A stretch of DNA of 64,000 nt, taken from assembly GCA_039926025.1 (NCBI GenBank), contig JBDSXV010000089.1, positions 21,578 through 85,577 of the forward strand, in the 5' to 3' direction. The stretch comes from Dokdonella sp. (GTDB lineage: Bacteria; Pseudomonadota; Gammaproteobacteria; Xanthomonadales; Rhodanobacteraceae). The notes beneath the pieces are model-generated. The model saw only the letters and a list, made by a program, of their open reading frames with translations, was not told where the DNA came from and ran no database searches. The position numbers were made by a program, and so were the translations under genes. Below are positions 1 through 64,000 of this stretch, one piece after another. The stretch's first letter is position 1, and every line of letters begins with the position of its first letter.

Positions 1-225
1 GTTCTCGAACAGCAGAGTCTTCGGCAGGGTGCCGAAGTCTTTCTCGAGACGGCGCAGGATTTTCAGGACCAGAAACGAGTCGATCCCGAACTCGCGAAAC
101 GGCGTGAATGAATCGAACGGATGTTCAGCTGGATCCAGTGGCGGTTCAGCAGCTTCAAACGCTTCGAGAACTACGCCTCGCAGGTAAGTCTCAGTCAACT
201 CCTGCAGCAAATCGCGATCAACCAT
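1..225 (-). CDS. 5' end of a polyketide/non-ribosomal megasynthase gene that opens with a carrier-protein (ACP/PCP) domain. Partial; continues past the left edge.
   Basis: A reverse-strand ATG at 223-225 opens a frame with no stop down to position 1: MVDRDLLQELTETYLRGVVLEAFEAAEPPLDPAEHPFDSFTPFREFGIDSFLVLKILRRLEKDFGTLPKTLLFEN. It has a GIDS phosphopantetheine-attachment motif and an LLFE helix typical of PKS carrier domains. It is absent from the ORF track because it has no stop in the window. Confidence 0.6.
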   Translation of the reverse strand, partial: MVDRDLLQELTETYLRGVVLEAFEAAEPPLDPAEHPFDSFTPFREFGIDSFLVLKILRRLEKDFGTLPKTLLFEN

Positions 226-337
226 CTGACTCTCCCTATCAATTCCCTGTTACGACAACGCCCTGACCCGCTGGAGCGCTGAAGACGCGACTTTTGCACC
301 GGTCATCTTTTGCTAGCAACTGATGCGCTCGCTTGCG

Positions 338-369
338 AGCAAAGTGTGGAACTAGCAAAGTGTGGAACT
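338..369. repeat. Perfect tandem duplication of the 16-nt motif AGCAAAGTGTGGAACT in the divergent megasynthase/P450 promoter region; candidate regulator binding site.
   Basis: Read directly: ...gcgAGCAAAGTGTGGAACTAGCAAAGTGTGGAACTagta... It is preceded by the short palindrome gctcgcttgcgagc (327-340). Confidence 0.8.
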
Positions 370-712
370 AGTACAGCGTAAAGCTTATCCCCTGACAACC
401 TTGGGGTCAAGCGCGCAAACCGCGTGTGGATGCGGCCAGATCGACAACTCGACCCTCGGACAACAAGTGACAAAACCGCTCTGCACAAGCGCTCCAAATG
501 TGAGTTTGCATGTGGTGTTTTACACTGGCGTGACGGTTACTTCTACACGTGAGCGTGTGTCTGTTCTCGCTCCACGGTGAGAGAGCATCCGTTGTCTGGC
601 AAACGATGATGCGCCACTTCAACTACCTCGGGCGTCGGGCCGCGGAATGCCTTGCCAACGCAACATCAAATGCTAGACTATTCTGTCTTGACTTTTTGAA
701 AATTGGCGCGCA

Positions 713-2008
713 ATGGAAACTGCAACGCTTGTACCTACCCTTCCGAGCGAGATCACGGCGGCCCTCATTGATCCGAATGCGTACGCTGACCTGCAGCGCA
801 TTACCGACGCCTATACATGGCTGCGCGAGAACATGCCGCTTGGTGTGGCCCAATCGCGCGATTTCGATCCGTTCTGGGTGGTGACCAAGCACGCAGACAT
901 CCTTGAAGTCAGCAAGAACAACAAGGTTTTTCGTAACGGTGACCGTGCAACCATTTTGACCGATCAGTATACCGACGCGATGGTGCGCTACCTTCGCGAT
1001 GGCAGTCCGCACCTGGCGCGCACCCTGGCGCATATGGACGACCCGGATCACCGCAAATACCGCTCGCTGACCAGCAACTGGTTCATGGCATCCAATCTCG
1101 CGCGACGCGAAGCGGGTATTCGCGGCATCGCTCGCGAGTTCGTCGACAGCATGTTGGCACACGGCAGCGAATGCGATTTCGTCAAGGACGTCGCGGTGCA
1201 CTATCCGCTGCATGTGATCATGCAGATTCTCGGCGTACCCGTCGAAGACGAGCCGCTGATGCTGAAGCTGACGAAGCAGGTGTTCGGCAATCTCGACGAA
1301 GATCTCAACCGCACCGGCAAGGCCAAACAGACTGCCGAACAAGCCTTGATGGGACTTAGCGGCGCGGTGGAGACTTTCTTCAAATATTTCGACGTGATCA
1401 CCCGCGATCGCCGCGCGAACCCGCGCGACGACCTCGCCACCATCATCGCGAACGGCCTCATCGACGGCGAGCCAATCGGCAACTTCGAAGCGATGTCGTA
1501 TTACTCGCTGGTGGCGACCGCCGGCCACGATACGGTCAGTGCATCGACCGCTGGCGCAATTTCGGCGTTATGCGAATACCCGGAAGAGCTTGCCAAGGTG
1601 CAGGCCAATCCAGCACTGATTCCCGGTCTCGTCGAAGAAGCGATTCGCTGGACCAGTCCCGTGCGCCACTTCATGCGCACCGCCTCGGCCGACTACCGCA
1701 TGCGCGATCAGGATATCCGCGAAGGCGACTGGTTGATGCTGTGCTATTTCTCCGGGGACCGCGACGAAGAGGTGTTTGAAGATCCGTTCCGCTTCCGCAT
1801 CGATCGCACGCCGAACAAGCAACTCGCGTTCGGCTTCGGTGGCCATATGTGTCTGGGCCAGCATCTGGCTCGAATGGAAATGCGCGTGTTCTTCGAAGAA
1901 CTGTTGCCGCGCATCAAGTCACTGTCGATGGCTGGCAAAGCCGCTCACTCCAAGGCGGTATTCGTCGGCGGCCTCAAGTCGCTGCCGATACGATTCGAAG
2001 CGGCGTGA
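713..2008 (+). CDS. cytochrome P450 monooxygenase
   Basis: 431 aa. Heme-thiolate loop FGFGGHMCLGQHLA, ExxR (EEAIRW), and I-helix ATAGHDTV. Confidence 0.93.
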   Translation: METATLVPTLPSEITAALIDPNAYADLQRITDAYTWLRENMPLGVAQSRDFDPFWVVTKHADILEVSKNNKVFRNGDRATILTDQYTDAMVRYLRDGSPHLARTLAHMDDPDHRKYRSLTSNWFMASNLARREAGIRGIAREFVDSMLAHGSECDFVKDVAVHYPLHVIMQILGVPVEDEPLMLKLTKQVFGNLDEDLNRTGKAKQTAEQALMGLSGAVETFFKYFDVITRDRRANPRDDLATIIANGLIDGEPIGNFEAMSYYSLVATAGHDTVSASTAGAISALCEYPEELAKVQANPALIPGLVEEAIRWTSPVRHFMRTASADYRMRDQDIREGDWLMLCYFSGDRDEEVFEDPFRFRIDRTPNKQLAFGFGGHMCLGQHLARMEMRVFFEELLPRIKSLSMAGKAAHSKAVFVGGLKSLPIRFEAA

Positions 2009-2055
2009 TCCAACTGACGATGCGCTGCGTCGCAATCGGCGCTGCGCAACGCAGT

Positions 2056-2889
2056 TCATTCCCAGGGAAATAGCCCGTCCTGTATGTAGCGCGAGATCGC
2101 GCGCAGATTTTGTTCGTCCGTGAACACTTCCAAGTTGCCCGCGACTGCCGCCGCGCGGTATGCCGCCAACGGCGATCCGAGTTTCGCGGCGTAGCTCTTG
2201 TAACGCGCCAGTGCCGTGCGCGACAAACGCCGCAGACGCACTACATGGCGGCGCAACAGCGGTTCGCCCTGCGCTTCGCAGGCATCGACCAGACCCCAGT
2301 CCAATGCAATTTTCGCGGAGATCGTCTGCGCGTTCAAAGTGAGGTAATGCGCTTTCTGAAAGCCGATGCGGCGCATGAGGAACGGCAGCACACATGCCGG
2401 ATACAGGCCGAACAGTAACTCGGACAAACTGAACTGGGCACATTCGTCGGCCAATACGATATCACTGGCGCCGATGAAACCCAGGCCGCCGGCGTTGGCT
2501 TTGCCTCGCACGTAGGAAATCACGATGAACGGCCCGGTGGCGAGTCTGAGCCAAAGGTCGTACATCGGTCCAGGCCCTTCATATGCTGCATGCGCCGGCG
2601 CGCAGCCAGTGGTCACTTCCTTGAAATCAGCGCCGAAGCAGAACACGTCCGACAAGCCGCTGAGCACAACGACGCTGATCGATGGTTCGCATGCGTCGAG
2701 CACGTGAGTGCATTCAGCGACGAGTTGTGCGTTGATGGCGTTGTTCGCGTCAGGACGGTGGAATTGCAGATAGCAGACCGAATCCTCGAAGCGTACTTTG
2801 ATGGTTTCCAAATGCGCGAAGTCCGGGCTTGGCTCGGCTATCGACGTAGTCATGCGATGAAACTCCTGCTCGTGTGAGTATCGCGGCAT
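2056..2889 (-). CDS. enoyl-CoA hydratase/isomerase (crotonase) family protein, resembling polyketide beta-branching ECH1 (PksH/CurE type)
   Basis: 277 aa. Crotonase oxyanion region SGLSDVFCFGADFKE, and a C-terminal ...GLFPWE tail as in PKS-associated ECH1 proteins. It starts 8 nt after the KS stop. An alternative start at 2853 (MTTSIAE) has a GGAG upstream. Confidence 0.8.
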   Translation of the reverse strand: MPRYSHEQEFHRMTTSIAEPSPDFAHLETIKVRFEDSVCYLQFHRPDANNAINAQLVAECTHVLDACEPSISVVVLSGLSDVFCFGADFKEVTTGCAPAHAAYEGPGPMYDLWLRLATGPFIVISYVRGKANAGGLGFIGASDIVLADECAQFSLSELLFGLYPACVLPFLMRRIGFQKAHYLTLNAQTISAKIALDWGLVDACEAQGEPLLRRHVVRLRRLSRTALARYKSYAAKLGSPLAAYRAAAVAGNLEVFTDEQNLRAISRYIQDGLFPWE

Positions 2890-2896
2890 CGCCGCC

Positions 2897-4117
2897 TCAG
2901 GGACAACGTTGCCAGCACAGCGCGGTATTCATGCCACCGAATCCCATGCTCAAGGTGAGTGCGTTTTCGATCTGGTGCGAAGTGCCCGCGGGGTCCACCC
3001 AGCGCAGGTATGGATCGATCGGATTGTCGAGGTTGCGCGTCGGGTGCAGGCGGCCTGCGCGCATTTGCAGCAGAGTGGCGATGATCTCCACTGCGCCAGC
3101 GGCGCTGAGACCATGCCCGACCAGCGACTTGGTCGCGTTGAGATGGACATGGCCCAAGCCGCATTCGCGCAACGCGCCCAATTCGGTCTCGTCACCGACG
3201 ATAGACCCGGTGCCGTGAGGATTGACATAGTCGATCGCCGCGGCAGCGCAGCCAGAGTGCGCAAGCGCGGCGCGAATCGCCCGCGTTTCGCCTTGCAACG
3301 ACGGATCGGGATTGCGGTTGCCGTCCATCGCCAGTCCCCATCCCGCCAGCGCGGCATATGGCTTGGCCGCGCGACGTCGACTGGATTCCAGAGATTCGAT
3401 CACAAGGGCGCCGGAACATTCGCCATAGATGAAACCGTCATGATCGCGGTCGAACGGACGACAAGCCAGTTCTGGCGTTGCGGCGAAGCGGTCCGAGCCC
3501 ATCGCACCAATTGCGCGAAAGCCCTGGCATTCCCAGTACGACAGATCCATCAATGCGCCGACGGCAATGCACGCATCGACTTGTCCTGACGACACCGCCT
3601 GCGCCGCTTGGATGACCGCAAGTTGACCGCTCGCGGACGCGCCACCGACGGTATAGGCCAACCCCTGTATGCCAAAATGCGCCGTGCAGAATCCGCACAG
3701 ATCCGAATCCATGAACGACAAGGCGTAGGTTGGCCGCAGGAACGCGATGCGTTCGCGGTAACTGTCATGCACATTGACCAGCTCCCGCTGTTGCACATTG
3801 GAACCGCCGACGATCATGCCTACGCGATGCGGATCGAGCTGGCCGAGGTCTGCCTCGTCCCAGGCCTCCTGCACAACCGTCAATGCCGTCGTCGCCGATA
3901 GCGAGGCGGTACGCAGAACCTGCTTCGGAATACTGTCCGGCACCACGAGTGCGGCGATTTCTGCGCCCAGGACAGGTGAGTCCTCGCGGCGGCGGCCGGG
4001 ACGTTGCATCACGCCAAACGCGCTGCTCCCAGCCAACAGGGCGGCCGTGAAGGGCTGCTTGCCTTGCCCGATGGCCGACACCACGCCCATACCGGTTACA
4101 ACCAGGTCCGTAGCCAT
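2897..4117 (-). CDS. beta-ketoacyl synthase family protein with active-site Cys replaced by Ser (KS-S type, predicted decarboxylase rather than condensing enzyme)
   Basis: 406 aa. The position of the DTACSSS Cys reads TVGGASASGQ (Ser), while both catalytic His motifs are kept (NPHGTGS, KSLVGHGLSAAG). GGAG lies 7 nt upstream of the ATG. Confidence 0.85.
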   Translation of the reverse strand: MATDLVVTGMGVVSAIGQGKQPFTAALLAGSSAFGVMQRPGRRREDSPVLGAEIAALVVPDSIPKQVLRTASLSATTALTVVQEAWDEADLGQLDPHRVGMIVGGSNVQQRELVNVHDSYRERIAFLRPTYALSFMDSDLCGFCTAHFGIQGLAYTVGGASASGQLAVIQAAQAVSSGQVDACIAVGALMDLSYWECQGFRAIGAMGSDRFAATPELACRPFDRDHDGFIYGECSGALVIESLESSRRRAAKPYAALAGWGLAMDGNRNPDPSLQGETRAIRAALAHSGCAAAAIDYVNPHGTGSIVGDETELGALRECGLGHVHLNATKSLVGHGLSAAGAVEIIATLLQMRAGRLHPTRNLDNPIDPYLRWVDPAGTSHQIENALTLSMGFGGMNTALCWQRCP

Positions 4118-4604
4118 CCATGCGCTCCGTCAATAGCTTTGTCGCGAAGGTCGTATGACCCACAGCCCCGCAGTGTGCGGGGAAGCCTGCTACATGCGCA
4201 AGAAGAGTGAAACGTCGATTCTGCGCATCGCGAAGATCGATCTATTCGCGCACGACATGCGCGGTGCAGCCGATCTAATGGGCCGTCGAAGACGGATACG
4301 GCCGCTCGATATCGACTGCTGATGTCAGGATCAGCGAAACTGGAACTGAGAGTCACGAAAAAAAAATAGGATTTGTGCGGTTGATGCGTTGGTCAATTCC
4401 CTATCCTGTTGGCGACGAACCGACCGGGGTTTTTGCACGCGGCTCTGCCAGCTCTCTAAAAGCCTGTCGAGAAGTTCGGTCCTATCCAGACGGCGATAGC
4501 CTGTTTCTATCGCCGGCGGAATGGTGGTCGAGTGAGGTCGAGTAATATCTGCTCAAACCATGCGACACCGGACGCACGTTTGCAAAGGTCGGTGACGGAT
4601 CCCA

Positions 4605-4912
4605 TCATTGGCCGATATCGCCGAGTCGAATCAGGTTGTAGCCGGCGAAGGTCCATATCGTCCATTCGCGAACGGCACTCAGCCCACCCGCGACACCGCG
4701 CAATCCTCTGATCGTCTTGATCCAGCTAAAACCTTGCTAGATGGGTTTACGCACCTGCTCGCTCATCGCGTACCCGTTGCTGCGCACACTGCGTCCGTCG
4801 ATCGTGCTGCGCTGGCCGTTGATGTTGCGGGCGACGTGCGGGACGGGTGCGACCCTGTTTGAGTGCCGCTCCAAGTCATGTGTGTCGAAGCCCTTGTCCG
4901 CGCCAAGCGTCC
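4605..4912 (-). pseudogene. IS5-family (DDE_Tnp_1 type) transposase relic: C-terminal part only, with an in-frame stop
   Basis: The reverse frame reads ...GADKGFDTHDL...IDGRSVRSNGYAMSEQVRKPI*QGFSWIKTIRGLRGVAGGLSAVREWTIWTFAGYNLIRLGDIGQ*. It has the ADKGxD DDE box and the GFxWIKT...AYNLIRL tail typical of IS5-group transposases. It is 5'-truncated at the kinase stop, and a TAG sits where homologues have Glu. Confidence 0.7.
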
Positions 4913-4914
4913 TG

Positions 4915-6273
4915 CTAGGTGGCCTTCGACAACGGCACGCACAATCGCGCCACAGCGCCCGCCGCGTCCGCCCGGTTTTCCAGTGTGACCTGGCCGTGAT
5001 GCCTCGCGGCGATTTTGCGGCACAGTACCAGGCCGACACCAGCACCACCGGGCTTGGTTGTGTAGAACGGCACGAAAAGATTGTCGGAATTCCGGATACC
5101 GGCGCCGTTATCGATGATCTCGAACTCGGCGTTGCCGTCGACGACACGGCAACCGAAGCGCACCGGCGCCTCATTGCTGTCGTTGGCCTCGACCGCGTTC
5201 TTGACTAGGTTGATCAACGCCTGCTCCAGATGCACCGGATCGCCGAACAGTTTTGCTTCTGGCTCGTCGCCGACGCGCTCAACAACGCCACCGGGAAAGA
5301 TGGCCAATACCCGCTGCATCAGCCGCGAAGCCGGGAACACGACTTTCTGCGGCTCAGGCAGGCGCGCGATGCGCGCATAGACCGAAATGAATTCCTTGAG
5401 CCCTCTCGCACGCTGCGAGATCACATCTAATCCATCGCGCATGACACTCATATGTTGCGCGGCGTCGCCGCGGGCGATGACGTTTTCCAAGGTCTGACAC
5501 AGCGACATGATCGGTGTCAGGGAATTGTTGACCTCATGGCTGATCACGCGGATTAATCGTTGCCATACCAGGATTTCTTCTTCCGCCAACGCCATGCGTA
5601 GATCGACGATGAATACGATGCGGCTGGGTCTACCCTGACGCCGATAGAACTGCTGACTGACTTGCCAACGGCTCTCGGCGCCGGGAAAGCGGAAATCTAC
5701 GACGCGTGGTTCGGCCGAGAACGGAATCGCGGCGAGCGGCGTGGCTGCGAAGTCGGTCCCGATCAATTTGTCTGCCGGCGTGCGCAATAGTTGCGCGGCG
5801 AGTGGATTGACTAGACGGATACGGTCGTAGGCATCGCAGGCGACGATCGCGACACTGATCTGGTCGACGACCTTTTGCAGCATACCCAGCAACTCTTGCT
5901 CGGTATGCCGGCCGGCCTCGAGATCGCCGATCAGCATGTTGAGCTGGCGATACAGATCGGCCAGTTCCCCCGATTCACGCGCGTGCGCCGCCTTGATGCT
6001 GTAGTCCTGCGCGCGCGCCGCTTCAACGAGATTGCTCAGTGCGCGTAAGCGCCGCATCAGGTTGGTGCGGACCGTTACGGCGACGATGGCGATCCACGCG
6101 ATGCAGAGCAACGCCAGACCCTCCGCCAGCCTCTTCGACAACGCATCTTCGACCGCTAGCAAGCACAACAAAGCCGGAGGAATAGCGCAACTCAAGATCC
6201 ACAGAAACAGGTTCACGCTCGCCGGCAGCCTCCGCCGCGGCGGTGCGCTGCTCGAACGCGCGCCCTGGATCAC
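4915..6273 (-). CDS. sensor histidine kinase (NtrY/AtoS-like; membrane-anchored, PAS plus HisKA plus HATPase)
   Basis: 452 aa. N-terminal hydrophobic segments, H-box ISHEVNNSLTPIMS, N-box NLVKNAVEA, G-boxes DNGAGI and GGAGVGL. It has a 4-nt ATGA overlap with the upstream regulator gene. Confidence 0.85.
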   Translation of the reverse strand: MIQGARSSSAPPRRRLPASVNLFLWILSCAIPPALLCLLAVEDALSKRLAEGLALLCIAWIAIVAVTVRTNLMRRLRALSNLVEAARAQDYSIKAAHARESGELADLYRQLNMLIGDLEAGRHTEQELLGMLQKVVDQISVAIVACDAYDRIRLVNPLAAQLLRTPADKLIGTDFAATPLAAIPFSAEPRVVDFRFPGAESRWQVSQQFYRRQGRPSRIVFIVDLRMALAEEEILVWQRLIRVISHEVNNSLTPIMSLCQTLENVIARGDAAQHMSVMRDGLDVISQRARGLKEFISVYARIARLPEPQKVVFPASRLMQRVLAIFPGGVVERVGDEPEAKLFGDPVHLEQALINLVKNAVEANDSNEAPVRFGCRVVDGNAEFEIIDNGAGIRNSDNLFVPFYTTKPGGAGVGLVLCRKIAARHHGQVTLENRADAAGAVARLCVPLSKAT

Positions 6274-7634
6274 ATCGGTTCCCGCTTGCCAAGGCGCCGG
6301 TACAGCGCCGAACGACTGATACCGAGCTCTTTCGCTGCGACCGCTGCATTGTCGTCGTGCCGTACCAGCGAACGCCGAATCAGTGCCAACTCGGCATGAC
6401 GCAAGGTCATGCCATCGAACTCATCGTCGACTGAAGGGGCCGGCGTCGTTCGCGTATCCAGCTGCAGATCCTGCACGCCGATCTGCGCCTGTTGCGCCAA
6501 CAGCACCGAACGTTCGACCACGTGCTGCAGTTCGCGGATATTGCCTGGCCACGCGTAGTTTTCCAGCGCTGCGCGCGCACCGGCGGAAAACGTGCGCGCG
6601 TGCGAACTGTAGTGCTGGCAGGCGCGGGCCAGAAAATTTTCTGCAAGCAGCAATATGTCTTCACGACGCTGGCGCAACGCCGGCACATTCAAGGTCACGC
6701 CGTTCAGTCGATAAAGCAGATCCTGGCGGAAATTTCGCTCCGCCACGAGACTGTCGAGATTGGCATTGGTCGCGGAAATGAAGCGCACGCTCGCGCGCTT
6801 GGTGAACGAGCTGCCGAGCTTTTCGTAGCTTCGCTCTTCCAGCAGTCGCAGGATCTTGGCTTGCTGGGTCAATGGCAGATTGGCGATTTCGTCGAAGAAC
6901 AGCGTGCCTTGATCAGCCAGTTCGACGCGGCCCACTCGCTCGCTCTTGGCATCGGTATAGGCCCCTTTGGTGTGGCCGAACATTTCGCTTTCGAAGGTCG
7001 ATTCCGAGATCGCACCCATGTTGACGCTGATGAAGGGCGCGGTCGCGCGGTTGGAATGCCGATGGACGTAGCTCGCCAGCAGGCCTTTGCCGCTGCCGTT
7101 CTCGCCGGTGATCAAGATGGGTATGGAGCTTTGCGCGACACGGCGCGCCATCGACAGCAACTGATCCATTTCCACCGAGCGCGAGAGCAATTCGACGCCA
7201 CTGCCCTGCTGACGCAACAGCGCATTCTCCGCACTGAGCTTGCGTTCGCGGCCCTGCGCTGCGCGCAGCGCAAGCTGGGTGCGGATGGTCGACAGCAATC
7301 GGTTGTTCTCCCAGGGCTTCTCGACGAAATCCGCTGCGCCGAGCTGCATCGCTTCGACCGCGATACCGATCGTGCCCCAACCGGTCATCGCGATCACGGG
7401 TAGGTCTTCACCCCCCTCGCGCAAGGCGGCGATCAGTGCCAGCCCTTCCTTGCCCGAGGTCGTGTCTTCCACATAGTTGAGGTCCACCAGTGCCAGCTGA
7501 AAGGCCTCGCGTCGGGTCGCCGCGACCGCGTCAGCCGGCGAGCGACAGGCTGTACAAGCCATTCCTTCGCTTTGGAGCAGAACGCGCAGCGCAGTCAGAA
7601 CGCTTTCGTCGTCATCGACTATCAGTATTGCCAT
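6270..7634 (-). CDS. sigma54-dependent response regulator (NtrC family: REC + AAA+ + Fis-type HTH)
   Basis: The likely start is MAILIVDDDESV (ATG at 7632-7634; the ORF track extends to 7703). Walker A GENGSGKG; the sigma54-contact loop reads GAYTDA (canonical GAFTGA); C-terminal HTH AAKELGISRSALYRRL. Confidence 0.9.
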   Translation of the reverse strand: MAILIVDDDESVLTALRVLLQSEGMACTACRSPADAVAATRREAFQLALVDLNYVEDTTSGKEGLALIAALREGGEDLPVIAMTGWGTIGIAVEAMQLGAADFVEKPWENNRLLSTIRTQLALRAAQGRERKLSAENALLRQQGSGVELLSRSVEMDQLLSMARRVAQSSIPILITGENGSGKGLLASYVHRHSNRATAPFISVNMGAISESTFESEMFGHTKGAYTDAKSERVGRVELADQGTLFFDEIANLPLTQQAKILRLLEERSYEKLGSSFTKRASVRFISATNANLDSLVAERNFRQDLLYRLNGVTLNVPALRQRREDILLLAENFLARACQHYSSHARTFSAGARAALENYAWPGNIRELQHVVERSVLLAQQAQIGVQDLQLDTRTTPAPSVDDEFDGMTLRHAELALIRRSLVRHDDNAAVAAKELGISRSALYRRLGKREPM

Positions 7635-8059
7635 CGCCTGCTTTCTGCCGCTTCGTTTGCACCATCTGTCGCCGTGAACGATCTGTCCATCTGCGCGGCG
7701 CAACTCGAACGCCTGCGATCGCCCCGAGTATAGCAGCGGCCCGACAGCACGCTGGACGGCTTAACCGCAACGTTCCGTCCCCTGGCGGATTATCCCGCGT
7801 GCACGCAACGCTGCTGTGTCGAGCGGATGCGCGCCTCGGTCGAATGCCCTGACACGCTGACAATTTCACCGCGGCACGCTGGCGAATCTGACGAGCGAAC
7901 TCGGAGCTACCCAGCGCCGGACAGTTCCATCCATGCGGCGGCGGAACGTACGCCGAAATAAGGCCGATGCGCGGCCGATAGAAGGTGATAATCGTCTTCG
8001 CGTCGAGTACGCGATGATGCGTTGACGTGGATACCCGACACGGCAATGATGCGCCGGAT

Positions 8060-9046
8060 TCAGGCGCGCCCAAGCTGCTGCGGCCAGCCGGCTTCAAGTG
8101 CGTTGAAGCGCGTCTGATCGTTGCCGAACGGGCTCAGTATTGCGTGGATCGATGGCTTGCGTTCGGTCGGCAACAGATAACGCAGAAACGTGGCCAGGGT
8201 GCCGGACGGACCGAGATCGATGTAGTTGCAGACATGCTCGCGCTCGAGCATTTCCACAGCGGCGCCAAATCGAATCGGCCTGCGTACCGCCTGCCAGAAG
8301 AAACCCTCAGGCAAAGCATCGAGTACCGCAGCCTGAGCGCAGCAGACCAGCGGCATCGTGCCACCGTCTGTGCCCAAAGATCGCGCGAACGAATCGAACG
8401 GTGTATGCGCCTCGTCGATCCAGCGCGAATGGAATGCGAAGGCCACCGGCAACCGCTGGAACGCGATCTGGCTCGCGTTGAGGCGTTGTTCGACCTCGAC
8501 CGCACGGTCGTGCGTCGTCGAAACCACGAAATGCGAGGCGAAATTAACCCCCGCGAGTTCGGCCAATTCGCTCAGCCGTTCACGTTCGAAAACCGCGGTG
8601 TCGGCTAGCACGGCAATTAGCGTTCCTGGCTCGCAACAGGCTTCCAGCGCGGCGGCTTGTTGGATCACCGCAGCCAAAGCCTGCTCCGCATCGATGAAAC
8701 CGGCCATCGTGGCTGCGGCGAATGATCCCAGACTCGCACCTAGGCACAGATCCGGCTTGATGCCGGCAGCGATCAGCGTCTGCGCCAGCGCGTATTCGAC
8801 CATGAAGATCGCTGGATGGGTGAGTTCCAACGCATCGAACGCTGCGGACTGTTGGTTCGCATCTGCGTACAACACCTCGATCACCGATCGCCCTGCAAGC
8901 TCGCGCACGATCGCGTCCAGACAAGTCATTTCGGTGCGGAACAGCGCGTTGTGGTCAAACAGGGCGCGTCCCATCTGGAAATGGTGCGACCCCTGCCCGG
9001 AAAACAGGAATACCGTTTTCTTCACCAAAGATCCTCGTACGTGCAC
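8060..9046 (-). CDS. free-standing acyltransferase (malonyl-CoA:ACP transacylase family, trans-AT candidate)
   Basis: 328 aa. FLFSGQGS, nucleophile elbow GASLGS (usual GHSLG), and an FAFHS motif of the malonyl-type xAFHS class. It starts 13 nt after the ALDH stop. Confidence 0.85.
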   Translation of the reverse strand: MHVRGSLVKKTVFLFSGQGSHHFQMGRALFDHNALFRTEMTCLDAIVRELAGRSVIEVLYADANQQSAAFDALELTHPAIFMVEYALAQTLIAAGIKPDLCLGASLGSFAAATMAGFIDAEQALAAVIQQAAALEACCEPGTLIAVLADTAVFERERLSELAELAGVNFASHFVVSTTHDRAVEVEQRLNASQIAFQRLPVAFAFHSRWIDEAHTPFDSFARSLGTDGGTMPLVCCAQAAVLDALPEGFFWQAVRRPIRFGAAVEMLEREHVCNYIDLGPSGTLATFLRYLLPTERKPSIHAILSPFGNDQTRFNALEAGWPQQLGRA

Positions 9047-9059
9047 GAACGGTTCGCGA

Positions 9060-10562
9060 TTACAGCTTCAGCGCGACGGATTTCAGCTCAGTGAACGACT
9101 CCACGCCGACACGCCCGAACTCGCGCCCCCAGCCCGACTCGCGCCAGCCGCCGAACGGCATGTTGGGATCGACGACGTGATAACAATTGACCCAGACAGT
9201 GCCGGCATGGATCGCACGCGCGGCGCGGTGCGCGTTCTTCACGTCGCGCGACCAGACGCCTGCGGCGAGGCCGTAGCGCGTGCCGTTGGCCTGGGCAACC
9301 ACATCGGCGAAATTCTTGAACGGGACTGCACATACGACCGGGCCGAAGATTTCCTCCTGCACCACGCGCATGCTGGGATCAGTTTTGGCCAGCAGCGTCG
9401 GTTCGACAAAATAACCCGGGCGTTCAACGCGGCGTCCACCGACGACAATTTCCGCTCCGGCGCGCACGCCTTCATCCACATAGCTGTCGACGCGCTCGCG
9501 CTGCTTGGCCGAAACAACTGGTCCCAGCTGGGTTTCCGGGTCGAAGGGATCGCCAATCACGTAATTCGACATGGCCTCGCTGAGGCCTGCGATCACTGTC
9601 TCGTAGACGGAGTCCTGCACGTAGAGTCGCGTGCCCGCATAGCAGACTTGGCCCGCGTTGAAAAACGCGGCCGCGGCCGCGCCGGCGATGGCTTGTTCCA
9701 AGTCCGCATCGGCGAAGATGATGTTGGGTGACTTGCCGCCGAGTTCGACCGTAACGCGTTTGAAGTCCACGGCACACGTCCGCACGATCTCACGGCCAAC
9801 TGCAGTGGAGCCGGTAAACGAAACCTTGTCCACACCCGGATGACGCACCAGGGCTGCGCCGGCTTCGCTCCCCAGTCCGGTCAAAATCTGCAGCACACCT
9901 GGTGGAAAGCCCGCTTCCAGCGCCAATTCCCCCAGTCGCAGTGCGGTCAGCGGCGTCAGCTCCGAAGGTTTCAGCACAATGACGCAGCCGGCCGCGAGCG
10001 CTGCCGACAATTTCAGCGCAGCCTGCAACAGAGGGAAATTCCACGGCACGATGCCCGCTACAACGCCAATCGGCTGACGCAGACTGAAGGCTTGGAACGG
10101 TGTCGGCGCGCAGGCCAGATCGAAGGTCTCGCCGGTGAGCTTGGTTGCCCAGCCGGCGTTGTAGCGGATCGCATCGACGGTGAATGGCACATCCAGCATG
10201 CGCGTGACCATCAGCGGCTTGCCTACGTCCAGCGATTCCAGCTCGGCAAATTCAGTCGTGTATCGCTCCAATAGATCGGCCAATTTGAACAGCAAGCGCG
10301 CGCGCGTCGACGGCGGCTGCGTCGACCAACGCCGGAACGCGGTGCGCGCCGCGGTGACTGACAGTTCGACGTCAGCAGCATCGGCGGAGGCGACATGGGT
10401 GATCACCTCACCCTGCGCCGGATCTTCAACAGGAATGCGCGCGCCAGACAGAGCGTCGGTCCAGCGGTTGTTGATCAGCAGCTGTTTGGGACGCTGCAGG
10501 AACTCAGTGCTGGCGGCTGACAGGGCCGGACGGTCCTGCGTAATTGTAGCGATTCCGCTCAT
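9060..10562 (-). CDS. NAD(P)-dependent aldehyde dehydrogenase
   Basis: 500 aa. FTGSTAVG, ELGGKSP (catalytic Glu), and FFNAGQVCYAGTR (catalytic Cys). Confidence 0.92.
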   Translation of the reverse strand: MSGIATITQDRPALSAASTEFLQRPKQLLINNRWTDALSGARIPVEDPAQGEVITHVASADAADVELSVTAARTAFRRWSTQPPSTRARLLFKLADLLERYTTEFAELESLDVGKPLMVTRMLDVPFTVDAIRYNAGWATKLTGETFDLACAPTPFQAFSLRQPIGVVAGIVPWNFPLLQAALKLSAALAAGCVIVLKPSELTPLTALRLGELALEAGFPPGVLQILTGLGSEAGAALVRHPGVDKVSFTGSTAVGREIVRTCAVDFKRVTVELGGKSPNIIFADADLEQAIAGAAAAAFFNAGQVCYAGTRLYVQDSVYETVIAGLSEAMSNYVIGDPFDPETQLGPVVSAKQRERVDSYVDEGVRAGAEIVVGGRRVERPGYFVEPTLLAKTDPSMRVVQEEIFGPVVCAVPFKNFADVVAQANGTRYGLAAGVWSRDVKNAHRAARAIHAGTVWVNCYHVVDPNMPFGGWRESGWGREFGRVGVESFTELKSVALKL

Positions 10563-10583
10563 GGTTATTCACTTATGGAGAGG

Positions 10584-12011
10584 TCAAAGTTCATGTCTCT
10601 TCCAGCGCCCGCGCAGGAACAGCACCGCGGCCAACCCGGTCAGCAGGCCGAATGCGATAGGCACTGAGATGTAGACGCCTATCGCACCGTACTTCAGCAC
10701 CACTGCAAGAAGCCATGCCAGCGGCACCTGCGCAACCCAGAAGCAGAAGAAATTCAGCCTTGCCGCTGTCCAGGTATCGCCGGCACCATTGAACGCTGCC
10801 TGCAGGCAAAGGCCCACCGCATAGTAGGGAAACGCGATAGCGACAATGCGCAGCGCATTCGATGCTTCCACGATCACCAGCGGATCGGTGCTGAACAGCA
10901 TGACGATCTTTGGCGCCAAGGCGAACAACAGCACGCCGATGGAACCGAGGAAAAACATGTTGTAGCGCGCCGCGATCCACACTGCGGCTGCGGCGCGTTC
11001 CGGATTGCCGGCACCGAGGTTCTGCCCGACCAAGGTCGCACCGGCATTGGCCACGCCCAGTGCCGGCATCAGGAAAAACTGCACCACGCGCAGCGCGATC
11101 GCGCATCCGGCCAGTGCCGCGATACCTGACCGCGCCGCGATGCTGAAAAGGCCGATGCCGCTGGTCGTACTGACGACCAGCTGCGCAATGCCGCTGGACG
11201 CGGTGACGGTGATCAGGCGTATCTCGGCCGCTGCCGGCCTGAGATGGCGCAAACCCACGCGGATCACCGACCGCGCACCACACAGCTGCCACAACTGGTA
11301 AATCATGCCGATTCCACGGCTGATCGTGGTGGCGAGGGCAGCGCCCGTGACCCCCATTTCGGGCAGCGTTCCCCAGCCAAAGATCAAACAAGGCGCCAGA
11401 ACCATGTTGATGCCATTGGCGATCCACAACGCGCGCATCGCGACAGCCGGATGTCCGACGCCGCGAAAGATCGCATTGATCAAGTACATCAGGAACACTG
11501 TGAGGTTACCGGCGAACATCACGCGCGCGAAACCTGTGCCCAGCTCGGCTACGCGGTCACCACCGAGAACGCGCAGGACATCCGGTGCGAAATAGAACAA
11601 CACCATGCCGACGACTGTCGAGGCAACGATACCGGTCACGATCACCTGCCCGGCGACCTGAGCCGCCGCCTGGGGTGAGCCGTGGCGACCGACATAGCGC
11701 GCAACGATAGCCGTCGCGGCGAAGCTCATGCCGATCGCTACCGCATAGATCAAGCTCATCACCGCTTCGGTGAGACCAACGACCGCTACCGCTTCGCTGC
11801 CCAGGCGCGACACCCAAAAAGTGTCGACCACGGCGAACACCGATTCGGCGAACATCTCCAACACCATCGGCACCGCCAACATCAGTACGGCTCGATTGAG
11901 CGGTTCGGTGGTGTAGTCATGGCGCCTGCCCTTCAGCGCAAGTATTACGATTCGCCACCAGGACGCAGCCGGATCTATCGCATCGGACAACATGATTCCC
12001 CTCTTGTGCAA
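10584..12011 (-). CDS. MATE family efflux transporter
   Basis: 475 aa, polytopic (about 12 hydrophobic segments). NorM/DinF-like N-terminus ...LNRAVLMLAVPMVLEMFAESVFAVVDTFWVSRLG. An alternative start lies at 11993. Confidence 0.88.
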   Translation of the reverse strand: MHKRGIMLSDAIDPAASWWRIVILALKGRRHDYTTEPLNRAVLMLAVPMVLEMFAESVFAVVDTFWVSRLGSEAVAVVGLTEAVMSLIYAVAIGMSFAATAIVARYVGRHGSPQAAAQVAGQVIVTGIVASTVVGMVLFYFAPDVLRVLGGDRVAELGTGFARVMFAGNLTVFLMYLINAIFRGVGHPAVAMRALWIANGINMVLAPCLIFGWGTLPEMGVTGAALATTISRGIGMIYQLWQLCGARSVIRVGLRHLRPAAAEIRLITVTASSGIAQLVVSTTSGIGLFSIAARSGIAALAGCAIALRVVQFFLMPALGVANAGATLVGQNLGAGNPERAAAAVWIAARYNMFFLGSIGVLLFALAPKIVMLFSTDPLVIVEASNALRIVAIAFPYYAVGLCLQAAFNGAGDTWTAARLNFFCFWVAQVPLAWLLAVVLKYGAIGVYISVPIAFGLLTGLAAVLFLRGRWKRHEL

Positions 12012-12132
12012 TGCGACTCAAACGATGGATGACCCTGCCGAGGCAGTCAGTCAGATGCGGCGCGGCGCGAGCACCCGCAGCCGCAGATTCACACATGTCA
12101 ACGGATCTCACCGCAACGGTGGAGTGTATCGT

Positions 12133-12700
12133 CTATTCCCGACAATTTGACGCGGCGAGTAGGTATGACTTCGAGCGACGGCAAATCAACATCCTGTAGT
12201 CGATGGTGGGCTCGACTTTACGCAGCGACATGACGACTCCTTTGGAACCTTCAATCGCCATGACGTACCCGGACGAATCCCTGTCTTGCGGGCCTCGTCG
12301 CGATCGGCGAAGCGTTCGTGATGCGTGGGCTCCTTCTTGATCGAAGCGCAGAAGCTTTCCATCATCTATCGCCCCGGTTTCCGTGGAAGCTGTTTGGTTC
12401 AAGTCGGGCGAGCATCAGGCTGATCGCGCCATCGGTTTGCTTCCAACCGTCAGCGGACCGCCGCAACCAATCTCCGACCTGCATCGCGTTTTCGCCGTTC
12501 CAGACGAAGGCGGCATAGTCCACACAATAGAGTTGATCGATGTCCGTCGGAATTCTGGCGAAGGCCGGGTAGCGATCAGCCAACGTGTAACGGCGGAAAT
12601 CCGTAGAGTCGATGACACTCAGCAAATGCAGCGCGCGAAAAAGCACACGGCAAAGTCCCGACTTGGCAGAAAGGCGCGCGGCAATTCATCCAGGTCCACC
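12133..12700 (-). pseudogene. IS3-family transposase (integrase-core, OrfB) relic, frameshifted and truncated
   Basis: Two reverse frames read ...VGDWLRRSADGWKQTDGAISLMLARLEPNSFHGNRGDR (compare VGWsMs...HSDRGSQY) and ...ESFCASIKKEPTHHERFADRDEARKTGI... (compare ESFFxxLKxExxxxxxFxTRxEAR). There is no intact ORF. Confidence 0.6.
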
Positions 12701-12816
12701 ACTCCTGATTCGTGGTGCCAGGATGCCGACCTCCCGGCATACGCTGACAACCGGGACTGCTACGAATCCATGCAGAAGGAAGTGATGACCTCCATCATCC
12801 CTGAAACTCGGTTTCG

Positions 12817-13605
12817 TTAGACGGCAATTTCGAGTGACGTGGCGATCGCTTCGCCAACAACCCTCACTGTCGCGCGCAAATCCTGATTCAGGAAAAAATG
12901 TTCGCCTGGCAACCACTCGCAACGGAACTTCCCTCGCGTCTGTTCGCGCCAAGCCTGCGCTCCCTCCTTGCTCACCAGTTGGTCGCCTTGGCCGTTCAAG
13001 CAAAAAACATCGCACTCGAGCGGCCCGCGCTCGACATACGCATATGCATCCAACGCGGTGAAATCCGAGCGAAGCTGCGGCATGAAGACGCTGAGCAGGT
13101 CACGGTCAGCCAGCACCGCGCGCGGCGTACCGTTGTAACGCTCGAGCAAGTCGATGAAGGCGTCATCCGACAACTGTTGAATCGGAACGGGTTCGCGGCG
13201 CCGCCGCAGCCGCGGCGCCGCGTGGCCGGAGGCGACCAGCAACGCCGGTGCACCTTCGCTGCGCAGGAGCTGCGCCACTTCAAATGCGACTAGCGCACCC
13301 ATGCTGTGACCCCAGAAAACGGCCGGCCGCTCACCCAACCTGGGGCGCAGCGCGTTCGCGGCTGCACTGGCCATGCTCGCGATATCCGTCATGGCCGGCA
13401 TGTGGCGAGCGGATTCGCGTCCGGGCAGTCGCAACACGTAAGGCACGACAAAGCGCGGAAGTGCGCGGCATAAGCCGAAGAAACTCGCTGCTCCGGCCCC
13501 TGCACAGGGAAAACAGAATACATCGGCGCGCCGGTCACGGCCCGATGCAGGCTCTTCAGGCGAGCAAAACCAAGTCTCGAATGGGCTTTTTGCCGTGATT
13601 TGCAT
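12817..13605 (-). CDS. type II thioesterase (alpha/beta hydrolase, GrsT/editing TE type)
   Basis: The likely start is MQITAKS (codon 38 of the 12817..13716 ORF). VFCFPCAGAGAASF N-terminal motif and GHSMGALVAFEVA nucleophile elbow. Confidence 0.85.
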   Translation of the reverse strand: MQITAKSPFETWFCSPEEPASGRDRRADVFCFPCAGAGAASFFGLCRALPRFVVPYVLRLPGRESARHMPAMTDIASMASAAANALRPRLGERPAVFWGHSMGALVAFEVAQLLRSEGAPALLVASGHAAPRLRRRREPVPIQQLSDDAFIDLLERYNGTPRAVLADRDLLSVFMPQLRSDFTALDAYAYVERGPLECDVFCLNGQGDQLVSKEGAQAWREQTRGKFRCEWLPGEHFFLNQDLRATVRVVGEAIATSLEIAV

Positions 13606-13994
13606 GATGTTGCTGTCCGACGTTGCTGTATGACTGCGGCAGTAATACGTGACGCCAGCCCTCGTCGCACGACGGCACCGACATTGGATGACGCGGACAT
13701 CAGCGATCACGATCAATGCCAGCTAAGCCTGATGCCGGTTCAGACGGGCTTTCATGTCCCGACTGTATTCCAAGAGCGAGCGTCCGTTTGCGGCATTGCG
13801 CACACGCCCATCACCTTCGGGTTTTAGCAGTATCGCTTCTTCAGAGCCTCGAGATCCATTCAAACACCTCGGCGAACGTTTGTTACATCGACCATCATCC
13901 ACGTCTGCGCCCGCTATTGTCACCGGCAGCGGGGAAATTGTTCAAGCCTTCCCCAGGAAAAAACTCCCGCTGGCGAAGTCAGTCATAGGCTTCA

Positions 13995-14805
13995 TCAATC
14001 ATATTTTCCCGACGCGGATGTGCAGCAACTCGGGAGGTCCGCGTACGTGTCGGTCGAGTCGTGTGTGCCGGCGGATCATCCGATCCGCATGCGGCGCTTG
14101 ATAGTCGATGCGATCCTGAGCGAGCTCGACGGCGCGCTAGTCTCGCGCTACGCAGCCGCCGGCTTTGAGCCGATTCCGCCCGCTCATTTGCACGGCTGCT
14201 ACGCGCGTCGCTGCTGCAGGTAGTGTAGAGCGTGTGCAGCAAACGGCTGCTGATTGAACAGTTGAACTAGAACCCGCGGTTCCGCTGATTCGTTGGTTTG
14301 AACATCGGCGATCCGGTGGACGATCACTCAACGTTCTCGCTCATTGGCTAGCGCCTGTTCGATGCGTAGACGGCACAGTGCATCTTCGAACACACCGTGT
14401 TGCTGACGCGCCTGCAGGATCCAGTCAGCGACGAGTACGTCCTGGTGGACGGCACGTTGCTGGCAGCGTGGGTCTCGCAGCATCGACGTGCGCCATGCTC
14501 CGGCGGACGCGACGGCGCTGGCCTCACCTCGGATCGACGTTGCGTGCCGGCAAGGGCTACGACACGCGCGACTTCGCCGCGGCGCTTGATCAGCGGAGCA
14601 TCAAGTCGCTCATCGCCGGACACACGAGAGCGCAACGCGACGGCTGACGCAATCACCGGTTCGAAGCGAGGAGTGGAACCTGGTTTGCCTGGGGATAAAT
14701 CTGCGCCGGATGCAACGGTTGAGGTGGAATCCGGTGTAGACCGGGTGCACGGCGTCGAAATGCCGACTCACCCGATCAGACGGCTGAAAAAAAAACCACG
14801 GTAGT
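13995..14805 (+). pseudogene. IS5/IS1182-group transposase relic (N-terminal DUF772-like region plus degenerate DDE region), with multiple stops and frameshifts
   Basis: Frames read ...VPADHPIRMRRLIVDAILSELDGALVSRYAAAGFEPIPPAHL..., ...LLIEQLN*NPRFR*FVGL...DDHSTFS..., ...VSDEYVLVDGTLLAAWVSQH..., ...GKGYDTRDF... These are the conserved blocks of this transposase group, spread over three frames. Confidence 0.7.
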
Positions 14806-14987
14806 CGGCCAATCGAAACCGCCCAATAAACGTCAACGAACAACCGACTCGTCCGCGCTGCCGTACTTGACGACTGTGCAAAAAGTTCTGCCGCTCAAAC
14901 TCCCAGAGAGACGCAGGAAACATACGCCGATTGTTAGCAGGTCGGTGTCAAATATTGGCTGCCCGCGGCAGAGCCGTAGGGACTTCC

Positions 14988-15776
14988 TTATTGGTCTATG
15001 CCGATGCGCAACCGCGGACGGCGGATCAGCACCTCGCCCATCCCCACGCTCGGGATGCACGGGAAATAACGAACGCTACCCGGGTTCGCGGCGGATCGCG
15101 GGGCACAGACCGCCATCATGTGCCGCTCGCCTAGAGGCCGTAGCTCAAAATGCCAGCGCTCCGGCGCATCCTCCAGCGCCGGATCAATGTCGATCCTTAC
15201 GCGTGCGCCGATGTCAAAGGAAAAGCGCTCGAGCGGGATCGACAGTCCCATTCCTCGCGCTTTGATGTACGACTCCTTGAGCGTCCATAGTTCGAAGAAG
15301 CGCCGACGCTGATGCTCTGGCGGCTGCGCGCGCAGCCCAGCCAGTTCGGTCGCGGTAAAGTAGCGGTCCGCGATCGAGAGGGTCTCGCCGGGACGGTCGG
15401 TTTCCTCCACGTCGACCCCAACGTCCTCGTCCAGCGACACCGCGCAGGCAACCAAGCTGCGCGCGTTCGAGAGATTGAATCGCAACCGCATCGCGCTGGC
15501 CGGCGCAGCGATCTCAGGCCGGCCGTAGGCGTTCACGACGAAGCGCCAGTCGCGGGGATCGACATCAGCGTAGCGCGAGAGCGTCAGCCTGCACAGTGCG
15601 CGCGTGACTAGATATTCGTGGCGAAGGTAGTCGAAGCGGTAACGCGCCATGCGCTCGGCTTCCTCGTCCGTGAGCAGAGCGCAGAAGTCGTCCTCCAGGC
15701 TCGCAGCGGGGCAATCCTTGATCCAGCAGTACCAGACGTCCACCTGTCCGGGTTGCAGTGTCGATTCGATGCGCAT
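14988..15776 (-). CDS. 4'-phosphopantetheinyl transferase, Sfp type
   Basis: 262 aa. NAYGRPEI, FNLSNA, and WTLKESYIKARG (W/F-x-x-KE-S/A motif). Confidence 0.9.
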   Translation of the reverse strand: MRIESTLQPGQVDVWYCWIKDCPAASLEDDFCALLTDEEAERMARYRFDYLRHEYLVTRALCRLTLSRYADVDPRDWRFVVNAYGRPEIAAPASAMRLRFNLSNARSLVACAVSLDEDVGVDVEETDRPGETLSIADRYFTATELAGLRAQPPEHQRRRFFELWTLKESYIKARGMGLSIPLERFSFDIGARVRIDIDPALEDAPERWHFELRPLGERHMMAVCAPRSAANPGSVRYFPCIPSVGMGEVLIRRPRLRIGIDQ

Positions 15777-16027
15777 ACGGCCGTCTCCATCTCATCAGGA
15801 AGATCGAGACGAACGCTGCGCGATCTTGGAGCAGTATCTTCTCATTCAGTCCTGTCCATGCCGGATATCGGGCCGGTGCGGTGCGCGCCGTCCGGGTGAC
15901 CTGTTTGAGAGATCCATCGGCTGGGGCCTCTCAGCCCCTCGACGATCTTTCGGCGATTCCATAACAAGAGCCGAAAGAACAAGGTCTACCACGCTTTGCA
16001 CGAAGTGGGGCCGCGTACCGTACCATC

Positions 16028-16480
16028 TTAGTACTGCGATACAAGGAATTGCAGGAGGCGCGATAGGCCGGCCGCAGACAATGGGTCGATCACAAACTGG
16101 ACGCCGGAATGAAGGTGCGGAATCCCAGTCAACACCTGGCACCAGGACGCACTGCCGCTCAGTCTTCTCGATGACACGGTTCTTGCTACCAAGAATCGAA
16201 ATTTCGAAACTCTCTTCGGCTCGTGTCCTCTACCGTGCGTGCATACGACCAGCGGCTTGGCTGCGGTCCCGGTGTCGGAATGAAACAAGTCGGAAAGGAC
16301 AGAGTCGAGTTGACTTTCTGCGTGCTGACGAAGAGCCGTATGCAAACGCAACAGAGGGTGCTTGGCCCCGTAGGTGAGGTCTTCAGCTCCTCCAATTGCG
16401 CCTGCTTCATTACAGCCTGCGACGCAGCAACACAGAGCGACGGCCATCAAGCCTGGAGCAAGGGTCGGGCAGCTTCTCAA
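16028..16480 (-). CDS. hypothetical protein, possible lipoprotein (ORF-level call only)
   Basis: Part of the 194-aa ORF 16028..16612. An internal TTG (16480) or ATG (16447) would give a signal-like MRSCPTLAPGLMAVALCCCVAGC lipobox. No recognisable family. The region looks lower in GC than its neighbours. Confidence 0.3.
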   Translation of the reverse strand: MRSCPTLAPGLMAVALCCCVAGCNEAGAIGGAEDLTYGAKHPLLRLHTALRQHAESQLDSVLSDLFHSDTGTAAKPLVVCTHGRGHEPKRVSKFRFLVARTVSSRRLSGSASWCQVLTGIPHLHSGVQFVIDPLSAAGLSRLLQFLVSQY

Positions 16481-16682
16481 CTTGGTGATAGCCTCGTATC
16501 CGAAGAATTCCCACGAAGATAGCGATACTTGCGATAACTCGCTGCTGCCGGCGCAGCTAGCTCCAGTCAGCGGTGGGTGTCGTCCATTGCGGCACCGCGC
16601 TCCCTCCAACACACTGCGTCGCCCGATTCATCGACGTCGATGGATGCTCGGTATCGGAAACCGGTTCTGTTCACCCGTCGCC

Positions 16683-17507
16683 CTACGCCAACACCCCAGC
16701 AAGCGCCGGTATCCAGCTGCCATTCGCGATCGCGGCGAATCCCTTGGCGGTTGGATGGATTTCATTTGCCCACTGCTTCGGCGAGGTCAACGTGCCCAGC
16801 GAATCGATCACGCGCATGTTCGGTGTCTGCGAGGCGAACGCTTTCAGAGAACGCGCGAACTGGTCGAGCAGCCAGCCGGTGACGATGCGTTGGTCTTTGA
16901 GAACGGTGAGGCCGACGCCGTCGAGCGCGGGTTTGACCCACGGGCCCACGGTGATGGGGCCGAGCTTGAAAGGCTTTCCGTCGGGATAGATGTAGTCGTA
17001 CGTGTGCACGTAGATGATCGAGTTGGGTGACGTGCGATCGCGGTACTGGATGATTTCCTTGAGATCCTTGATCGTGTATTCGAGCGCGTGCTGGAAAGTT
17101 TCCAGGCGGACGTGGTCGAATACCTCGCCTGGGATCACGCCCCAGTCGTTGGTGCCGGCGGACTGCGCCTGTGACGCCGTCTTGACGAACTCCTGCATTT
17201 CCTCGCCGACGATGTCGTTGCCACCGTTGGAGAGCAGGATCGCGTCGAACTGGAACGTGCCGATCTCGCGCTGGATGCGCGGCAGTGCGACCTTCCATTG
17301 CGCGCTGTCCCGTCCCGCCACGCCTTCGCTCATGAACAGCGTATTGCGGAAGGCTTTCGCCAGCAGCTTGTTCAAGTCGATGGGTCGCGGCGGATACTGG
17401 AACCACGAGTCGCCGAAGCACAGCGCACGCTTCGCGTTCGGAAACGCCTGCGTCGCCTTGTTGTATGCGGCAATCGTGCCGAGATTGTTTTGACCGATGA
17501 TAGGCAT
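16683..17507 (-). CDS. SGNH/GDSL-family hydrolase
   Basis: The start is MPIIGQNN (ATG 17505-17507, with AGGGAGAA upstream). Block I CFGDSW, block III SNGGND, block V-like NEIHPT. The ORF-track upstream extension to 17912 is not protein-like. Confidence 0.8.
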   Translation of the reverse strand: MPIIGQNNLGTIAAYNKATQAFPNAKRALCFGDSWFQYPPRPIDLNKLLAKAFRNTLFMSEGVAGRDSAQWKVALPRIQREIGTFQFDAILLSNGGNDIVGEEMQEFVKTASQAQSAGTNDWGVIPGEVFDHVRLETFQHALEYTIKDLKEIIQYRDRTSPNSIIYVHTYDYIYPDGKPFKLGPITVGPWVKPALDGVGLTVLKDQRIVTGWLLDQFARSLKAFASQTPNMRVIDSLGTLTSPKQWANEIHPTAKGFAAIANGSWIPALAGVLA

Positions 17508-17923
17508 GGCATTCTCCCTGTGCGGCGCCGGTTTTCTGATGTTCCCCGAAGCGCTTCGTAAAACAGAAGTGCGTCCACTATGCAAATAGTCCCACCACGA
17601 CGTCCGAAACAAGAGCCCGGCAAATTTTTGGCCCTCAGCCCAGCTGACTGCCTTTCGAGTTGAAGCGACCTGCGAGCGTTGGTGGCGCGGGCTCCAGCAT
17701 TGCTGAGTTAATCTGCTCAGTGTTACCGGATACATTGGCCTGACGAAGTGCGCGCTGCAGGCGCCCGTCCATCGGCACCCAGCGCACGCCTCTCCGTGGA
17801 TGGGCGCAGCAGGTGAGCGGCAAGCCTTGCTCGGGAGCCACCAGGTCATTCCTAGCGGCCGTCGTCGCGGGAATTTTGCAATACTGATCCGGCACTGAGG
17901 CCCATCTATCACGAGCGCCGGTC

Positions 17924-19336
17924 ATGCGTCTTTCCACCCTCGTTCCGCCCTTGCGCGAAGCCATCGTGACGATGCTCGCCGCGATCGCTACGCTTTTGTG
18001 CGCACTCGCGATCGATCCCGAGCCCGGCCCCGCCATCCTCGCTGTGGTGCTGTGTCTGTCGCTGTCGAGGAGTCATCTCGACCGCGACATGAAAGGTCGG
18101 ATTGAAGCAGCCATTGTGCTGCCCTTGGTGGGAATCTTGGCTGTGGGCGTCGGCATGCTACTCCGGCATCTGCCCTGGATCGGCGCGCTGGTCTTCGTGA
18201 CGGGCATTACACTTTCCATCTGGCTGCGGCGGTTCGGGTTGATGGCATGTCGCGCGGGTTCACTCATCGCCCTGCCCTTCGTCACCCTCCTCACGACACC
18301 CTATGTGCTGACGACCAAGGTCGGTGCGGTCTTCGCCATATTCGTTCCCATCATCGTCGCGTTGCTTGCGCTGCTGTGGGTGAGCGTCTTCCATGCTCTT
18401 GCACGTCTCGCACGCCTGCTTCCCTCAGCACGCGCGACCGTGCATGCGCACGCGCCATCGAATGCCGGGAGCTCTTTGCGACCGGATGCGGTGACGCGCA
18501 TGGCCATCCAGATGGCCGTCGCTCTCAGCGTTTCTTTCGTGGTCGGCTACGCCTTTTTCGCCGAACGATGGGCGTGGATCGTACTCACCGCCTTTATTGT
18601 GGGCAGCGGCAATCGCGGGCGTCTGGATGTCGCCTACAAGAGCGTGCTTCGCGTATTGGGGGCGTCCGCCGGTACGGCTATCGCACTGCTGTTCACCGTG
18701 CATCTGGGTTCGCATGATGAGGCGACGGTTGTATTGATGCTCACTGCAATCTTTCTCGGCACGTGGCTGCGTCCGTTGGGCTACGCATGGTGGGCGCTGT
18801 TCGTCACGCTGGCGCTGGCCTTGCTGCAGGGATTCACGGGTTCTTCGCCTCAATACCTTTTGTGGTTGCGTCTGGAAGAAATCGTAATTGGCGCAATCAT
18901 CGGTGTGACTGCCGCCTGGTTGGTGCTGCCTGTGCGATCCACGGCTGTTCTGCAGCGGCGAATAGCGGATGCGTTGGCGACTCTCTCCGACGGGCTCGAT
19001 CCAGCAAAGCATGCACGAAGATCGGATGACTTCATTACCGCTTTGGCGCGCGTGGAAGAAGTGTCTCCCGCGTTCAGAGCTAGCCGCAGGCTTACGAAAA
19101 CGTTCCAACCCGTGCAGCCGGCCGATTGGATCGATACGCTGGCAGCTTGCCGTGACCCCGCAGTTGCGATGATCGACGCAGGTCAAACGCCCGGCTCAGT
19201 GCGCAAAGCGATTGGTGCTGCGCGCAAGTCAATCCGCGAACCAGGCGAGTTTTCAAAAGCCTTGGACGCAATACTTCATTCCATGGCCCGCCACTCTTCA
19301 ACGAAAGAGAGTGAGCTAGCCCAATCCAATGAATAG
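17924..19336 (+). CDS. FUSC / aromatic-acid-exporter-like integral membrane protein
   Basis: 470 aa. The N-terminal half has multiple hydrophobic segments and the C-terminal half is a soluble helical region, the general architecture of the fusaric-acid-resistance (FUSC) family. No sharp motif was found. Confidence 0.6.
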   Translation: MRLSTLVPPLREAIVTMLAAIATLLCALAIDPEPGPAILAVVLCLSLSRSHLDRDMKGRIEAAIVLPLVGILAVGVGMLLRHLPWIGALVFVTGITLSIWLRRFGLMACRAGSLIALPFVTLLTTPYVLTTKVGAVFAIFVPIIVALLALLWVSVFHALARLARLLPSARATVHAHAPSNAGSSLRPDAVTRMAIQMAVALSVSFVVGYAFFAERWAWIVLTAFIVGSGNRGRLDVAYKSVLRVLGASAGTAIALLFTVHLGSHDEATVVLMLTAIFLGTWLRPLGYAWWALFVTLALALLQGFTGSSPQYLLWLRLEEIVIGAIIGVTAAWLVLPVRSTAVLQRRIADALATLSDGLDPAKHARRSDDFITALARVEEVSPAFRASRRLTKTFQPVQPADWIDTLAACRDPAVAMIDAGQTPGSVRKAIGAARKSIREPGEFSKALDAILHSMARHSSTKESELAQSNE

Positions 19337-19480
19337 AGGTCGCCCAATGGGCTTCCAGTCATTGAAGTTTGAGGTTGGGGTGACATGTCGTGAATCGCTG
19401 CCACCGGACTCGCCGGCAGGAGAACCGCCGGCCGGCGCCGAAAATACCCGCACAGGATCCGGCCCATCCGCTTGCGAAGA

Positions 19481-21907
19481 TCACGGCTCGAATCCGTTGC
19501 TGAAGATTGCATCGCCGACGGAACCATACAGCTCGACCGTGCCGATACCGCTGGGGTCGCCGCCGGCGACGAGGATCAGTCCACCAGGCAACAGTGTCGA
19601 CGTATGGTCATGCCGCGCCACGGCGAGAGGGGTCGCCGCAGTCCAGGCATTGGCGGCAGGGTCATACGACTCGGCGCTGTCGAGAAATGTCTGAGCAAAA
19701 TTGAGCGACGAGTAGCCCGCGAGTACCAGCACCTTGCCGTTGCCGAGCAGTGTCGCCGTGTGCGCCACGCGCGAGGCGCCCATGCTCGCCGCCACACTCC
19801 ATGTGTTCGAAGCCGGGTTGTACAGTGCTGTGGAGGATAGGCTGTTGGCGTTCTGATCCAGTCCGCCAGCGATCAATACTTTGCCCGAGGGAAGCAAGGT
19901 GGCTGTCGGCGATGCAATATGACCGCTCGGCACATTGCCACCTGCGCTCCAGGCGTTGGCGACAGGATCATAGATCTCCGTCGTCTGGGAGTAACCGCCA
20001 ACCAGCAGGACCTTGCCCGACGAGAGTACGGCGACCGCCGCGGTGTTTCGGTCGGATTGCGGAGCAGCGGCAGCCGACCAGGTATTTGTAGCGGGGTTGT
20101 AGAGCTCGGCGTGGCCGACAGGACCCGAATTGTGCGATCCGGTCACCAGCACCTTGCCAGTGGAAAGCATTGCAGCGACGTGTTGCGATCGCGGCAGGCT
20201 CATGCTGCCGCCGGCACTCCAGCTGTTGGTGGCTGGGTCATACAGCTCGGTGGTGGCGAGTGCTGCGCCAAATGCATCGTCAATCGCGCCGCCTGCCACC
20301 AGCACCTTGCCCGACGGAAGCAGCGTTGCCGTATGCGAATAGCGTACGGCAAGCATGGTGCCGCCAGCGGTCCATGTCTTGGTGACAGGATCGAACAAAT
20401 CGGCCGTCTGACTGTTCGTACCACCCGCAATCAGCACCTTGCCCGATGCGAGCAGGGTTGCGGTGAACTGGAAGCGACCGACGCTCATTGGGCCAAGAAA
20501 GCTGGCCGTCACGCTGCAGTCGGCGTGAATGGCAGTCGTGCTCCACGTTGCCGCATCGACCTGATGCACGCCACAGGTATTGCCCACCACGCCCAGTGTG
20601 CTTGAACCATAGCCGGGCATGACCGTGAAGCTGACCATGTCGCCGCCGTGCACGATCTGCGTCGACGGCGTGATGCTGCCGTGCGCGCTTGCCGTCGCGG
20701 TGACGGTGTAGGTATCGATGGAAGGGTCGAATGATTCGGCGCTCGCGAGCTCGCCGCCACTGCCGAATCCGCCCGTGACCAGCACGTCGCCGCTGTTCAA
20801 GCGTGTGGCGGTGTGTCCGTAGCGCGGCTCGATCAAGCTGGACTGGACGGCTATCGTATTGCTCGCCGGGTCATACACGTCCGGGTTCGCAAGAAGGCTT
20901 GCGCTGCTACCGGTGGCATCTCCGCCGGCGAGCAGTACCTTGCCGGACGTGAGCAGGGTCGCGGTGTGATCACTGCGACTTGTAGTCAAGTTTGCCGCGG
21001 CACTCCAGCTGTCACTGGTCGGGTTGTAGAGCTCGGCGCTGGCGAGGTTACCCGCGCCGCCGCTGCCACCTGCGACATACACGATGCCGGAGTCCAGCAG
21101 GGTCGCGGTGTGGTTGACGCGCGCCGTGTTGAGACTTGCCGCACCGCTCCAGGTGTTGTTTGCTGGATCGTACAGTTCGGCACTCGAGAGAATTCCGTTG
21201 TTGTTGTGTCCGCCCGCTACCAGAACTTTTCCCGATGGAAGCAGCGCTGCGGAATGGCCGCCACGCAAGTTCGCCAGCGTTCCTGCCGCCGTCCAGGCAT
21301 TGGTGGCCGGGTCGTACAGTTCGGCGCTGGCGAGGTAGGTACAGGAGAACGTTTGAATGGTCGGCGTGGTCACCGTCGTGCAGTCGCTGGCGCCTCCCAC
21401 GATCAAGACCTTTCCGGAAAGCAGCAGTGTGGCGGTGTGGCCTTGACGATGCGCAACCAGGTTTCCCGTCGCGCTCCAGGTGTTGCCGGTGGGACTGTAA
21501 GTCTCGGCGCTGCCGAGTGCGTAGCAAACCACGACGGTTTCACTCGGAGGAAACGTGGTGACGCAATTGCCTGGGCCATTGCCGCCAGCCACGAGCACTT
21601 TGCCGTTGGGCAGCACGGACGCGCTGGCCGCACCACGCCCTGTGCCCATGCTCGCCGCGCCGGTCCAGAGGTTTGTAGCCGGGTCATACAGGTCGGTTGT
21701 TGCACTGCTGCTGACATCGCCCGTGACCAGGACTTTGCCGGACGGCAAGAGCGTCGACGTATGTTTGAAGCGAGCAATGCCGAGGTCGCCTGCGGCTGTC
21801 CACGCGCCGGGAAGCGCCAGCGCCAATCCCGGCATCGCGAGCGCCACTGCAATCGCCAGGGAAAACCCGGCGATGTTGAGCAAACGAAGAATTGCGGGGA
21901 CTGTCAT
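19481..21907 (-). CDS. secreted Kelch-repeat protein with two predicted 7-bladed beta-propellers separated by an Ig-like segment
   Basis: The start is MTVPAILRLLNIAGFSLAIAVALAMPGLALA (signal peptide; ATG 21905-21907). There are 14 repeats of ...HTATLLPSGKVLVAGG...AELYDPATNTWSAAG... and a central ~70-aa non-repeat segment (YTVTATASAHGSITPS...CSVTASF). Confidence 0.85.
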   Translation of the reverse strand: MTVPAILRLLNIAGFSLAIAVALAMPGLALALPGAWTAAGDLGIARFKHTSTLLPSGKVLVTGDVSSSATTDLYDPATNLWTGAASMGTGRGAASASVLPNGKVLVAGGNGPGNCVTTFPPSETVVVCYALGSAETYSPTGNTWSATGNLVAHRQGHTATLLLSGKVLIVGGASDCTTVTTPTIQTFSCTYLASAELYDPATNAWTAAGTLANLRGGHSAALLPSGKVLVAGGHNNNGILSSAELYDPANNTWSGAASLNTARVNHTATLLDSGIVYVAGGSGGAGNLASAELYNPTSDSWSAAANLTTSRSDHTATLLTSGKVLLAGGDATGSSASLLANPDVYDPASNTIAVQSSLIEPRYGHTATRLNSGDVLVTGGFGSGGELASAESFDPSIDTYTVTATASAHGSITPSTQIVHGGDMVSFTVMPGYGSSTLGVVGNTCGVHQVDAATWSTTAIHADCSVTASFLGPMSVGRFQFTATLLASGKVLIAGGTNSQTADLFDPVTKTWTAGGTMLAVRYSHTATLLPSGKVLVAGGAIDDAFGAALATTELYDPATNSWSAGGSMSLPRSQHVAAMLSTGKVLVTGSHNSGPVGHAELYNPATNTWSAAAAPQSDRNTAAVAVLSSGKVLLVGGYSQTTEIYDPVANAWSAGGNVPSGHIASPTATLLPSGKVLIAGGLDQNANSLSSTALYNPASNTWSVAASMGASRVAHTATLLGNGKVLVLAGYSSLNFAQTFLDSAESYDPAANAWTAATPLAVARHDHTSTLLPGGLILVAGGDPSGIGTVELYGSVGDAIFSNGFEP

Positions 21908-22175
21908 GTCTCTACCCTCACCGGCTGCACTGCGTTGAACGGGCCAGTACCCCTGCCCTCCTCGTTCAATGCGTGGAGAGGCGGTGCGATGCCTCACTGC
22001 TCCCGTGGTCGATCTCGTGCGAAGGATGGCGCCTGCTGCGCAGTCGAGATTGTCACGCGCCCGGTCGAACCGCCCGCCCGGCCGCTGCAGCTTTGGGTTC
22101 CAGATGAAGGACGCTGACCGCACGCCACCGTGCAAGCCTCTTGCGGATTGCCATGGGCGTGGATATCGACAAACG

Positions 22176-23558
22176 TCAGCGTTTGGCGCTTACACGCCAG
22201 ACTCGACCGCCGACGTCGTCAGCGATCAGAAGGTCGCCACGTTTGTCAAAGGCAACCCCGACCGGTCGGCCCCTTGCATTGCCTTGGTCGTCCAGAAATC
22301 CAGTAAGAAAATCTTCCGGAGGCGCCGAAGGCATTCCGTTCGCGAACGGAACAAGAATCACCTTGTAGCCGACCGCTGGACGTCGATTCCATGACCCATG
22401 TTGCCCGACGAAAGCGCCGCCCTCGTAGCGGGCCGGAAATGCGGATCCAGAATCGAATGCAAGTCCAAGGGAAGCCGTATGTGCGCCGAGGGCATAGTCG
22501 GGCACCACCGCAGTGGCTACCAGGTCAGGACGCTGCGGCTGCACACTGTTGTCGACGTGGGCGCCGTAGTAGCTGTACGGCCACCCGTAGAACGCGTTTC
22601 TGTTCACGCGGGTCATGTAGTCCGGGACCAGGTCGCCGCCCAGTTCGTCGCGCTCATTGACAGCCGTCCACAGCGCACCGCTTTGCGGCTGCCACGCCAA
22701 CCCGTTCGGGTTGCGAAGGCCCGATGCAAAAACAACCGTCTCGCCCGTTTTCGGATCGATTTCGAGAATGTCCGCGCGGTTTACCTCGTTCCCCATTCCG
22801 TTTTCCGCAGCGTTGCTGTTCGATCCCACCGTCACATAAAGACGCGAGCCATCCGCATTGGCGATGACATTCTTGGTCCAGTGATGATTGATCGTTCCAG
22901 CCGGGAGGTCGGCGATCTTCACCGGCTCAGCGTCTATCGACGTTTCTCCGGTTTTGTAGGCAAACCTCAACAACGCATCGGTGTCTGCGACATAAAAATC
23001 GTCGCCCACGAGCACCATGCCGAAAGGAGAATTCAACCCCGTCAGGAACGTTGTCTTGGTCTCGGCAACCCCGTCGCCATCTACATCTCTCAGAAGCGAG
23101 ATACGATTTGCACTGGGCGCTCCGGACCCTGCATTGCGCATGATGCGCCGCATGACCCAGCCCCGGATGCCCTTGGCGTCATCCGGCTTCGGCGGTGCAT
23201 CCGTCTCTGCAGTCAGTACGTCACCATTGGGCAATACATAAAGCCAGCGCGGATGATCGAGTTGGTCTGCAAACGCATTGACGGTGAATCCGGCAACAAC
23301 GGTCGGCATCGTATTGACCGGCCACCCTTTTGCCGGCGCAGTATTCACGGTAGGAAGCGCGGACTCCAGTGGCGCTGGCAGGATCGGATGCGGACCCGTG
23401 CCGGCCAGAGGGTCCAGCTTCGCATTGCTCTTGCAGGCACTGACCAGGCAGCTCGTCGATACAAGCGCCACGAGCACGCACACAAGCTTGATAGCCGAGG
23501 CGATTGGCGCATCGCAGGCGGTGGGTTCCAATGCAGGTTTTTCGCTCATCGACTTCAT
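22176..23558 (-). CDS. PQQ-dependent sugar (sorbosone/glucose-type) dehydrogenase family lipoprotein
   Basis: 460 aa. Lipobox LVSAC and blocks typical of the family: RNPNGLAWQP, NERDELGGDLVPDY, GWPYSYYG, GRPVGVAFDKRGDLLIADDVGGRVWRV. Confidence 0.85.
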   Translation of the reverse strand: MKSMSEKPALEPTACDAPIASAIKLVCVLVALVSTSCLVSACKSNAKLDPLAGTGPHPILPAPLESALPTVNTAPAKGWPVNTMPTVVAGFTVNAFADQLDHPRWLYVLPNGDVLTAETDAPPKPDDAKGIRGWVMRRIMRNAGSGAPSANRISLLRDVDGDGVAETKTTFLTGLNSPFGMVLVGDDFYVADTDALLRFAYKTGETSIDAEPVKIADLPAGTINHHWTKNVIANADGSRLYVTVGSNSNAAENGMGNEVNRADILEIDPKTGETVVFASGLRNPNGLAWQPQSGALWTAVNERDELGGDLVPDYMTRVNRNAFYGWPYSYYGAHVDNSVQPQRPDLVATAVVPDYALGAHTASLGLAFDSGSAFPARYEGGAFVGQHGSWNRRPAVGYKVILVPFANGMPSAPPEDFLTGFLDDQGNARGRPVGVAFDKRGDLLIADDVGGRVWRVSAKR

Positions 23559-23746
23559 GCGGCGCTCCCGCCAATTCGCGCGCGTTGGGCAGCGGACACG
23601 TTCCTATTCGGCGGGCCGGCCTCTGAACCTGCGCGAAGGCACGCATTGACCTCCAAGGTGTTGATTGGCCATGCCCCTGGGAGGCTGGGCAGGTAGACGC
23701 ACCACGAGCTATAGACGTGTGCTTTCAATTCGCCCACTTGATGGGC

Positions 23747-24070
23747 TCACGCCTGCATCGCGTCGCGCTGCGTCTGGAAGCGCTGCAGCGCGGTCTTGAG
23801 CGCGTCGGTTCTGTTTCTCAGCAGTTGCAGCTTTTGTCGGGCACGAATGACCCGGTCGGCCATCTCGGCGCGCGCCTGCAATTCTTCTGGCGTCATAGGA
23901 TCCGTAAGAGGCTTCAAATCACTGCACGCGTCGCGCGCGCGCTTTTCAATGGCGACCGAGATAAGTGGCGCGTTGCTGGATCTCTTCGCAGGCATGTCCA
24001 TCTCCGATTGCGTGGGTGGGTCTTCAAACCATCGCAGCTCATGGCACAACTCGCGTCTCGACGCCGACAT
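23747..24070 (-). CDS. hypothetical small protein (helical, Arg/Gln-rich C-terminus)
   Basis: 107-aa ORF. An internal start MPAKRS at 23995 has a better SD (GGAG, 6-nt spacer). No family recognised. Confidence 0.4.
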   Translation of the reverse strand: MSASRRELCHELRWFEDPPTQSEMDMPAKRSSNAPLISVAIEKRARDACSDLKPLTDPMTPEELQARAEMADRVIRARQKLQLLRNRTDALKTALQRFQTQRDAMQA

Positions 24071-24257
24071 GGTCTGTTGTCACTCGATGTTGGCCAGAAT
24101 GCAGCGCCATTGCTGAACCTTTGCCCGTGGGAGAAAACCTGAATACGGAAATGAGGTCCATGCAACAAAATCATTCAATTCTTGCAGCGGCATTCATGAA
24201 ATCCAGCATGCCCATGGCAACAATGCATGGTTCGAGAGATGAGTCCCTTGCGGCGCC

Positions 24258-24464
24258 TCAGTCACCTTCCGAGTCGTCCTCTCCACGAGGATCGATCAAC
24301 CCGTCCTGATCGAGACCTTCCTCGGCAGTGCGTTCTTCGTTGCTCTGGGTTTCGTCACCAAACTCGTCGCCCGGCGTTTCCTGAATGCTCTCGATGAGAT
24401 CATCAGGGAGATCGGTGAGATCGTCTGCTTTTCCCGGAATGGCGCTTCGCGCTGGATTGATCAT
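24258..24464 (-). CDS. very acidic 68-aa hypothetical protein
   Basis: MINPARSAIPGKADDLTDLPDDLIESIQETPGDEFGDETQSNEERTAEEGLDQDGLIDPRGEDDSEGD. About one third Asp/Glu and only 4 basic residues. GGGAG lies 7 nt upstream of the ATG. Confidence 0.5.
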   Translation of the reverse strand: MINPARSAIPGKADDLTDLPDDLIESIQETPGDEFGDETQSNEERTAEEGLDQDGLIDPRGEDDSEGD

Positions 24465-24660
24465 GATGCAGCTCCCGAAGTAAAAATCTGAAGGAAACGT
24501 TACCCGCGCAAGGACATCTCGCAGTGCGGCCCATTCTGGCGGCGGGATGCTGAACCCTGATCGTCAACGAAGGAGTACAGCGAGGCATACCGACTACGGT
24601 CTGCTCAGCAAGCATTCCATCGGCATGGCGTACACAGGAATCTGTCTCAGGAGGATTCCA

Positions 24661-24852
24661 ATGGAAATCAGTCAACGCAAGTGCGCGCACGTTGCATGCA
24701 AGTGCCCGGTCGCCGGCGAGGCGCTATTTTGTTCGCCTCACTGCGAAAGACGCGCCGATGAAGGCGACACGACCTGTGAGTGCGGACATCGTGATTGCGA
24801 AACGTCGATCGCCGAACCCGCAGTGGCGTTAGAAGGCGCCGCACTGGCGTAG
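24661..24852 (+). CDS. Cys/His-rich small protein resembling bacterial metallothionein (SmtA/BmtA type)
   Basis: The internal ATG at 24661 is preceded by AGGAGG. MEISQRKCAHVACKCPV...LFCSPHCERR...TCECGHRDCE has 8 Cys and 3 His in 47 aa. The spacing matches SmtA blocks KCACxxCxCxV / YCSxxC / CGHxxC. Confidence 0.6.
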   Translation: MEISQRKCAHVACKCPVAGEALFCSPHCERRADEGDTTCECGHRDCETSIAEPAVALEGAALA

Positions 24853-24997
24853 AGCCAGATTGATGCAGCGTGCCGGCTGGGCCAGTAACCTGCCACTGGT
24901 CGTACTCGTATTGGCGCGCACACTTGCGAATGCAGCGCCTGTTCAGTAGACCGATGGCTCGACGGCGTTGTTCACAACCAGTGGCCAAGTGAAAAAT

Positions 24998-25156
24998 TCA
25001 GATCTTGCCCAGTAAAAGCAACACGAGAATTATCACGATCAGCAAGCCAACTCCGCCAGTCGGGTAGTAGCCCCATCCCCTGCTGTAGGGCCAGGTTGGC
25101 AGACCGACGAGCAGGAGAACGATCAGGACAAGAAGGATCAATGCGCCAGTACTCAT
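24998..25156 (-). CDS. DUF3309-type small membrane protein (52 aa)
   Basis: Not in the ORF track (under 60 aa). MSTGALILLVLIVLLLVGLPTWPYSRGWGYYPTGGVGLLIVIILVLLLLGKI. AGGAGA lies upstream, and it starts 10 nt after the stop of the preceding ORF. Confidence 0.75.
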   Translation of the reverse strand: MSTGALILLVLIVLLLVGLPTWPYSRGWGYYPTGGVGLLIVIILVLLLLGKI

Positions 25157-25165
25157 GGGTATCTC

Positions 25166-25477
25166 CTAGTCTAGGATGGCTATGGGAATGCACTCATGCC
25201 GGAGTGCCATCAGATCTGCTTCGATGTCGCCGGGACTCGCACCCACACCGTAGGTGCCCGCAAGCCATTCGGGGCCTATATCGGGTGAGCTCTCAGGCGC
25301 GTCGAAGAGCACGTCCGAGCTCGCGTTAGCCCACACCGTGATATCGGATCGATGCAGCGCCTCATGAAGTTTCATGGCCACCGTAGCGAGATCGTCACGC
25401 AGCGACCCGGCAAAGGTGGCGTGTATTGACTTGCGTCCGTTGCGGCGTGTTCGCGATTGCGAGTCGAGCTTTGGCAT
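25166..25477 (-). CDS. hypothetical protein (103 aa)
   Basis: The start is MPKLDSQS, with GGGGA 7 nt upstream. It is apparently co-transcribed with the DUF3309 gene. No family recognised. Confidence 0.45.
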   Translation of the reverse strand: MPKLDSQSRTRRNGRKSIHATFAGSLRDDLATVAMKLHEALHRSDITVWANASSDVLFDAPESSPDIGPEWLAGTYGVGASPGDIEADLMALRHECIPIAILD

Positions 25478-25835
25478 TGAACTGTCCCCGATAGCGAACT
25501 GCCTGCAGTTTTTGCCCATCTTTTCGGGCCGTTTGCCGCTATGGCGCCTGAAGCCAGGCGGCACAGCGATGCGAAACTTAACGCGGCCCGACAAAACCGT
25601 TCATTAACAAATTTTCCATCCGCGGGCGCCGTTCATGTTTCATTGAGGCGTCACGGCAGGTTGCGATATCTCAGACCTCTGGACGTCTCTCACTCTCGAA
25701 CCGTGCAGGGACGCGGCGTCAATCGAAAAGCGCAGCGGTGTGGGCGCACTGCTGGACGCCACCGGAAATTATGGGAACAATCCTTCTTTGCTTCAGACAG
25801 GTGCAGAACGCTTGAAACATTTTTTTGAAGCAAAT

Positions 25836-27560
25836 ATGCGTTTTGCAGGTCTCCTGTTGTGCCTCGTCGTGATCGTAGTCGCCGGCTATGTTGTGCGACA
25901 GAAGGTCAGCGACGACACCGTCGATGCGCTCGGATGGGTCAATCACACCCTCGAAGTTCGTGCATCTCTGCATGAACTGCGCGCCAATGTGAGCCAGATG
26001 CACGCCGCCGCCTACGGCGCGCGCCTCAATCCCTCCGACTCGGCCATTCGTCAGAAGTATGAAGAAAGTCGCGCCGCGTATCCTCCGCTGATGGATGCGT
26101 TGCGCGATTTGACTCGCGACAGTTCCGATCAGCAGGAACGCATCGCCATCTTGCGTGACCGCATCGGCGAACGAGTTGTTCTGCTGGATCGAAGCATGCG
26201 TGGCGATGCCAGCCTCGATGTCGGTGAACTCACGTCTTCGCTTGCGCGGTTTCCGGTCAAGGAAATCACCGATGCCATTGATGCGCGAGAGCAGCATCTG
26301 CTCGATGTGCGTCAGGAAATCGCTGCCAATCGGGTTCGGGTCGCGGCCTGGGCTACGCTTGCAACCGCGCTCGCCCAAATCGTGTTGCTTGGCGCAGTGA
26401 TCTGGGCATCGGAACGCCAGCTCAAGCGTCGTGTTGAGGCTGAATCGGAGACCCGCCGTGCGGTAGGCCGTGCACGCCTGATCGTTGAGACTGTTCGCGA
26501 ACCGATCGCCGTGATTACCAGCGATCTCGAAGTATTGCAGGCGAACCAGGCCTTCGCGGATTTCTACGGGGTCACCCGGCCGATCACAGGCGGCCTGAAT
26601 GTGATGCCTGCCTGGGGTGATCCGGTATTGCGCCAGCGCCTGAAAGATGTCGTGACGATGCGGCGTGAAATGTGGGACTACGAGGTCGAACAGGAAGCCG
26701 GTGGCGAAACCCGCCGACACGTCGTGGTCAACGCACGTCCCATGACGTTGCCGGACAGCAGTGATGCGACCGCTCTGCTCACCGTCAGTGACATGACGGT
26801 GCGCAAGCGAGCTGAAGAACAGGTGCTCGAACTCAATCGCCAGCTGTCCGGCAAGATCGCCCTCGTCACCGTTGTCAATCGCGAGCTGGAGGCATTTTCC
26901 TATTCCGTCTCGCATGATTTGCGCGCGCCGTTGCGCCACATTGCCGGCTTCTCCGACAAGCTTCGTTCGGACCTGGCGCAACAGGGCAACGACAAGATGC
27001 AGCACTACTGCGAGGTCATCTCCGACTCGGCACGTCGCATGTCGACCCTGATCGAGGATCTGCTCAGCTATTCGAGACTGGGGAGACATGCGCTGCGGTT
27101 GCAGGCAGTCGACATGCAGTCGCTCATCGACGAGACGCGCTCGACCCTTACAAGCGCGGTCGAGGATCGCCGAATTACCTGGCGCGTCGCGCCGCTGCCG
27201 GTGGTGATTGCCGATGCGTCCCTGCTGCGACTTGTCTGGCAGAATCTGCTCGACAATGCCATCAAGTACAGTGCCGGAAAAGACGAGGCCGTGATCGAGG
27301 TGGGCGTTGATGAAAACCCCGCCGAACGGATATTCTGGGTGCGCGACAACGGCGCCGGCTTCGACATGAAATATGTCGACAAACTGTTCGGTGTATTCCA
27401 GCGTCTGCACAAGGCCTCGGCGTTTGCCGGCACCGGCATAGGTCTGGCTTCGGTTCGCCGCATCGTCGCGCGTCATGGCGGGCGTACTTGGGCCGAGGGA
27501 GCTACAGGCAACGGCGCTACGATCTATTTCTCACTACCACGCCACGATCCGATTTCTTGA
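25836..27560 (+). CDS. CHASE3-domain sensor histidine kinase (TM-CHASE3-TM-PAS-HisKA-HATPase)
   Basis: The likely start is MRFAGLLLCLVVIVVAGYV. CHASE3-like WVNHTLEVRASLHEL, H-box SYSVSHDLRAPLRHI, N-box NLLDNAIKYS, G-boxes DNGAGF and GTGIGL. Confidence 0.85.
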   Translation: MRFAGLLLCLVVIVVAGYVVRQKVSDDTVDALGWVNHTLEVRASLHELRANVSQMHAAAYGARLNPSDSAIRQKYEESRAAYPPLMDALRDLTRDSSDQQERIAILRDRIGERVVLLDRSMRGDASLDVGELTSSLARFPVKEITDAIDAREQHLLDVRQEIAANRVRVAAWATLATALAQIVLLGAVIWASERQLKRRVEAESETRRAVGRARLIVETVREPIAVITSDLEVLQANQAFADFYGVTRPITGGLNVMPAWGDPVLRQRLKDVVTMRREMWDYEVEQEAGGETRRHVVVNARPMTLPDSSDATALLTVSDMTVRKRAEEQVLELNRQLSGKIALVTVVNRELEAFSYSVSHDLRAPLRHIAGFSDKLRSDLAQQGNDKMQHYCEVISDSARRMSTLIEDLLSYSRLGRHALRLQAVDMQSLIDETRSTLTSAVEDRRITWRVAPLPVVIADASLLRLVWQNLLDNAIKYSAGKDEAVIEVGVDENPAERIFWVRDNGAGFDMKYVDKLFGVFQRLHKASAFAGTGIGLASVRRIVARHGGRTWAEGATGNGATIYFSLPRHDPIS

Positions 27561-27574
27561 AGGGGAAGCCATCC

Positions 27575-28018
27575 GTGATTCGCGAAATCCGTACCATCTT
27601 GTTGGTCGAGGACAGTCTGCCTGATGCCGAGATGACCATCGACGCCTTGCGCGAAGGCCATATCGCCAATTCGATCGTGCATGTCGAGGACGGTGTCGAG
27701 GCACTCGATTACCTGCACAGGAAAGGTGCCTACAGCGAACGTCAGGAAGGCAATCCGGCGGTGGTTTTGCTCGACATCAAGATGCCACGTATGGATGGCA
27801 TCGAGGTATTGCGCGAAATTCGCGGGAATGAAGCGACGCGACGTATTCCGGTAGTGATCCTGTCTTCTTCGCGCGAGGAACGCGACCTCGCCGCGACTTG
27901 GGATCTGGGCGTCAATGCATACGTCGTCAAGCCCGTCGATGCACGCCAGTTTTTCGATGCCGTGCAGACGTTGGGGCAATTCTGGGCTGTGATGAACGAA
28001 GCACGTCCCGGCAACTGA
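27575..28018 (+). CDS. single-domain response regulator (receiver only)
   Basis: GTG start after GAAGGGGA. ILLVEDSLPDAE...VVLLDIKMPRMDGIEVLREIR...PVVILSSS...VVKP. Confidence 0.85.
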   Translation: MIREIRTILLVEDSLPDAEMTIDALREGHIANSIVHVEDGVEALDYLHRKGAYSERQEGNPAVVLLDIKMPRMDGIEVLREIRGNEATRRIPVVILSSSREERDLAATWDLGVNAYVVKPVDARQFFDAVQTLGQFWAVMNEARPGN

Positions 28019-29557
28019 ATGAGCAACGCAACGCCCGCGCTGCGCATTCTTCTGGTCGAAGACAGTGAACTCGACGCGGAGCTGCTGTTGCATGAATTGA
28101 CCGCCAGTGGCCTGACCTTCGAATCCGAGCGCGTTGAAACCGAAACCGCATTCGTGCAGGCGCTGCAGGCGTTCGCTCCCGACTTGATCATGTCCGACCT
28201 GAGCATGCCGGAATTTACGGGCTATCGTGCCCTGGAATTGGCACGCGACAAAGGGTCAGACATACCGTTCCTGTTCGTGTCGGGCACGATGGGCGAAGAA
28301 GCTGCTGTAGAGGCGCTACGCGGTGGCGCGACCGACTATGTGCTGAAGCACAACCTGGCCCGGCTCGCCTCTGCTGTGAAGCGCGCCCTGACCGAAGCGG
28401 ATGACCGCCGCGCACGCACGGCTGCCGAAGCGGAGCTGCTGCGCGCGCAACGGTACGAAAGCCTGGCCCTGCTTGCCTCCGGCCTGAGTCACGATTTGCG
28501 GAACGTACTGCAGCCGATCTCGATGAGCGTCTATCTGTTGCAGGACGATCCGCGAGAAGAGATCCGCAAAGTCAGCGAGCTGATCACCGACTGCACGCAG
28601 CGTGGGCTGGAAATTGTTGCATCGATGCTTTCGTTCGCGAAGGGCTCACGCGCCTCAGTCCACCGCGTCAGCATAAAACAGCTGCTGGATGGGCTTTCGA
28701 TGTTGTTGCGCGGAAGTCTCGGCGGCAATATCGAACTGCATATCGCGTCGCCGGATGCCTCGATCGAGGTTGAAGGCAACCACACCGAACTGCAGCAGTG
28801 TCTGCTCAACCTTTGCCTCAATGGCATTCAGGCGATGCCCGACGGCGGCACGCTCAGGCTGGACACGACGCAGGTCACGCTTGACAAGGAATTCTTCGAG
28901 CAAGGGGAACCCCGCGCACCGGGTCCCTATCTGCACATGTCCATCAGTGATACAGGCATTGGCATGTCAGCAGACGTGCGGCAGCGCCTGTTCAAGCCAT
29001 TCTTCACGACCAAGGAAAAGGGAACCGGACTCGGCTTGCTGTCCTGCCGGCGCATCCTCGCCAACCATCAGGGGCTCTTGAGGTTGGCCAGTGAGCCCGG
29101 ACATGGAACGACGTTTTCGATCTACCTGCCCATGCCGATCGCAGGTGCTCACATCGCGCACGGAGAGAGCGCGCGTGGACATGGCGAACGGGTTCTCGTT
29201 GTTATCGAACGCGAAAGCAAGATGGTGTTGTTGCGTGACATCCTCGAAACGCACGGGTATGCCGTATCGCCGGCCGAAAACGGCACCGTCGCTGTGCAAT
29301 CCATTGAATCGGAAGGACTGCCGGCCGTCGTCGTCATGGAGGCGCAGATGAACCTGATGACCGGTGTCCGCACCGCGTCAAAACTGCTGGAATTGAACTT
29401 CCAGGGGCCGCTGATCCTCATTGCAGGACCAAACCGACAAGCGATCGAGCACGACTTGCCTCCCCAGCTCCACATCCGCTTCATCGACAAACCGGTCGAT
29501 CCTGATCAGCTGCTGACGGTTCTTGCCGAGGAAGTGAGTTCAAGCGGCAACAAATAG
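28019..29557 (+). CDS. hybrid response regulator / histidine kinase (REC-HisKA-HATPase-REC-like)
   Basis: 512 aa. N-terminal REC (ILLVEDSELDAE...LIMSDLSMPEFTG), H-box LASGLSHDLRNVLQPI, G-boxes DTGIGM and GTGLGL, and a C-terminal receiver-like fold. It starts immediately after the upstream stop. Confidence 0.85.
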   Translation: MSNATPALRILLVEDSELDAELLLHELTASGLTFESERVETETAFVQALQAFAPDLIMSDLSMPEFTGYRALELARDKGSDIPFLFVSGTMGEEAAVEALRGGATDYVLKHNLARLASAVKRALTEADDRRARTAAEAELLRAQRYESLALLASGLSHDLRNVLQPISMSVYLLQDDPREEIRKVSELITDCTQRGLEIVASMLSFAKGSRASVHRVSIKQLLDGLSMLLRGSLGGNIELHIASPDASIEVEGNHTELQQCLLNLCLNGIQAMPDGGTLRLDTTQVTLDKEFFEQGEPRAPGPYLHMSISDTGIGMSADVRQRLFKPFFTTKEKGTGLGLLSCRRILANHQGLLRLASEPGHGTTFSIYLPMPIAGAHIAHGESARGHGERVLVVIERESKMVLLRDILETHGYAVSPAENGTVAVQSIESEGLPAVVVMEAQMNLMTGVRTASKLLELNFQGPLILIAGPNRQAIEHDLPPQLHIRFIDKPVDPDQLLTVLAEEVSSSGNK

Positions 29558-29605
29558 CCGCGAAGAACATCGGGGTGAACGCAGCCTGTCCGATTTGCCG
29601 TCGAT

Positions 29606-29899
29606 TCAGCCGTGCTGCAGCTCAAGAACCATAACCTCGCACGCATCCTGTGAGGTGCGCGCCATGGTCAATCTGCTTGTGCCGATTTTCAAGATATTCC
29701 CGTCACGCGGCTTGCGCTTTGTCCCGATTCGTCCCATCGGTTCGCCAGCTATGTCGATGAGACACGGCCGAGTCGCATTGGGGTCGTCGCAAACGGAAAG
29801 AAAATTGCGCGTGAGCGCTTTTCGCAATACCAACCAGATTTCCTCATGAAGGTGCCGCTTGTGACGATTCAGCTCGTCGTGAAGGCCGACCGTATTCGA
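29606..29899 (-). CDS. hypothetical protein (ORF-level call; non-ATG start implied)
   Basis: The reverse frame is more protein-like than the opposite-strand ORF. A TTG start would overlap the tadA stop (TAAATTG). ...HDELNRHKRHLHEEIWLVLRKALTRNFLSVCDDPNATRPCLIDIAGEPMGRIGTKRKPRDGNILKIGTSRLTMARTSQDACEVMVLELQHG. No family assigned. Confidence 0.3.
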   Translation of the reverse strand, partial: SNTVGLHDELNRHKRHLHEEIWLVLRKALTRNFLSVCDDPNATRPCLIDIAGEPMGRIGTKRKPRDGNILKIGTSRLTMARTSQDACEVMVLELQHG

Positions 29900-29903
29900 C
29901 AAT

Positions 29904-31992
<2,089 letters not shown>

Positions 31993-32016
31993 GGACTCCT
32001 GCCAGTGAATTCATTG

Positions 32017-32403
32017 TCAGCGCGAACCACGCTGAAGCACCCAGCCAATGCTCAACACGTAACGCGATCCGCGTTCCACGCGCGTGACGCCGTGCTCGCA
32101 TGCATCGGGACGAAAAATCTTGATGCGGCTTGTTGCAAAAATCGGTGTGGCACAGATGAAATCGCCGCCCACCCTGGCACGCGTCAGGACCATATTGCAT
32201 CGAAAATGTCGCCCGCGAGAAACCGGATCAGTATGCGGAAAAATCTGGGCACCTTTGCGGAATCGCAGGATGTAGATGTCAAATGGCAGCGGCCACACGG
32301 CCTGCAAAAGGAGCACCTTGTCGTAGCCCGACTGCTGCCTGCCACGCCGCCATCGGAACGCAGTGCGAAAATATTCGCGAACGGGTGATGACGTTGCTTC
32401 CAC
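32017..32403 (-). CDS. small hypothetical protein, possibly a double-stranded beta-helix (2OG-Fe(II) oxygenase/cupin-like) fold
   Basis: 128 aa, lying between guaB and guaA on the same strand. Candidate HxD...H triad (FPHTDP ... EHGVT) followed by RYVLS. The assignment is tentative. Confidence 0.5.
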   Translation of the reverse strand: MEATSSPVREYFRTAFRWRRGRQQSGYDKVLLLQAVWPLPFDIYILRFRKGAQIFPHTDPVSRGRHFRCNMVLTRARVGGDFICATPIFATSRIKIFRPDACEHGVTRVERGSRYVLSIGWVLQRGSR

Positions 32404-32418
32404 GCTCAGTAGCCGCCC

Positions 32419-33879
32419 TCAATCCAGCCGGTAATTCGGCGCTTCCTTCGTGATCGTGACATCGTGCACATGCGACTCGCGCACACCGGCCGAGGTGATG
32501 CGCACGAATTGCGGCTTGCTGCGCATGTCGTCGATGGTGGCGCAGCCGACGTAACCCATGGATGCGCGCAGGCCGCCAGCAAGCTGATGCACGATGCTGC
32601 GCAGTGGGCCGCGATACGGAACGCGACCTTCAATGCCTTCCGGCACGAGCTTGTCGGTATCGCCTTCGTTGTCCTGGAAATAGCGGTCTTTGGAGCCCTT
32701 TTCCATCGCGCCGAGCGAGCCCATGCCGCGATAGCTCTTGTACGAACGGCCCTGGTAAAGCTCAACTTCGCCGGGTGCTTCCTCGGTGCCCGCGAACATG
32801 CCACCAATCATCACGCAATCGGCGCCGGCTGCGATTGCCTTGGCGATATCGCCCGAATAACGGATGCCGCCGTCGGCAATCAGCCCGACCTCGGAATTCT
32901 TGAGTGCGTCGGCCACCATGCTGACTGCCGAAATCTGCGGTACACCGACCCCTGCGACGATGCGGGTAGTACAGATCGAGCCAGGGCCCACACCGACCTT
33001 GACCGCATCGACGCCCGCATCGACCAGCGCACGCGCCGCGTCACCCGTGACGATATTTCCAGCGATCAGCGCGATCTTCGGGAACTGCCTGCGCACCCAG
33101 CGCACGCGATCGATGACGCCTTGTGAGTGACCGTGTGCCGTATCGACGATGAGCGCATCGACGCCGGCCTCGACGAGTGCCGCCACGCGTTGTTCGGTAT
33201 CGCCGGCAACTCCGACCGCCGCTCCGACGCGCAGCTGTTCGTGGTCGTCCTTGCATGCATTCGGGTTGTCGCGCGCCTTCTGAATGTCCTTGACGGTGAT
33301 CAGTCCGCGCAAGCGGAACGCGTCATCGACGACCAGGATTTTTTCGATGCGATGCTTGTGCAGCAGCGCGAGCACGTCGTCTTCCGCTGCGCCTTCGCGC
33401 ACCGTGACCAGACGTTCCTTGCGCGTCATGATGTTCTTGACCGGATCTTCAGGCTTCTTCTCGAAGCGCAGATCCCGGTTGGTGACGATGCCGACAAGCA
33501 GCTCGCCATCGACGACCGGTACGCCGGAAATATTGTGGTGGCGCGTAAGCTCGATGACGTCACGGATTGATGTCTGCGGGGTGACGGTGATCGGATCGCG
33601 GATCACGCCCGCCTCGAATTTCTTCACCAGACGCACTTCGGCGGACTGGCGTTCGATCGTCATGTTCTTGTGGATGATGCCCATGCCGCCGCATTGGGCC
33701 ATCGTGATCGCGAGGCGCGCCTCGGTGACCGTGTCCATCGCCGCAGAAATGATGGGCAGGTTCAGGCGGATGTTGCGGGCAAGGCGGGTGCCGAGGTTGA
33801 CATCGCGGGGTAGCACGACCGAATGGGCCGGAACCAGCAGGACGTCGTCGAAGGTAAGAGCGTCGGAGAGTATGCGCAT
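32419..33879 (-). CDS. guaB: IMP dehydrogenase
   Basis: 486 aa. [23 protein letters not shown] pair, catalytic loop [12 protein letters not shown], and GGIRYSGD. Confidence 0.97.
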
Positions 33880-33969
33880 GCCCTATTTTACAGACTCGAG
33901 CGCCTACTCGCCAGCGGTGTGATTCGGAATGGCCAGACGGCTTCAGTCCCGATGCACGGGCGAGATGTA

Positions 33970-34140
33970 GACACCATCCCCACCTAAATTCCCCGGCCGT
34001 CAGGCGCAGCCTTCGGGCGTTCATCGGCGCGCAGACCAGTGGTCTGCAAACACGCCTCTTCATCCCCTTGAAGGGAAGGACTTCAAAGCAGCGAGCTCAA
34101 GCCCTCCCCTTCAAGGGGAGGGTTGGGTGGGGATGGTGTC
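33970..34140. repeat. Nested palindromic (REP-like) element: 15-nt inverted arms flanking internal palindromes
   Basis: gacaccatccccacc (33970-33984) is the exact reverse complement of 34126-34140. Inside lie the hairpin gcagacc-agt-ggtctgc (34031-34047), tccccttgaaggga (34063-34076) and the perfect 21-nt palindrome ccctccccttcaaggggaggg (34102-34122). Confidence 0.65.
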
Positions 34141-34887
34141 ATTGGCGAGAACCGTCCCCGACGAATCCTGTCCCGCAAAGGAGACTTCGCTCCAACGAAA
34201 CGCTTCGAGCAAGCGCAACCACGCGCGATCCAGCGGAGCCTGGAAATCCATCGTCGCCAGCGTCGCCGGATGCACTACGCGCAGACGCAAAGCATGCAGC
34301 AGCAGGCGATGCACGCCGTAATACTGGCGCATCAGGCGGTTGTGATCGCCGCGGCCGTGACTGGTGTCGCCCAGCAGGTGATGGGAAACATGGTGGAAGT
34401 GTCGGCGGATCTGGCGATAGCGGCCGGTTTCGGGACTGACTTCGAGCAAGGCGTAGCGCTGTTGCTCGTAGCGGCCTTGCGCAATCGGTACTTCGATCGT
34501 GGCAAGTCGGCGCCAGCGCGTGAGAGCCGGCTTCGCTTCGCCACGCAGGCTGGAACCCGACAGCGGGTAGTCGATCTCGCCCTCCTCCGCAGGCCAGCCG
34601 CGGACGACAGCCAGATAGGTCTTCTCTACCGTGCGCGCCATCATCTGGCGTCCGAGCTCGGCCGCCATTTCCCTGGATCGCGCGACCAGCAGCACGCCGC
34701 TGGTTGCGCGATCGAGGCGATGCGCGGCATGCAATCGACCATCGACCTGCAGGCGCAAGCGATCCATCAGGTAGTCCTCGTCGGCACCGACGAGATGACT
34801 TCGATGCACAGCAATACCAGCGGGCTTGTTCACCGCCAACAGGTCATCGTCGAGGTGGAGCAGTTCCAGCGGTGCGCTCGATTCCAT
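34111..34887 (-). CDS. truC: tRNA pseudouridine synthase C (RluA family)
   Basis: 258 aa. LLAVNKPAGIAVHRS, catalytic HRLDRATSGVLLVA, and YRQIRRHF...GDTSHG blocks collinear with E. coli TruC. Confidence 0.85.
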   Translation of the reverse strand: MESSAPLELLHLDDDLLAVNKPAGIAVHRSHLVGADEDYLMDRLRLQVDGRLHAAHRLDRATSGVLLVARSREMAAELGRQMMARTVEKTYLAVVRGWPAEEGEIDYPLSGSSLRGEAKPALTRWRRLATIEVPIAQGRYEQQRYALLEVSPETGRYRQIRRHFHHVSHHLLGDTSHGRGDHNRLMRQYYGVHRLLLHALRLRVVHPATLATMDFQAPLDRAWLRLLEAFRWSEVSFAGQDSSGTVLANDTIPTQPSP

Positions 34888-35085
34888 CCGCGTATTCTAC
34901 CGGGGCCTGCTGCGTGCGTGACGCCGCGTGATCCGCGGACGTACACCGTTGCGTATGTTCGAAGGCGCCGCATTGAACGGATACCGTGGGCATGCCCATC
35001 ACGAAGCAGTGACAATACGGCAACCTCTGCGACGCAACAGCTTGCTTCGGTCACGCATCCACCTTGGGGCGAGTGAGGAAATACG

Positions 35086-37851
35086 ATGGATCCGCAACGC
35101 TGGCGCCGCGCGCGCACACTCTTTGACGCCCTCGTCGACGAGCAGCCATCCCACTGGGAAACGCTGCTCCTGCGGCAGTGTGACGACGATGCCGAGGTGC
35201 GCGCTGAGGCTTTGGCGATGCTGCGTGCCGACAGCATCAGCGATGCGCACCGATTGGCCGATCATGCACCGCTGATCATCGCAAACCTTGCGGAGCGGAT
35301 CTCGGCCGAGGAGCAAGCGAACTCAACGCTCGAACATACCGATCAGATTGTGGGACCGTTCCAGTTGCTGCGAGAAGTCGGTCGCGGCGGCATGGGTTCG
35401 GTGTGGTTGGCCAAGCGCATCGACGGTGCATTCGAGCAGAATGTCGCGATCAAACTCATCCGCAGCGGCTGGGATGCGAGCGACGTATTCAAGCGATTCT
35501 GCGCAGAGCGACAGATCCTTGCCAGTCTGCAGCATCCCAACATCGCGCATCTGGTGGACGGCGGCGTCACGGCCGAAGGCAAACCCTGGCTTGCGCTGGA
35601 ATTTGTCGATGGCAAGGACCTGCGCACCTGGTGCGATCAGCAGCGACTGGATATCAACGCACGGCTTCGATTCTTCCTCACGGTATGCGAGGCGGTGGGT
35701 CATGCGCACCAGCGACTGGTCGTGCATCGTGACCTCAAGCCCTCGAACATTCTCGTCGGCAACGATGGTGTGGTAAAGCTGCTCGATTTTGGTATCGCAA
35801 AACTGCTCGATGCGAGCACCGAAGGCACCAGTGCGACGCGCGTGTTCACGCCCGAGTATGCCGCGCCTGAGCAGATACGTGGTGAGGTGGTCACGACCTC
35901 GGTCGACATCCATGCTCTCGGCCTCTTGCTGTACGAACTGCTGAGTGGACGGCGTCCCTACCACGTCGCCAATTCCACTCCGGCGGCATACGAACGCGCA
36001 GTCCTCGACCAGGAGCCGACGCGACCGAGCCTGATCGTGACGCTGACGCAGGATGGTCATTCGGGTGACCTCATCGCCGCAAGTCGCGACATCAGCGCAG
36101 CGCGGTTGCACCGTGAGCTTCGTGGCGATCTCGATGCGATCGTGCTCAAGGCACTGCGCAAGGAGCCCGCACAGCGTTACGCCAGCGTCGCCGATTTCGC
36201 CAGCGACATATACCGCTATCTCGAGCGCCGTCCGGTACACGCGCGCCGCGGCAACTGGCGCTATCACGCCGACCGGTTCCTGCGCCGGCATGCACAGTCT
36301 GCCGCGCTGGGTGCCTTTGCCATGCTCGCCTTGATCGGTGGCCTCGCAGTGGCCACATGGCAAGCGCAAGTTGCGCGCACCGAACGCGACAGCGCGCGCC
36401 AGGCGCTGGAGTTCATGCGCGTGTTGTTCGACAACGCCGACCCTACCAAGCAGAAGGGTGATCAGGTCAGCGTGCGCGATTTACTCGACAGCGGTGTCCG
36501 CAGCGTACGCATTGCCATGCAGGGGCAGGACTCGGCGCGCGCGGATCTCCTGCTGACGATGGCGTCCGCGTATCTCGGGCTTGGCCAGCTCGAACCCGCG
36601 GCGCCATTGATCGAGGAAGCGCGTAAAATCGCCGAACGCAGTGGCGACAAGGTGCAGCACGCGTCCGCACTGATCCAGCAGTGCCGCATGCTTGATCTGG
36701 ACAATCGTTCCGATGCTTGTCCAGTTCTGCTCGAACGTGCGGAAAAACAACTTGATACGCGCATGCCCGAACAGGCCAAGCTCGTCGCCTATTCGCTGGC
36801 GCTGCGCGTCTACGGCCTGCAGGTTCAAAACCGCTACGACGACATCGTCACGGCCATGCGGCGCGGCCTCGGTTTGTTGAACGACACTTCGGACCACCGG
36901 TATCTGCGCGTGGAGCTGAGTTCGCACCTGGCATTCGCGCTCAATCGACTCGGTCGCGCCGCCGAAGCCGAAGCGGTGCTGACGCCGCTGGTTGCCTCGC
37001 TGCGCGGCGACGACACGGCTGAACGCGTGTTGCTGATCGATGCGCTAGGGACGCTGTCGATGGCGCTCAGCAGTCAGGGGCGGCATGACCCGGCAATCCA
37101 GATTCAAAGTGAGGCGCTCGATGTCGCGCAATCGGTCTACGGAAAGGACAATCCGTCGATCTCCGAATTCACCAACTCGCTGGCGCGCGCGTACAGTGCC
37201 GCCGAACGCCTGCCCGAGGCCGTGGTGGCGATGGAACGAACCGTTGCACTGGATCGTCTGCGCATCAAGGATGCGCAGGGGCCGAATCCGGAACTTGCGA
37301 GCAGTTTGTGCAACCTCGCAGCGTTGCGGATCCGGCAAGGGCGCGAGAGCGACGCGCGCCAAAGCCTCGACGAGGCGATAGCAACGGCAGAGCGTGCGGG
37401 CTTCGATATCGAGCTCGGCCGCAGTCTCTACTGGAGCGCACTCGCGCATCTGCTAGCGGGCAACACGGCACAGGCAAGACTCGACATCGCGCGCATGCAG
37501 GAAACATTGGCACCGACGCACGCCAAGGATGACGACCTCATGCTGCGAGGGCGTAGTCTCGCTGTGGCGATCGCCTATGTCGAAAAAGGTTCCAGTGCCG
37601 CCACCGATGAGACGTGCGCGGAGGTCGCGAACATCGATACGCTGATCGTGAAGAATCCGAAGTCGCTTGCCGGCGACATTCGTTTTGCAAAGTTCCTGCG
37701 CTTCACGTGCAGGCAGCACACGACGCACGAGGCCGGCGATGCGCGGCTCAGCGAATTTCCAGTCAGCGAATCTGCGCTTGGCGGCTACCACGCACGAATC
37801 GCGCGGATGATCCAGACTTCACTGACGCGGCAGGGAACGCGCATGCGCTAG
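35086..37851 (+). CDS. serine/threonine protein kinase with transmembrane segment and C-terminal TPR region
   Basis: 921 aa. GRGGMGSVW...AIK, HRDLKPSNILV, DFGIAK, TPEYAAPE. A hydrophobic segment (ALGAFAMLALIGGLAVA) is followed by TPR-like repeats. Confidence 0.9.
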   Translation: MDPQRWRRARTLFDALVDEQPSHWETLLLRQCDDDAEVRAEALAMLRADSISDAHRLADHAPLIIANLAERISAEEQANSTLEHTDQIVGPFQLLREVGRGGMGSVWLAKRIDGAFEQNVAIKLIRSGWDASDVFKRFCAERQILASLQHPNIAHLVDGGVTAEGKPWLALEFVDGKDLRTWCDQQRLDINARLRFFLTVCEAVGHAHQRLVVHRDLKPSNILVGNDGVVKLLDFGIAKLLDASTEGTSATRVFTPEYAAPEQIRGEVVTTSVDIHALGLLLYELLSGRRPYHVANSTPAAYERAVLDQEPTRPSLIVTLTQDGHSGDLIAASRDISAARLHRELRGDLDAIVLKALRKEPAQRYASVADFASDIYRYLERRPVHARRGNWRYHADRFLRRHAQSAALGAFAMLALIGGLAVATWQAQVARTERDSARQALEFMRVLFDNADPTKQKGDQVSVRDLLDSGVRSVRIAMQGQDSARADLLLTMASAYLGLGQLEPAAPLIEEARKIAERSGDKVQHASALIQQCRMLDLDNRSDACPVLLERAEKQLDTRMPEQAKLVAYSLALRVYGLQVQNRYDDIVTAMRRGLGLLNDTSDHRYLRVELSSHLAFALNRLGRAAEAEAVLTPLVASLRGDDTAERVLLIDALGTLSMALSSQGRHDPAIQIQSEALDVAQSVYGKDNPSISEFTNSLARAYSAAERLPEAVVAMERTVALDRLRIKDAQGPNPELASSLCNLAALRIRQGRESDARQSLDEAIATAERAGFDIELGRSLYWSALAHLLAGNTAQARLDIARMQETLAPTHAKDDDLMLRGRSLAVAIAYVEKGSSAATDETCAEVANIDTLIVKNPKSLAGDIRFAKFLRFTCRQHTTHEAGDARLSEFPVSESALGGYHARIARMIQTSLTRQGTRMR

Positions 37852-37854
37852 CAC

Positions 37855-39135
37855 TCAGCGCACGAGGAAGAGCGACAAGGCCGGCCAGTAGGTAATGACG
37901 AGTACCGCACCCAGCAGGATCAGGAAAAATGGCAGGCTCGCCCGCACCAGGGTCAACACCGGTTTGTTGAAACGCATGCTCGCAATAAAGAGGTTCATGC
38001 CCACCGGTGGCAGGAAGATGCCCAGTTGCAGGTTGGCGAGAAACAGGATGCCCAAATGCACCGGATCAACGTCATAGTGAAGTGCGACAGGTAGTACCAG
38101 CGGCACCAGAATGATGATCGCTGGAAATCCTTCGAGCAGCATGCCGAACACGAGCAGGAACGCGTTGAGAATCAGCAGGAAGGTAGCCTTGCTGGTGATG
38201 CTGCCCTGGATGGCGCTGAATAGTTTTTCCGGCACTTCGGCATCAATGAGCCAGTTGGTCAACGCGAGCGAGAAACCAAGAATCACCAGAATCGCGCCGA
38301 CCAGCAACATCGCTTCGCGCGCAACCTTGGGCAATTTCGCGAACGCAATCTCGCGACGGATGAAAACTGTCACGACGAGCACGTACAGCGCGGTCGCAGC
38401 GGCAGCTTCCGATGCAGCGAGCTTGCCCGAATAGATGCCGCCCAGGATCACGAACGGCAAAGGCAGTTCCCATGTCGCGCCAATGAAAGCGGCACGCAAC
38501 TCCTTGCCGCTGACGGGCTCGCGCGTAACACCAACGCGGCGCGCGTGCCAGATACTGTAAATCGACAGCAGGGTCACCATCAGGGCGCATGGCAGGATGC
38601 CCGCCTTGAACAAGCCGTCAATTGTGACAGGTGGAGTCGTGTGGAACTGCTGTGCGACGACTCCGTAGAGGATCAGCGGCATCGATGGCACCAGGATCAA
38701 GCCGAGGCTGCCCGAGGCAGTCAGCAGGCCAAGCGAAAACTTCTCGCCGTATTTCTGTTCCAGCAACGCCGGATACAACACCGCGCCGAGCGCGACGATG
38801 GTCACGCCAGTCGCTCCGGTGAATGCAGTGAACATCGCGCAGGCGAGCACAGCAACGATCGCGAGGCCGCCAGGCAACCAGCCGAGCAACGCGTTGGTAA
38901 CTCGTACCAGGCGTTGTGGCGCCTGACTCTCAGCAAGCAGAAATCCCGCCAACGTGAACAGCGGAATCGCGATCAACGCCGGCATATCGGCGAGCCGGTA
39001 GAACTCGACCGCTACAGCGACACCGTCCTGTCCGGCCGAGTGGAAACCCAGCAGCGCGACCGCCGCGATCAGCGCGAACAACGGCGCACCGAATGCAGCG
39101 AGCACGATCAATACGAGGACCACCAGCAGGATCAT
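37855..39135 (-). CDS. dctM: TRAP transporter large permease subunit
   Basis: 426 aa, polytopic with a DctM-like sequence. It has a 4-nt overlap with the dctQ stop. Confidence 0.9.
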   Translation of the reverse strand: MILLVVLVLIVLAAFGAPLFALIAAVALLGFHSAGQDGVAVAVEFYRLADMPALIAIPLFTLAGFLLAESQAPQRLVRVTNALLGWLPGGLAIVAVLACAMFTAFTGATGVTIVALGAVLYPALLEQKYGEKFSLGLLTASGSLGLILVPSMPLILYGVVAQQFHTTPPVTIDGLFKAGILPCALMVTLLSIYSIWHARRVGVTREPVSGKELRAAFIGATWELPLPFVILGGIYSGKLAASEAAAATALYVLVVTVFIRREIAFAKLPKVAREAMLLVGAILVILGFSLALTNWLIDAEVPEKLFSAIQGSITSKATFLLILNAFLLVFGMLLEGFPAIIILVPLVLPVALHYDVDPVHLGILFLANLQLGIFLPPVGMNLFIASMRFNKPVLTLVRASLPFFLILLGAVLVITYWPALSLFLVR

Positions 39136-39635
39136 GGCAACTCCGGAGCCAGCGCAGGCGCGTCGCTGCGCGGCGGCTGGAACGCACGAACCGCAAGGCG
39201 CACCGCGATCAAAGCAAAGCCGATCGGGATGATCGCTTCAATGCACCAGCCTGGAATGCCGGCGATGGCGTTCGTGCCGGCGTAGTCGAGCTTCACCAGG
39301 CCGACGCCATACCAAGCCATCGCGGCCGCGATGCCCGTGGCGAACAGCAGGCTGATTGCGCGCAGGACGCGGCGCGTGCGCCCATGTACAAAGTGCGCGA
39401 CGAAATCGATGCCGATGTGCTTGTCGTCGCGTGCTGCGGCGAGCGCACCGAGCATCGCCGCCCACAGCACCATTGCACGCAGCAGGGGATCGGCCCAGGA
39501 GAGACCGCTGTCGAAGAAATTGCGCAGAACGATCTGCGCACTGGCCAGGACGACCATCGCAAGCACCAGCGACGCGATCACCCCGGTCTCGACGCGCTCC
39601 AGCCAGCGAGTAGCGCCGGTGCCCTCTTCGCTCAC
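39132..39635 (-). CDS. dctQ: TRAP transporter small permease subunit
   Basis: A GTG start overlaps the dctP stop (GTGA). About 167 aa with 4 hydrophobic segments. The ORF-track extension to 39749 overlaps dctP. Confidence 0.8.
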   Translation of the reverse strand: MSEEGTGATRWLERVETGVIASLVLAMVVLASAQIVLRNFFDSGLSWADPLLRAMVLWAAMLGALAAARDDKHIGIDFVAHFVHGRTRRVLRAISLLFATGIAAAMAWYGVGLVKLDYAGTNAIAGIPGWCIEAIIPIGFALIAVRLAVRAFQPPRSDAPALAPELP

Positions 39636-40636
39636 TTCTTGCCACCCCGGACATCGGCGAGCGCCTTGTTGAGCGCGGCGAGCATTTCCGGCGAAAGCGC
39701 ACCCTGGTCCGACAGTTGCTTGAACACATCGGTACCGATCGATTCCCAACTCTTGCTATCGGCAGCATCGGGGGCGGTGATGCGCATTCCTCCCTGCTTC
39801 AACGCCTCGCGCGCCGATGTGTTGTCGCTTCGATTGACTTTCTCGAGTCGGGCGAAGCCTGCGCCGAATTCCGTATCAACCGTCTTGCGATCTTCCACAC
39901 TGAGCGCATCGGTTGCCTTTTTGTCGATGACCAGTTCGCCGACCACGTAGGTCAGTGGCAAGTCGACCATATACTTGAGCTTGGTATGCCACTGAAACGC
40001 AATGGCGCCGGAAGGTGTGTTCGCGGCGGTGTCGATCAAACCGGTCTGCATACTGGTGTAGACGTCCGAGAGCGCCAGCGGGATCGGTGTCACCCCGCCC
40101 GTCTTGAACGCAAGCTCGGCCACCTTGTCACCCTGCGGCACCCACACCTTCGCGGCCTTGAGGTCGTCGCGCGTTTTCAGGTCGCGCGTGCTCATCAGGT
40201 AGGCGAAGCCGCCACCACTGACTCCGACGAGTTCGAAGCCTTCTTTCTCGAATTGCTGTTTCAGCAAGGGATCCAGCTTCGCGCGGACCTGGTCGATTTC
40301 CTCTTCACTTCGGTAGAGGAACGGCAAGCTGTAGATCTGCGCATCCTTCGCGATCACGGCGGCTTCGCCACCTGTAAACGCGCCGCCCTGCAATTGGCCG
40401 ATCTTGATCTTGCGCAGCACGGTCGAATCGTCGCCCATCACGCCGCCGGGGTAGAACTTGACTTCGACGCGTCCCTCGGTCTTCGTCTTGATCGCTTCGC
40501 CAGCGGAGCGCATTTCGCGCATCCACGCGGTGCCATCCGGCGCGATGGTCGCGATCTTGATGGTGGCTGCATCGACTGCGGTGGATGCAAATCCGATCGC
40601 CAGGACCAGTAAACTGTTGCTCAGGATATTCATCAT
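39632..40636 (-). CDS. dctP: TRAP transporter substrate-binding protein (DctP family)
   Basis: The start is MMNILSNSLLVLAIGFASTAVDA (signal peptide). The mature part, IKIATIAPDGTAWMREM...KFYPGGVMGDD..., is typical of DctP-type receptors. Confidence 0.85.
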   Translation of the reverse strand: MMNILSNSLLVLAIGFASTAVDAATIKIATIAPDGTAWMREMRSAGEAIKTKTEGRVEVKFYPGGVMGDDSTVLRKIKIGQLQGGAFTGGEAAVIAKDAQIYSLPFLYRSEEEIDQVRAKLDPLLKQQFEKEGFELVGVSGGGFAYLMSTRDLKTRDDLKAAKVWVPQGDKVAELAFKTGGVTPIPLALSDVYTSMQTGLIDTAANTPSGAIAFQWHTKLKYMVDLPLTYVVGELVIDKKATDALSVEDRKTVDTEFGAGFARLEKVNRSDNTSAREALKQGGMRITAPDAADSKSWESIGTDVFKQLSDQGALSPEMLAALNKALADVRGGKK

Positions 40637-40859
40637 TTGATTCCGGATTCTTGATTCAGCGATAGTGACTCGTGACCCGCCACGCGGGACGACGAAGAGT
40701 GGACTGCAACGCTCATTTCGGAAGCGGCTCGCTCGGATTCTCGGCGCTGGACTTGTCCCTGTCTCGGCCCATAGCAATCGCTAGGGACCTCGCTCCGGGT
40801 CGGCGTCCAGCACAACGATCCGCGTCGCGATCCATCTCCCAAATGAACGCTGCAGCACA

Positions 40860-41729
40860 CTAGAAATAATCCTTGCCCGATTCGAGCAGCTTGCGCGCCC
40901 GTACCTGGGCGACCGTATTGATCAGCGTCAGCCCCGGCGAATGCGGATCTGCCGCGATCGCTTCGTTCAGCAGCTTGTCGTGCAGCTCCTGGTTGAAAAC
41001 CAGCCGCGCATAGTGCTCCGCGTAGAGCACGCGCACCATCTGGTTGTTGCCGTTCGACATTGCAAGAGCCTTCTCGAAGTCCGCCCTGCCCTCCTCCGGT
41101 TTGCCACCCAGCGAAGCAGGTCGAAGCGTCGCGAGCACCCCGAGGATCATGTATGGCTCGCCCCTCGAATAACCCGAATCGAGCGCGACCACGCGCTCGA
41201 CCAGCAGTTGAATTTTCGGCAAATTGGCAATCGCCTTCCAGTCGTCCCGGTTGGATTGCAGACTCCCGGCCCACGAAGAGGCCAGCTGATACAGCGTGGC
41301 CGTATTTTTCACGCTCACCTTCTCGACCTCGGCCTGGAAGGATTCGAATGGCGCATCAAGCTGAGCGCACAAGGCCGGGATATTCACGCAGGTTGCGCGC
41401 CGGGCGTAGCCGAGGCTGCGCGCGGTCAGGCGCTTGGCGCGCTGCGGATCGTCGACGAATGCATTCGCGTACGAGTCGTACAGGCGCGAGCCGGCGATCA
41501 GCAGGTTCGCATTCTGCGGCGAACCCTGGATCAAGCCGTCGACGAGCACGAGCCAGGCCGGCACGCCTTCGCGTGCCGTATCCAGGTCATCCTGATCGAG
41601 GATACCCGCGCTCAGATTGTCCGCGAGGCTCTGGGTTGCGCGATTGACCACACCCGCGCAGCCGTTGAGGCCGAAAGCGGCGATGCACGCTGCGAGGATG
41701 AAGGTTCGTGATGCGTTGTGTGGGTACAT
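40860..41729 (-). CDS. TatT-like (TRAP T-component) helical-repeat lipoprotein
   Basis: 289 aa. Lipobox GLNGC. The all-helical sequence (…GVPAWLVLVDGLIQGSPQNANLLIAGSRLYDSYANAFVDDPQRAKRL…) resembles the TRAP-associated TatT family. It lies directly upstream of dctPQM. Confidence 0.6.
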   Translation of the reverse strand: MYPHNASRTFILAACIAAFGLNGCAGVVNRATQSLADNLSAGILDQDDLDTAREGVPAWLVLVDGLIQGSPQNANLLIAGSRLYDSYANAFVDDPQRAKRLTARSLGYARRATCVNIPALCAQLDAPFESFQAEVEKVSVKNTATLYQLASSWAGSLQSNRDDWKAIANLPKIQLLVERVVALDSGYSRGEPYMILGVLATLRPASLGGKPEEGRADFEKALAMSNGNNQMVRVLYAEHYARLVFNQELHDKLLNEAIAADPHSPGLTLINTVAQVRARKLLESGKDYF

Positions 41730-41799
41730 GTAGGTCTCGGTGAAGCAGAATGAGTGGCGATTTGATTCGCACCGGTGTTCGCAACTGTTTTGCTCGCTT

Positions 41800-42654
41800 T
41801 CAGTCGAAAAAAGTTTCGGCGGCTTCCAGCGTGTTTTCCATCAGCGTTGCCACCGTCATCGGACCGACGCCGCCGGGAACGGGCGTGATCCATGATGCGC
41901 GCTCCGCTGCGGCTGCGAACTCGACGTCGCCGACGAGCCGACCGTCGTCAAGTCTATTGATGCCAACGTCAATGACAACCGCGCCCGGCTTGATCCACTG
42001 CCCCTTGATCAGGCCGGGTTTGCCGGCCGCGACGACGACGATGTCGCCTTGTCGCACCTCTTGTTCGAGGCTTGCGGTGAATTTGTGGCAACCCGTCGTC
42101 GTGCAGCCTGCCAGCAGAAGCTCCAGGATCAACGGTCTGCCCACGTGGTTGGATACGCCAACGACGACCGCCTTGCGCCCGCGCACAGGCCTGTCCGTGT
42201 GTGCAAGCAGGATCATCACGCCCTTCGGTGTGCATGGGCGCAGACCCCGCTGGCGCAGTGCGAGGCGGCCAACGTTTTCGGCCTGGAAGCCGTCCACATC
42301 CTTGCGCGCATCGATGCGGTCGATCAGGGCCGTCGCATTGATGCCGGGTGGCACAGGCAGCTGCAACAGGATGCCGTGCACGTCAGGATCCGCATTCAGG
42401 CGATCGATCAAGGCAACGAGGTCGGCTTCCCTGGTGGTCGCGGGGAGGTCGAAATCGAGCGAACGAAAACCAACATGCTTGCACGACCGCCGCTTGTTGC
42501 GCACGTACACCGCGGACGCCGGGTCGGCACCTACCAGCACGACCGCAAGCCCCGGTACGCGCTTGCCGGCAGCAATGCGCAGCTTGACCCGCGCAGCTAC
42601 GCTGTCGAGCACGTCATCGGCGATGCGGCGGCCGTCGAGGAGTCGCGCGGTCAT
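41800..42654 (-). CDS. folD: bifunctional methylenetetrahydrofolate dehydrogenase / methenyl-THF cyclohydrolase
   Basis: 284 aa. [29 protein letters not shown], and [13 protein letters not shown]. Confidence 0.95.
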
Positions 42655-42746
42655 TGGGATCCCAGCGGTAAACGGGCATTATCCCATGTCGGCGTCTTCG
42701 CGCTCAAACCATCGTGCGACGGCGCATCCATCGCGAGGAGCGCAGC

Positions 42747-43046
42747 ATGACCGATCTCAACACTGAACTCGAAGCTGCAGCGTTCCGCCGCCTGCTCGAA
42801 CATCTGCGCACGCGCACGGATGTACAGAATATCGACCTGATGATCACGGGCGGCTTCTGTCGCAATTGCCTCGCCGATTGGTATCGCGAGGCGGCCGAGG
42901 CGCGCGGAATGGTGATGGAGAAGGACTCGGCGCGCGAACGCATTTATGGCGAAGATTTCGCATCGTGGAAGGCGAAATATCAGCCGGAGGCGACAACGGA
43001 GCAACTGGCTGCTTTCGCCGACGAGCAGCGAAAGCATCGCGGCTGA
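42747..43046 (+). CDS. DUF1244-family protein
   Basis: The start is MTDLNTELEAAAFRRLLEHLR. The GGFCRNCLADWY motif is characteristic of DUF1244. Confidence 0.8.
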   Translation: MTDLNTELEAAAFRRLLEHLRTRTDVQNIDLMITGGFCRNCLADWYREAAEARGMVMEKDSARERIYGEDFASWKAKYQPEATTEQLAAFADEQRKHRG

Positions 43047-43213
43047 AGCCGCTCCCACAGACGGTTGCTCCCACAAATTTCGATCGTTTTGAATATCGAT
43101 CGTTTCGATTTTCGATCGTTTTGAATTTCGATCGTTTCGATTTTCGATCGTTTTGAATTTCGATCCTGCGGAAATTCTGTTTCTGTGGGAGCGGCTTCAG
43201 CCGCGATGCTTTC
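43030..43213. repeat. 184-bp palindromic element: 31-bp perfect terminal inverted repeats enclosing six phased 16-bp repeats (TCGATCG cores)
   Basis: gaaagcatcgcggctgaagccgctcccacag (43030-43060) is the exact reverse complement of 43183-43213. Between the arms, TCGATC(G/C) recurs at 43080, 43096, 43112, 43128, 43144 and 43160, with alternating unit types (32-bp super-period). The arms cover the stop codons of both convergent genes. Confidence 0.9.
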
Positions 43214-44366
43214 AGGCGGATGCGCAGATCTGCACAACATCCTCGTAACCAGTGAACTGCGCTTGGGCTCCGCATCCAGGACACGCCGGATCGCGCGGCA
43301 GGCGCAGTTCGCGTGATGTTCCCGCCAACGCGTCGTAACACAGGAGCCGGCCAACAAGGGGGATGCCGATGCCAAGCAGCAACTTGAGCGCCTCATTCGC
43401 CTGGAACAGTCCGATGATGCCAGGCAACACCCCGAGCACCCCGGCTTCGCTGCAGTTGGGCGCTTCGGCAGCCGACGGCGGCTCCGGAAACAGGCATCGA
43501 TAGCAGGGTGAATCCTCGCGGCGCGGATCGAACACGCTGGCTTGACCGCTGAAGCGATGCACGGCGCCATAGATCAGTGGCAGGCCCAGACGCAGGCACG
43601 CGGCATTGAGCAGGTAGCGGGTGGAGAAATTGTCGGCACCGTCGATCACGACATCATGATCACGCAGTAGTTCTTCGACATTGGACGCCTTGATGCGTTC
43701 GGTGATGCTGTTGACGTGCACCGAGGGATTCAACGCCACCAGCGCGATGCGTGCGGATTCGGTCTTCGGCGTGCCGACGCGCGCGTCCGTATGAATGACC
43801 TGGCGTTGCAGATTCGATCGTTCGACATGATCGTCGTCGATGATGGTCAGTGATCCCACGCCTGCAGCAGCAAGATACAAGGCTGCCGGCGAACCAAGTC
43901 CGCCCGCACCGATCAGAACAACGCGCGCTGCCGCGAGACGAATCTGCCCGGCAATACCGACACCCGGCAATACCAGATGGCGCGCATAGCGCTCGGCCGA
44001 ATCCGCATCAAGCGCGCCCGGCTCCACGGCGAGACCTTCGGCCTTCCAGCGCGCAAAACCGCCTGTCACGGAAACGCTTCGCCTGTAGCCCAATTCACGC
44101 AAGGTCGCGACCGCAAGCAGAGATCGCTGCCCACTGCCGCAAATGGCGAGAATTTCCTGTTGCGGATCGGCCGCAATTGCGTGGATGCGCTGCTTGATCA
44201 AACCACGCGCGACCCCCACCGCGCCCGCCGCCATGCCGGCGGCGCGTTCGTCGTCTTCGCGCACATCGAGCAAGAGCGCGCCAGCGCGCTGGCGAGCATG
44301 CGCCTCGGCCGGAGTGATTTCCTGTACCTCATCAGCCGCAGACCCACGTTCGGATCGGATTTTCAT
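43212..44366 (-). CDS. moeB: molybdopterin-synthase adenylyltransferase with an N-terminal rhodanese domain
   Basis: The start is MKIRSERG (ATG 44364-44366). Rhodanese active-site loop CGSGQRS, then ThiF/MoeB fold GAGGLGSP...ERSNLQRQ, and two CxxC pairs (CYRC, CPGC). Confidence 0.85.
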   Translation of the reverse strand: MKIRSERGSAADEVQEITPAEAHARQRAGALLLDVREDDERAAGMAAGAVGVARGLIKQRIHAIAADPQQEILAICGSGQRSLLAVATLRELGYRRSVSVTGGFARWKAEGLAVEPGALDADSAERYARHLVLPGVGIAGQIRLAAARVVLIGAGGLGSPAALYLAAAGVGSLTIIDDDHVERSNLQRQVIHTDARVGTPKTESARIALVALNPSVHVNSITERIKASNVEELLRDHDVVIDGADNFSTRYLLNAACLRLGLPLIYGAVHRFSGQASVFDPRREDSPCYRCLFPEPPSAAEAPNCSEAGVLGVLPGIIGLFQANEALKLLLGIGIPLVGRLLCYDALAGTSRELRLPRDPACPGCGAQAQFTGYEDVVQICASA

Positions 44367-44370
44367 GTTT

Positions 44371-45618
44371 TCAGCAAAAACCTGACAGGGACTGGACTTC
44401 GACGACGGAACCGACAGCCAGTTCGCGCACATGCTCCGGCACCACGATCAGCACATCCGCCTCGACGACGCCGCGCAGCATGCCCGAACCCTGCCTCTGC
44501 AACGGCATCGCCCACCAGGCGCCATCATCACGCGCCTCGACCCTCGCGCGCAGGAATTCGCAGCGATCGTGTTTCTTCAGGACTGGAGTCGCAAGCCGCG
44601 CCTTCCATGTACCCGATCCACCCACATCCGCGCCCTGCATCGCCAGCAAGGCAGGCCGCACCAGCGTGAGAAACGTTGCGATGGTCGATACCGGATTGCC
44701 TGGCAGCGCGAACACGAGCGCGCCGCCGATATCACCGCAGAGCAGCGGCATGCCCGGCTTCATGCGTACTTTCCAGAAATGGATCTTCCCGAGTTCAGCG
44801 ACGACGCCCGGCAAAAAATCTGCCTCGCCCGCCGATACGCCACCGCTGCTGATGACCACGTCGCAACGGTCGGCCGCTTCGCGCAAGGCAACACGCAATG
44901 CGTCCGCGTCATCGCGCAGGTGTGCAACAGGCTCGGGTTCAATGCCCAATTCACGCAGCATGGCGCCGAGGGTGTAGCGATTGCTGTCGTGGATCTGGCC
45001 GTATGCAAGCGTCTGGTCCGGCGGTACGAGTTCGTCGCCCGTCACAAACAAGGCAACTCGAGGTCGACGCGCCACCTTCACCTGCGTGCATCCGCACGCC
45101 GCCAGGACACCCAGATGTGCTGGCCCGAGACGCGCGCCAGAACGCATCGCGACATCTCCAGCACGGTAGTCTTCGCCAGCCGGACGCACATTGGCGCCGG
45201 CCAGCTCGCCGGCGCAGACGACGATGTGGTCGCCGTCGATGCGCACGTTCTCCTTGATCACGACCGTGTCCGCGCCGGACGGCAACGGAGCCCCAGTCGT
45301 TATGCGCACACACTCGCCTGCAGCAAAGACGGGTTCGACGGGCGCGCCCGCGAGTACCGCACCTGACACGCGGAAGCACGTTTCGCCCTGGACGGGAAGT
45401 TCGCTGCCGCGCAACGCGTAGCCATCCATGGCGGAATTGGCGAATGGTGGTAGATCGTGGGGTACCAACATGTCCGCCGCGAGCGTGCGGCCGAGTGCGT
45501 TGTCGAGGTCGACCGACTCGGGCTGCATGCGCTTTTGCGCGCCGAGTTCGCGAACCAGCGACCGCGCTTCGTCGACGGACAACTGCGTCGCGAACTCAAG
45601 ATTTGTCGAGATCGGCAT
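44371..45618 (-). CDS. moeA: molybdopterin molybdotransferase
   Basis: The likely start is MPISTNLEFATQLSVDEAR. MoeA blocks are SAMDGYA, GADTVV, ISSGGVSAGEADF and GLPGNPVS. It overlaps the mobA 3' end. Confidence 0.9.
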   Translation of the reverse strand: MPISTNLEFATQLSVDEARSLVRELGAQKRMQPESVDLDNALGRTLAADMLVPHDLPPFANSAMDGYALRGSELPVQGETCFRVSGAVLAGAPVEPVFAAGECVRITTGAPLPSGADTVVIKENVRIDGDHIVVCAGELAGANVRPAGEDYRAGDVAMRSGARLGPAHLGVLAACGCTQVKVARRPRVALFVTGDELVPPDQTLAYGQIHDSNRYTLGAMLRELGIEPEPVAHLRDDADALRVALREAADRCDVVISSGGVSAGEADFLPGVVAELGKIHFWKVRMKPGMPLLCGDIGGALVFALPGNPVSTIATFLTLVRPALLAMQGADVGGSGTWKARLATPVLKKHDRCEFLRARVEARDDGAWWAMPLQRQGSGMLRGVVEADVLIVVPEHVRELAVGSVVEVQSLSGFC

Positions 45619-46276
45619 AGGCTGCAAATTCGGCGGGCGTGTTGAGGTTATGAAACTGCCGGCGGCAGTCGGAGAAATCAAGCTCGCGTGTGCCAATAGC
45701 GTCTTGCCAGGACCAGACGCCCCGCCCCATCGCGGCGGCTTGCGCGGCGGAACCGGCAAGCTGTCGACGATAGATCGCGAATAACGGCTGGCGCCGTTCG
45801 CCATCGTGCGCGACGACCCCGTCGGCGGCACCAGCCGATACCGCCTGAAGCAGTCGGCTTGCGAGATCGCGCGGAGGTCGCGGGCAATCGACGGGCACCG
45901 TCATCAGCCACGGCGTGGTGCAGAATGCGAGTGCACTTGCGATGCCGGCGAGCGGCCCACGAAAACCGGCTACGTCATCGCTGATCGTCGTCGCATACTG
46001 CGAATAGGCTTCGATATTCCGATTCGCGACAATCAGCAAATTACTGTCGCCCAGCGCATCAGCGGATGCGCGTTCGGACGCAATCCTTTCGCGATCAACT
46101 TGCAATGAGAGCAACAATGCAGCTGAAGCTGCTCCAGCTTCCATGGTTCGGACAGAGTCAACAAGCCAGGCGATCAGAGGACGGCCATCGAGCGGTTCGA
46201 GCCCCTTGTCGCGCCCCCCGAGGCGCGATGCGGCGCCGCCGGCGAGGATGGCAGTCGTGATCGACGTCGCTTGCAT
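45596..46276 (-). CDS. mobA: molybdenum cofactor guanylyltransferase
   Basis: 226 aa. AILAGGAASRLGGRDKGL and VPVDCP. It carries a ~30-aa insertion relative to the ~195-aa E. coli protein (inference from length and sequence). Confidence 0.85.
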   Translation of the reverse strand: MQATSITTAILAGGAASRLGGRDKGLEPLDGRPLIAWLVDSVRTMEAGAASAALLLSLQVDRERIASERASADALGDSNLLIVANRNIEAYSQYATTISDDVAGFRGPLAGIASALAFCTTPWLMTVPVDCPRPPRDLASRLLQAVSAGAADGVVAHDGERRQPLFAIYRRQLAGSAAQAAAMGRGVWSWQDAIGTRELDFSDCRRQFHNLNTPAEFAAYADLDKS

Positions 46277-46315
46277 CAGCTCGTCTCTTGAGCGCCTTGT
46301 TTCAGCGTTGGTTCT

Positions 46316-47716
46316 TCAACGCTTGTCTTTCTTGGCCTTGCGGATCATCTTCGTGCGCCGGCGTTCCTGACTCTCGGTGAGCACATTGCGTTTGCCGGCA
46401 AACGGATTGTCGCTATCGCGGAATTCAATGCGGATCGGCGTGCCTTCGAGACGGTAGCGCTTGCGGAAGAAATTCTCGAGGTAGCGACGATAGCTTTCGG
46501 CAATGTGCTTGGTGCGCGCGCCGTGGATGATGATGGTGGGCGGATTCGCACCACCCGGATGTGCATACTTCAACTTCGGCGTATGACCGCGCGCGAGCGG
46601 CGGCTGATACGCCGTGTAAGCGGCCTGGACCGCTCGCGTGAGCTCGGACGATGTAAATTTGTGATTGGCCGAGGCGTAGGCACGATTGATGGCCTTCATC
46701 AATTCGCCGATGCCGCTCCCGTGCAGCGCGGAAATGAACACCTGGCGTGCCCATGTGGCGAACTCAAGCTTTCGCGACAACGACGCGATGCATTGCTCGC
46801 GACTGTATTTGTCCATGTCGTCCCACTTGTTCACCGCAAGTACGAGCGCGCGGCCCGACTCCAGTACATGGCCGATCAACGCGGTGTCCTGGTCGGCGAC
46901 GCCTTCGCGCGCGTCGAGCATCAGCACGGTGACGTGCGCCGCGTCCACCGATTGCAGCGCCTTGATCACGCTGAATTTCTCCAGCGCGTCCTCGACGCGC
47001 GCGCGGCGACGGATGCCAGCGGTGTCGATCAAGGTATAGCGCTTCCCATCACGTTCCAGCACGACGCGAATCGAATCGCGTGTGGTGCCGGCTACTTCGG
47101 AAGTGATCACACGCTCTTCGCCAAGCAGACGATTGACCAGCGTCGACTTGCCGGCATTCGGGCGACCGACAATCGCGACGCGGATACCTTCATCCGGCCG
47201 CGTCTCAAGAGGATCACCCTCTACTTTCGGCAGCAAGGTCTCCAGCGCAGCAAGCAAAGGCGTTGTGCCGCGACCGTGCGCGGCCGACATTGGCAGAGCA
47301 GAGGCCACCCCAAGTGCGGCGAACTCGGCCAGAGCCGTGTGCTCGTCGAGACCATCAACCTTGTTGACCAGCAACAGCATCGGCTTGGCGGCACGACGCA
47401 GTCGATCGAGGATGGTGCGATCGGTTGGCAGCAAACCATCGCGCGCATCGACGGTCAGCAGCACCACGTCGGCTTCGTCGATTGCAAATTCCGCCTGGCG
47501 CACGGTATGACTGTCCAGCCCCTGGGCGTTGTCCATCAAGCCGCCGGTGTCGACGATCACGAATGGAGCGGCCGCGAGACGGCAGATGCCGTAGTGGCGA
47601 TCACGCGTAACGCCGGGCAGGTCGTGGACGAGGGCGTCGCGCGTGCGCGTCAGTACGTTGAATAGCGTCGACTTGCCGACGTTGGGGCGCCCCACAAGGG
47701 CAACTACGGGAAGCAT
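46316..47716 (-). CDS. der: ribosome-associated GTPase Der (EngA)
   Basis: The start is MLPVVALVGRPNVGKSTLFN. Second G-domain VAIVGRPNAGKSTL, and a basic KH-like C-terminus. Confidence 0.95.
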   Translation of the reverse strand: MLPVVALVGRPNVGKSTLFNVLTRTRDALVHDLPGVTRDRHYGICRLAAAPFVIVDTGGLMDNAQGLDSHTVRQAEFAIDEADVVLLTVDARDGLLPTDRTILDRLRRAAKPMLLLVNKVDGLDEHTALAEFAALGVASALPMSAAHGRGTTPLLAALETLLPKVEGDPLETRPDEGIRVAIVGRPNAGKSTLVNRLLGEERVITSEVAGTTRDSIRVVLERDGKRYTLIDTAGIRRRARVEDALEKFSVIKALQSVDAAHVTVLMLDAREGVADQDTALIGHVLESGRALVLAVNKWDDMDKYSREQCIASLSRKLEFATWARQVFISALHGSGIGELMKAINRAYASANHKFTSSELTRAVQAAYTAYQPPLARGHTPKLKYAHPGGANPPTIIIHGARTKHIAESYRRYLENFFRKRYRLEGTPIRIEFRDSDNPFAGKRNVLTESQERRRTKMIRKAKKDKR

Positions 47717-47839
47717 TGCTGGCTCCGAAAGCGAAGTCCCTCCATCGGGCAAAACCAATGGAGGATGCGTCAATGGTGGCGCACGGCGATGCGTCGCGCG
47801 GGGCGCTGTGAATACGCCCTCGTTGAATTGCCGGCGATA

Positions 47840-49036
47840 TTACTGCCGGGCGCGATAAGCGCCGATATGTCCTTTCACGTCTTCGACGTAGAGCGTGCCG
47901 TCGACCACCAGCGGCGCACCTTCAATCGCCTTCCGACTGATCCGCTCACGCGCAGCGAACTTGCCTTCGCTCAGGCTGAGCCAATGCACATAGCCTTCGC
48001 TGTCACCGATCACCACGTATTGACCCTGAATTGCCGGAGCACTCAGCCAGCGATACTTGAGCTTGTCCTGCTTCCACAGATTGACGCCCGTCTCGCGATC
48101 GAACGCCCAGACATTGCCTTCCGCGTCGACGATGGCAACCGTGCTGCCGCTGACTGCCGCGCCGACATAACTCGACAGGTCGCGCTGCCACGCAGGCCGA
48201 CCGCTGTCCAGCGCAAGCGCGGCGAGTTGGCCACGATAGCCGGCGGCGTAGAGCACGCTCCCATCGGACACGATGCTGCCGTCAACGTCGGACAGGCGTT
48301 CAACCTCGGTCTTGCCCTCGCCGTTGGACAGCGATTGCGTCCACACTTCAGTGCCATCGGCCAGACGCACGGCAAAAACCTTGCCGTTGTCGAAACCATC
48401 GTAGACGACACCATTTGCGATCAGCGGCGCCGAATTTCCGCGCAGGCTGAGTGCTGGCACAGGCTGGTCAAAAATCCATTTGCGGCTGCCATCATTCGCA
48501 TCGAGCCCAATCAGATGACCGTCATTTGTACGCACGACCACGACCCCATCGGCGATCGCCGGTGCGGCAATGACTTCTGAACTCAGTTGCACATTCCAGC
48601 GCTCGGCGCCGTCCTGTGTCGACAATGCTTGGACTTGGCCATCGAGGCCTCCGACCACAAGCAGATCACCCTGCGCGGTGGGTCCGCCCGACCAGCGCAG
48701 TGAATTTTCAGTGCGTCGCCACCACCAGCCGTGGCGCTTGCCCAGATGCTTCTGCCAGATCGTGTGCCCGCTGGTGGCGTCGATCGCCTCGACGTCACCA
48801 TTTACGCTCGCCGCATACAAGCGGCCGTCCGCGCTTCCTGGCGAGAGGCGCGCGCCAGAAATGCCAGCACCCTTGCCGATGCCTTCGCTCCACACCTTTT
48901 CAATCTGCGTAGTCGGTGCGAACTCTGTCAGCGGAGTCGGCGGCTCGACGTTGTCCTTCTTGCCGAGACTCTTCAGCCAGGTGCAACCATTGAGCGCCGT
49001 GGCGAGCACGGCGATGACGAGCAGGGAACGCTTCAT
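47840..49036 (-). CDS. bamB: outer membrane protein assembly factor BamB
   Basis: 398 aa. Lipobox ALNGC and PQQ-like beta-propeller repeats. It sits between yfgM and der as in other gamma-proteobacteria. Confidence 0.9.
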   Translation of the reverse strand: MKRSLLVIAVLATALNGCTWLKSLGKKDNVEPPTPLTEFAPTTQIEKVWSEGIGKGAGISGARLSPGSADGRLYAASVNGDVEAIDATSGHTIWQKHLGKRHGWWWRRTENSLRWSGGPTAQGDLLVVGGLDGQVQALSTQDGAERWNVQLSSEVIAAPAIADGVVVVRTNDGHLIGLDANDGSRKWIFDQPVPALSLRGNSAPLIANGVVYDGFDNGKVFAVRLADGTEVWTQSLSNGEGKTEVERLSDVDGSIVSDGSVLYAAGYRGQLAALALDSGRPAWQRDLSSYVGAAVSGSTVAIVDAEGNVWAFDRETGVNLWKQDKLKYRWLSAPAIQGQYVVIGDSEGYVHWLSLSEGKFAARERISRKAIEGAPLVVDGTLYVEDVKGHIGAYRARQ

Positions 49037-49704
49037 GAGCCGACCTTTTCCGGCACAGACGGGCCAGCGGGGGTTGCGGCAAGATCGTCGAGCTTCATCT
49101 GCACCAAGCTGCGGTTGGTGGCCTGTGGATCGAGGTGTGACAGCGCGTCCTGATAAGCCGTGCGCGCCGCATCTGCACGCCCGAGCTTGGCCAATGCATC
49201 TCCCTTTGTCTCGCCAGCCAACGCGGCGTAGTCGTCCTTCGGCAAACCATCGATCAGTTTCAACGCCGAGTCGGCGTCACCCTGCGCCAACTTGACGCGT
49301 GCGAGCCGCAGGGTAGCAAGCGACTTCAGGCTGGCTGCACCCGCTTGTTGCTGCGCCCATTCGAGCGCGCTAGCCGCTCCGGCAAGATCGTTCTTCTTCG
49401 CGGCAGCATCGGCCTGAGCCATTGCCGCGAATACCGCGTACGCGGTCTCCGGGAAATCCTTGCGCAGCACGTCGGCAATCTTGTTGACGTCTTCGTCGTG
49501 TTTGGCCTCAACCGCGTCCGACAGCGCCTGATACTGCGCTGCGGCCTCCGAGGTGTGCCTTGCGCGGTGCGACTTCCACTGCTGCCAGCCGAAAATCAGG
49601 ACGAGACCCAATGCAATCCCGACTGCGATCGACAGCGCATTCTCGCGCAACCATTTCTGGACCAGTTCACCTTGTTCGTGTTCGTCGAGAACGTCGAAAG
49701 ACAT
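49033..49704 (-). CDS. yfgM: YfgM-family membrane-anchored TPR-like protein
   Basis: The start is MSFDVLDEHEQGELVQKWLRENALSIAVGIALGLVLIFGW (N-terminal anchor) with an AGGTGA SD. It has a 4-nt overlap with the bamB start. Confidence 0.75.
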   Translation of the reverse strand: MSFDVLDEHEQGELVQKWLRENALSIAVGIALGLVLIFGWQQWKSHRARHTSEAAAQYQALSDAVEAKHDEDVNKIADVLRKDFPETAYAVFAAMAQADAAAKKNDLAGAASALEWAQQQAGAASLKSLATLRLARVKLAQGDADSALKLIDGLPKDDYAALAGETKGDALAKLGRADAARTAYQDALSHLDPQATNRSLVQMKLDDLAATPAGPSVPEKVGS

Positions 49705-49718
49705 GCATTCACCTGGGG

Positions 49719-49760
49719 AAAAACAAAAAATACGACAGCGACCGCGCCAGCGGGCGGTCG
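49719..49760 (-). terminator. Hairpin plus T-rich tract between rodZ and yfgM (possible intrinsic terminator or attenuator)
   Basis: The reverse strand reads CGACCGCccgctggcGCGGTCG, then 8 nt, then TTTTTTGTTTTT. The T tract ends about 15 nt before the yfgM ATG. The stem is short and the T tract is not contiguous with it. Confidence 0.4.
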
Positions 49761-49837
49761 AAAGGCGCACAAGGGTAGCAGGAAACAGCGCTGACGCGAC
49801 CTCTATGGCCGCTGGGCTGCGGCACAGTCAGGTGGCG

Positions 49838-50950
49838 TTACTGATCGATCCGGCTGACGCCAGCCCCGGCTTCGCCGAACACCCTTACATGCGCCACATT
49901 CCCGCGCTGGAATGGCGTCAGGTCAATTGCGGCACCATCCGTGCGCAACTGTGCACCTTGCGCGTTGCCAAGCCGCACTGAAAGCTGGCTGTCACTGCGA
50001 TAGCTGTGTTCGCTGCCGGCAGCAAGCATGCTGTATTCGAGCTTGCGTCCGTCAGCCGTTGTGATCTCGACCCAGCTTTGCTGGCTGAGCTTGAGGCTCA
50101 AGGTATGCGCACCACTTCCGGTCGCATTTGCTGGCGGAGCGACTTCCTCAGGCGCCGGATCCACGGCTGGCGCCGGCGTGGCCGCGAAAGGGGTCATCGA
50201 AGCAATCACCGGTGGTGGGTCGACCGACACGCTCGGCGCCGGTGTGGTCATGGACGCTGTGGCAACGGATGTACCGGACGCGGTATCGTCAGTGGACGAT
50301 GGAGCCGCCGAGTTGCCAACCGGTTCGCGTACCGGAATTGATACGATGTTCGCTGGCGCATCCAGTGGCGTCGTGCGGGCCAGGTTCTGCTCCAGTCCGC
50401 CGTGCGTCGCCAGCCATACGGCCGGCACCACGATGATCGCGGTCAAGACCAGATAGGTGGCGCTCACCGAATAACGATCGAACAAATATCGCGAACGCGA
50501 AATCGTGCCGGTCGCAATCAGCGGAGCGGTTTGCGTATGCGCGGCAGCGACGCTCGTCGCCTGCTCGACGCAAACACCCACCAGACGCGCATAGCTGCGC
50601 AAATATCCGCGCAGGAAGACGCCATCGGAGAGACCTTCGTAGTCGTCGCACTCAAGCCGCTCGATCAACTTGAGTGGCAACTTCAAGCGGTTGGCCACAT
50701 CGGCACGACTCCAGTTGCGTGTCTCGCGCGCAGAGCACAACCGCTGCCCAAGCGGAGCGCTGGCGCGATCATAGAGCTCGATGACTGGCACATTCGTGCC
50801 GTCGGCTGGCGTGGACTCGTTCAATTCACTGGTCTCTGCGACTCTCATTACTCGCGTTCCTCTGGACAAGGGCAGCATCAACTGGCCGCCACTTTCGTCG
50901 TTGGTGTCTTCGGTGACGCTCGTTGGCTGCCGGCCGCCATGTACGGTCAT
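49838..50950 (-). CDS. rodZ: cytoskeleton protein RodZ (HTH + TM + Pro/Ala-rich linker + C-terminal domain)
   Basis: HTH LGQRLCSARETRNWSRADVANRLKLPLKLIERLE, GVFLRGYLRSYARLV, and a TM segment. The start is either 50950 (ATGA overlap with pilW) or 50848 (MRVAETS). Confidence 0.8.
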   Translation of the reverse strand: MTVHGGRQPTSVTEDTNDESGGQLMLPLSRGTRVMRVAETSELNESTPADGTNVPVIELYDRASAPLGQRLCSARETRNWSRADVANRLKLPLKLIERLECDDYEGLSDGVFLRGYLRSYARLVGVCVEQATSVAAAHTQTAPLIATGTISRSRYLFDRYSVSATYLVLTAIIVVPAVWLATHGGLEQNLARTTPLDAPANIVSIPVREPVGNSAAPSSTDDTASGTSVATASMTTPAPSVSVDPPPVIASMTPFAATPAPAVDPAPEEVAPPANATGSGAHTLSLKLSQQSWVEITTADGRKLEYSMLAAGSEHSYRSDSQLSVRLGNAQGAQLRTDGAAIDLTPFQRGNVAHVRVFGEAGAGVSRIDQ

Positions 50951-51735
50951 GACTGGCTTTGCACGCTCAGGGAGCGGGCTTGCTCCGATTCCGGAAAATC
51001 CTGCATCAACTTGCGGGTGTAGTCGCCAGCTGCACGACCATTGCCCAAACGCAATTCGATATTGCGACCGAGCAACAGTGCGTCGGGTCGCGACTGCGCT
51101 GTCGCTTCAAAACGCTGCATGAACGCGCGCGCCTTGAAATACTCGCCCTTGTCGTACAGTACCGAGGCAAGCTGCACCAAAGCTTCGCTTTCATTTGGAA
51201 GGAGATCGAGCGCCTTGCGCAGGGAAGCCTCGGCCGCATCACGCTTGCCTGCTTTCAACAGGCAGGTACCGGCATTGGTCAATGCGACCGCGGGCGTCTT
51301 GTAGAACGGATCGGTAAGCGCGCGGTCAAAATACACCTGCGACTCGTCGTAGCGGCCAAGCTTGCACAGGAAGGTGCCATAGTTGTTGAGTACGTTGCCG
51401 CCCTTGGGCTTGAGCTCCGCCGCACGCCGATAGTGCTCTTCTGCTTTCACCGGATCGTTGATGTTCTCGTACAGCAGGGCGACGACGGTATGTGCATCCA
51501 CATAGTCTGGGTCTACCGACAGTGCCCTGGTCAGCTTTTCCAGTGCAATTTCAAGCTTGCCCTGCTGCAAGTATTTCTGGCCGAGCTCCGTGTTCACGCG
51601 CGCTGCATCTTCGCGCTGGGTCGCCGGATCGTCAGGTTTGAGCTTGCTGCCGCCGCCACCCAGGCAGCCCGACAGCAGCGCGACCGACGCACTCAGCGCA
51701 ATCGCCAGTAGTCCGTGTTCACGCGGCATCGGCAA
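50947..51735 (-). CDS. pilW: type IV pilus biogenesis/stability TPR lipoprotein PilW (PilF of Pseudomonas)
   Basis: 262 aa. Lipobox LLSGC and TPR repeats ([23 protein letters not shown]...). It has the conserved position between rlmN and rodZ. Confidence 0.85.
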
Positions 51736-52939
51736 CGCCCCCTTCCAGCTTGCGCAGGAATTCGGCCTGGCGCCGCGTACGGTCAGTGACCTGGCCCTTT
51801 AGCTGGCCACAGGCCGCGTCGATATCATCGCCACGCGTTCGCCGGACCATGGTCAGCACATTCGCATCGAGCAGTATTTTTTGGAATGCCCGGATCACGT
51901 CCTCGTCGGAGCGCGTGTAACGCGTACCATGGAAAGGGTTGAACGGAATCAGGTTCACCTTCGATGGCAAGCGACGCATCAGCTTGATCAGCTGACGCGC
52001 ATGCTCCGGCTTGTCGTTGACATCCTTGAGCATCGTGTACTCGAAAGTAATAGAAGCGCGCGGGCGCTGAGCCACGTATCGCGCGCAGGCGTCGAGCAGT
52101 TCGTCGATCGGATACTTCTTGTTAAGCGGCACCAGCTGAGTGCGCAGCTCGTCGTTCGGCGCATGCAGCGAGACTGCCAGCGAGACGTCAGCAACTTCAC
52201 CCAACTTGTCGATCATCGGCACCAGGCCCGCGGTCGACAGCGTGACGCGCTTGTTCGCGAGACCGAAACCGAGGTCATCGCGCATCACGCTCATCGCAGT
52301 CACGACATTGTCGAAGTTCAACAACGGTTCGCCCATACCCATCATCACGACGTTGGTGAGCTTGCGCTGATGATGCGGAACGTTACCGAGATATTTTGCC
52401 GCAACCCAGACCTGGCCAATGATTTCCGCTGCGGAAAGATTGCGGTTGAAGCCCTGGGTGCCGGTGGAGCAGAACGTACACGCGAGACCACAGCCGATTT
52501 GCGAGGACACACACAAGGTTCCGCGCGAGGTTTCCGGAATGAACACCGCCTCGATCGCGTTGCGGCCATCCATTCCGAGCAGCCATTTGTGCGTTCCGTC
52601 CACCGCCTGTTTTTCAAGCAACGTATTCGGTGGGACAATTTCGATCGCATCGACCAGTTTGTCGCGCAAAGCCTTGCCCACATCGGTCATCTGCGCGAAA
52701 TCGGTGACGTGTCGGTGATAAACCCATTTCATCACCTGATCGGCGCGATACGGCTTCTCGCCGAGTTGAGCGAACAGGTTGCGCAATCCCTGCCGGTCGT
52801 AGTCGAGCAGATTGAACCTGACCGGCGACACCGCCTGGCGCGCGGCGGATGGCGCGCTCGTCGTCGTCGAGTCGGGACCTGGGCCGGACTCGGCGAGCAA
52901 ATGCTGGACGGGCTGTTCAATCATTTGCATGAGTCGCAA
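51719..52939 (-). CDS. rlmN: 23S rRNA/tRNA (adenine-C2)-methyltransferase, radical SAM
   Basis: 406 aa. [18 protein letters not shown] (CxxxCxxC), MGMGEPL, and a C-terminal ACGQL. Confidence 0.95.
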
Positions 52940-53365
52940 TCAACGTGGGCAGATTTCGGTATCTGCGAAAAAGTACGCGATTTCCACTTTTGCAGCATCC
53001 ACTGCATCCGAACCATGCACCGCATTCGCGTCGATCGACGTCGCAAAATCCGCACGGATCGTGCCGGGCGCAGCTTCTTTCGGATTCGTGGCTCCCATCA
53101 GGTCGCGATGCTTGAGCACGGCGTTCTCGCCGGCGAGCGCCTGGATCATGACCGGGCCGGAAATCATGAATTCGACCAGCGCGTTGAAGAACGGACGCTC
53201 ACGATGAACCGCATAGAAGCCCTCGGCTTCCGTGCGCGAAAGATGCTTCATCTTCGCAGCGATGACCTTGAGGCCCGCCTTCTCGAAGCGGGTGTAAATC
53301 TCGCCGATGACGTTCTTTGCGACCGCGTCGGGTTTGATGATGGAAAGAGTGCGCTCCAGCGCCAT
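52940..53365 (-). CDS. ndk: nucleoside diphosphate kinase
   Basis: 141 aa. [15 protein letters not shown] and active-site NAVHGSD. Confidence 0.97.
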
Positions 53366-53545
53366 GCCGGGATCTCCAAAGGGTCAGGTTTCAGGGGGAA
53401 CGGCCCAAGTCGCCGTTATAACGCTAAATCCACGCCAATCCGCGGGCTTAGCTCACATTATCGCTTAGGATTCTAGCTAATTTTCGGCAAAGTTGACACT
53501 CCAGCGAGCTTCCCGTTTGACCAGCGGTGGGGGCTCGCCTACTAT

Positions 53546-53561
53546 TCAAACGATCGTTTGA
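53546..53561. promoter_or_regulatory. Perfect 16-bp palindrome TCAAACGATCGTTTGA; candidate PsrA-type TetR operator at the regulator's own 5' end
   Basis: Read directly. It matches the published Pseudomonas PsrA half-site pattern (C/G)AAAC-N2-4-GTTT(G/C) with N4 = GATC. It overlaps the first candidate (TTG) start of the TetR gene. Confidence 0.6.
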
Positions 53562-54205
53562 TTCGTGAATGGCAGACCTTGCGCCCACTACAGCCCAATT
53601 TTTCGACCAGGGAGCGCATCCTTGGCGTCGCCGAAACGCTGTTCGCACGGCACGGATTTGCGGGTGCGTCGCTGCGTCAGGTCACCGCGGCGGCGAAGGT
53701 CAATCTGGCGGCCGTAAACTACCACTTCGGCTCGAAGGTAAGCCTGATCGAAGAGGTATTCCGGCGCCGTCTCGATGAACTGAACCTGCATCGGCTTACC
53801 GCATTGGCCGCGATCGAGGCGAATCCCTTGCGCACGCTAGAGGATGTGCTCGATGCGTTCATCCGCCCCGCTCTGGAGCAGTCCATGGACAGCACGGGCG
53901 GCACCGCGTTCGTACGCGTGCTTGCGCGCGCGTATGCCGAACATGACGAACGTCTGCGCAAGTTCCTGTCCGACAATTACGGCCATGTGCTGCGTGAGTT
54001 TGCGGGCGCGTTTTCGAAGCTTCTGCCGCGTTTGAGCAAGGACGAGCTGTACTGGCGACTGGACATTGTTGCGGGCGCCCTCACGTACGCAATGGCCGAT
54101 TTCGGCATGATCAAGCGCAAGAGCAACGTCAGCGAACAGAGCCATCGCGAACAGAGCGCCCAGCATCTGGTGCGCTTCGCCGCAGCCGGCCTGCGGGCGG
54201 AATAA
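53558..54205 (+). CDS. TetR-family transcriptional regulator (PsrA/FadR-like by context)
   Basis: HTH RILGVAETLFARHGFAGASLRQVTAAAKVNLAAVNYHFGSK. It lies directly upstream of the fatty-acid oxidation genes. The start is uncertain (TTG at 53558 or 53579). Confidence 0.8.
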   Translation: MIREWQTLRPLQPNFSTRERILGVAETLFARHGFAGASLRQVTAAAKVNLAAVNYHFGSKVSLIEEVFRRRLDELNLHRLTALAAIEANPLRTLEDVLDAFIRPALEQSMDSTGGTAFVRVLARAYAEHDERLRKFLSDNYGHVLREFAGAFSKLLPRLSKDELYWRLDIVAGALTYAMADFGMIKRKSNVSEQSHREQSAQHLVRFAAAGLRAE

Positions 54206-54276
54206 TCCCTGCCAACCGCCTTCAAACGGCGGCCACCACGACCGCACTTTTTCAAGTTTGTCCTGAGAGGTTTTGC

Positions 54277-56649
54277 ATGAATATTGTTCCCCTTCGTATC
54301 CGAAAGGTGGCGGTTCTGGGTGCCGGCGTCATGGGCGCGCAGATCGCTGCCCACCTCGCCAATGCCGATGTCGAGACCTTGCTGTTCGACCTGCCGGCCA
54401 AGGACGGCGACAAGAACGGCATTGCGAACAAGGCCATCGCGAATCTGGCCAGGCTTTCGCCCGCGCCGCTGGCGGAGAAATCGAAGGTTGCCGCGATCAC
54501 CGCGGCCAACTATGACGACAACCTCGACGCCTTGAAGGGCTGTGACCTCGTCATCGAAGCAATCGCCGAACGGCTCGAGTGGAAGCTCGATCTCTACAAG
54601 AAGATAACGCCCTATCTATCTGATTCTGTTGTAGTCGCGAGCAATACGTCTGGCCTCTCGATCAACACGTTGGCCGAAGCATTGCCGGCCAAACTGCGCC
54701 CGCGCTTCAGCGGCATCCATTTCTTCAATCCGCCGCGCTACATGCATCTGGTCGAGCTGATCCCGGACCAGAAGACCGATCGAGACGTGCTGGCCGGTCT
54801 CGAAGCGTTCCTCACGACAACCTTGGGCAAAGGCGTCGTGTATGCGAAGGACACCCCGAACTTCATCGGCAACCGTATCGGCGTGTTCTCGATCCTCGCA
54901 ACGATGCACCACACCGATGCGTTCGGCCTGGGTTTCGATCTCGTCGATGCGCTGACGGGGCCGGCAATCGGGCGACCGAAGAGTGCGACCTACCGCACCG
55001 CGGACGTGGTCGGCCTCGACACGATGGCGCACGTGATCAAGACGATGGCCGACACCTTGCCCAACGATCCGTGGCATGCCCACTTCGAGGCACCGGCATG
55101 GCTGTCCGCATTGATCGCGAAGGGAGCCCTCGGGCAGAAGGCGGGCGCCGGCATCTACACCAAGCGCGGCAAGGACATCGTCGTGCTGGATCTGGCGAAG
55201 CAGGACTACGTGCCGTCGGCGGCCAAGGCTTCCGATGAGGTCGCTGCCATCCTTGCGATCAGGAATCCGTCCGAAAAATTCGGCAAGCTGCGCGCATCGA
55301 ACGATCCACAAGCGCAGTTTCTGTGGGCGGTGTTCCGCGACCTGTTCCACTACGCGGCGTGCCATCTGGCTGACATCGCTGAAACTGCGCGCGACGTCGA
55401 TTTCGCGATCCGCTGGGGCTACGGCTGGAAGCTCGGTCCGTTCGAGACCTGGCAGTCAGCCGGCTGGGCGGATGTGGGGAGTTGGATCGCCGAGGACATT
55501 GCAGCTGGCAAGGCGATGAGCAACGCTCCCCTGCCCGACTGGGTCAGCAAGGTCGACGGTGTGCATCACGCGACAGGTTCCTATTCGCCGCGCACCGGCA
55601 AGGACGAGCCGCGTTCGAACCATCCCGTCTACCAGCGCCAGCTGTTCCCGGATGCGTTGATCGGCGAGAAGTTCGACACCGGCACGACGCTGTGGGAGAA
55701 CGATGGCGTGCGCCTGTGGTCGCTCGGCGACGACGGCATCGGCATTCTCTCGTTCAAGACCAAGATGAATACGGTCAACGACGCGGTGCTCGATGGCGTG
55801 CAGCAGGCAATCGACTACGCAGAAAAGAATCTGAAGGCGGTCGTGATCTGGCAGAGCGGCGATGCATTCTCTGCCGGTGCGGATCTGAAAGGCATGCTCG
55901 GCATGGTGCAGGCCGGCAAGATCGACGCACTGGAATCGATGATCGCGAATTTTCAGCGCACCAGCATGCGCATCAAGTATGCGCTGGTGCCCGTTGTCGC
56001 GGCGGTGCGCGGCCTCGCCCTCGGCGGCGGCTGCGAGTTCCAGATGCACAGTGCGCGTACCGTCGCCGCACTGGAAAGCTATATCGGTCTCGTTGAAGCC
56101 GGTGTCGGTCTGCTCCCAGCCGGCGGTGGATTGAAGGAAATCGCGACGCGCGCATCGCAGCGCGCGTCCGATGGCGATGCGTTCCCCGAGATCAAGCGCA
56201 TGTTCGAGGCAGTCGCAATGGCGAAGTTGTCCGGCAGCGCACTCGAAGCGAAGCAGATGGGCGTGCTGCGCGACAGCGATGTGATCGTGTTCAACGGGTT
56301 TGAATTGCTGTACGTGGCGAAGAAGGTCGCCGCCGCTCTGGCTGAATCGGGTTATCGCCCGCCCCTGCCTGCGCGCGATGTGAGCGTGGCCGGGGATGTC
56401 GGCACCGCGACCTTGAAGATGATGCTGGTGAACATGCTTGAAGGCCGTTTCATTTCGCCGCACGACTACGAGATCGCGTCGCGCATCGCCGACAGCCTTT
56501 GCGGTGGCGTCATCGAACGCGGATCGCAGGTCGACGAAAAATGGTTGCTCGATCTCGAGCGCAAGCATTTCTTCGAACTCGCGCAGATGCCGAAGACGCA
56601 GGAGCGCATCCAGCACACGCTGACGACCGGCAAGCCGCTTAGAAACTGA
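54277..56649 (+). CDS. bifunctional 3-hydroxyacyl-CoA dehydrogenase / enoyl-CoA hydratase (fatty-acid oxidation alpha subunit; HADH N-terminal, crotonase C-terminal)
   Basis: 790 aa. Rossmann VAVLGAGVMGAQIA, and a C-terminal crotonase block GDAFSAGADLK. Confidence 0.92.
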   Translation: MNIVPLRIRKVAVLGAGVMGAQIAAHLANADVETLLFDLPAKDGDKNGIANKAIANLARLSPAPLAEKSKVAAITAANYDDNLDALKGCDLVIEAIAERLEWKLDLYKKITPYLSDSVVVASNTSGLSINTLAEALPAKLRPRFSGIHFFNPPRYMHLVELIPDQKTDRDVLAGLEAFLTTTLGKGVVYAKDTPNFIGNRIGVFSILATMHHTDAFGLGFDLVDALTGPAIGRPKSATYRTADVVGLDTMAHVIKTMADTLPNDPWHAHFEAPAWLSALIAKGALGQKAGAGIYTKRGKDIVVLDLAKQDYVPSAAKASDEVAAILAIRNPSEKFGKLRASNDPQAQFLWAVFRDLFHYAACHLADIAETARDVDFAIRWGYGWKLGPFETWQSAGWADVGSWIAEDIAAGKAMSNAPLPDWVSKVDGVHHATGSYSPRTGKDEPRSNHPVYQRQLFPDALIGEKFDTGTTLWENDGVRLWSLGDDGIGILSFKTKMNTVNDAVLDGVQQAIDYAEKNLKAVVIWQSGDAFSAGADLKGMLGMVQAGKIDALESMIANFQRTSMRIKYALVPVVAAVRGLALGGGCEFQMHSARTVAALESYIGLVEAGVGLLPAGGGLKEIATRASQRASDGDAFPEIKRMFEAVAMAKLSGSALEAKQMGVLRDSDVIVFNGFELLYVAKKVAAALAESGYRPPLPARDVSVAGDVGTATLKMMLVNMLEGRFISPHDYEIASRIADSLCGGVIERGSQVDEKWLLDLERKHFFELAQMPKTQERIQHTLTTGKPLRN

Positions 56650-56650
56650 G

Positions 56651-56781
56651 AGCCGGGATTCGGGATTCGGGATTCGAAACAAACACAATCGCAGTACCGG
56701 GAACGAGAATGGAGAACGCGAATCGCTGACGGCATTGCTTGCTGTTGACGAATCCCGACTCCCGAATCTCGAATCCCGGCT
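56651..56781. repeat. Imperfect inverted repeat built from GGGATTC heptamers in the fadB-like/thiolase intergenic spacer (REP-like)
   Basis: The left arm is agccGGGATTCGGGATTCGGGATTCg (56651-56676). The right arm is cGAATCCCGACTCCCGAATCTCGAATCCCggct (56749-56781), with 3 versus 4 heptamers and 2 mismatches. Confidence 0.75.
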
Positions 56782-56794
56782 TTCGGAGAAAGCA

Positions 56795-57991
56795 ATGACC
56801 AAGCAAATCCAGGACGCCTACATCGTCTCCGCCGTGCGCACGCCAGTCGGCAAGGCGCCGCGGGGCGTATTCCGCAATACCCGCCCAGACGATCTGCTCG
56901 CGCACGTTCTGCGAGCGGCGATTGCGAAGGCACCCGGCATCGACCTCGCGAGCATCGGCGACGCGATCATCGGCTGCGCAATGCCCGAAGCCGAGCAGGG
57001 CATGAACGTCGCGCGCATCGGCGTGCTGCTCGCGGGTCTGCCCAATTCGGTACCGGGCGTCACGATCAACCGCTTTTGTTCGTCCGGCGTGCAGGCGATC
57101 GCGATGGCCGCTGATCGAATCCGTCTCGGCGAAGCTGATCTCATGCTGGCGGGGGGCACCGAGAGCATGAGCATGGTGCCGATGATGGGCAACAAGATCG
57201 CCATGAACCCGGCCGCCTTCAGCGACGACAACGTGGCAATCGCCTACGGCATGGGCATCACGGCTGAAAAAGTTGCCGAGCAATGGAAGGTCAGCCGCGA
57301 AGACCAGGATGCATTTGCGCTCGCATCTCACCAGAAAGCGCTTGCGGCCATCGCCGCGGGCGAATTCACTGATGAAATCGCGCCATTTACACTGGCCGAT
57401 CACTATCCGGATCTGGGCGCCCATTCGATTCGCGATGATTTGCGCACGATCTCGATCGATGAAGGTCCGCGCAAGGATTCAAGCCTCGACGGCCTGGCCA
57501 AACTGAAACCTGTGTTCCGCATGGGCGGCAGCGTGACTGCAGGCAATTCTTCACAGATGTCCGATGGCGCGGGCGCCCTGCTCCTCGCCAGCGAACATGC
57601 GATCAAGACCTACGGTCTCACGCCGATCGCGCGTTTCGTCAGCTTTTCGGTCGCCGGCGTACCGCCCGAGATCATGGGCATCGGCCCAATCGCAGCCATT
57701 CCGAAGGCACTTGCCCAAGCCGGATTGAACAAGGATCAGCTCGACTGGATTGAATTGAACGAGGCGTTCGCCGCGCAGTCGCTCGCAGTGATTCGTGAAA
57801 TCGGTCTCGATCCGGGCAAGGTCAATCCGTTGGGCGGCGCGATCGCACTCGGCCACCCGCTCGGCGCGACGGGTGCTATCCGCGCGGCCACGCTGATCCA
57901 TGGCCTGCGTCGTCGCAATCAGAAATACGGCATGGTCACGATGTGTATCGGCACCGGCATGGGTGCGGCGGGAATTTTCGAGGCGCTTTGA
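56795..57991 (+). CDS. acetyl-CoA C-acyltransferase (3-ketoacyl-CoA thiolase)
   Basis: The start is MTKQIQDAYIVSAVRTPVGKA (ATG 56795, GGAGAA upstream). Active-site NRFCSSGVQA, NEAFAAQ, GGAIALGHPLGATG and CIGTGMG. Confidence 0.95.
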   Translation: MTKQIQDAYIVSAVRTPVGKAPRGVFRNTRPDDLLAHVLRAAIAKAPGIDLASIGDAIIGCAMPEAEQGMNVARIGVLLAGLPNSVPGVTINRFCSSGVQAIAMAADRIRLGEADLMLAGGTESMSMVPMMGNKIAMNPAAFSDDNVAIAYGMGITAEKVAEQWKVSREDQDAFALASHQKALAAIAAGEFTDEIAPFTLADHYPDLGAHSIRDDLRTISIDEGPRKDSSLDGLAKLKPVFRMGGSVTAGNSSQMSDGAGALLLASEHAIKTYGLTPIARFVSFSVAGVPPEIMGIGPIAAIPKALAQAGLNKDQLDWIELNEAFAAQSLAVIREIGLDPGKVNPLGGAIALGHPLGATGAIRAATLIHGLRRRNQKYGMVTMCIGTGMGAAGIFEAL

Positions 57992-57999
57992 TCGTGGCT

Positions 58000-58032
58000 G
58001 CTCTCATTCGCGGCGACGCCGCGGGTGAGAGC
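58000..58032 (+). terminator. Strong GC-rich hairpin 9 nt after the thiolase stop (putative terminator, no U-tract)
   Basis: CTCTCATTCGCGGCG-A-CGCCGCGGGTGAGAG gives about 15 pairs including two G-U. It is followed by CCATTGCC, so there is no T run. Confidence 0.45.
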
Positions 58033-58156
58033 CATTGCCTTCGCCGTCAAGACAGCCGAGTACAGTTCGGTAGCGCGCGTTCAATCGCGACTGAGGCCAT
58101 GCCGTGGCGGGTCCTGGCAGAACGCGCGAATAATCGCTGACCTGAAATCGTTTCAC

Positions 58157-59140
58157 TCACGGCTTGGTTGGGACGGCTGCCTGCGCCGCGTGCACAGCGG
58201 AGGCATCGGCAGGCAGCGCGCCTGTACGATCGAGTCCAACCTGCACCCATCCGAGGTTGATGCCGATCCGCGTCGCCTCCGGATTCGCCCACGCGTACGC
58301 GAGCGTGCCGCCGGTGGCGTCGTCGACTACGGACAGTTTCAGCACTGGAACATTGCCTTCGCGATAGGTCAGGCGCTCCAGACCCAGCGAATAACCCGAA
58401 GGTTTTCCGTCGCGCCATGCCAAGGCAGCGCGACTGCCTTCGCTGCCGAGGCGGATCGCCTTGTTCATGTGCCAGTCGTTGCCGCTGCCGGCACCTTGCG
58501 GACCGCTGCCGTTGACGGCGGCCCAGCCGGTATAGGTTTCGACCTTGCGCGCGTCCTCGCGCACATCTGCGCCGCGCGCCTGATCTGCGTACAGGCGCAG
58601 ATGCAGCCACTCGCCTTCACGCTCGATTGACAATGGCAGCAAGGCGGCATCGGGCCCGATGCCTGGAATGATGGCTGCGCAGGCGGCGACATCGGTGGCG
58701 ACGCGCACTGCAGTTGACGTGACGCTGCCGCGCAAGGTGCAGGCAGCGAGCGGCGTCCATTGTTTGGGATCGAATGCAGAACCCGTAGTGGGTGTTGCCA
58801 CGATGGCGCGATGAGGCAAAAGAGACTGTGCCCCGTTGCCGGCATGGCTGCGCTGCAGTGCCCATACGGCGTCGAGCGCAGGAGTCGCATCGTAGTGGAC
58901 ATGCCATACGGACCAATCCGCGTTCGGCGTTTCTTCGAGCACAACGACCACGTGCGGCGCCACGGCAGCAGCCACAACGCCGCGAGCGGACCACACTTGT
59001 TCGTGATTGTCGTACTCACCTGCCAGAAGACGTCCGGACAAGGGGGGCTTTGCGCCCGCCCGCTTCGGCGCAATGTCTTGCAAGGTCTGGCACGCGGCCA
59101 GCGGCAGCAACAGGAACGGCAGCAACAGGGTTCGATTCAT
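58157..59140 (-). CDS. hypothetical lipoprotein with a CpcT/CpeT-like (DUF1001) N-terminal motif
   Basis: The start is MNRTLLLPFLLLPLAAC (lipobox). LAGEYDNHEQVW resembles the GxFSNxxQ signature of the CpcT family. The rest is unassigned. Confidence 0.5.
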   Translation of the reverse strand: MNRTLLLPFLLLPLAACQTLQDIAPKRAGAKPPLSGRLLAGEYDNHEQVWSARGVVAAAVAPHVVVVLEETPNADWSVWHVHYDATPALDAVWALQRSHAGNGAQSLLPHRAIVATPTTGSAFDPKQWTPLAACTLRGSVTSTAVRVATDVAACAAIIPGIGPDAALLPLSIEREGEWLHLRLYADQARGADVREDARKVETYTGWAAVNGSGPQGAGSGNDWHMNKAIRLGSEGSRAALAWRDGKPSGYSLGLERLTYREGNVPVLKLSVVDDATGGTLAYAWANPEATRIGINLGWVQVGLDRTGALPADASAVHAAQAAVPTKP

Positions 59141-59242
59141 TTGCCAAGGATAGCAGCCGCGACCGACGCGGCGATTCGGCGACAGGCGGCGCGCCTTGTC
59201 CGAATTGCGTTCGCTATAGTGCACAGGTCCCGGGGAGGCCGC

Positions 59243-59668
59243 ATGACGACCGAAATCCTGCACGCCGATCGAAAACTGCGCCGTGTGACCGTCATTGTGC
59301 TGGCGATCGCTGTATTGACAGCGTTTGCGCTGCTGTATGTGTATCAAGCATGGCTCACGCAAAAGGCGGCAGGCATGCCGACGACGCAGTTGGTCGAACG
59401 CCTGCGTCATGACATCGGCATTGCCGCCATCGGCAGTGGCTTGTGCCTGCTCCTGCTCGCTGGCTACGCGGGGCTAATGGCCTATCGAGTGAAAAAAGAA
59501 GGGCGTTGGCCGCTTGGTGGGGCGCGCGTCCTGCGCGACACGCCCGTGCGGCGCGGGCAATCCGCGCTGAGGGTCGGGCGCTTGCTCGACATTGCCGCGT
59601 TCGCAATGATCCTGTTTGGCGTCAGCGCCGTGATACTGAGCTGGCGTTTGTTCTCGGCCGCGCACTGA
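59243..59668 (+). CDS. hypothetical membrane protein (141 aa, 3 predicted TM segments)
   Basis: ATG at 59243 after GGGGAGG. MTTEILHADRKLRRVTVIVLAIAVLTAFALLYVY... The upstream part of the ORF-track entry (58760..) overlaps the opposite-strand gene. Confidence 0.5.
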   Translation: MTTEILHADRKLRRVTVIVLAIAVLTAFALLYVYQAWLTQKAAGMPTTQLVERLRHDIGIAAIGSGLCLLLLAGYAGLMAYRVKKEGRWPLGGARVLRDTPVRRGQSALRVGRLLDIAAFAMILFGVSAVILSWRLFSAAH

Positions 59669-59683
59669 GCGGAACAGCGCGTT

Positions 59684-60865
59684 TCATGCGCTGTGCATCG
59701 ACAGCAATTCAAATGCCTGTGCGAGATCGGCGATCAGCGCTTCCGCATCTTCCAGGCCGATCGAAAGGCGCACGAAGTTGAGCGGCACGCCGGTGGCAGG
59801 CTGCAACGGCGCATGCTGCGGGAATACCGCACACACCGGAAACAAGAGCGATTCGTAGCCGCCCCACGACACTGTCATGAGGAAACGCCTGAGTCCGTTG
59901 CAGAAGCGTTCGACGGTGGCGACATCCATCGCATCAATCTCGATGGTGACCAGGCCACTCGCGCCATGCAGCTGGCGCTGGGTCAATCCGAACTGAGGGT
60001 TGTCGCTGGCCTGCGGCGAATACACGTGACGCACGCGCGGATGCGCCTGCAGGAAGGCGATCACCTTCGCAGTTGTCGTGGCGATGCGCTCCATGCGGAT
60101 CGGTAACGTACGCAAACCACGGATCAGCAACCAGGCGTCGTGCGGCGCGAGGATTGCGCCGAGGGTCATGTAGGGGCCGCGGAATATCTCTCGGATCAAG
60201 GTGCTGCTACCGCACAGGACGCCGGCAACGACATCGCTGTGTCCGTTGAGGTATTTCGTCGCGGAATGCGCGACGAGGTCGATGCCAAGCGCGATCGGCG
60301 ACTGGTTCAGCGGCGTTGCATAGCTGTTGTCGCACAAGGTCCGGATGCCGCGTGCTTTCGCCAGCGCAGCGACCGCTGCAAGGTCCTGTTGCTCGAAGGT
60401 CATCGAGTTCGGACTTTCCAGCACGATCAGGCGCGTGAGCGTGGTCAGCGCAGCTTCGAAATTCCCGATGTCGGTACCATCGACGAACGTGGTCGTGACG
60501 CCAAAGCGGCCGAGCAAATCGCACAACACTGCGCGAGTCCAGCTATACGGCTTTGCCACGCAAACGACATGATCGCCGGCCGATACGCTCGCGATCGCAG
60601 CGGCCGACATTGCCGCCGCGCCGCTGCCAAACATCAGGCAGTCCTCGGCCCCTTCGAGCGCCGCAACTTTCTTGCGCAGGATCTCGACCGTGGGATTGTT
60701 GCCGCGCGTATAGACGTGATGGCCGAGTTCATCGCGAAAACCCTCGCGCATCGCAGCTACGGTCGGGAACGCGAAGATCGACGATTGAATGATCGGTGGT
60801 GCGACCGCACCAAAGTATTGCTGGCGGTCTTCACCGAGATGGTTGAGGATCCAGCTCAAGTCCAT
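59684..60865 (-). CDS. Cys/Met-metabolism PLP-dependent enzyme (cystathionine beta-lyase/gamma-synthase family)
   Basis: The start is MDLSWILNHLGED. PLP-lysine motif HSATKYLNGHSD, and YTRGNNPT. Confidence 0.85.
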   Translation of the reverse strand: MDLSWILNHLGEDRQQYFGAVAPPIIQSSIFAFPTVAAMREGFRDELGHHVYTRGNNPTVEILRKKVAALEGAEDCLMFGSGAAAMSAAAIASVSAGDHVVCVAKPYSWTRAVLCDLLGRFGVTTTFVDGTDIGNFEAALTTLTRLIVLESPNSMTFEQQDLAAVAALAKARGIRTLCDNSYATPLNQSPIALGIDLVAHSATKYLNGHSDVVAGVLCGSSTLIREIFRGPYMTLGAILAPHDAWLLIRGLRTLPIRMERIATTTAKVIAFLQAHPRVRHVYSPQASDNPQFGLTQRQLHGASGLVTIEIDAMDVATVERFCNGLRRFLMTVSWGGYESLLFPVCAVFPQHAPLQPATGVPLNFVRLSIGLEDAEALIADLAQAFELLSMHSA

Positions 60866-60882
60866 GGCGGCGCCATATGCCG

Positions 60883-61773
60883 TCAATTGACGAGCGATTT
60901 GATGAAACCGCGCGTGGCTTCCGCCAGCTGCGGATCTTCCAGCGCCATGTGCAAAGTCGCCTTGACCAAGCCGAGCTTGTTGCCACAATCAAAGCGCGTG
61001 CCTTCAAAACGATAGGCCAGTACGGACTGTTCGGCCAGCAGCATCTCGATTGCATCGGTCAGCTGGATTTCACCACCCGCGCCCGGCCTGGTCTTCTCCA
61101 GCAGATCGAAAATTCGCCCCGGCAGAACGTAGCGGCCGACAATCGCGAGATTGGACGGTGCGACTTCGGGCTTGGGCTTCTCGACCACGAGCTTGATCCT
61201 TGCAGCGCGCTCGGAAACGGGCGTTGCATCGACAATGCCGTATTTGTTCGTCTCATCGCGCGGCACTTCCTCGACGGCAATCACGCCGGCGCTTTCGCTC
61301 GCGGCAAGCTCCGCCATCTGGCGCAACGCGCCCGGGCGACCGGATGTCGCAGAGCCGTTCCAGATCAGGTCGTCTGGCAGCACCACGCCGAACGGCTCGT
61401 CGCCAACGACCGGCTTGGCGCAAAGGACGGCGTGACCGAGTCCAAGCGCTTCAGGCTGGGTCACGAATACGCAGCGCACATTCTTTGGCAATGTCCCCTG
61501 CACCATCGCCAGCAGATCGTTCTTGCCCGATTGCGCAAGCTTGGCTTCGAGCTCGTACGCCTTGTCGAAATAGTCGGCGATCGCGTGCTTGTAGCGGTTG
61601 GTCACGAAGATGAGCGTATCCGCGCCGGCGTCGACCGCTTCGTCGACCGCATACTGGATCAGTGGTCGATCAAGTACCGGCAGCATTTCCTTGGCCACTA
61701 CCTTGGTCGCCGGCAAGAAGCGCGTGCCGAGGCCGGCCACAGGGAAGACGACTTTGCGCAGACGCTTGCTCAT
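60883..61773 (-). CDS. galU: UTP--glucose-1-phosphate uridylyltransferase
   Basis: 296 aa. KVVFPVAGLGTRFLPATKVVAKEMLPV and VEKP. Confidence 0.95.
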   Translation of the reverse strand: MSKRLRKVVFPVAGLGTRFLPATKVVAKEMLPVLDRPLIQYAVDEAVDAGADTLIFVTNRYKHAIADYFDKAYELEAKLAQSGKNDLLAMVQGTLPKNVRCVFVTQPEALGLGHAVLCAKPVVGDEPFGVVLPDDLIWNGSATSGRPGALRQMAELAASESAGVIAVEEVPRDETNKYGIVDATPVSERAARIKLVVEKPKPEVAPSNLAIVGRYVLPGRIFDLLEKTRPGAGGEIQLTDAIEMLLAEQSVLAYRFEGTRFDCGNKLGLVKATLHMALEDPQLAEATRGFIKSLVN

Positions 61774-61816
61774 TCAATGCCCTCTGGTAATTCGAAAACA
61801 GTGGTTTGGTAGGTGC

Positions 61817-63700
61817 TCATCGTGGGCCGAACGCAACGACCACGCCCGCTGGCGGGTTCGCAGTTGCCGAGAACTCCGGCAACAAGTGATCGAGGATCCG
61901 TTGCAACACGTCTTCGTCAAAGTCGCGCACGGCAACCTCAGCCTGACGCAATTGAGCAATCAGCAAGCTCCAGGCCATGCTGCGCGGTTGCGCCAGGAAG
62001 ATCTTCGCATGCGTGGTGTCGCTGTAGTTCTCGAGCGGATGGAACAGTTCCTCGAACAACTTCTCGCCCGGACGCAATCCGGTGTAGACAATTGCAATGT
62101 CGCCGTCCTCGTGTTTGCCGGCCAGACGGATCATCTGCTCGGCGAGGTCGCGGATCTTGACCGGCTCGCCCATGTCGAGTGCGAAGATCTCGCCGCCCTG
62201 CCCAAGCACCGATGCCTGCAGGATGAGCTGGCAGGCTTCCGGGATCGTCATGAAATAGCGTGTGATCTCAGGATGCGTGACGGTGACCGGGCCACCCGCT
62301 CGGATCTGCTCGCGAAAGCGCGGAACGACCGAGCCGGCCGAATCGAGCACATTGCCGAAGCGGACCGTGATGAAACGCGTGCTCGAGTGCTGTGCGAAAT
62401 TCTGGCAGAACAATTCGGCGACACGCTTGCATGCACCCATCACGCTCGTTGGATTGACGGCCTTGTCGGTGGAGATCAGCACGAAACTGTCCGCCCCGTG
62501 GCGATCGGCGGCTTCCGCCACGGCACGCGTGCCAATCACGTTGTTGCGAAATGCTTCGCGCACCTGGCCCTGCAGCAACGGGACATGTTTGTACGCCGCT
62601 GCGTGGAACACGACTTCGGGGCGCGCGTTCGCGAACACGCGCTCGCACGTCATCGCGTCGCCGCAGTCGCCGAGCCATGCGTTGAAGAGCAGGTTGGGAT
62701 GGTCACGACGCAATTCCTGTTCGATCGTGTAGAGATTGAATTCGGATAGCTCCAGCACGGTCAGTGACTCAGCGCCGAGCCGCGCAATCTGGCGGCACAA
62801 TTCCGAACCGATCGAGCCACCGCCGCCTGTTACCAGAACACGCTTGCCCGCGAGGCGCGTGCGAATCGCGGTCCAGTCCAGCTGTACTTGTTCGCGTCCG
62901 AGCAGATCTTCGATCGCAACTTCCTTGAGTTCGTTGAAACTGGAACGGCCAGCAACAACGTCTTCCAGCCGCGGAACGGTCCGAAACGGCAGGTCGCAGC
63001 TCTCGCACAAATCGACCGCGCGGCGCATTTGCGACTTGTTTGCGGCCGGCATTGCGATCACCAGCATTTCGGCCGCCGTTTCCCGTGCGAGTTGCGGCAA
63101 CTGGTCGAGCGTGCCGAGCACCGGGATGCCATGCAGACGCGAACCTCGCAGTTGCACGTTATCGTCGAGAAAGCCGACCGGTGCGTAACGGTTTTCGCGG
63201 CGCAGATCGCGAACGAGGGCATCACCGGCCTTGCCGGCGCCGAGCACCAGCACGCGCAGGCTCGGCGTGCGGGTGACGAAGTCGAGACGGCTGTCCTTCC
63301 AGTAGCGATAGAGCAGGCGCGGACCGCCGAGCAGGATCGCCAGCACGAACGGATACACCGCGAGTACAGTGCGCGGCACGGTAGCGAGGCGGTTGTACAG
63401 GAACAGGGTGATCGCTATCGCGAGCGCGCCGAGGAGACATGCGCGGAAGATGTTCCAGATATCCGGCACGCTGGCAAAGCGCCACAGTCCTCGATACAGA
63501 CCGGTCCACCAGAATACAAGACCCTGCGCGGCAAGCACCAGCCACGCCTCGATACCGACCAGAAATACCGGCGCAGGATTGGGCTCCAGCGACCAGCGCA
63601 TCATGCTCACCGCAGTCCATGCGATCCAGACCATGAACATGTCGTGCGCAACGACAGCCAGACGCGGATGGATGACCGCGATCGCCTTACGCAACAGCAT
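61817..63700 (-). CDS. membrane-anchored polysaccharide biosynthesis NDP-sugar 4,6-dehydratase/epimerase (CapD/WbpM/PglF family)
   Basis: 627 aa. Four N-terminal TM segments and two Rossmann regions (VLVLGAGKAG; VLVTGGGGSIGSEL). Confidence 0.9.
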   Translation of the reverse strand: MLLRKAIAVIHPRLAVVAHDMFMVWIAWTAVSMMRWSLEPNPAPVFLVGIEAWLVLAAQGLVFWWTGLYRGLWRFASVPDIWNIFRACLLGALAIAITLFLYNRLATVPRTVLAVYPFVLAILLGGPRLLYRYWKDSRLDFVTRTPSLRVLVLGAGKAGDALVRDLRRENRYAPVGFLDDNVQLRGSRLHGIPVLGTLDQLPQLARETAAEMLVIAMPAANKSQMRRAVDLCESCDLPFRTVPRLEDVVAGRSSFNELKEVAIEDLLGREQVQLDWTAIRTRLAGKRVLVTGGGGSIGSELCRQIARLGAESLTVLELSEFNLYTIEQELRRDHPNLLFNAWLGDCGDAMTCERVFANARPEVVFHAAAYKHVPLLQGQVREAFRNNVIGTRAVAEAADRHGADSFVLISTDKAVNPTSVMGACKRVAELFCQNFAQHSSTRFITVRFGNVLDSAGSVVPRFREQIRAGGPVTVTHPEITRYFMTIPEACQLILQASVLGQGGEIFALDMGEPVKIRDLAEQMIRLAGKHEDGDIAIVYTGLRPGEKLFEELFHPLENYSDTTHAKIFLAQPRSMAWSLLIAQLRQAEVAVRDFDEDVLQRILDHLLPEFSATANPPAGVVVAFGPR

Positions 63701-64000
63701 GCTGCCTCCGCATCGCCACCATATTCAGGCAGCGGCGCTTGCCTACCCACCATAAAATGACGGCCATCGAATAGACGGCCGCTGCCGCGCCAATGCCGGT
63801 CGACGGCCCAGCAGCGCTGGATTGGTCTGCCAGTGCGGGGGAGCGATTCATCCAATAGACGACAGGCAACACGATCAACAGATTCCAGCCCATGTAAAGC
63901 GCGACGACACGCGCGTGCGAATACCCGCAACGTACCAGCCACTGGTACAGGTGCTCGCGGTGCGCACTATACCAACGGCGACCGCCGAGCATGCGCGAGA
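63687..64000 (-). CDS. glycosyltransferase family 4 (WecA/WbpL-like polyprenyl-phosphate sugar-1-phosphate transferase), C-terminal part. Partial; continues past the right edge.
   Basis: The open frame runs to position 64000. SAHREHLYQWLVRCGYSHARVV resembles the D-R-x-H-L-H-H-x-L...G-x-S-H block, followed by TM segments. It has a 14-nt overlap with the downstream gene. Confidence 0.6.
   Translation of the reverse strand, partial: SRMLGGRRWYSAHREHLYQWLVRCGYSHARVVALYMGWNLLIVLPVVYWMNRSPALADQSSAAGPSTGIGAAAAVYSMAVILWWVGKRRCLNMVAMRRQHAVA

Follow-up and report, generated by a model that had tools for sequence, protein, structure and literature searches.

A probable DUF-SH-class trans-AT polyketide cluster in Dokdonella sp.: its accessory, regulatory and export genes

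Genes at positions 1-15776

The window analysed is a 64,000-nucleotide stretch of a Dokdonella sp. contig (JBDSXV010000089.1), and the genes of interest occupy its positions 1-15776. Pfam and NCBIfam searches confirmed the genes of the preliminary description in their places, namely those of a P450, an ECH1, a ketosynthase (KS) with serine for cysteine, an aldehyde dehydrogenase, a MATE transporter, a thioesterase, a phosphopantetheinyl transferase (PPTase) and a two-component pair.

The cytochrome P450 (713-2008, forward strand; Pfam p450) is a probable tailoring oxygenase, with 92% amino acid identity to its counterpart in Tahibacter aquaticus and a dN/dS of 0.06; its position is conserved in L005, L006, L008, L009, L019 and L087-L089. 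The divergent intergenic region ahead of it (226-712) contains a candidate promoter and a tandem repeat: for the P450 gene, a promoter scan predicted a sigma70-like element at 652-679 (forward strand; TTGCCA-16-TAGACT with a TG), a block conserved in five genomes, and an exact 16-nt tandem repeat lies at 338-369. In the ACP-proximal part of this region, where the promoter of the ACP/megasynthase operon would lie, conservation with T. aquaticus is lacking.

As for regulation, a PAS sensor histidine kinase (4915-6273, reverse strand; Pfam HATPase_c, PAS_8, HisKA) is encoded next to a sigma54-dependent response regulator of the NtrC/AtoC class (6270-7703, reverse strand; Pfam Response_reg, Sigma54_activat, HTH_8), and the two genes overlap by 4 nt. 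Identities to the T. aquaticus proteins are 87% and 89%, with dN/dS values of 0.10 and 0.11, respectively; the position of the regulator is conserved and the kinase is syntenic in the first five loci named above. The pair had been taken for a sign of rearrangement; it occupies the same site in five related genomes and lies near the KS in two more, and this conserved, selected gene order makes it native to the locus. The search for a sigma54 promoter gave no candidate above chance.

The gene at 8060-9046 (reverse strand), previously read as a free acyltransferase (AT), encodes a putative proofreading acyl hydrolase of the PksD/PedC type: its PDB match is PksD (8avz, E=6e-74), with only 88 bits for FabD, and it carries the GASLG motif and a Gln at the position of PksD Gln124 and FabD Arg117. 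These features, judged by the published criteria for telling hydrolases from extender-loading ATs (PMC11775670), indicate that it is not one of the latter. The sequence likeness covers the nucleophile motif G(A/S/V)SL, Gln for the malonyl-binding Arg, FHS and an aligned C-terminal extension region. At 76% identity to its T. aquaticus orthologue, it is less conserved than any other syntenic gene.

The NAD(P)-dependent aldehyde dehydrogenase (9060-10562, reverse strand; Pfam Aldedh, E=4e-175) resembles StyD, with a score below the NCBIfam cutoff, and is 90% identical to the T. aquaticus protein (dN/dS 0.09); its gene is tightly flanked by those of the hydrolase and of the MATE efflux transporter, with gaps of 13 and 21 nt. 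The transporter (10584-12011, reverse strand; Pfam MatE, TIGR00797 above cutoff) is 88% identical to that of T. aquaticus. A type II, editing thioesterase follows (12817-13716, reverse strand, likely start ATG 13608; Pfam Thioesterase, E=1e-41); it has RifR as its best PDB match (E=8e-38), then RedJ, SrfD and YbtT, and contains GHSMG and GEHFF. No homologue occurs in any related locus, making it specific to the window lineage. Finally, the Sfp/HetI-type PPTase (14988-15776, reverse strand; Pfam ACPS, AASDHPPT_N; HetI-like by NCBIfam) is only 45% identical to the PPTase of T. aquaticus and 62% to that of the Tahibacter MAG L007. To its right, Pfam found only housekeeping genes in the 64-kb window, which places the right-hand edge of the cluster here.

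The free ACP and the DUF-SH megasynthase

Positions 1-225 (reverse strand) had been described as the start of a megasynthase; on translation they give the N-terminal 75 residues of a free-standing ACP of 110 residues (full gene at 9181-9513 of L001), set apart from the megasynthase by an in-frame stop that is conserved in L001, L006, L005 and L008. This ACP is orthologous to the one fused with DUF-SH in relatives, and it is assigned as the carrier of an ACP-DUF-SH unit; the Trp flag is absent from it, as it is from the acceptor ACPs of the leinamycin family (PMC7618002).

A trans-AT locus had been expected to run on to the left, and extending the contig in that direction, as then advised, bore this out: together, some 9 kb of extension and a close relative show the remainder of the ACP gene, then a 4559-residue megasynthase, then a second one, with no AT domain in the ~6,400 residues seen, in which RhiE-type linkers occur. 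The domain order of the 4559-residue megasynthase is DUF2156-SH(PLP lyase)-KS-DH-KR-ACP-KS-KR-ACP-KS-ACP, and there is no thioesterase (TE) domain at its end, which is KS-ACP. In the close relative the second megasynthase comes directly after the first and opens with a GNAT loading module, so that gene order is not colinear with biosynthesis.

The N-terminus of the megasynthase is, as judged from its domains, a leinamycin-type DUF-SH didomain. The Pfam pair PF09924 and PF01212 lies downstream of the ACP, the same arrangement as in LnmJ (PMC3870968); the top PDB match, 9cen, whose deposited title is just 'Polyketide Synthase Protein', scores above tyrosine phenol-lyase, and the Schiff-base Lys of the SH domain is retained. 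With leinamycin the locus also shares a trans-AT PKS, an ECH1 without trans-acting ECH2, and P450 tailoring. Unlike in leinamycin, the DUF-SH stands at the megasynthase N-terminus with three further KS modules behind it, the sole ACP is encoded on its own, no terminal TE or NRPS part is in view, a Ser-KS takes the place of LnmK, and the host is Gram-negative.

The preliminary description saw no obvious known counterpart, yet the T. aquaticus protein, with a DUF-SH part about 83% identical, is one of the representatives that Meng et al. 2021 (Nat Commun; PMC8479088) listed when cataloguing the non-leinamycin DUF-SH PKS family. That group shares the order ACP-DUF2156-SH followed by KS modules, the single ACP before DUF-SH and the lack of a TE after it, and none of its members has a known product or function; the product of the present cluster is likewise uncharacterised, as had been said of it. 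The megasynthase is also collinear, at 53-61% identity, with Caballeronia udeis (FCOK02000016.1; ACP-DUF-SH-KS-DH-KR-ACP | KS-KR | ACP-KS-ACP), where a second large PKS lies downstream and gene order is likewise not colinear; that locus differs in its three-gene split, its fused ACP and its terminal TE domain, and has no adjoining Ser-KS, ECH1, P450 or two-component genes.

Conservation of the cluster and insertion remnants

The window and the locus of T. aquaticus DSM 21667 are collinear, sharing 82-85% of nucleotides, and the accessory proteins are 76-92% identical. The order MATE-ALDH-AT-RR-HK-KS(S)-ECH1-P450-ACP-DUF-SH is kept there despite a dS of about 0.7, and four further relatives have it over whatever stretch each covers. 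All eleven genes of the window part and the 4559-residue megasynthase are open, and dN/dS, the megasynthase included, is 0.06-0.16 at dS 0.6-0.85 against T. aquaticus. The kept gene order, these ratios and the lack of broken reading frames indicate a locus that is conserved, in Tahibacter and further soil bacteria, and under selection.

What sets the window lineage apart from T. aquaticus, besides the RifR-like thioesterase and the different PPTase, are two extra segments with IS5 remnants. The first (4132-4927; blastn against L006) measures 796 nt, with 196 nt in T. aquaticus, and contains an IS5-family transposase remnant at ~4740-4925 (reverse strand; tblastn against plasmids E=4e-13, NCBIfam IS5 E=9e-4). 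The second, of about 3 kb (12169-15228), has no DNA-level homology by blastn in T. aquaticus, whose PPTase and MATE genes are only ~300 nt apart. This segment includes a thioesterase island (~12169-15000; GC of 0.595 at 12169-15000), and its final bases overlap the PPTase gene at the 3' end. Besides the thioesterase gene, the island contains a doubtful IS3-like relic (12133-12700) and an IS5-family remnant (13995-14805), in which the transposase match is at 14020-14223 (forward strand, E=5e-8). Pfam detected none of the three relics first proposed; both IS5-family remnants stand, and the 12133-12700 relic is without statistical support, having no tblastn match and a sole NCBIfam IS3 hit of 27 residues (12186-12365, reverse strand, E=0.026).

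These remnants, the lineage-specific island, the unconserved promoter region of the ACP/megasynthase operon, the essential parts that are not in view and the related Tahibacter MAG L007, truly degraded at this locus, would all suit the earlier suggestion of a decaying cluster, fragmented by insertion sequences and no longer functional. Set against this are the open reading frames, the dN/dS values and the gene order kept over such divergence; moreover, the remnants are intergenic and themselves decayed, and hence old and tolerated, and decay is very improbable. IS5-family insertions have probably reshaped two intergenic junctions and brought the thioesterase in, with no gene inactivated.

A partial beta-branching cassette and its proposed use

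Where the active-site Cys would stand, the KS (2897-4117, reverse strand; PksF/BatB class) reads GGASASG, while both His are retained (HGTGS and KSLVGH); it scores 626 bits against NF005490 (cutoff 445), and its class is that of the malonyl-ACP decarboxylases of beta-branching cassettes, the function predicted for it. The ECH1-type crotonase (2056-2889, or 2056-2853 in an alternative gene call, reverse strand; Pfam ECH_1; PksH/BatD/LnmF class) has PksH as best PDB match (3hp0, E=7e-93) and 370 bits against NF005498 (cutoff 250); by class, it would be a dehydratase of HMG-type ACP adducts. Among canonical cassettes, the nearest one found is BatA-E for kalimantacin/batumin in Pseudomonas batumici, with 70% identity of the KS to BatB and 62% of the ECH1 to BatD; there, an HMG synthase (HMGS; BatC) gene lies between the two and an ECH2 (BatE) is present, both of which the window lacks, and the bat cluster, unlike the window lineage, is without DUF-SH.

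The cassette is thus partial, as first described: tblastn and Pfam found neither HMGS nor ECH2 across all 64 kb, and searches for HMGS, a donor ACP and a malonyl-specific AT found none in the window, in the 9.3 kb to its left or, for 18 of 20 loci in the KS clade, in the 10 kb around the Ser-KS. The missing ECH2, once counted as an oddity, is expected, since the DUF-SH toolkit uses HMGS and ECH1 without ECH2: in the leinamycin family the carboxylated branch is kept as a Michael acceptor for DUF and then SH (PMC7618002).

As for HMGS, those 18 loci, which lack it within 10 kb, all have the ECH1 gene directly after the KS gene. It is missing as well from the 10 kb that follow the second KS in ~50 DUF-SH loci; in nearly all loci more distant than the KS clade HMGS is adjacent. 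In the Tahibacter/Acidobacteriota clade, Ser-KS and ECH1 might therefore work without HMGS, building a sulfur-bearing unit with ACP-DUF-SH by an undescribed route. Acidobacterial relatives in which every other trans-acting part stands together (malonyl-AT, hydrolase, an ACP-containing protein and PPTase), with no HMGS among them, fit this, as does the lack of a Tahibacter protein among the best 120 BatC homologues, a weak test. However, the identities to canonical BatB and BatD and the scores above curated equivalog cutoffs, a clade member (L015) that has HMGS with LnmK/L homologues, a cluster that runs beyond the sequence read, and the want of any candidate ECH1 substrate without HMGS make such a route decidedly unlikely.

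A somewhat better case, still an unlikely one, is that Ser-KS and ECH1 serve a beta-branch at another module, e.g., in the second megasynthase, and that DUF-SH takes an ordinary enoyl-ACP formed through KR and DH domains in a split upstream module, co-location reflecting shared regulation and not chemistry. Trans-AT modules are often split across proteins, the upstream partner is not in view, SH chemistry is described as portable across scaffolds, and Lysobacter-type relatives also have ECH2, so that at least one branch there undergoes decarboxylation and does not serve DUF-SH. Against it, Ser-KS and ECH1 tightly adjoin ACP-DUF-SH in ~30 genomes of several phyla; in Lysobacter-type loci a bare KS closes the upstream megasynthase right before the cassette (HMGS-ECH1-ECH2-KS(S)) and ACP-DUF-SH; and the leinamycin family offers a precedent for coupling branching parts with DUF-SH. 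One acidobacterial relative has LnmK/L/M homologues.

The preferred reading, judged on balance the probable one, is that the trans-AT polyketide cluster, one of the non-leinamycin DUF-SH class in a Tahibacter-like Lysobacterales host, is intact, and that positions 1-15776 carry its accessory, regulatory and export genes; it would install sulfur as follows. A chain from the other megasynthase(s) would be handed to the free ACP; the Ser-KS would turn malonyl-ACP into acetyl-ACP, an HMGS encoded elsewhere would join the acetyl unit to the beta-keto group, and dehydration by ECH1 would turn this adduct into an alpha,beta-unsaturated branch that keeps its carboxylate. With no ECH2 step, the DUF domain would add (thio)cysteine to this Michael acceptor, as in the leinamycin family, which serves by analogy as the model for linking the ECH1 product to the DUF domain, and the PLP-dependent SH domain would cut the C-S bond to leave a thiol or hydropersulfide. 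The remaining modules would then elongate the chain, with tailoring probably by the P450 and perhaps by the aldehyde dehydrogenase; clearing stalled carriers would fall to the PksD-type hydrolase together with the RifR-like thioesterase, the PPTase would prime the carriers and the MATE pump export the product, with expression under the control of the conserved sigma54 pair.

In conclusion, the cluster is an additional member of the already catalogued non-leinamycin DUF-SH PKS family, which is without characterised function, and by analogy its DUF-SH unit is predicted to install sulfur in a polyketide so far not isolated.

Extent, conservation and remodelling of the locus

The left-hand end of the window carries a further member of a known, uncharacterised class of trans-AT polyketide synthase (PKS) clusters, the non-leinamycin clusters with a DUF-SH didomain (DUF2156 followed by a PLP lyase). 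Regarding its gene content, the ORF listing, Pfam and NCBIfam bore out the inventory of the preliminary description: a P450 (713-2008, + strand) is followed, all on the - strand, by an ECH_1 crotonase (2056-2889), a ketosynthase with Ser in place of the catalytic Cys, KS(S) (2897-4117), a PAS histidine kinase (4915-6273), a sigma54 response regulator (6270-7703), an AT homologue of the hydrolase type (8060-9046), an ALDH (9060-10562), a MATE exporter (10584-12011), a thioesterase (12817-13716) and an Sfp/HetI-type PPTase (14988-15776). The PPTase marks the right-hand edge of the cluster, since the window from 16 to 64 kb holds housekeeping or unrelated genes (guaA, guaB, TRAP transport, MoeA, Der, BamB, RodZ, RlmN and others); just to its right, three ORFs of 218-409 aa (15649-17912) had no Pfam match. 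The KS ORF, with the start as called here, has no exact match on record. Assignment of the P450 and the MATE protein to solanimycin SolI and SolL was rejected (147 vs 850 bits and 217 vs 780 bits, far under the curated cutoffs), and both were taken as generic.

A scan for KS(S), with one genome per species, returned 80 loci, and the top matches were those of Tahibacter aquaticus DSM 21667 (91%), a Lysobacterales MAG (89%), a Tahibacter MAG (88%) and T. caeni (84%). In the tblastn matrix, T. aquaticus keeps the whole order MATE-ALDH-AT-response regulator-kinase-KS(S)-ECH1-(P450)-ACP-DUF-SH; the Lysobacterales MAG retains ALDH through DUF-SH, and T. caeni, a Lysobacteraceae MAG and a proteobacterial MAG retain the part from the two-component pair through KS(S), ECH1, P450 and ACP to DUF-SH. 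The two-component pair lies close to the KS in two further loci; it had been regarded as an oddity in the middle of the locus and, because its position is kept in relatives, is instead a native, conserved part. A scan for sigma54 promoters (TGGCAC-N5-TTGCW, up to two mismatches) gave 29 matches vs 36.6 expected, and in the intergenic regions of interest none of them was convincing. At 7962-7976 (- strand), ~85 nt 3' of the hydrolase gene, there is a terminator-like hairpin (GGCCGCGCATCGGCC, then TTATTT); its position would fit a single MATE-ALDH-hydrolase operon, apart from the two-component genes.

The window and T. aquaticus are collinear at 82-85% nucleotide identity, and every shared gene, including DUF-SH, the first KS and DH-KR, has a dN/dS of 0.06-0.16 at a dS of 0.6-0.85, with no stops; long-standing decay is thereby excluded and, together with the conserved synteny, these values refute the proposal that the cluster is decaying. 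A degraded version of the locus does occur in the Tahibacter sp. MAG (NZ_JAVTWC010000093.1; locus positions 9219-11848), in which MAG assembly errors are possible: residues 1-123 of ALDH run into frameshifted C-terminal fragments of the kinase, KS(S) is intact, ECH1 is spread over three frames and truncated, and DUF-SH is missing downstream. As for base composition, the window has 61% G+C vs 65-69% in the homologous loci of Tahibacter species and the nearest metagenome relatives (L005-L008, L087-L089), and its organism is a lower-GC relative despite 76-93% protein identity.

Two segments are present in the window and not in T. aquaticus, 4132-4927 (796 nt vs 196 nt) and ~12169-15228. The first holds a fragment of an IS5-family transposase (E=4e-13, tblastn against plasmids); the second holds another (E=5e-8, tblastn) and the intact type II thioesterase, which is RifR-like (E=8e-38, with GHSMG and GEHFF in the translation) and has no homologue in the related loci. 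Both fragments span only ~60 residues and lack convincing terminal repeats, and they are best taken as remnants rather than elements. Three transposase relics had been proposed, in which Pfam found nothing and NCBIfam gave sub-threshold matches only; tblastn upheld two as IS5 fragments, and the third (12133-12700) yielded only a 27-residue NCBIfam match to IS3 (E=0.026). Candidate fragments at 12186-12365 and 14378-14647 were rejected by tblastn against plasmids. The PPTase past this island is only 45% identical to that of T. aquaticus. IS activity thus appears to have remodelled the right-hand end of the locus, and the thioesterase was probably acquired through it; the insertions are old and lie between genes.

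The DUF-SH didomain and the megasynthases

The cluster goes on well to the left of position 1, as established by the leftward extension that the preliminary description had called for. A Logan contig of the window lineage (L001), found by exact-protein look-up of the P450, reaches 9.3 kb left of position 1, and L087, a metagenome contig from a close relative, is 83-93% identical in protein. With this extension, the carrier domain at 1-225 was confirmed, and what had been taken for the start of a megasynthase proved to be the start of a free-standing ACP of 110 aa. The gene of the 4559-aa megasynthase begins 30 nt past the ACP gene; its 3050 residues in L001 read LPG_synthase_C (DUF2156)-Beta_elim_lyase (PLP)-KS-DH-KR-ACP-KS, with RhiE-type linkers and no AT, and the Logan contig ends 321 nt past the megasynthase. 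Both P450 and ECH1 of the window recur on a second contig. In L087, the remainder of the gene encodes KR-ACP-KS-ACP, with no TE; a C-terminal TE, anticipated from Caballeronia udeis, was ruled out by this KS-ACP end. In the T. aquaticus draft genome, the cluster extends to ~14.5 kb from the start of contig NZ_SNZH01000005.1.

ACP and megasynthase lie in one frame and are split by a single stop codon (two in the Lysobacterales MAG). This stop lies outside the window at L001 9151-9183 (30 nt to the left of the ACP gene) and at ~14280 in the T. aquaticus locus. It is shared by the window lineage, T. aquaticus, T. caeni (L008) and the Lysobacterales MAG (L005), and the ACP is fused in more distant relatives; the arrangement resembles an old nonsense split that has been retained. 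The P450 promoter (652-679) is conserved, and the promoter region before the ACP/megasynthase operon departs from the Tahibacter consensus. Upstream of this operon, at 338-369, lies an exact tandem duplication of the 16-nt unit AGCAAAGTGTGGAACT, in surroundings not conserved with T. aquaticus; the loci of T. aquaticus, the Lysobacterales MAG and T. caeni have instead a conserved TTGACC...TATCCA block there. The repeat may serve to bind a regulator, or may be a rearrangement footprint.

A second megasynthase (L087 16451-21937) begins at the base after the stop of the first, and opens with a region like AprA_N/adapter (methyltransferase-dimerisation), then GNAT, ACP, KS and DH; this opening is a GNAT loading module and recalls the curacin/apratoxin type. 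Its place after the first megasynthase implies that the cluster continues to the left and that gene order is not colinear with biosynthesis. Likewise, in C. udeis the ACP-DUF-SH...TE genes come first, followed by starter genes and a 5772-aa PKS. Long Pfam-less ORFs on the reverse strand of L087 had suggested that the cluster stops after the first megasynthase; this was ruled out, as these ORFs are the antisense image of a forward ORF that continues past the end of the locus and encodes the GNAT-loading PKS.

Directly after an ACP, the megasynthase has PF09924 at residues 77-344 and PF01212 at 481-689. By domain order, this N-terminal pair, DUF2156 and a PLP domain like tyrosine phenol-lyase, is a DUF-SH didomain as in LnmJ of the leinamycin PKS, which reads ...CP-CP-DUF2156-PLP3-hydrolase; CP-DUF2156-PLP3-KS... 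proteins of Lysobacter and Kordia appear in the same list (PMC3870968, Table 2). Among structures, the PLP part matched PDB 9cen best (E=5.5e-63), an entry titled simply 'Polyketide Synthase Protein', with tyrosine phenol-lyases behind it. The Schiff-base Lys is kept: SLAKDFG aligns with SLSKDFG in 9cen and with SGKKD in tyrosine phenol-lyase. For the DUF part, the resemblance is to the aminoacyl-transferase domain of MprF/LpiA.

In leinamycin-type pathways, HMGS and ECH1 make a carboxylated, unsaturated beta-branch and the trans-acting ECH2 is absent; the DUF domain is proposed to add thiocysteine, and C-S bond cleavage by the SH domain then yields a hydropersulfide (Meng 2021, PMC8479088; 2024 weishanmycin study). 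The leinamycin family proper has a terminal KS-ACP-ACP-DUF-SH-TE in an eight-module NRPS-PKS hybrid; here, in contrast, DUF-SH stands at the N-terminus with a single ACP and precedes three KS modules, and a TE is lacking; for these reasons the locus is filed as non-leinamycin type. Meng 2021 catalogued 109 DUF-SH PKSs in four sequence-similarity groups, of which the three non-leinamycin ones are without known products, and the alignment of representatives in that work takes in a T. aquaticus protein, the orthologue of the one described here. The earlier view that the locus has no known counterpart thus fails at the level of the family and stands at the level of the product.

Stand-alone ACP-DUF-SH proteins of 759 aa occur in Paraburkholderia sp. 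(loci L003/L004, 10001-12280); they have RND efflux genes and IS elements for neighbours and no KS gene within 10 kb, and are either orphan relics or a trans-acting sulfur toolkit.

The beta-branching enzymes and the acyl hydrolase

KS(S) has GGASASG with both His kept and scores 626 bits against NF005490 (cutoff 445 bits), and it is predicted to be a malonyl-ACP decarboxylase. The crotonase at 2056-2889, with PksH as best PDB match (E=7e-93) and NF005498 above cutoff, is by these matches assigned as a true ECH1 dehydratase. The absence of HMGS, ECH2 and donor ACP from the window, noted from the start, was borne out: tblastn with BatC found no HMGS in the portions of the cluster covered by the window, L001, L087 and the T. 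aquaticus, T. caeni, Lysobacterales, Lysobacteraceae and proteobacterial loci; BatE had no match, free or modular, in the window or close relatives; and the sole free ACP proved orthologous to the carrier that relatives have fused to DUF-SH, so that a dedicated donor ACP was not found. The DUF-SH logic does without ECH2, which accounts for its absence here; the enzyme is unnecessary where the carboxylated branch is retained (PMC7618002).

As for the donor ACP, acidobacterial relatives have an additional ACP-containing protein after ECH1. In one of them (L016 12236-13036), this ~265-aa protein lies directly after ECH1 and combines an AcpP-like ACP with ~185 residues without Pfam or PDB match; it could be a donor ACP with its own decarboxylase. 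The protein is missing in the window lineage, where the P450 gene takes its place. By eye, the ~185-residue part looks GNAT-like, and ORFs equal in size and position occur at L015 12267-13076 and L012 12186-12980 (the domain scan covered L016).

HMGS adjoins KS(S)/ECH1 in ~55 more distant loci, among them the batumin/kalimantacin cluster, in which KS(S) and ECH1 of the window have counterparts in BatB (70% identity) and BatD (62%). Within the KS clade to which the window belongs (20 loci, identity at least 67%), ECH1 directly follows the KS, and neither HMGS nor ECH2 is present within 10 kb save in two loci, those of P. batumici and of a Terriglobales MAG (L015) with LnmK-, LnmL- and LnmM-like genes. 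In L015, KS(S)-ECH1 and ACP-DUF-SH are preceded 3 kb upstream by genes for an LnmK-like protein (PF18238, E=1e-70), a small ACP and an LnmM-like HMGS (4131-6750); such a set would represent leinamycin-style propionyl branching in an acidobacterial non-leinamycin cluster. In Lysobacter-type DUF-SH loci, a megasynthase ending in KS is followed by HMGS-ECH1-ECH2-KS(S)-AT and then by ACP-DUF-SH, an order that would fit a split module with its ACP as the branching acceptor. Across ~50 DUF-SH loci, the 10 kb downstream of the second KS contained no HMGS. No Tahibacter HMGS was among the best 120 of 3740 BatC matches in a set of 5.8 billion proteins, all at least 73% identical, a scope that is uninformative.

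Most likely, HMGS is encoded elsewhere in the cluster; this reading is favoured because KS(S) and ECH1 are close to the canonical cassette and pass the equivalog cutoffs. The same closeness makes it improbable that KS(S)/ECH1 have an HMGS-independent role, to which their consistent uncoupling from HMGS in this clade would otherwise point. Extended to an entire clade among the DUF-SH clusters (Tahibacter, other Lysobacterales and many Acidobacteriota), the proposal that KS(S)/ECH1 uncoupled from HMGS form with ACP-DUF-SH an HMGS-independent route to a sulfur-bearing polyketide unit is judged very doubtful; if true, it would amount to a novel way of functionalising the beta position, in a cluster family without known products. 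The non-canonical use of parts suggested in the preliminary description is accordingly possible and not favoured, an HMGS elsewhere in the cluster being preferred.

Regarding the trans-AT status, no Acyl_transf_1 was found in 3050 aa (L001), 1500 aa or 1829 aa (L087), and RhiE-like and CurL-like linkers follow each KS. The protein at 8060-9046, first described as a free acyltransferase, is not an extender-loading AT: its best structural relative is PksD (8avz, E=6e-74), FabD reaching only 88 bits, and it has GASLG, not GHSLG, and Gln at the position of the malonyl-binding Arg117 of FabD. Acyl hydrolases are recognised by Gln or His instead of this Arg and by G(A/S/V)SL in place of GHSL (PMC11775670), and by its motifs the protein is a predicted acyl hydrolase of the PksD/PedC type. 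It is the sole AT homologue in the 64 kb of the window and the 9 kb to its left, where a free malonyl-specific AT (GHSxGE, Arg117, xFHS) is absent. A true AT is present in the relatives L002 and L016; acidobacterial relatives have both the hydrolase and a true GHSLGE/Arg AT, and the window and T. aquaticus loci show the hydrolase only, which places the extender-loading AT out of view. The malonyl-AT of the window lineage may lie further left, or FabD may serve.

Significance of the cluster family

In conclusion, the preliminary description was largely correct in its observation, and the parts missing at the window edge reflect a window-boundary artefact together with a known beta-branching variant. 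To our knowledge, DUF-SH modules are the sole assembly-line means of directly installing a thiol or hydropersulfide in a polyketide, and we know of such sulfur installation only in the actinobacterial leinamycin family of antitumour compounds. This locus and the ~30 relatives found represent a conserved Gram-negative/acidobacterial DUF-SH version with a steady accessory set (Ser-KS, ECH1, a proofreading hydrolase, P450 and exporter), to which Lysobacterales add the sigma54 two-component regulator; in the literature, no paper describes the product of a Gram-negative DUF-SH cluster. Interest in the locus is moderate and rests on its being an orphan pathway to a sulfur-containing polyketide. It permits testing the ECH1 product as the DUF substrate outside the leinamycin family and, since the genus can be cultured (T. 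aquaticus DSM 21667), this orphan cluster is a concrete starting point for finding a new sulfur-containing polyketide.

Follow-up and report, generated by a model that had tools for sequence, protein, structure and literature searches.

The window, a stretch of 64,000 nt, comes from a genome of 4.42 Mb (a MAG of 259 contigs with 62.7% GC) that its named relatives place in Dokdonella, family Rhodanobacteraceae. Within it, a DUF1244 gene (42747-43046, plus strand) converges with a moeB-like gene (43212-44432, minus strand). The former is an ORF of 99 aa with a match to Pfam PF06844 (E 4e-33), and the latter encodes 406 aa comprising a rhodanese domain and a ThiF adenylyltransferase domain (Pfam Rhodanese, E 1.4e-11; Pfam ThiF, E 2.9e-78). 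The gap between these genes measures 165 nt and is wholly occupied by a repetitive element that extends into both coding ends. On one side, the DUF1244 stop codon TGA (43044-43046) lies within the left arm of the element; on the other, the stop codon of the moeB-like gene (43212-43214) overlaps the tail of the right arm by 2 nt. An earlier note on this DNA had described the element as filling the whole gap and meeting both stop codons, and the gap length and ORF coordinates bear this out.

At 32 nt each, the arms (43030-43061 and 43182-43213) are 100% complementary, and 120 nt separate them. The earlier note had claimed perfect terminal inverted arms and was correct about their complementarity, while its length of 31 nt falls one base short. 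Each arm is a full-length consensus REP with its GTGG foot pointing inward; the left REP is an inverted repeat on the minus strand that matches the family consensus, and the right REP is on the plus strand with its foot at 43185. In tandem with the left REP head lies a generic 16-nt REP foot unit (43059-43074, minus strand), which reads GTGGGAGCAACCGTCT on the minus strand, is identical at 15/16 positions to the genome-wide unit GTGGGAGCAACTGTCT, and has a match at C89:64628-64651. The remainder of the centre is an AT-rich 16-nt minisatellite (43072-43184, plus strand) of seven in-phase units, a copy number taken from one assembly, the MAG of 259 contigs. The units start at 43072, 43088, 43104, 43120, 43136, 43152 and 43168, the final one being 17 nt long, and the REP GTGG follows next at 43185. 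This spacer minisatellite is specific to the locus, and its 16-nt units keep register with the right REP's GTGG.

The repeat structure of the centre is far beyond chance. Tandem Repeats Finder returns a 16-nt array at 43076-43165 (5.6 copies, 86% matches) and a 32-nt super-repeat at 43078-43165 (2.8 copies, 98% matches). The six TCGATC sites start at 43080, 43096, 43112, 43128, 43144 and 43160, the final one reading TCGATCC, and their 16-bp phase and 32-bp super-repeat agree with what had been reported. Inner array units now read TTYGAWTTTCGATCGT. The last two units, TTTGAATTTCGATCCT and GCGGAAATTCTGTTTCT, have kept the ancestral ...CCTGCGG and ...TCTGTGG ends and in this respect are like the units of sister species. 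The first pair of units (U1-U2) and the second (U3-U4) differ by one base, which points to a recent 32-nt duplication, and the six GATC sites are accounted for by the duplication of one unit.

The REP family of the arms and its RAYT

The earlier note had called the arms REP-like, and this can be made more specific: both are consensus copies from a REP family that numbers ~330 and has a cognate RAYT. The REP 20-mer GTGGGAGCGGCTTCAGCCGC has 195 exact copies in the genome and 328 at two mismatches or fewer. A position matrix from 319 REP copies gives the consensus yCTGTGGGAGCGGCTTCAGCCGCGATGCTTT, which equals the arm. This 30-nt consensus includes the hairpin GCGGCT-TC-AGCCGC, its GTGG foot is conserved at 86-98% per position across the 319 copies, and CT or TT precedes the GTGG. 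Across the genome there are 147 occurrences of the arm's 26-nt core and seven of the exact 32-mer. D. soli carries 148 REP copies, mostly of a GTAG foot variant.

The RAYT gene (C234:349-963) encodes 204 aa with a PF01797 domain and the motifs DHWH and YVVLNP. Its product scores 119.9 bits against the NCBIfam equivalog NF047646, ‘REP-associated tyrosine transposase’, for which the cut-off is 80. REPs bracket the gene on both sides: of the four at 106-356, three are on the plus strand, and those at 926-1189 are without exception on the minus strand; those on the left mostly face the gene, and those on the right all do. A second Y1-transposase gene (C159:5838-6164; PF01797, E 7.7e-13) has no REP of the arm family within 3 kb, and may encode an IS200-type transposase or the RAYT of another repeat family.

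The perfect match between the arms carries little weight in so numerous a family. Two random REP copies are identical over 32 nt with a probability of 0.0037, and among the 90 adjacent inverted pairs of the genome ~0.33 perfect pairs are expected and one was seen. We therefore attach no special significance to the perfect 32-nt arms.

The dominant REP doublet has its GTGG ends outward across a gap of 22-40 nt (61 pairs), an HH dimer that is REPIN-like. GTGG-inward pairs, or TT dimers, number 28 and have gaps of 14-263 nt; the studied element is among them, with 126 nt between its 20-mer cores. Other GTGG-inward pairs enclose repeats of their own. One dispersed repeat has a core of ~112 nt (...CAGCCCTCCCCTTCAAGGGG...GGGTGGGGATGG...) and at least 25 copies at 84-98% identity, often between GTGG-inward REP pairs (C101:8842-9020, C157:6706-6843, C108:3379-3489, C234:946-1082 and ~20 more); one copy lies in the window, at about 33971-34082 (C89:55548-55659). 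Another repeat, of ~103 nt, has eight copies at 76-84% identity in both orientations, at C136:15833-15935, C200:7675-7778, C103:200-304, C83:22275-22380, C211:183-288, C195:4283-4369, C61:9261-9327 and C259:56-125. Six of these eight are bracketed by GTGG-inward REP pairs, and the repeat may be a genuine REP-bounded composite. An Rfam search with the ~112-nt and ~103-nt cargo elements gave no credible match, only sub-threshold miRNA-hairpin noise. At C105:12010-12312, a GTGG-inward pair surrounds a 263-nt spacer of (CCGTG/GTGCC)n followed by (GAGCC/AAGCC)n tandem repeats, a further example of a spacer minisatellite.

Sixteen-nucleotide foot units at REP heads

This REP family is itself marked by a 16-nt period. 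Generic foot units, which are GTGGGAGCAACTGTCT-like, begin with GTGG and end in CT, stand in phase directly before 81/318 REP heads, with at least two units at 36 heads and a maximum of ten. Examples of such arrays are found in G000 at C87:25-140, C109:4477-4580, C193:14900-15030 (REP head at C193:15021), C23:13181 and C135:7200. The autocorrelation of head-side flanks peaks at lag 16 (0.301 vs 0.258 in controls) and again at lag 32. Among 41 genomes, tandem generic foot units are found only in this genome (92 matches) and in its closest relative, G019 (18 matches). The REP/RAYT literature cited here holds no description of 16-nt foot-unit arrays at REP heads. The ‘double-foot REP’ (PMC6006769) was considered as a match for the tandem units and rejected as a different structure: it carries GT[AG]G at one end and its complement at the other, within one REP.

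The units of the studied array are identical to the generic foot unit at chance level, 2-5/16 positions, and we accordingly do not claim that the AT-rich units are directly homologous to either this unit or the 5' half of the REP. The link between them lies instead in the shared period, the shared phase and the GTGG-headed units of sister species. About a quarter of REP heads are preceded by foot-unit arrays, and by these three features the spacer is the local version of such an array, diverged in sequence. The family-wide arrays are a modest curiosity in themselves, and they could help to explain the remodelling of REP clusters by RAYTs or replication slippage.

The centre itself is private to this locus. 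Together with its non-repetitive flanks it has no other copy in the genome by fuzzy matching or by blastn at word size 9, and it was not found in 40 relatives, 24 of them congeneric. No exact match to the array pattern exists in ~185,000 species genomes or in metagenome contigs. The AT-rich unit is confined to the DUF1244/moeB locus in all four genomes compared.

History of the gap and competing explanations

The convergent order of DUF1244 and moeB is conserved across the family, and in many relatives the gap between them is only 1-14 nt. D. soli has a gap of 14 nt despite carrying the REP family elsewhere in its genome. REPs at both junctions are shared only with the four closest relatives (MoeB identity 82-90%), and the interiors differ. 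Two of these lack an array: L035 (bin.414), with a gap of 193 nt, holds a third REP and a piece of another repeat, and L037 (metawrap_la5_23), with a gap of 69 nt, holds decayed REPs. The other two, L036 (bin.131; gap 68 nt) and L038 (bin.217; gap 132 nt), carry unequal numbers of AAATTCGATCCTGTGG-type 16-nt units, which share both site and phase with the array studied here. L036 has one to two units of the type AAAATTTCGATCCTGTGG. L038 has about six in-phase units (CACAAATTTCGATTCT, GTGGACATTCGATCGG, GTAGAAATCCGATCCT, GTGGAAATTCGATCTT, GTGGGAATGTGATACT and GCACGAGTTCGACCCT), four of which begin with GTGG or GTAG, and these lead directly into the GTGG of the right REP. GATC is present in 3/6 L038 units and in one L036 unit, and is absent from L035 and L037.

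This comparison shows that the REPs entered the gap, until then almost empty, in the common ancestor of a small clade. The array is orthologous across three species, with a unit number that varies and units that have been homogenised within each array. An orthologous array of variable number and internal homogenisation indicates minisatellite behaviour rather than a conserved binding site. The locus offers a clean series in sister species, from an empty site through a REP dimer to a growing and diverging 16-nt spacer array. It also has some value as an illustration of a REP rewriting the end of a conserved gene, final codons and stop included. The DUF1244 protein ends here in KHRG*, and in REP-bearing relatives in ...HRG* or ...HHG*, encoded by the REP tail; REP-free relatives end in ...KHT* or ...KHS*. 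The left REP supplies the last two DUF1244 codons and the TGA (CGC GGC TGA), and the original end of the gene has been replaced by this REP, now the source of the stop codon.

The same convergent gap has been colonised independently elsewhere, in L048 (321 nt), L045 (95 nt), L044 (136 nt), L097 (172 nt) and L040/L047 (568-592 nt). The colonisers are a REP variant (GTGGGAGCTCCGGAAGGCGCGATGCG doublet), GGTGGGCCTTGGCCCACC palindromes, CTCTCCC...GGGAGAG palindromes or an extra ORF of ~190 aa. The DUF1244/moeB gap looks like a recurrent landing site.

We consider it about 80% probable that the element is a TT REP dimer, its GTGG ends inward, whose spacer is a 16-nt minisatellite amplified locally and in phase with the foot. 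One feature counts against this reading: the GC content of the array is 0.38, the lowest of all 28 GTGG-inward spacers (the others range from 0.43 to 0.67), and neutral decay does not obviously predict such a value. The earlier note had named an outcome that would count against its own reading, in which the arms recur in many copies without the core and the core is unique and unconserved, the product of chance slippage. This is essentially what the copy counts describe, except that the core is not a one-off chance product, as 16-nt REP-phased arrays occupy the same site in two sister species. The composite is probably non-mobile and is unlikely to have a dedicated sequence-specific function; the non-conserved interior and the near-empty gap in many relatives both argue against one.

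In this lineage, the units lost their CTGTGG end to become TCGATCGTTTYGAWTW, after which a 32-nt double unit was duplicated again. Units may have multiplied through replication slippage on short repeats. Alternatively, the RAYT might nick at C|T just 5' of the foot and then transfer the strand, by analogy with related enzymes: the TnpA-REP of E. coli and S. maltophilia cleaves at CT (PMC8266576; PMC3333891), and in vitro TnpA-REP cleaves the linker at C|T, with strand transfer leading to linker variability and tandem amplification (PMC3333891). A stronger form of this idea, which we regard as doubtful, is that the 16-nt period was left as a footprint by the RAYT itself and not by polymerase slippage. 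Each generic foot unit ends in a C|T dinucleotide just 5' of the next GTGG, and repeated C|T nicking with strand transfer, or primed re-synthesis up to the hairpin, could add one foot unit per cycle. The DUF1244/moeB array would then be a decayed and subsequently re-amplified example. If this were true, foot arrays would preserve, in nature, the traces of local amplification driven by the RAYT, and the lineage would be a convenient system for RAYT activity in vivo, which has so far been hard to demonstrate.

Of the explanations that compete with a REP dimer and its minisatellite spacer, the one that survives best is a selected bidirectional 3'-end module. Here, the long hairpin would end or stabilise both transcripts and prevent collision or antisense read-through, the array serving as spacer or loop. 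The element fits the convergent gap exactly and touches both stop codons, and RNA folding predicts a very stable 32-bp stem that closes the element on both strands (free energy -102 / -104 kcal/mol, z-scores -8.5 / -10.5). REPs are, moreover, reported as mRNA stabilisers and terminators and are concentrated in convergent gaps (PMC3733652; PMC3333891). However, there are no terminator-like sites at 42600-43600 on either strand and no U-tract after either arm, the stems being followed by AGGCGG (plus) and GCUGCU (minus). These results also lend no support to the bidirectional intrinsic terminator proposed in the earlier note. A gap of 1-14 nt suffices in many relatives, and in the four closest the spacer is entirely different and the arms are imperfect or decayed, which speaks against selection on the composite. 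We judge a selected module to be clearly improbable. A generic REP role, namely 3'-end protection, processing or attenuation of both convergent mRNAs, is plausible in light of the predicted fold, and any function is at most such a generic 3'-end RNA hairpin role of REPs. An Rfam search of the locus assigned no family and gave sub-threshold mir-22 noise alone.

The earlier note had also raised a methylation- or protein-dependent site, with the six phased TCGATCG motifs acting as iterated operators or a Dam-type switch. Such a site would fit a motif that contains a palindrome and recurs at exactly 16 bp, a super-repeat whose 32 bp make about three helical turns, and the unusual AT-richness of the island, and the genome has a D12-class adenine methyltransferase gene (C232:23703-24401, L034:1369-2322; PF02086). 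The product of this gene, however, scores 70.3 bits against the TIGR00571 dam cut-off of 114.85, and no Dam equivalog was found in the genome. The gene adjoins rdgC, and neither of the two ORFs that follow it matches a family; the methyltransferase may belong to a restriction-modification or orphan system. GATC occurs genome-wide at 8.4 per kb, an observed/expected ratio of 1.01, and the motif is nowhere else arrayed in the genome. Conservation argues in the same direction, with GATC in only half of the L038 units and none in L035 or L037. There is also no promoter nearby to regulate, the only match in a scan of 42600-43600 being at 42707-42678 (minus strand), upstream of DUF1244 and outside the element, and the IHF consensus WATCAANNNNTTR has no match in the 3.1-kb locus containing the element. 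Taken with the ordinary GATC statistics, these observations make a binding or methylation array very unlikely.

A MITE, in which the 184-bp unit with its 32-nt terminal inverted repeats would be a non-autonomous transposon, had been suggested as well and is less credible still. Small size, an intergenic position and perfect terminal inverted repeats are what one would look for in such an element, and recurrent cargo of ~103 and ~112 nt is indeed found between other GTGG-inward REP pairs of the genome. The composite and its centre are nevertheless single-copy across the genome, the 40 relatives and the two public collections. No target-site duplication is present, the flanks (...GAGCAGC | arm and arm | AGGCGGA) sharing no direct repeat. 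The junctions occupied by the two REPs do not vary across four species, whereas the interior does, indicating that the arms are older than the present interior. Finally, the MAG has 259 contigs, and many contig ends fall in REP clusters, but there is a negligible chance that mis-assembly of REP-rich short reads created the array or its copy number, since the array is ~90 nt long, lies inside an 88-kb contig with intact genes on either side, and has homologues at the same site in independent MAGs of sister species.

What the locus mainly clarifies is that a striking palindrome with a GATC array consists of two ordinary REPs and a private minisatellite. As bacterial repeats go, the element is ordinary, with a single mildly unusual trait, and its annotation as a MITE, terminator or regulatory site should be avoided.

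Comparison with known REP systems

The REP family of this genome shares its general organisation with the REPIN/RAYT systems described by Bertels and Rainey (2011, PMC3116915), including a cognate, REP-flanked RAYT, a predominance of tight inverted doublets, and tandem clusters. The studied element is in the opposite orientation to a REPIN, and nothing suggests that it is a replicative unit.

The closest parallels in E. coli are the BIMEs. Like BIME-1 (RIP-RIB; PMC3333891), the element lies where transcription units have their 3' ends and has a relatively long linker between its two inverted REPs. Unlike the L linker of BIME-1 with its IHF site, the linker here is without an IHF consensus; there are no other copies of it, and thus no linker conservation among copies. 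BIME-2 and atypical BIMEs, together with their amplification by TnpA-REP (Ton-Hoang et al. 2012, PMC3333891), share with this locus a locus-specific linker sequence, copy-number variation and a C|T beside the foot. The amplified unit here differs in being 16 nt long and without a palindrome, and we infer the involvement of a RAYT.

The element is most similar to the TT dimers of GTAG-tagged REPs, whose nomenclature we follow (Di Nocera, De Gregorio and Rocco 2013, PMC3733652). As in these and in the REP/BIME families of E. coli, Pseudomonas and Stenotrophomonas, the basic unit is a high-copy palindrome of ~30 nt with a 5' GT[AG]G foot that forms inverted dimers. REPs in that study concentrate between convergent and unidirectional ORFs and often provide stop codons; the preference for convergent gaps, the overlap with stop codons and the ability of dimers to fold separately or into one large stem-loop are shared with the element described here. 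Spacers of TT dimers are typically variable; those reported for REP dimers in general are mostly 20-100 bp long and either unique or conserved in sequence, and tandem reiteration in that study involves whole REPs or dimers with their flanks rather than foot-only units. At the DUF1244/moeB locus, the spacer itself is a 16-nt tandem array that keeps the register of the REP foot.
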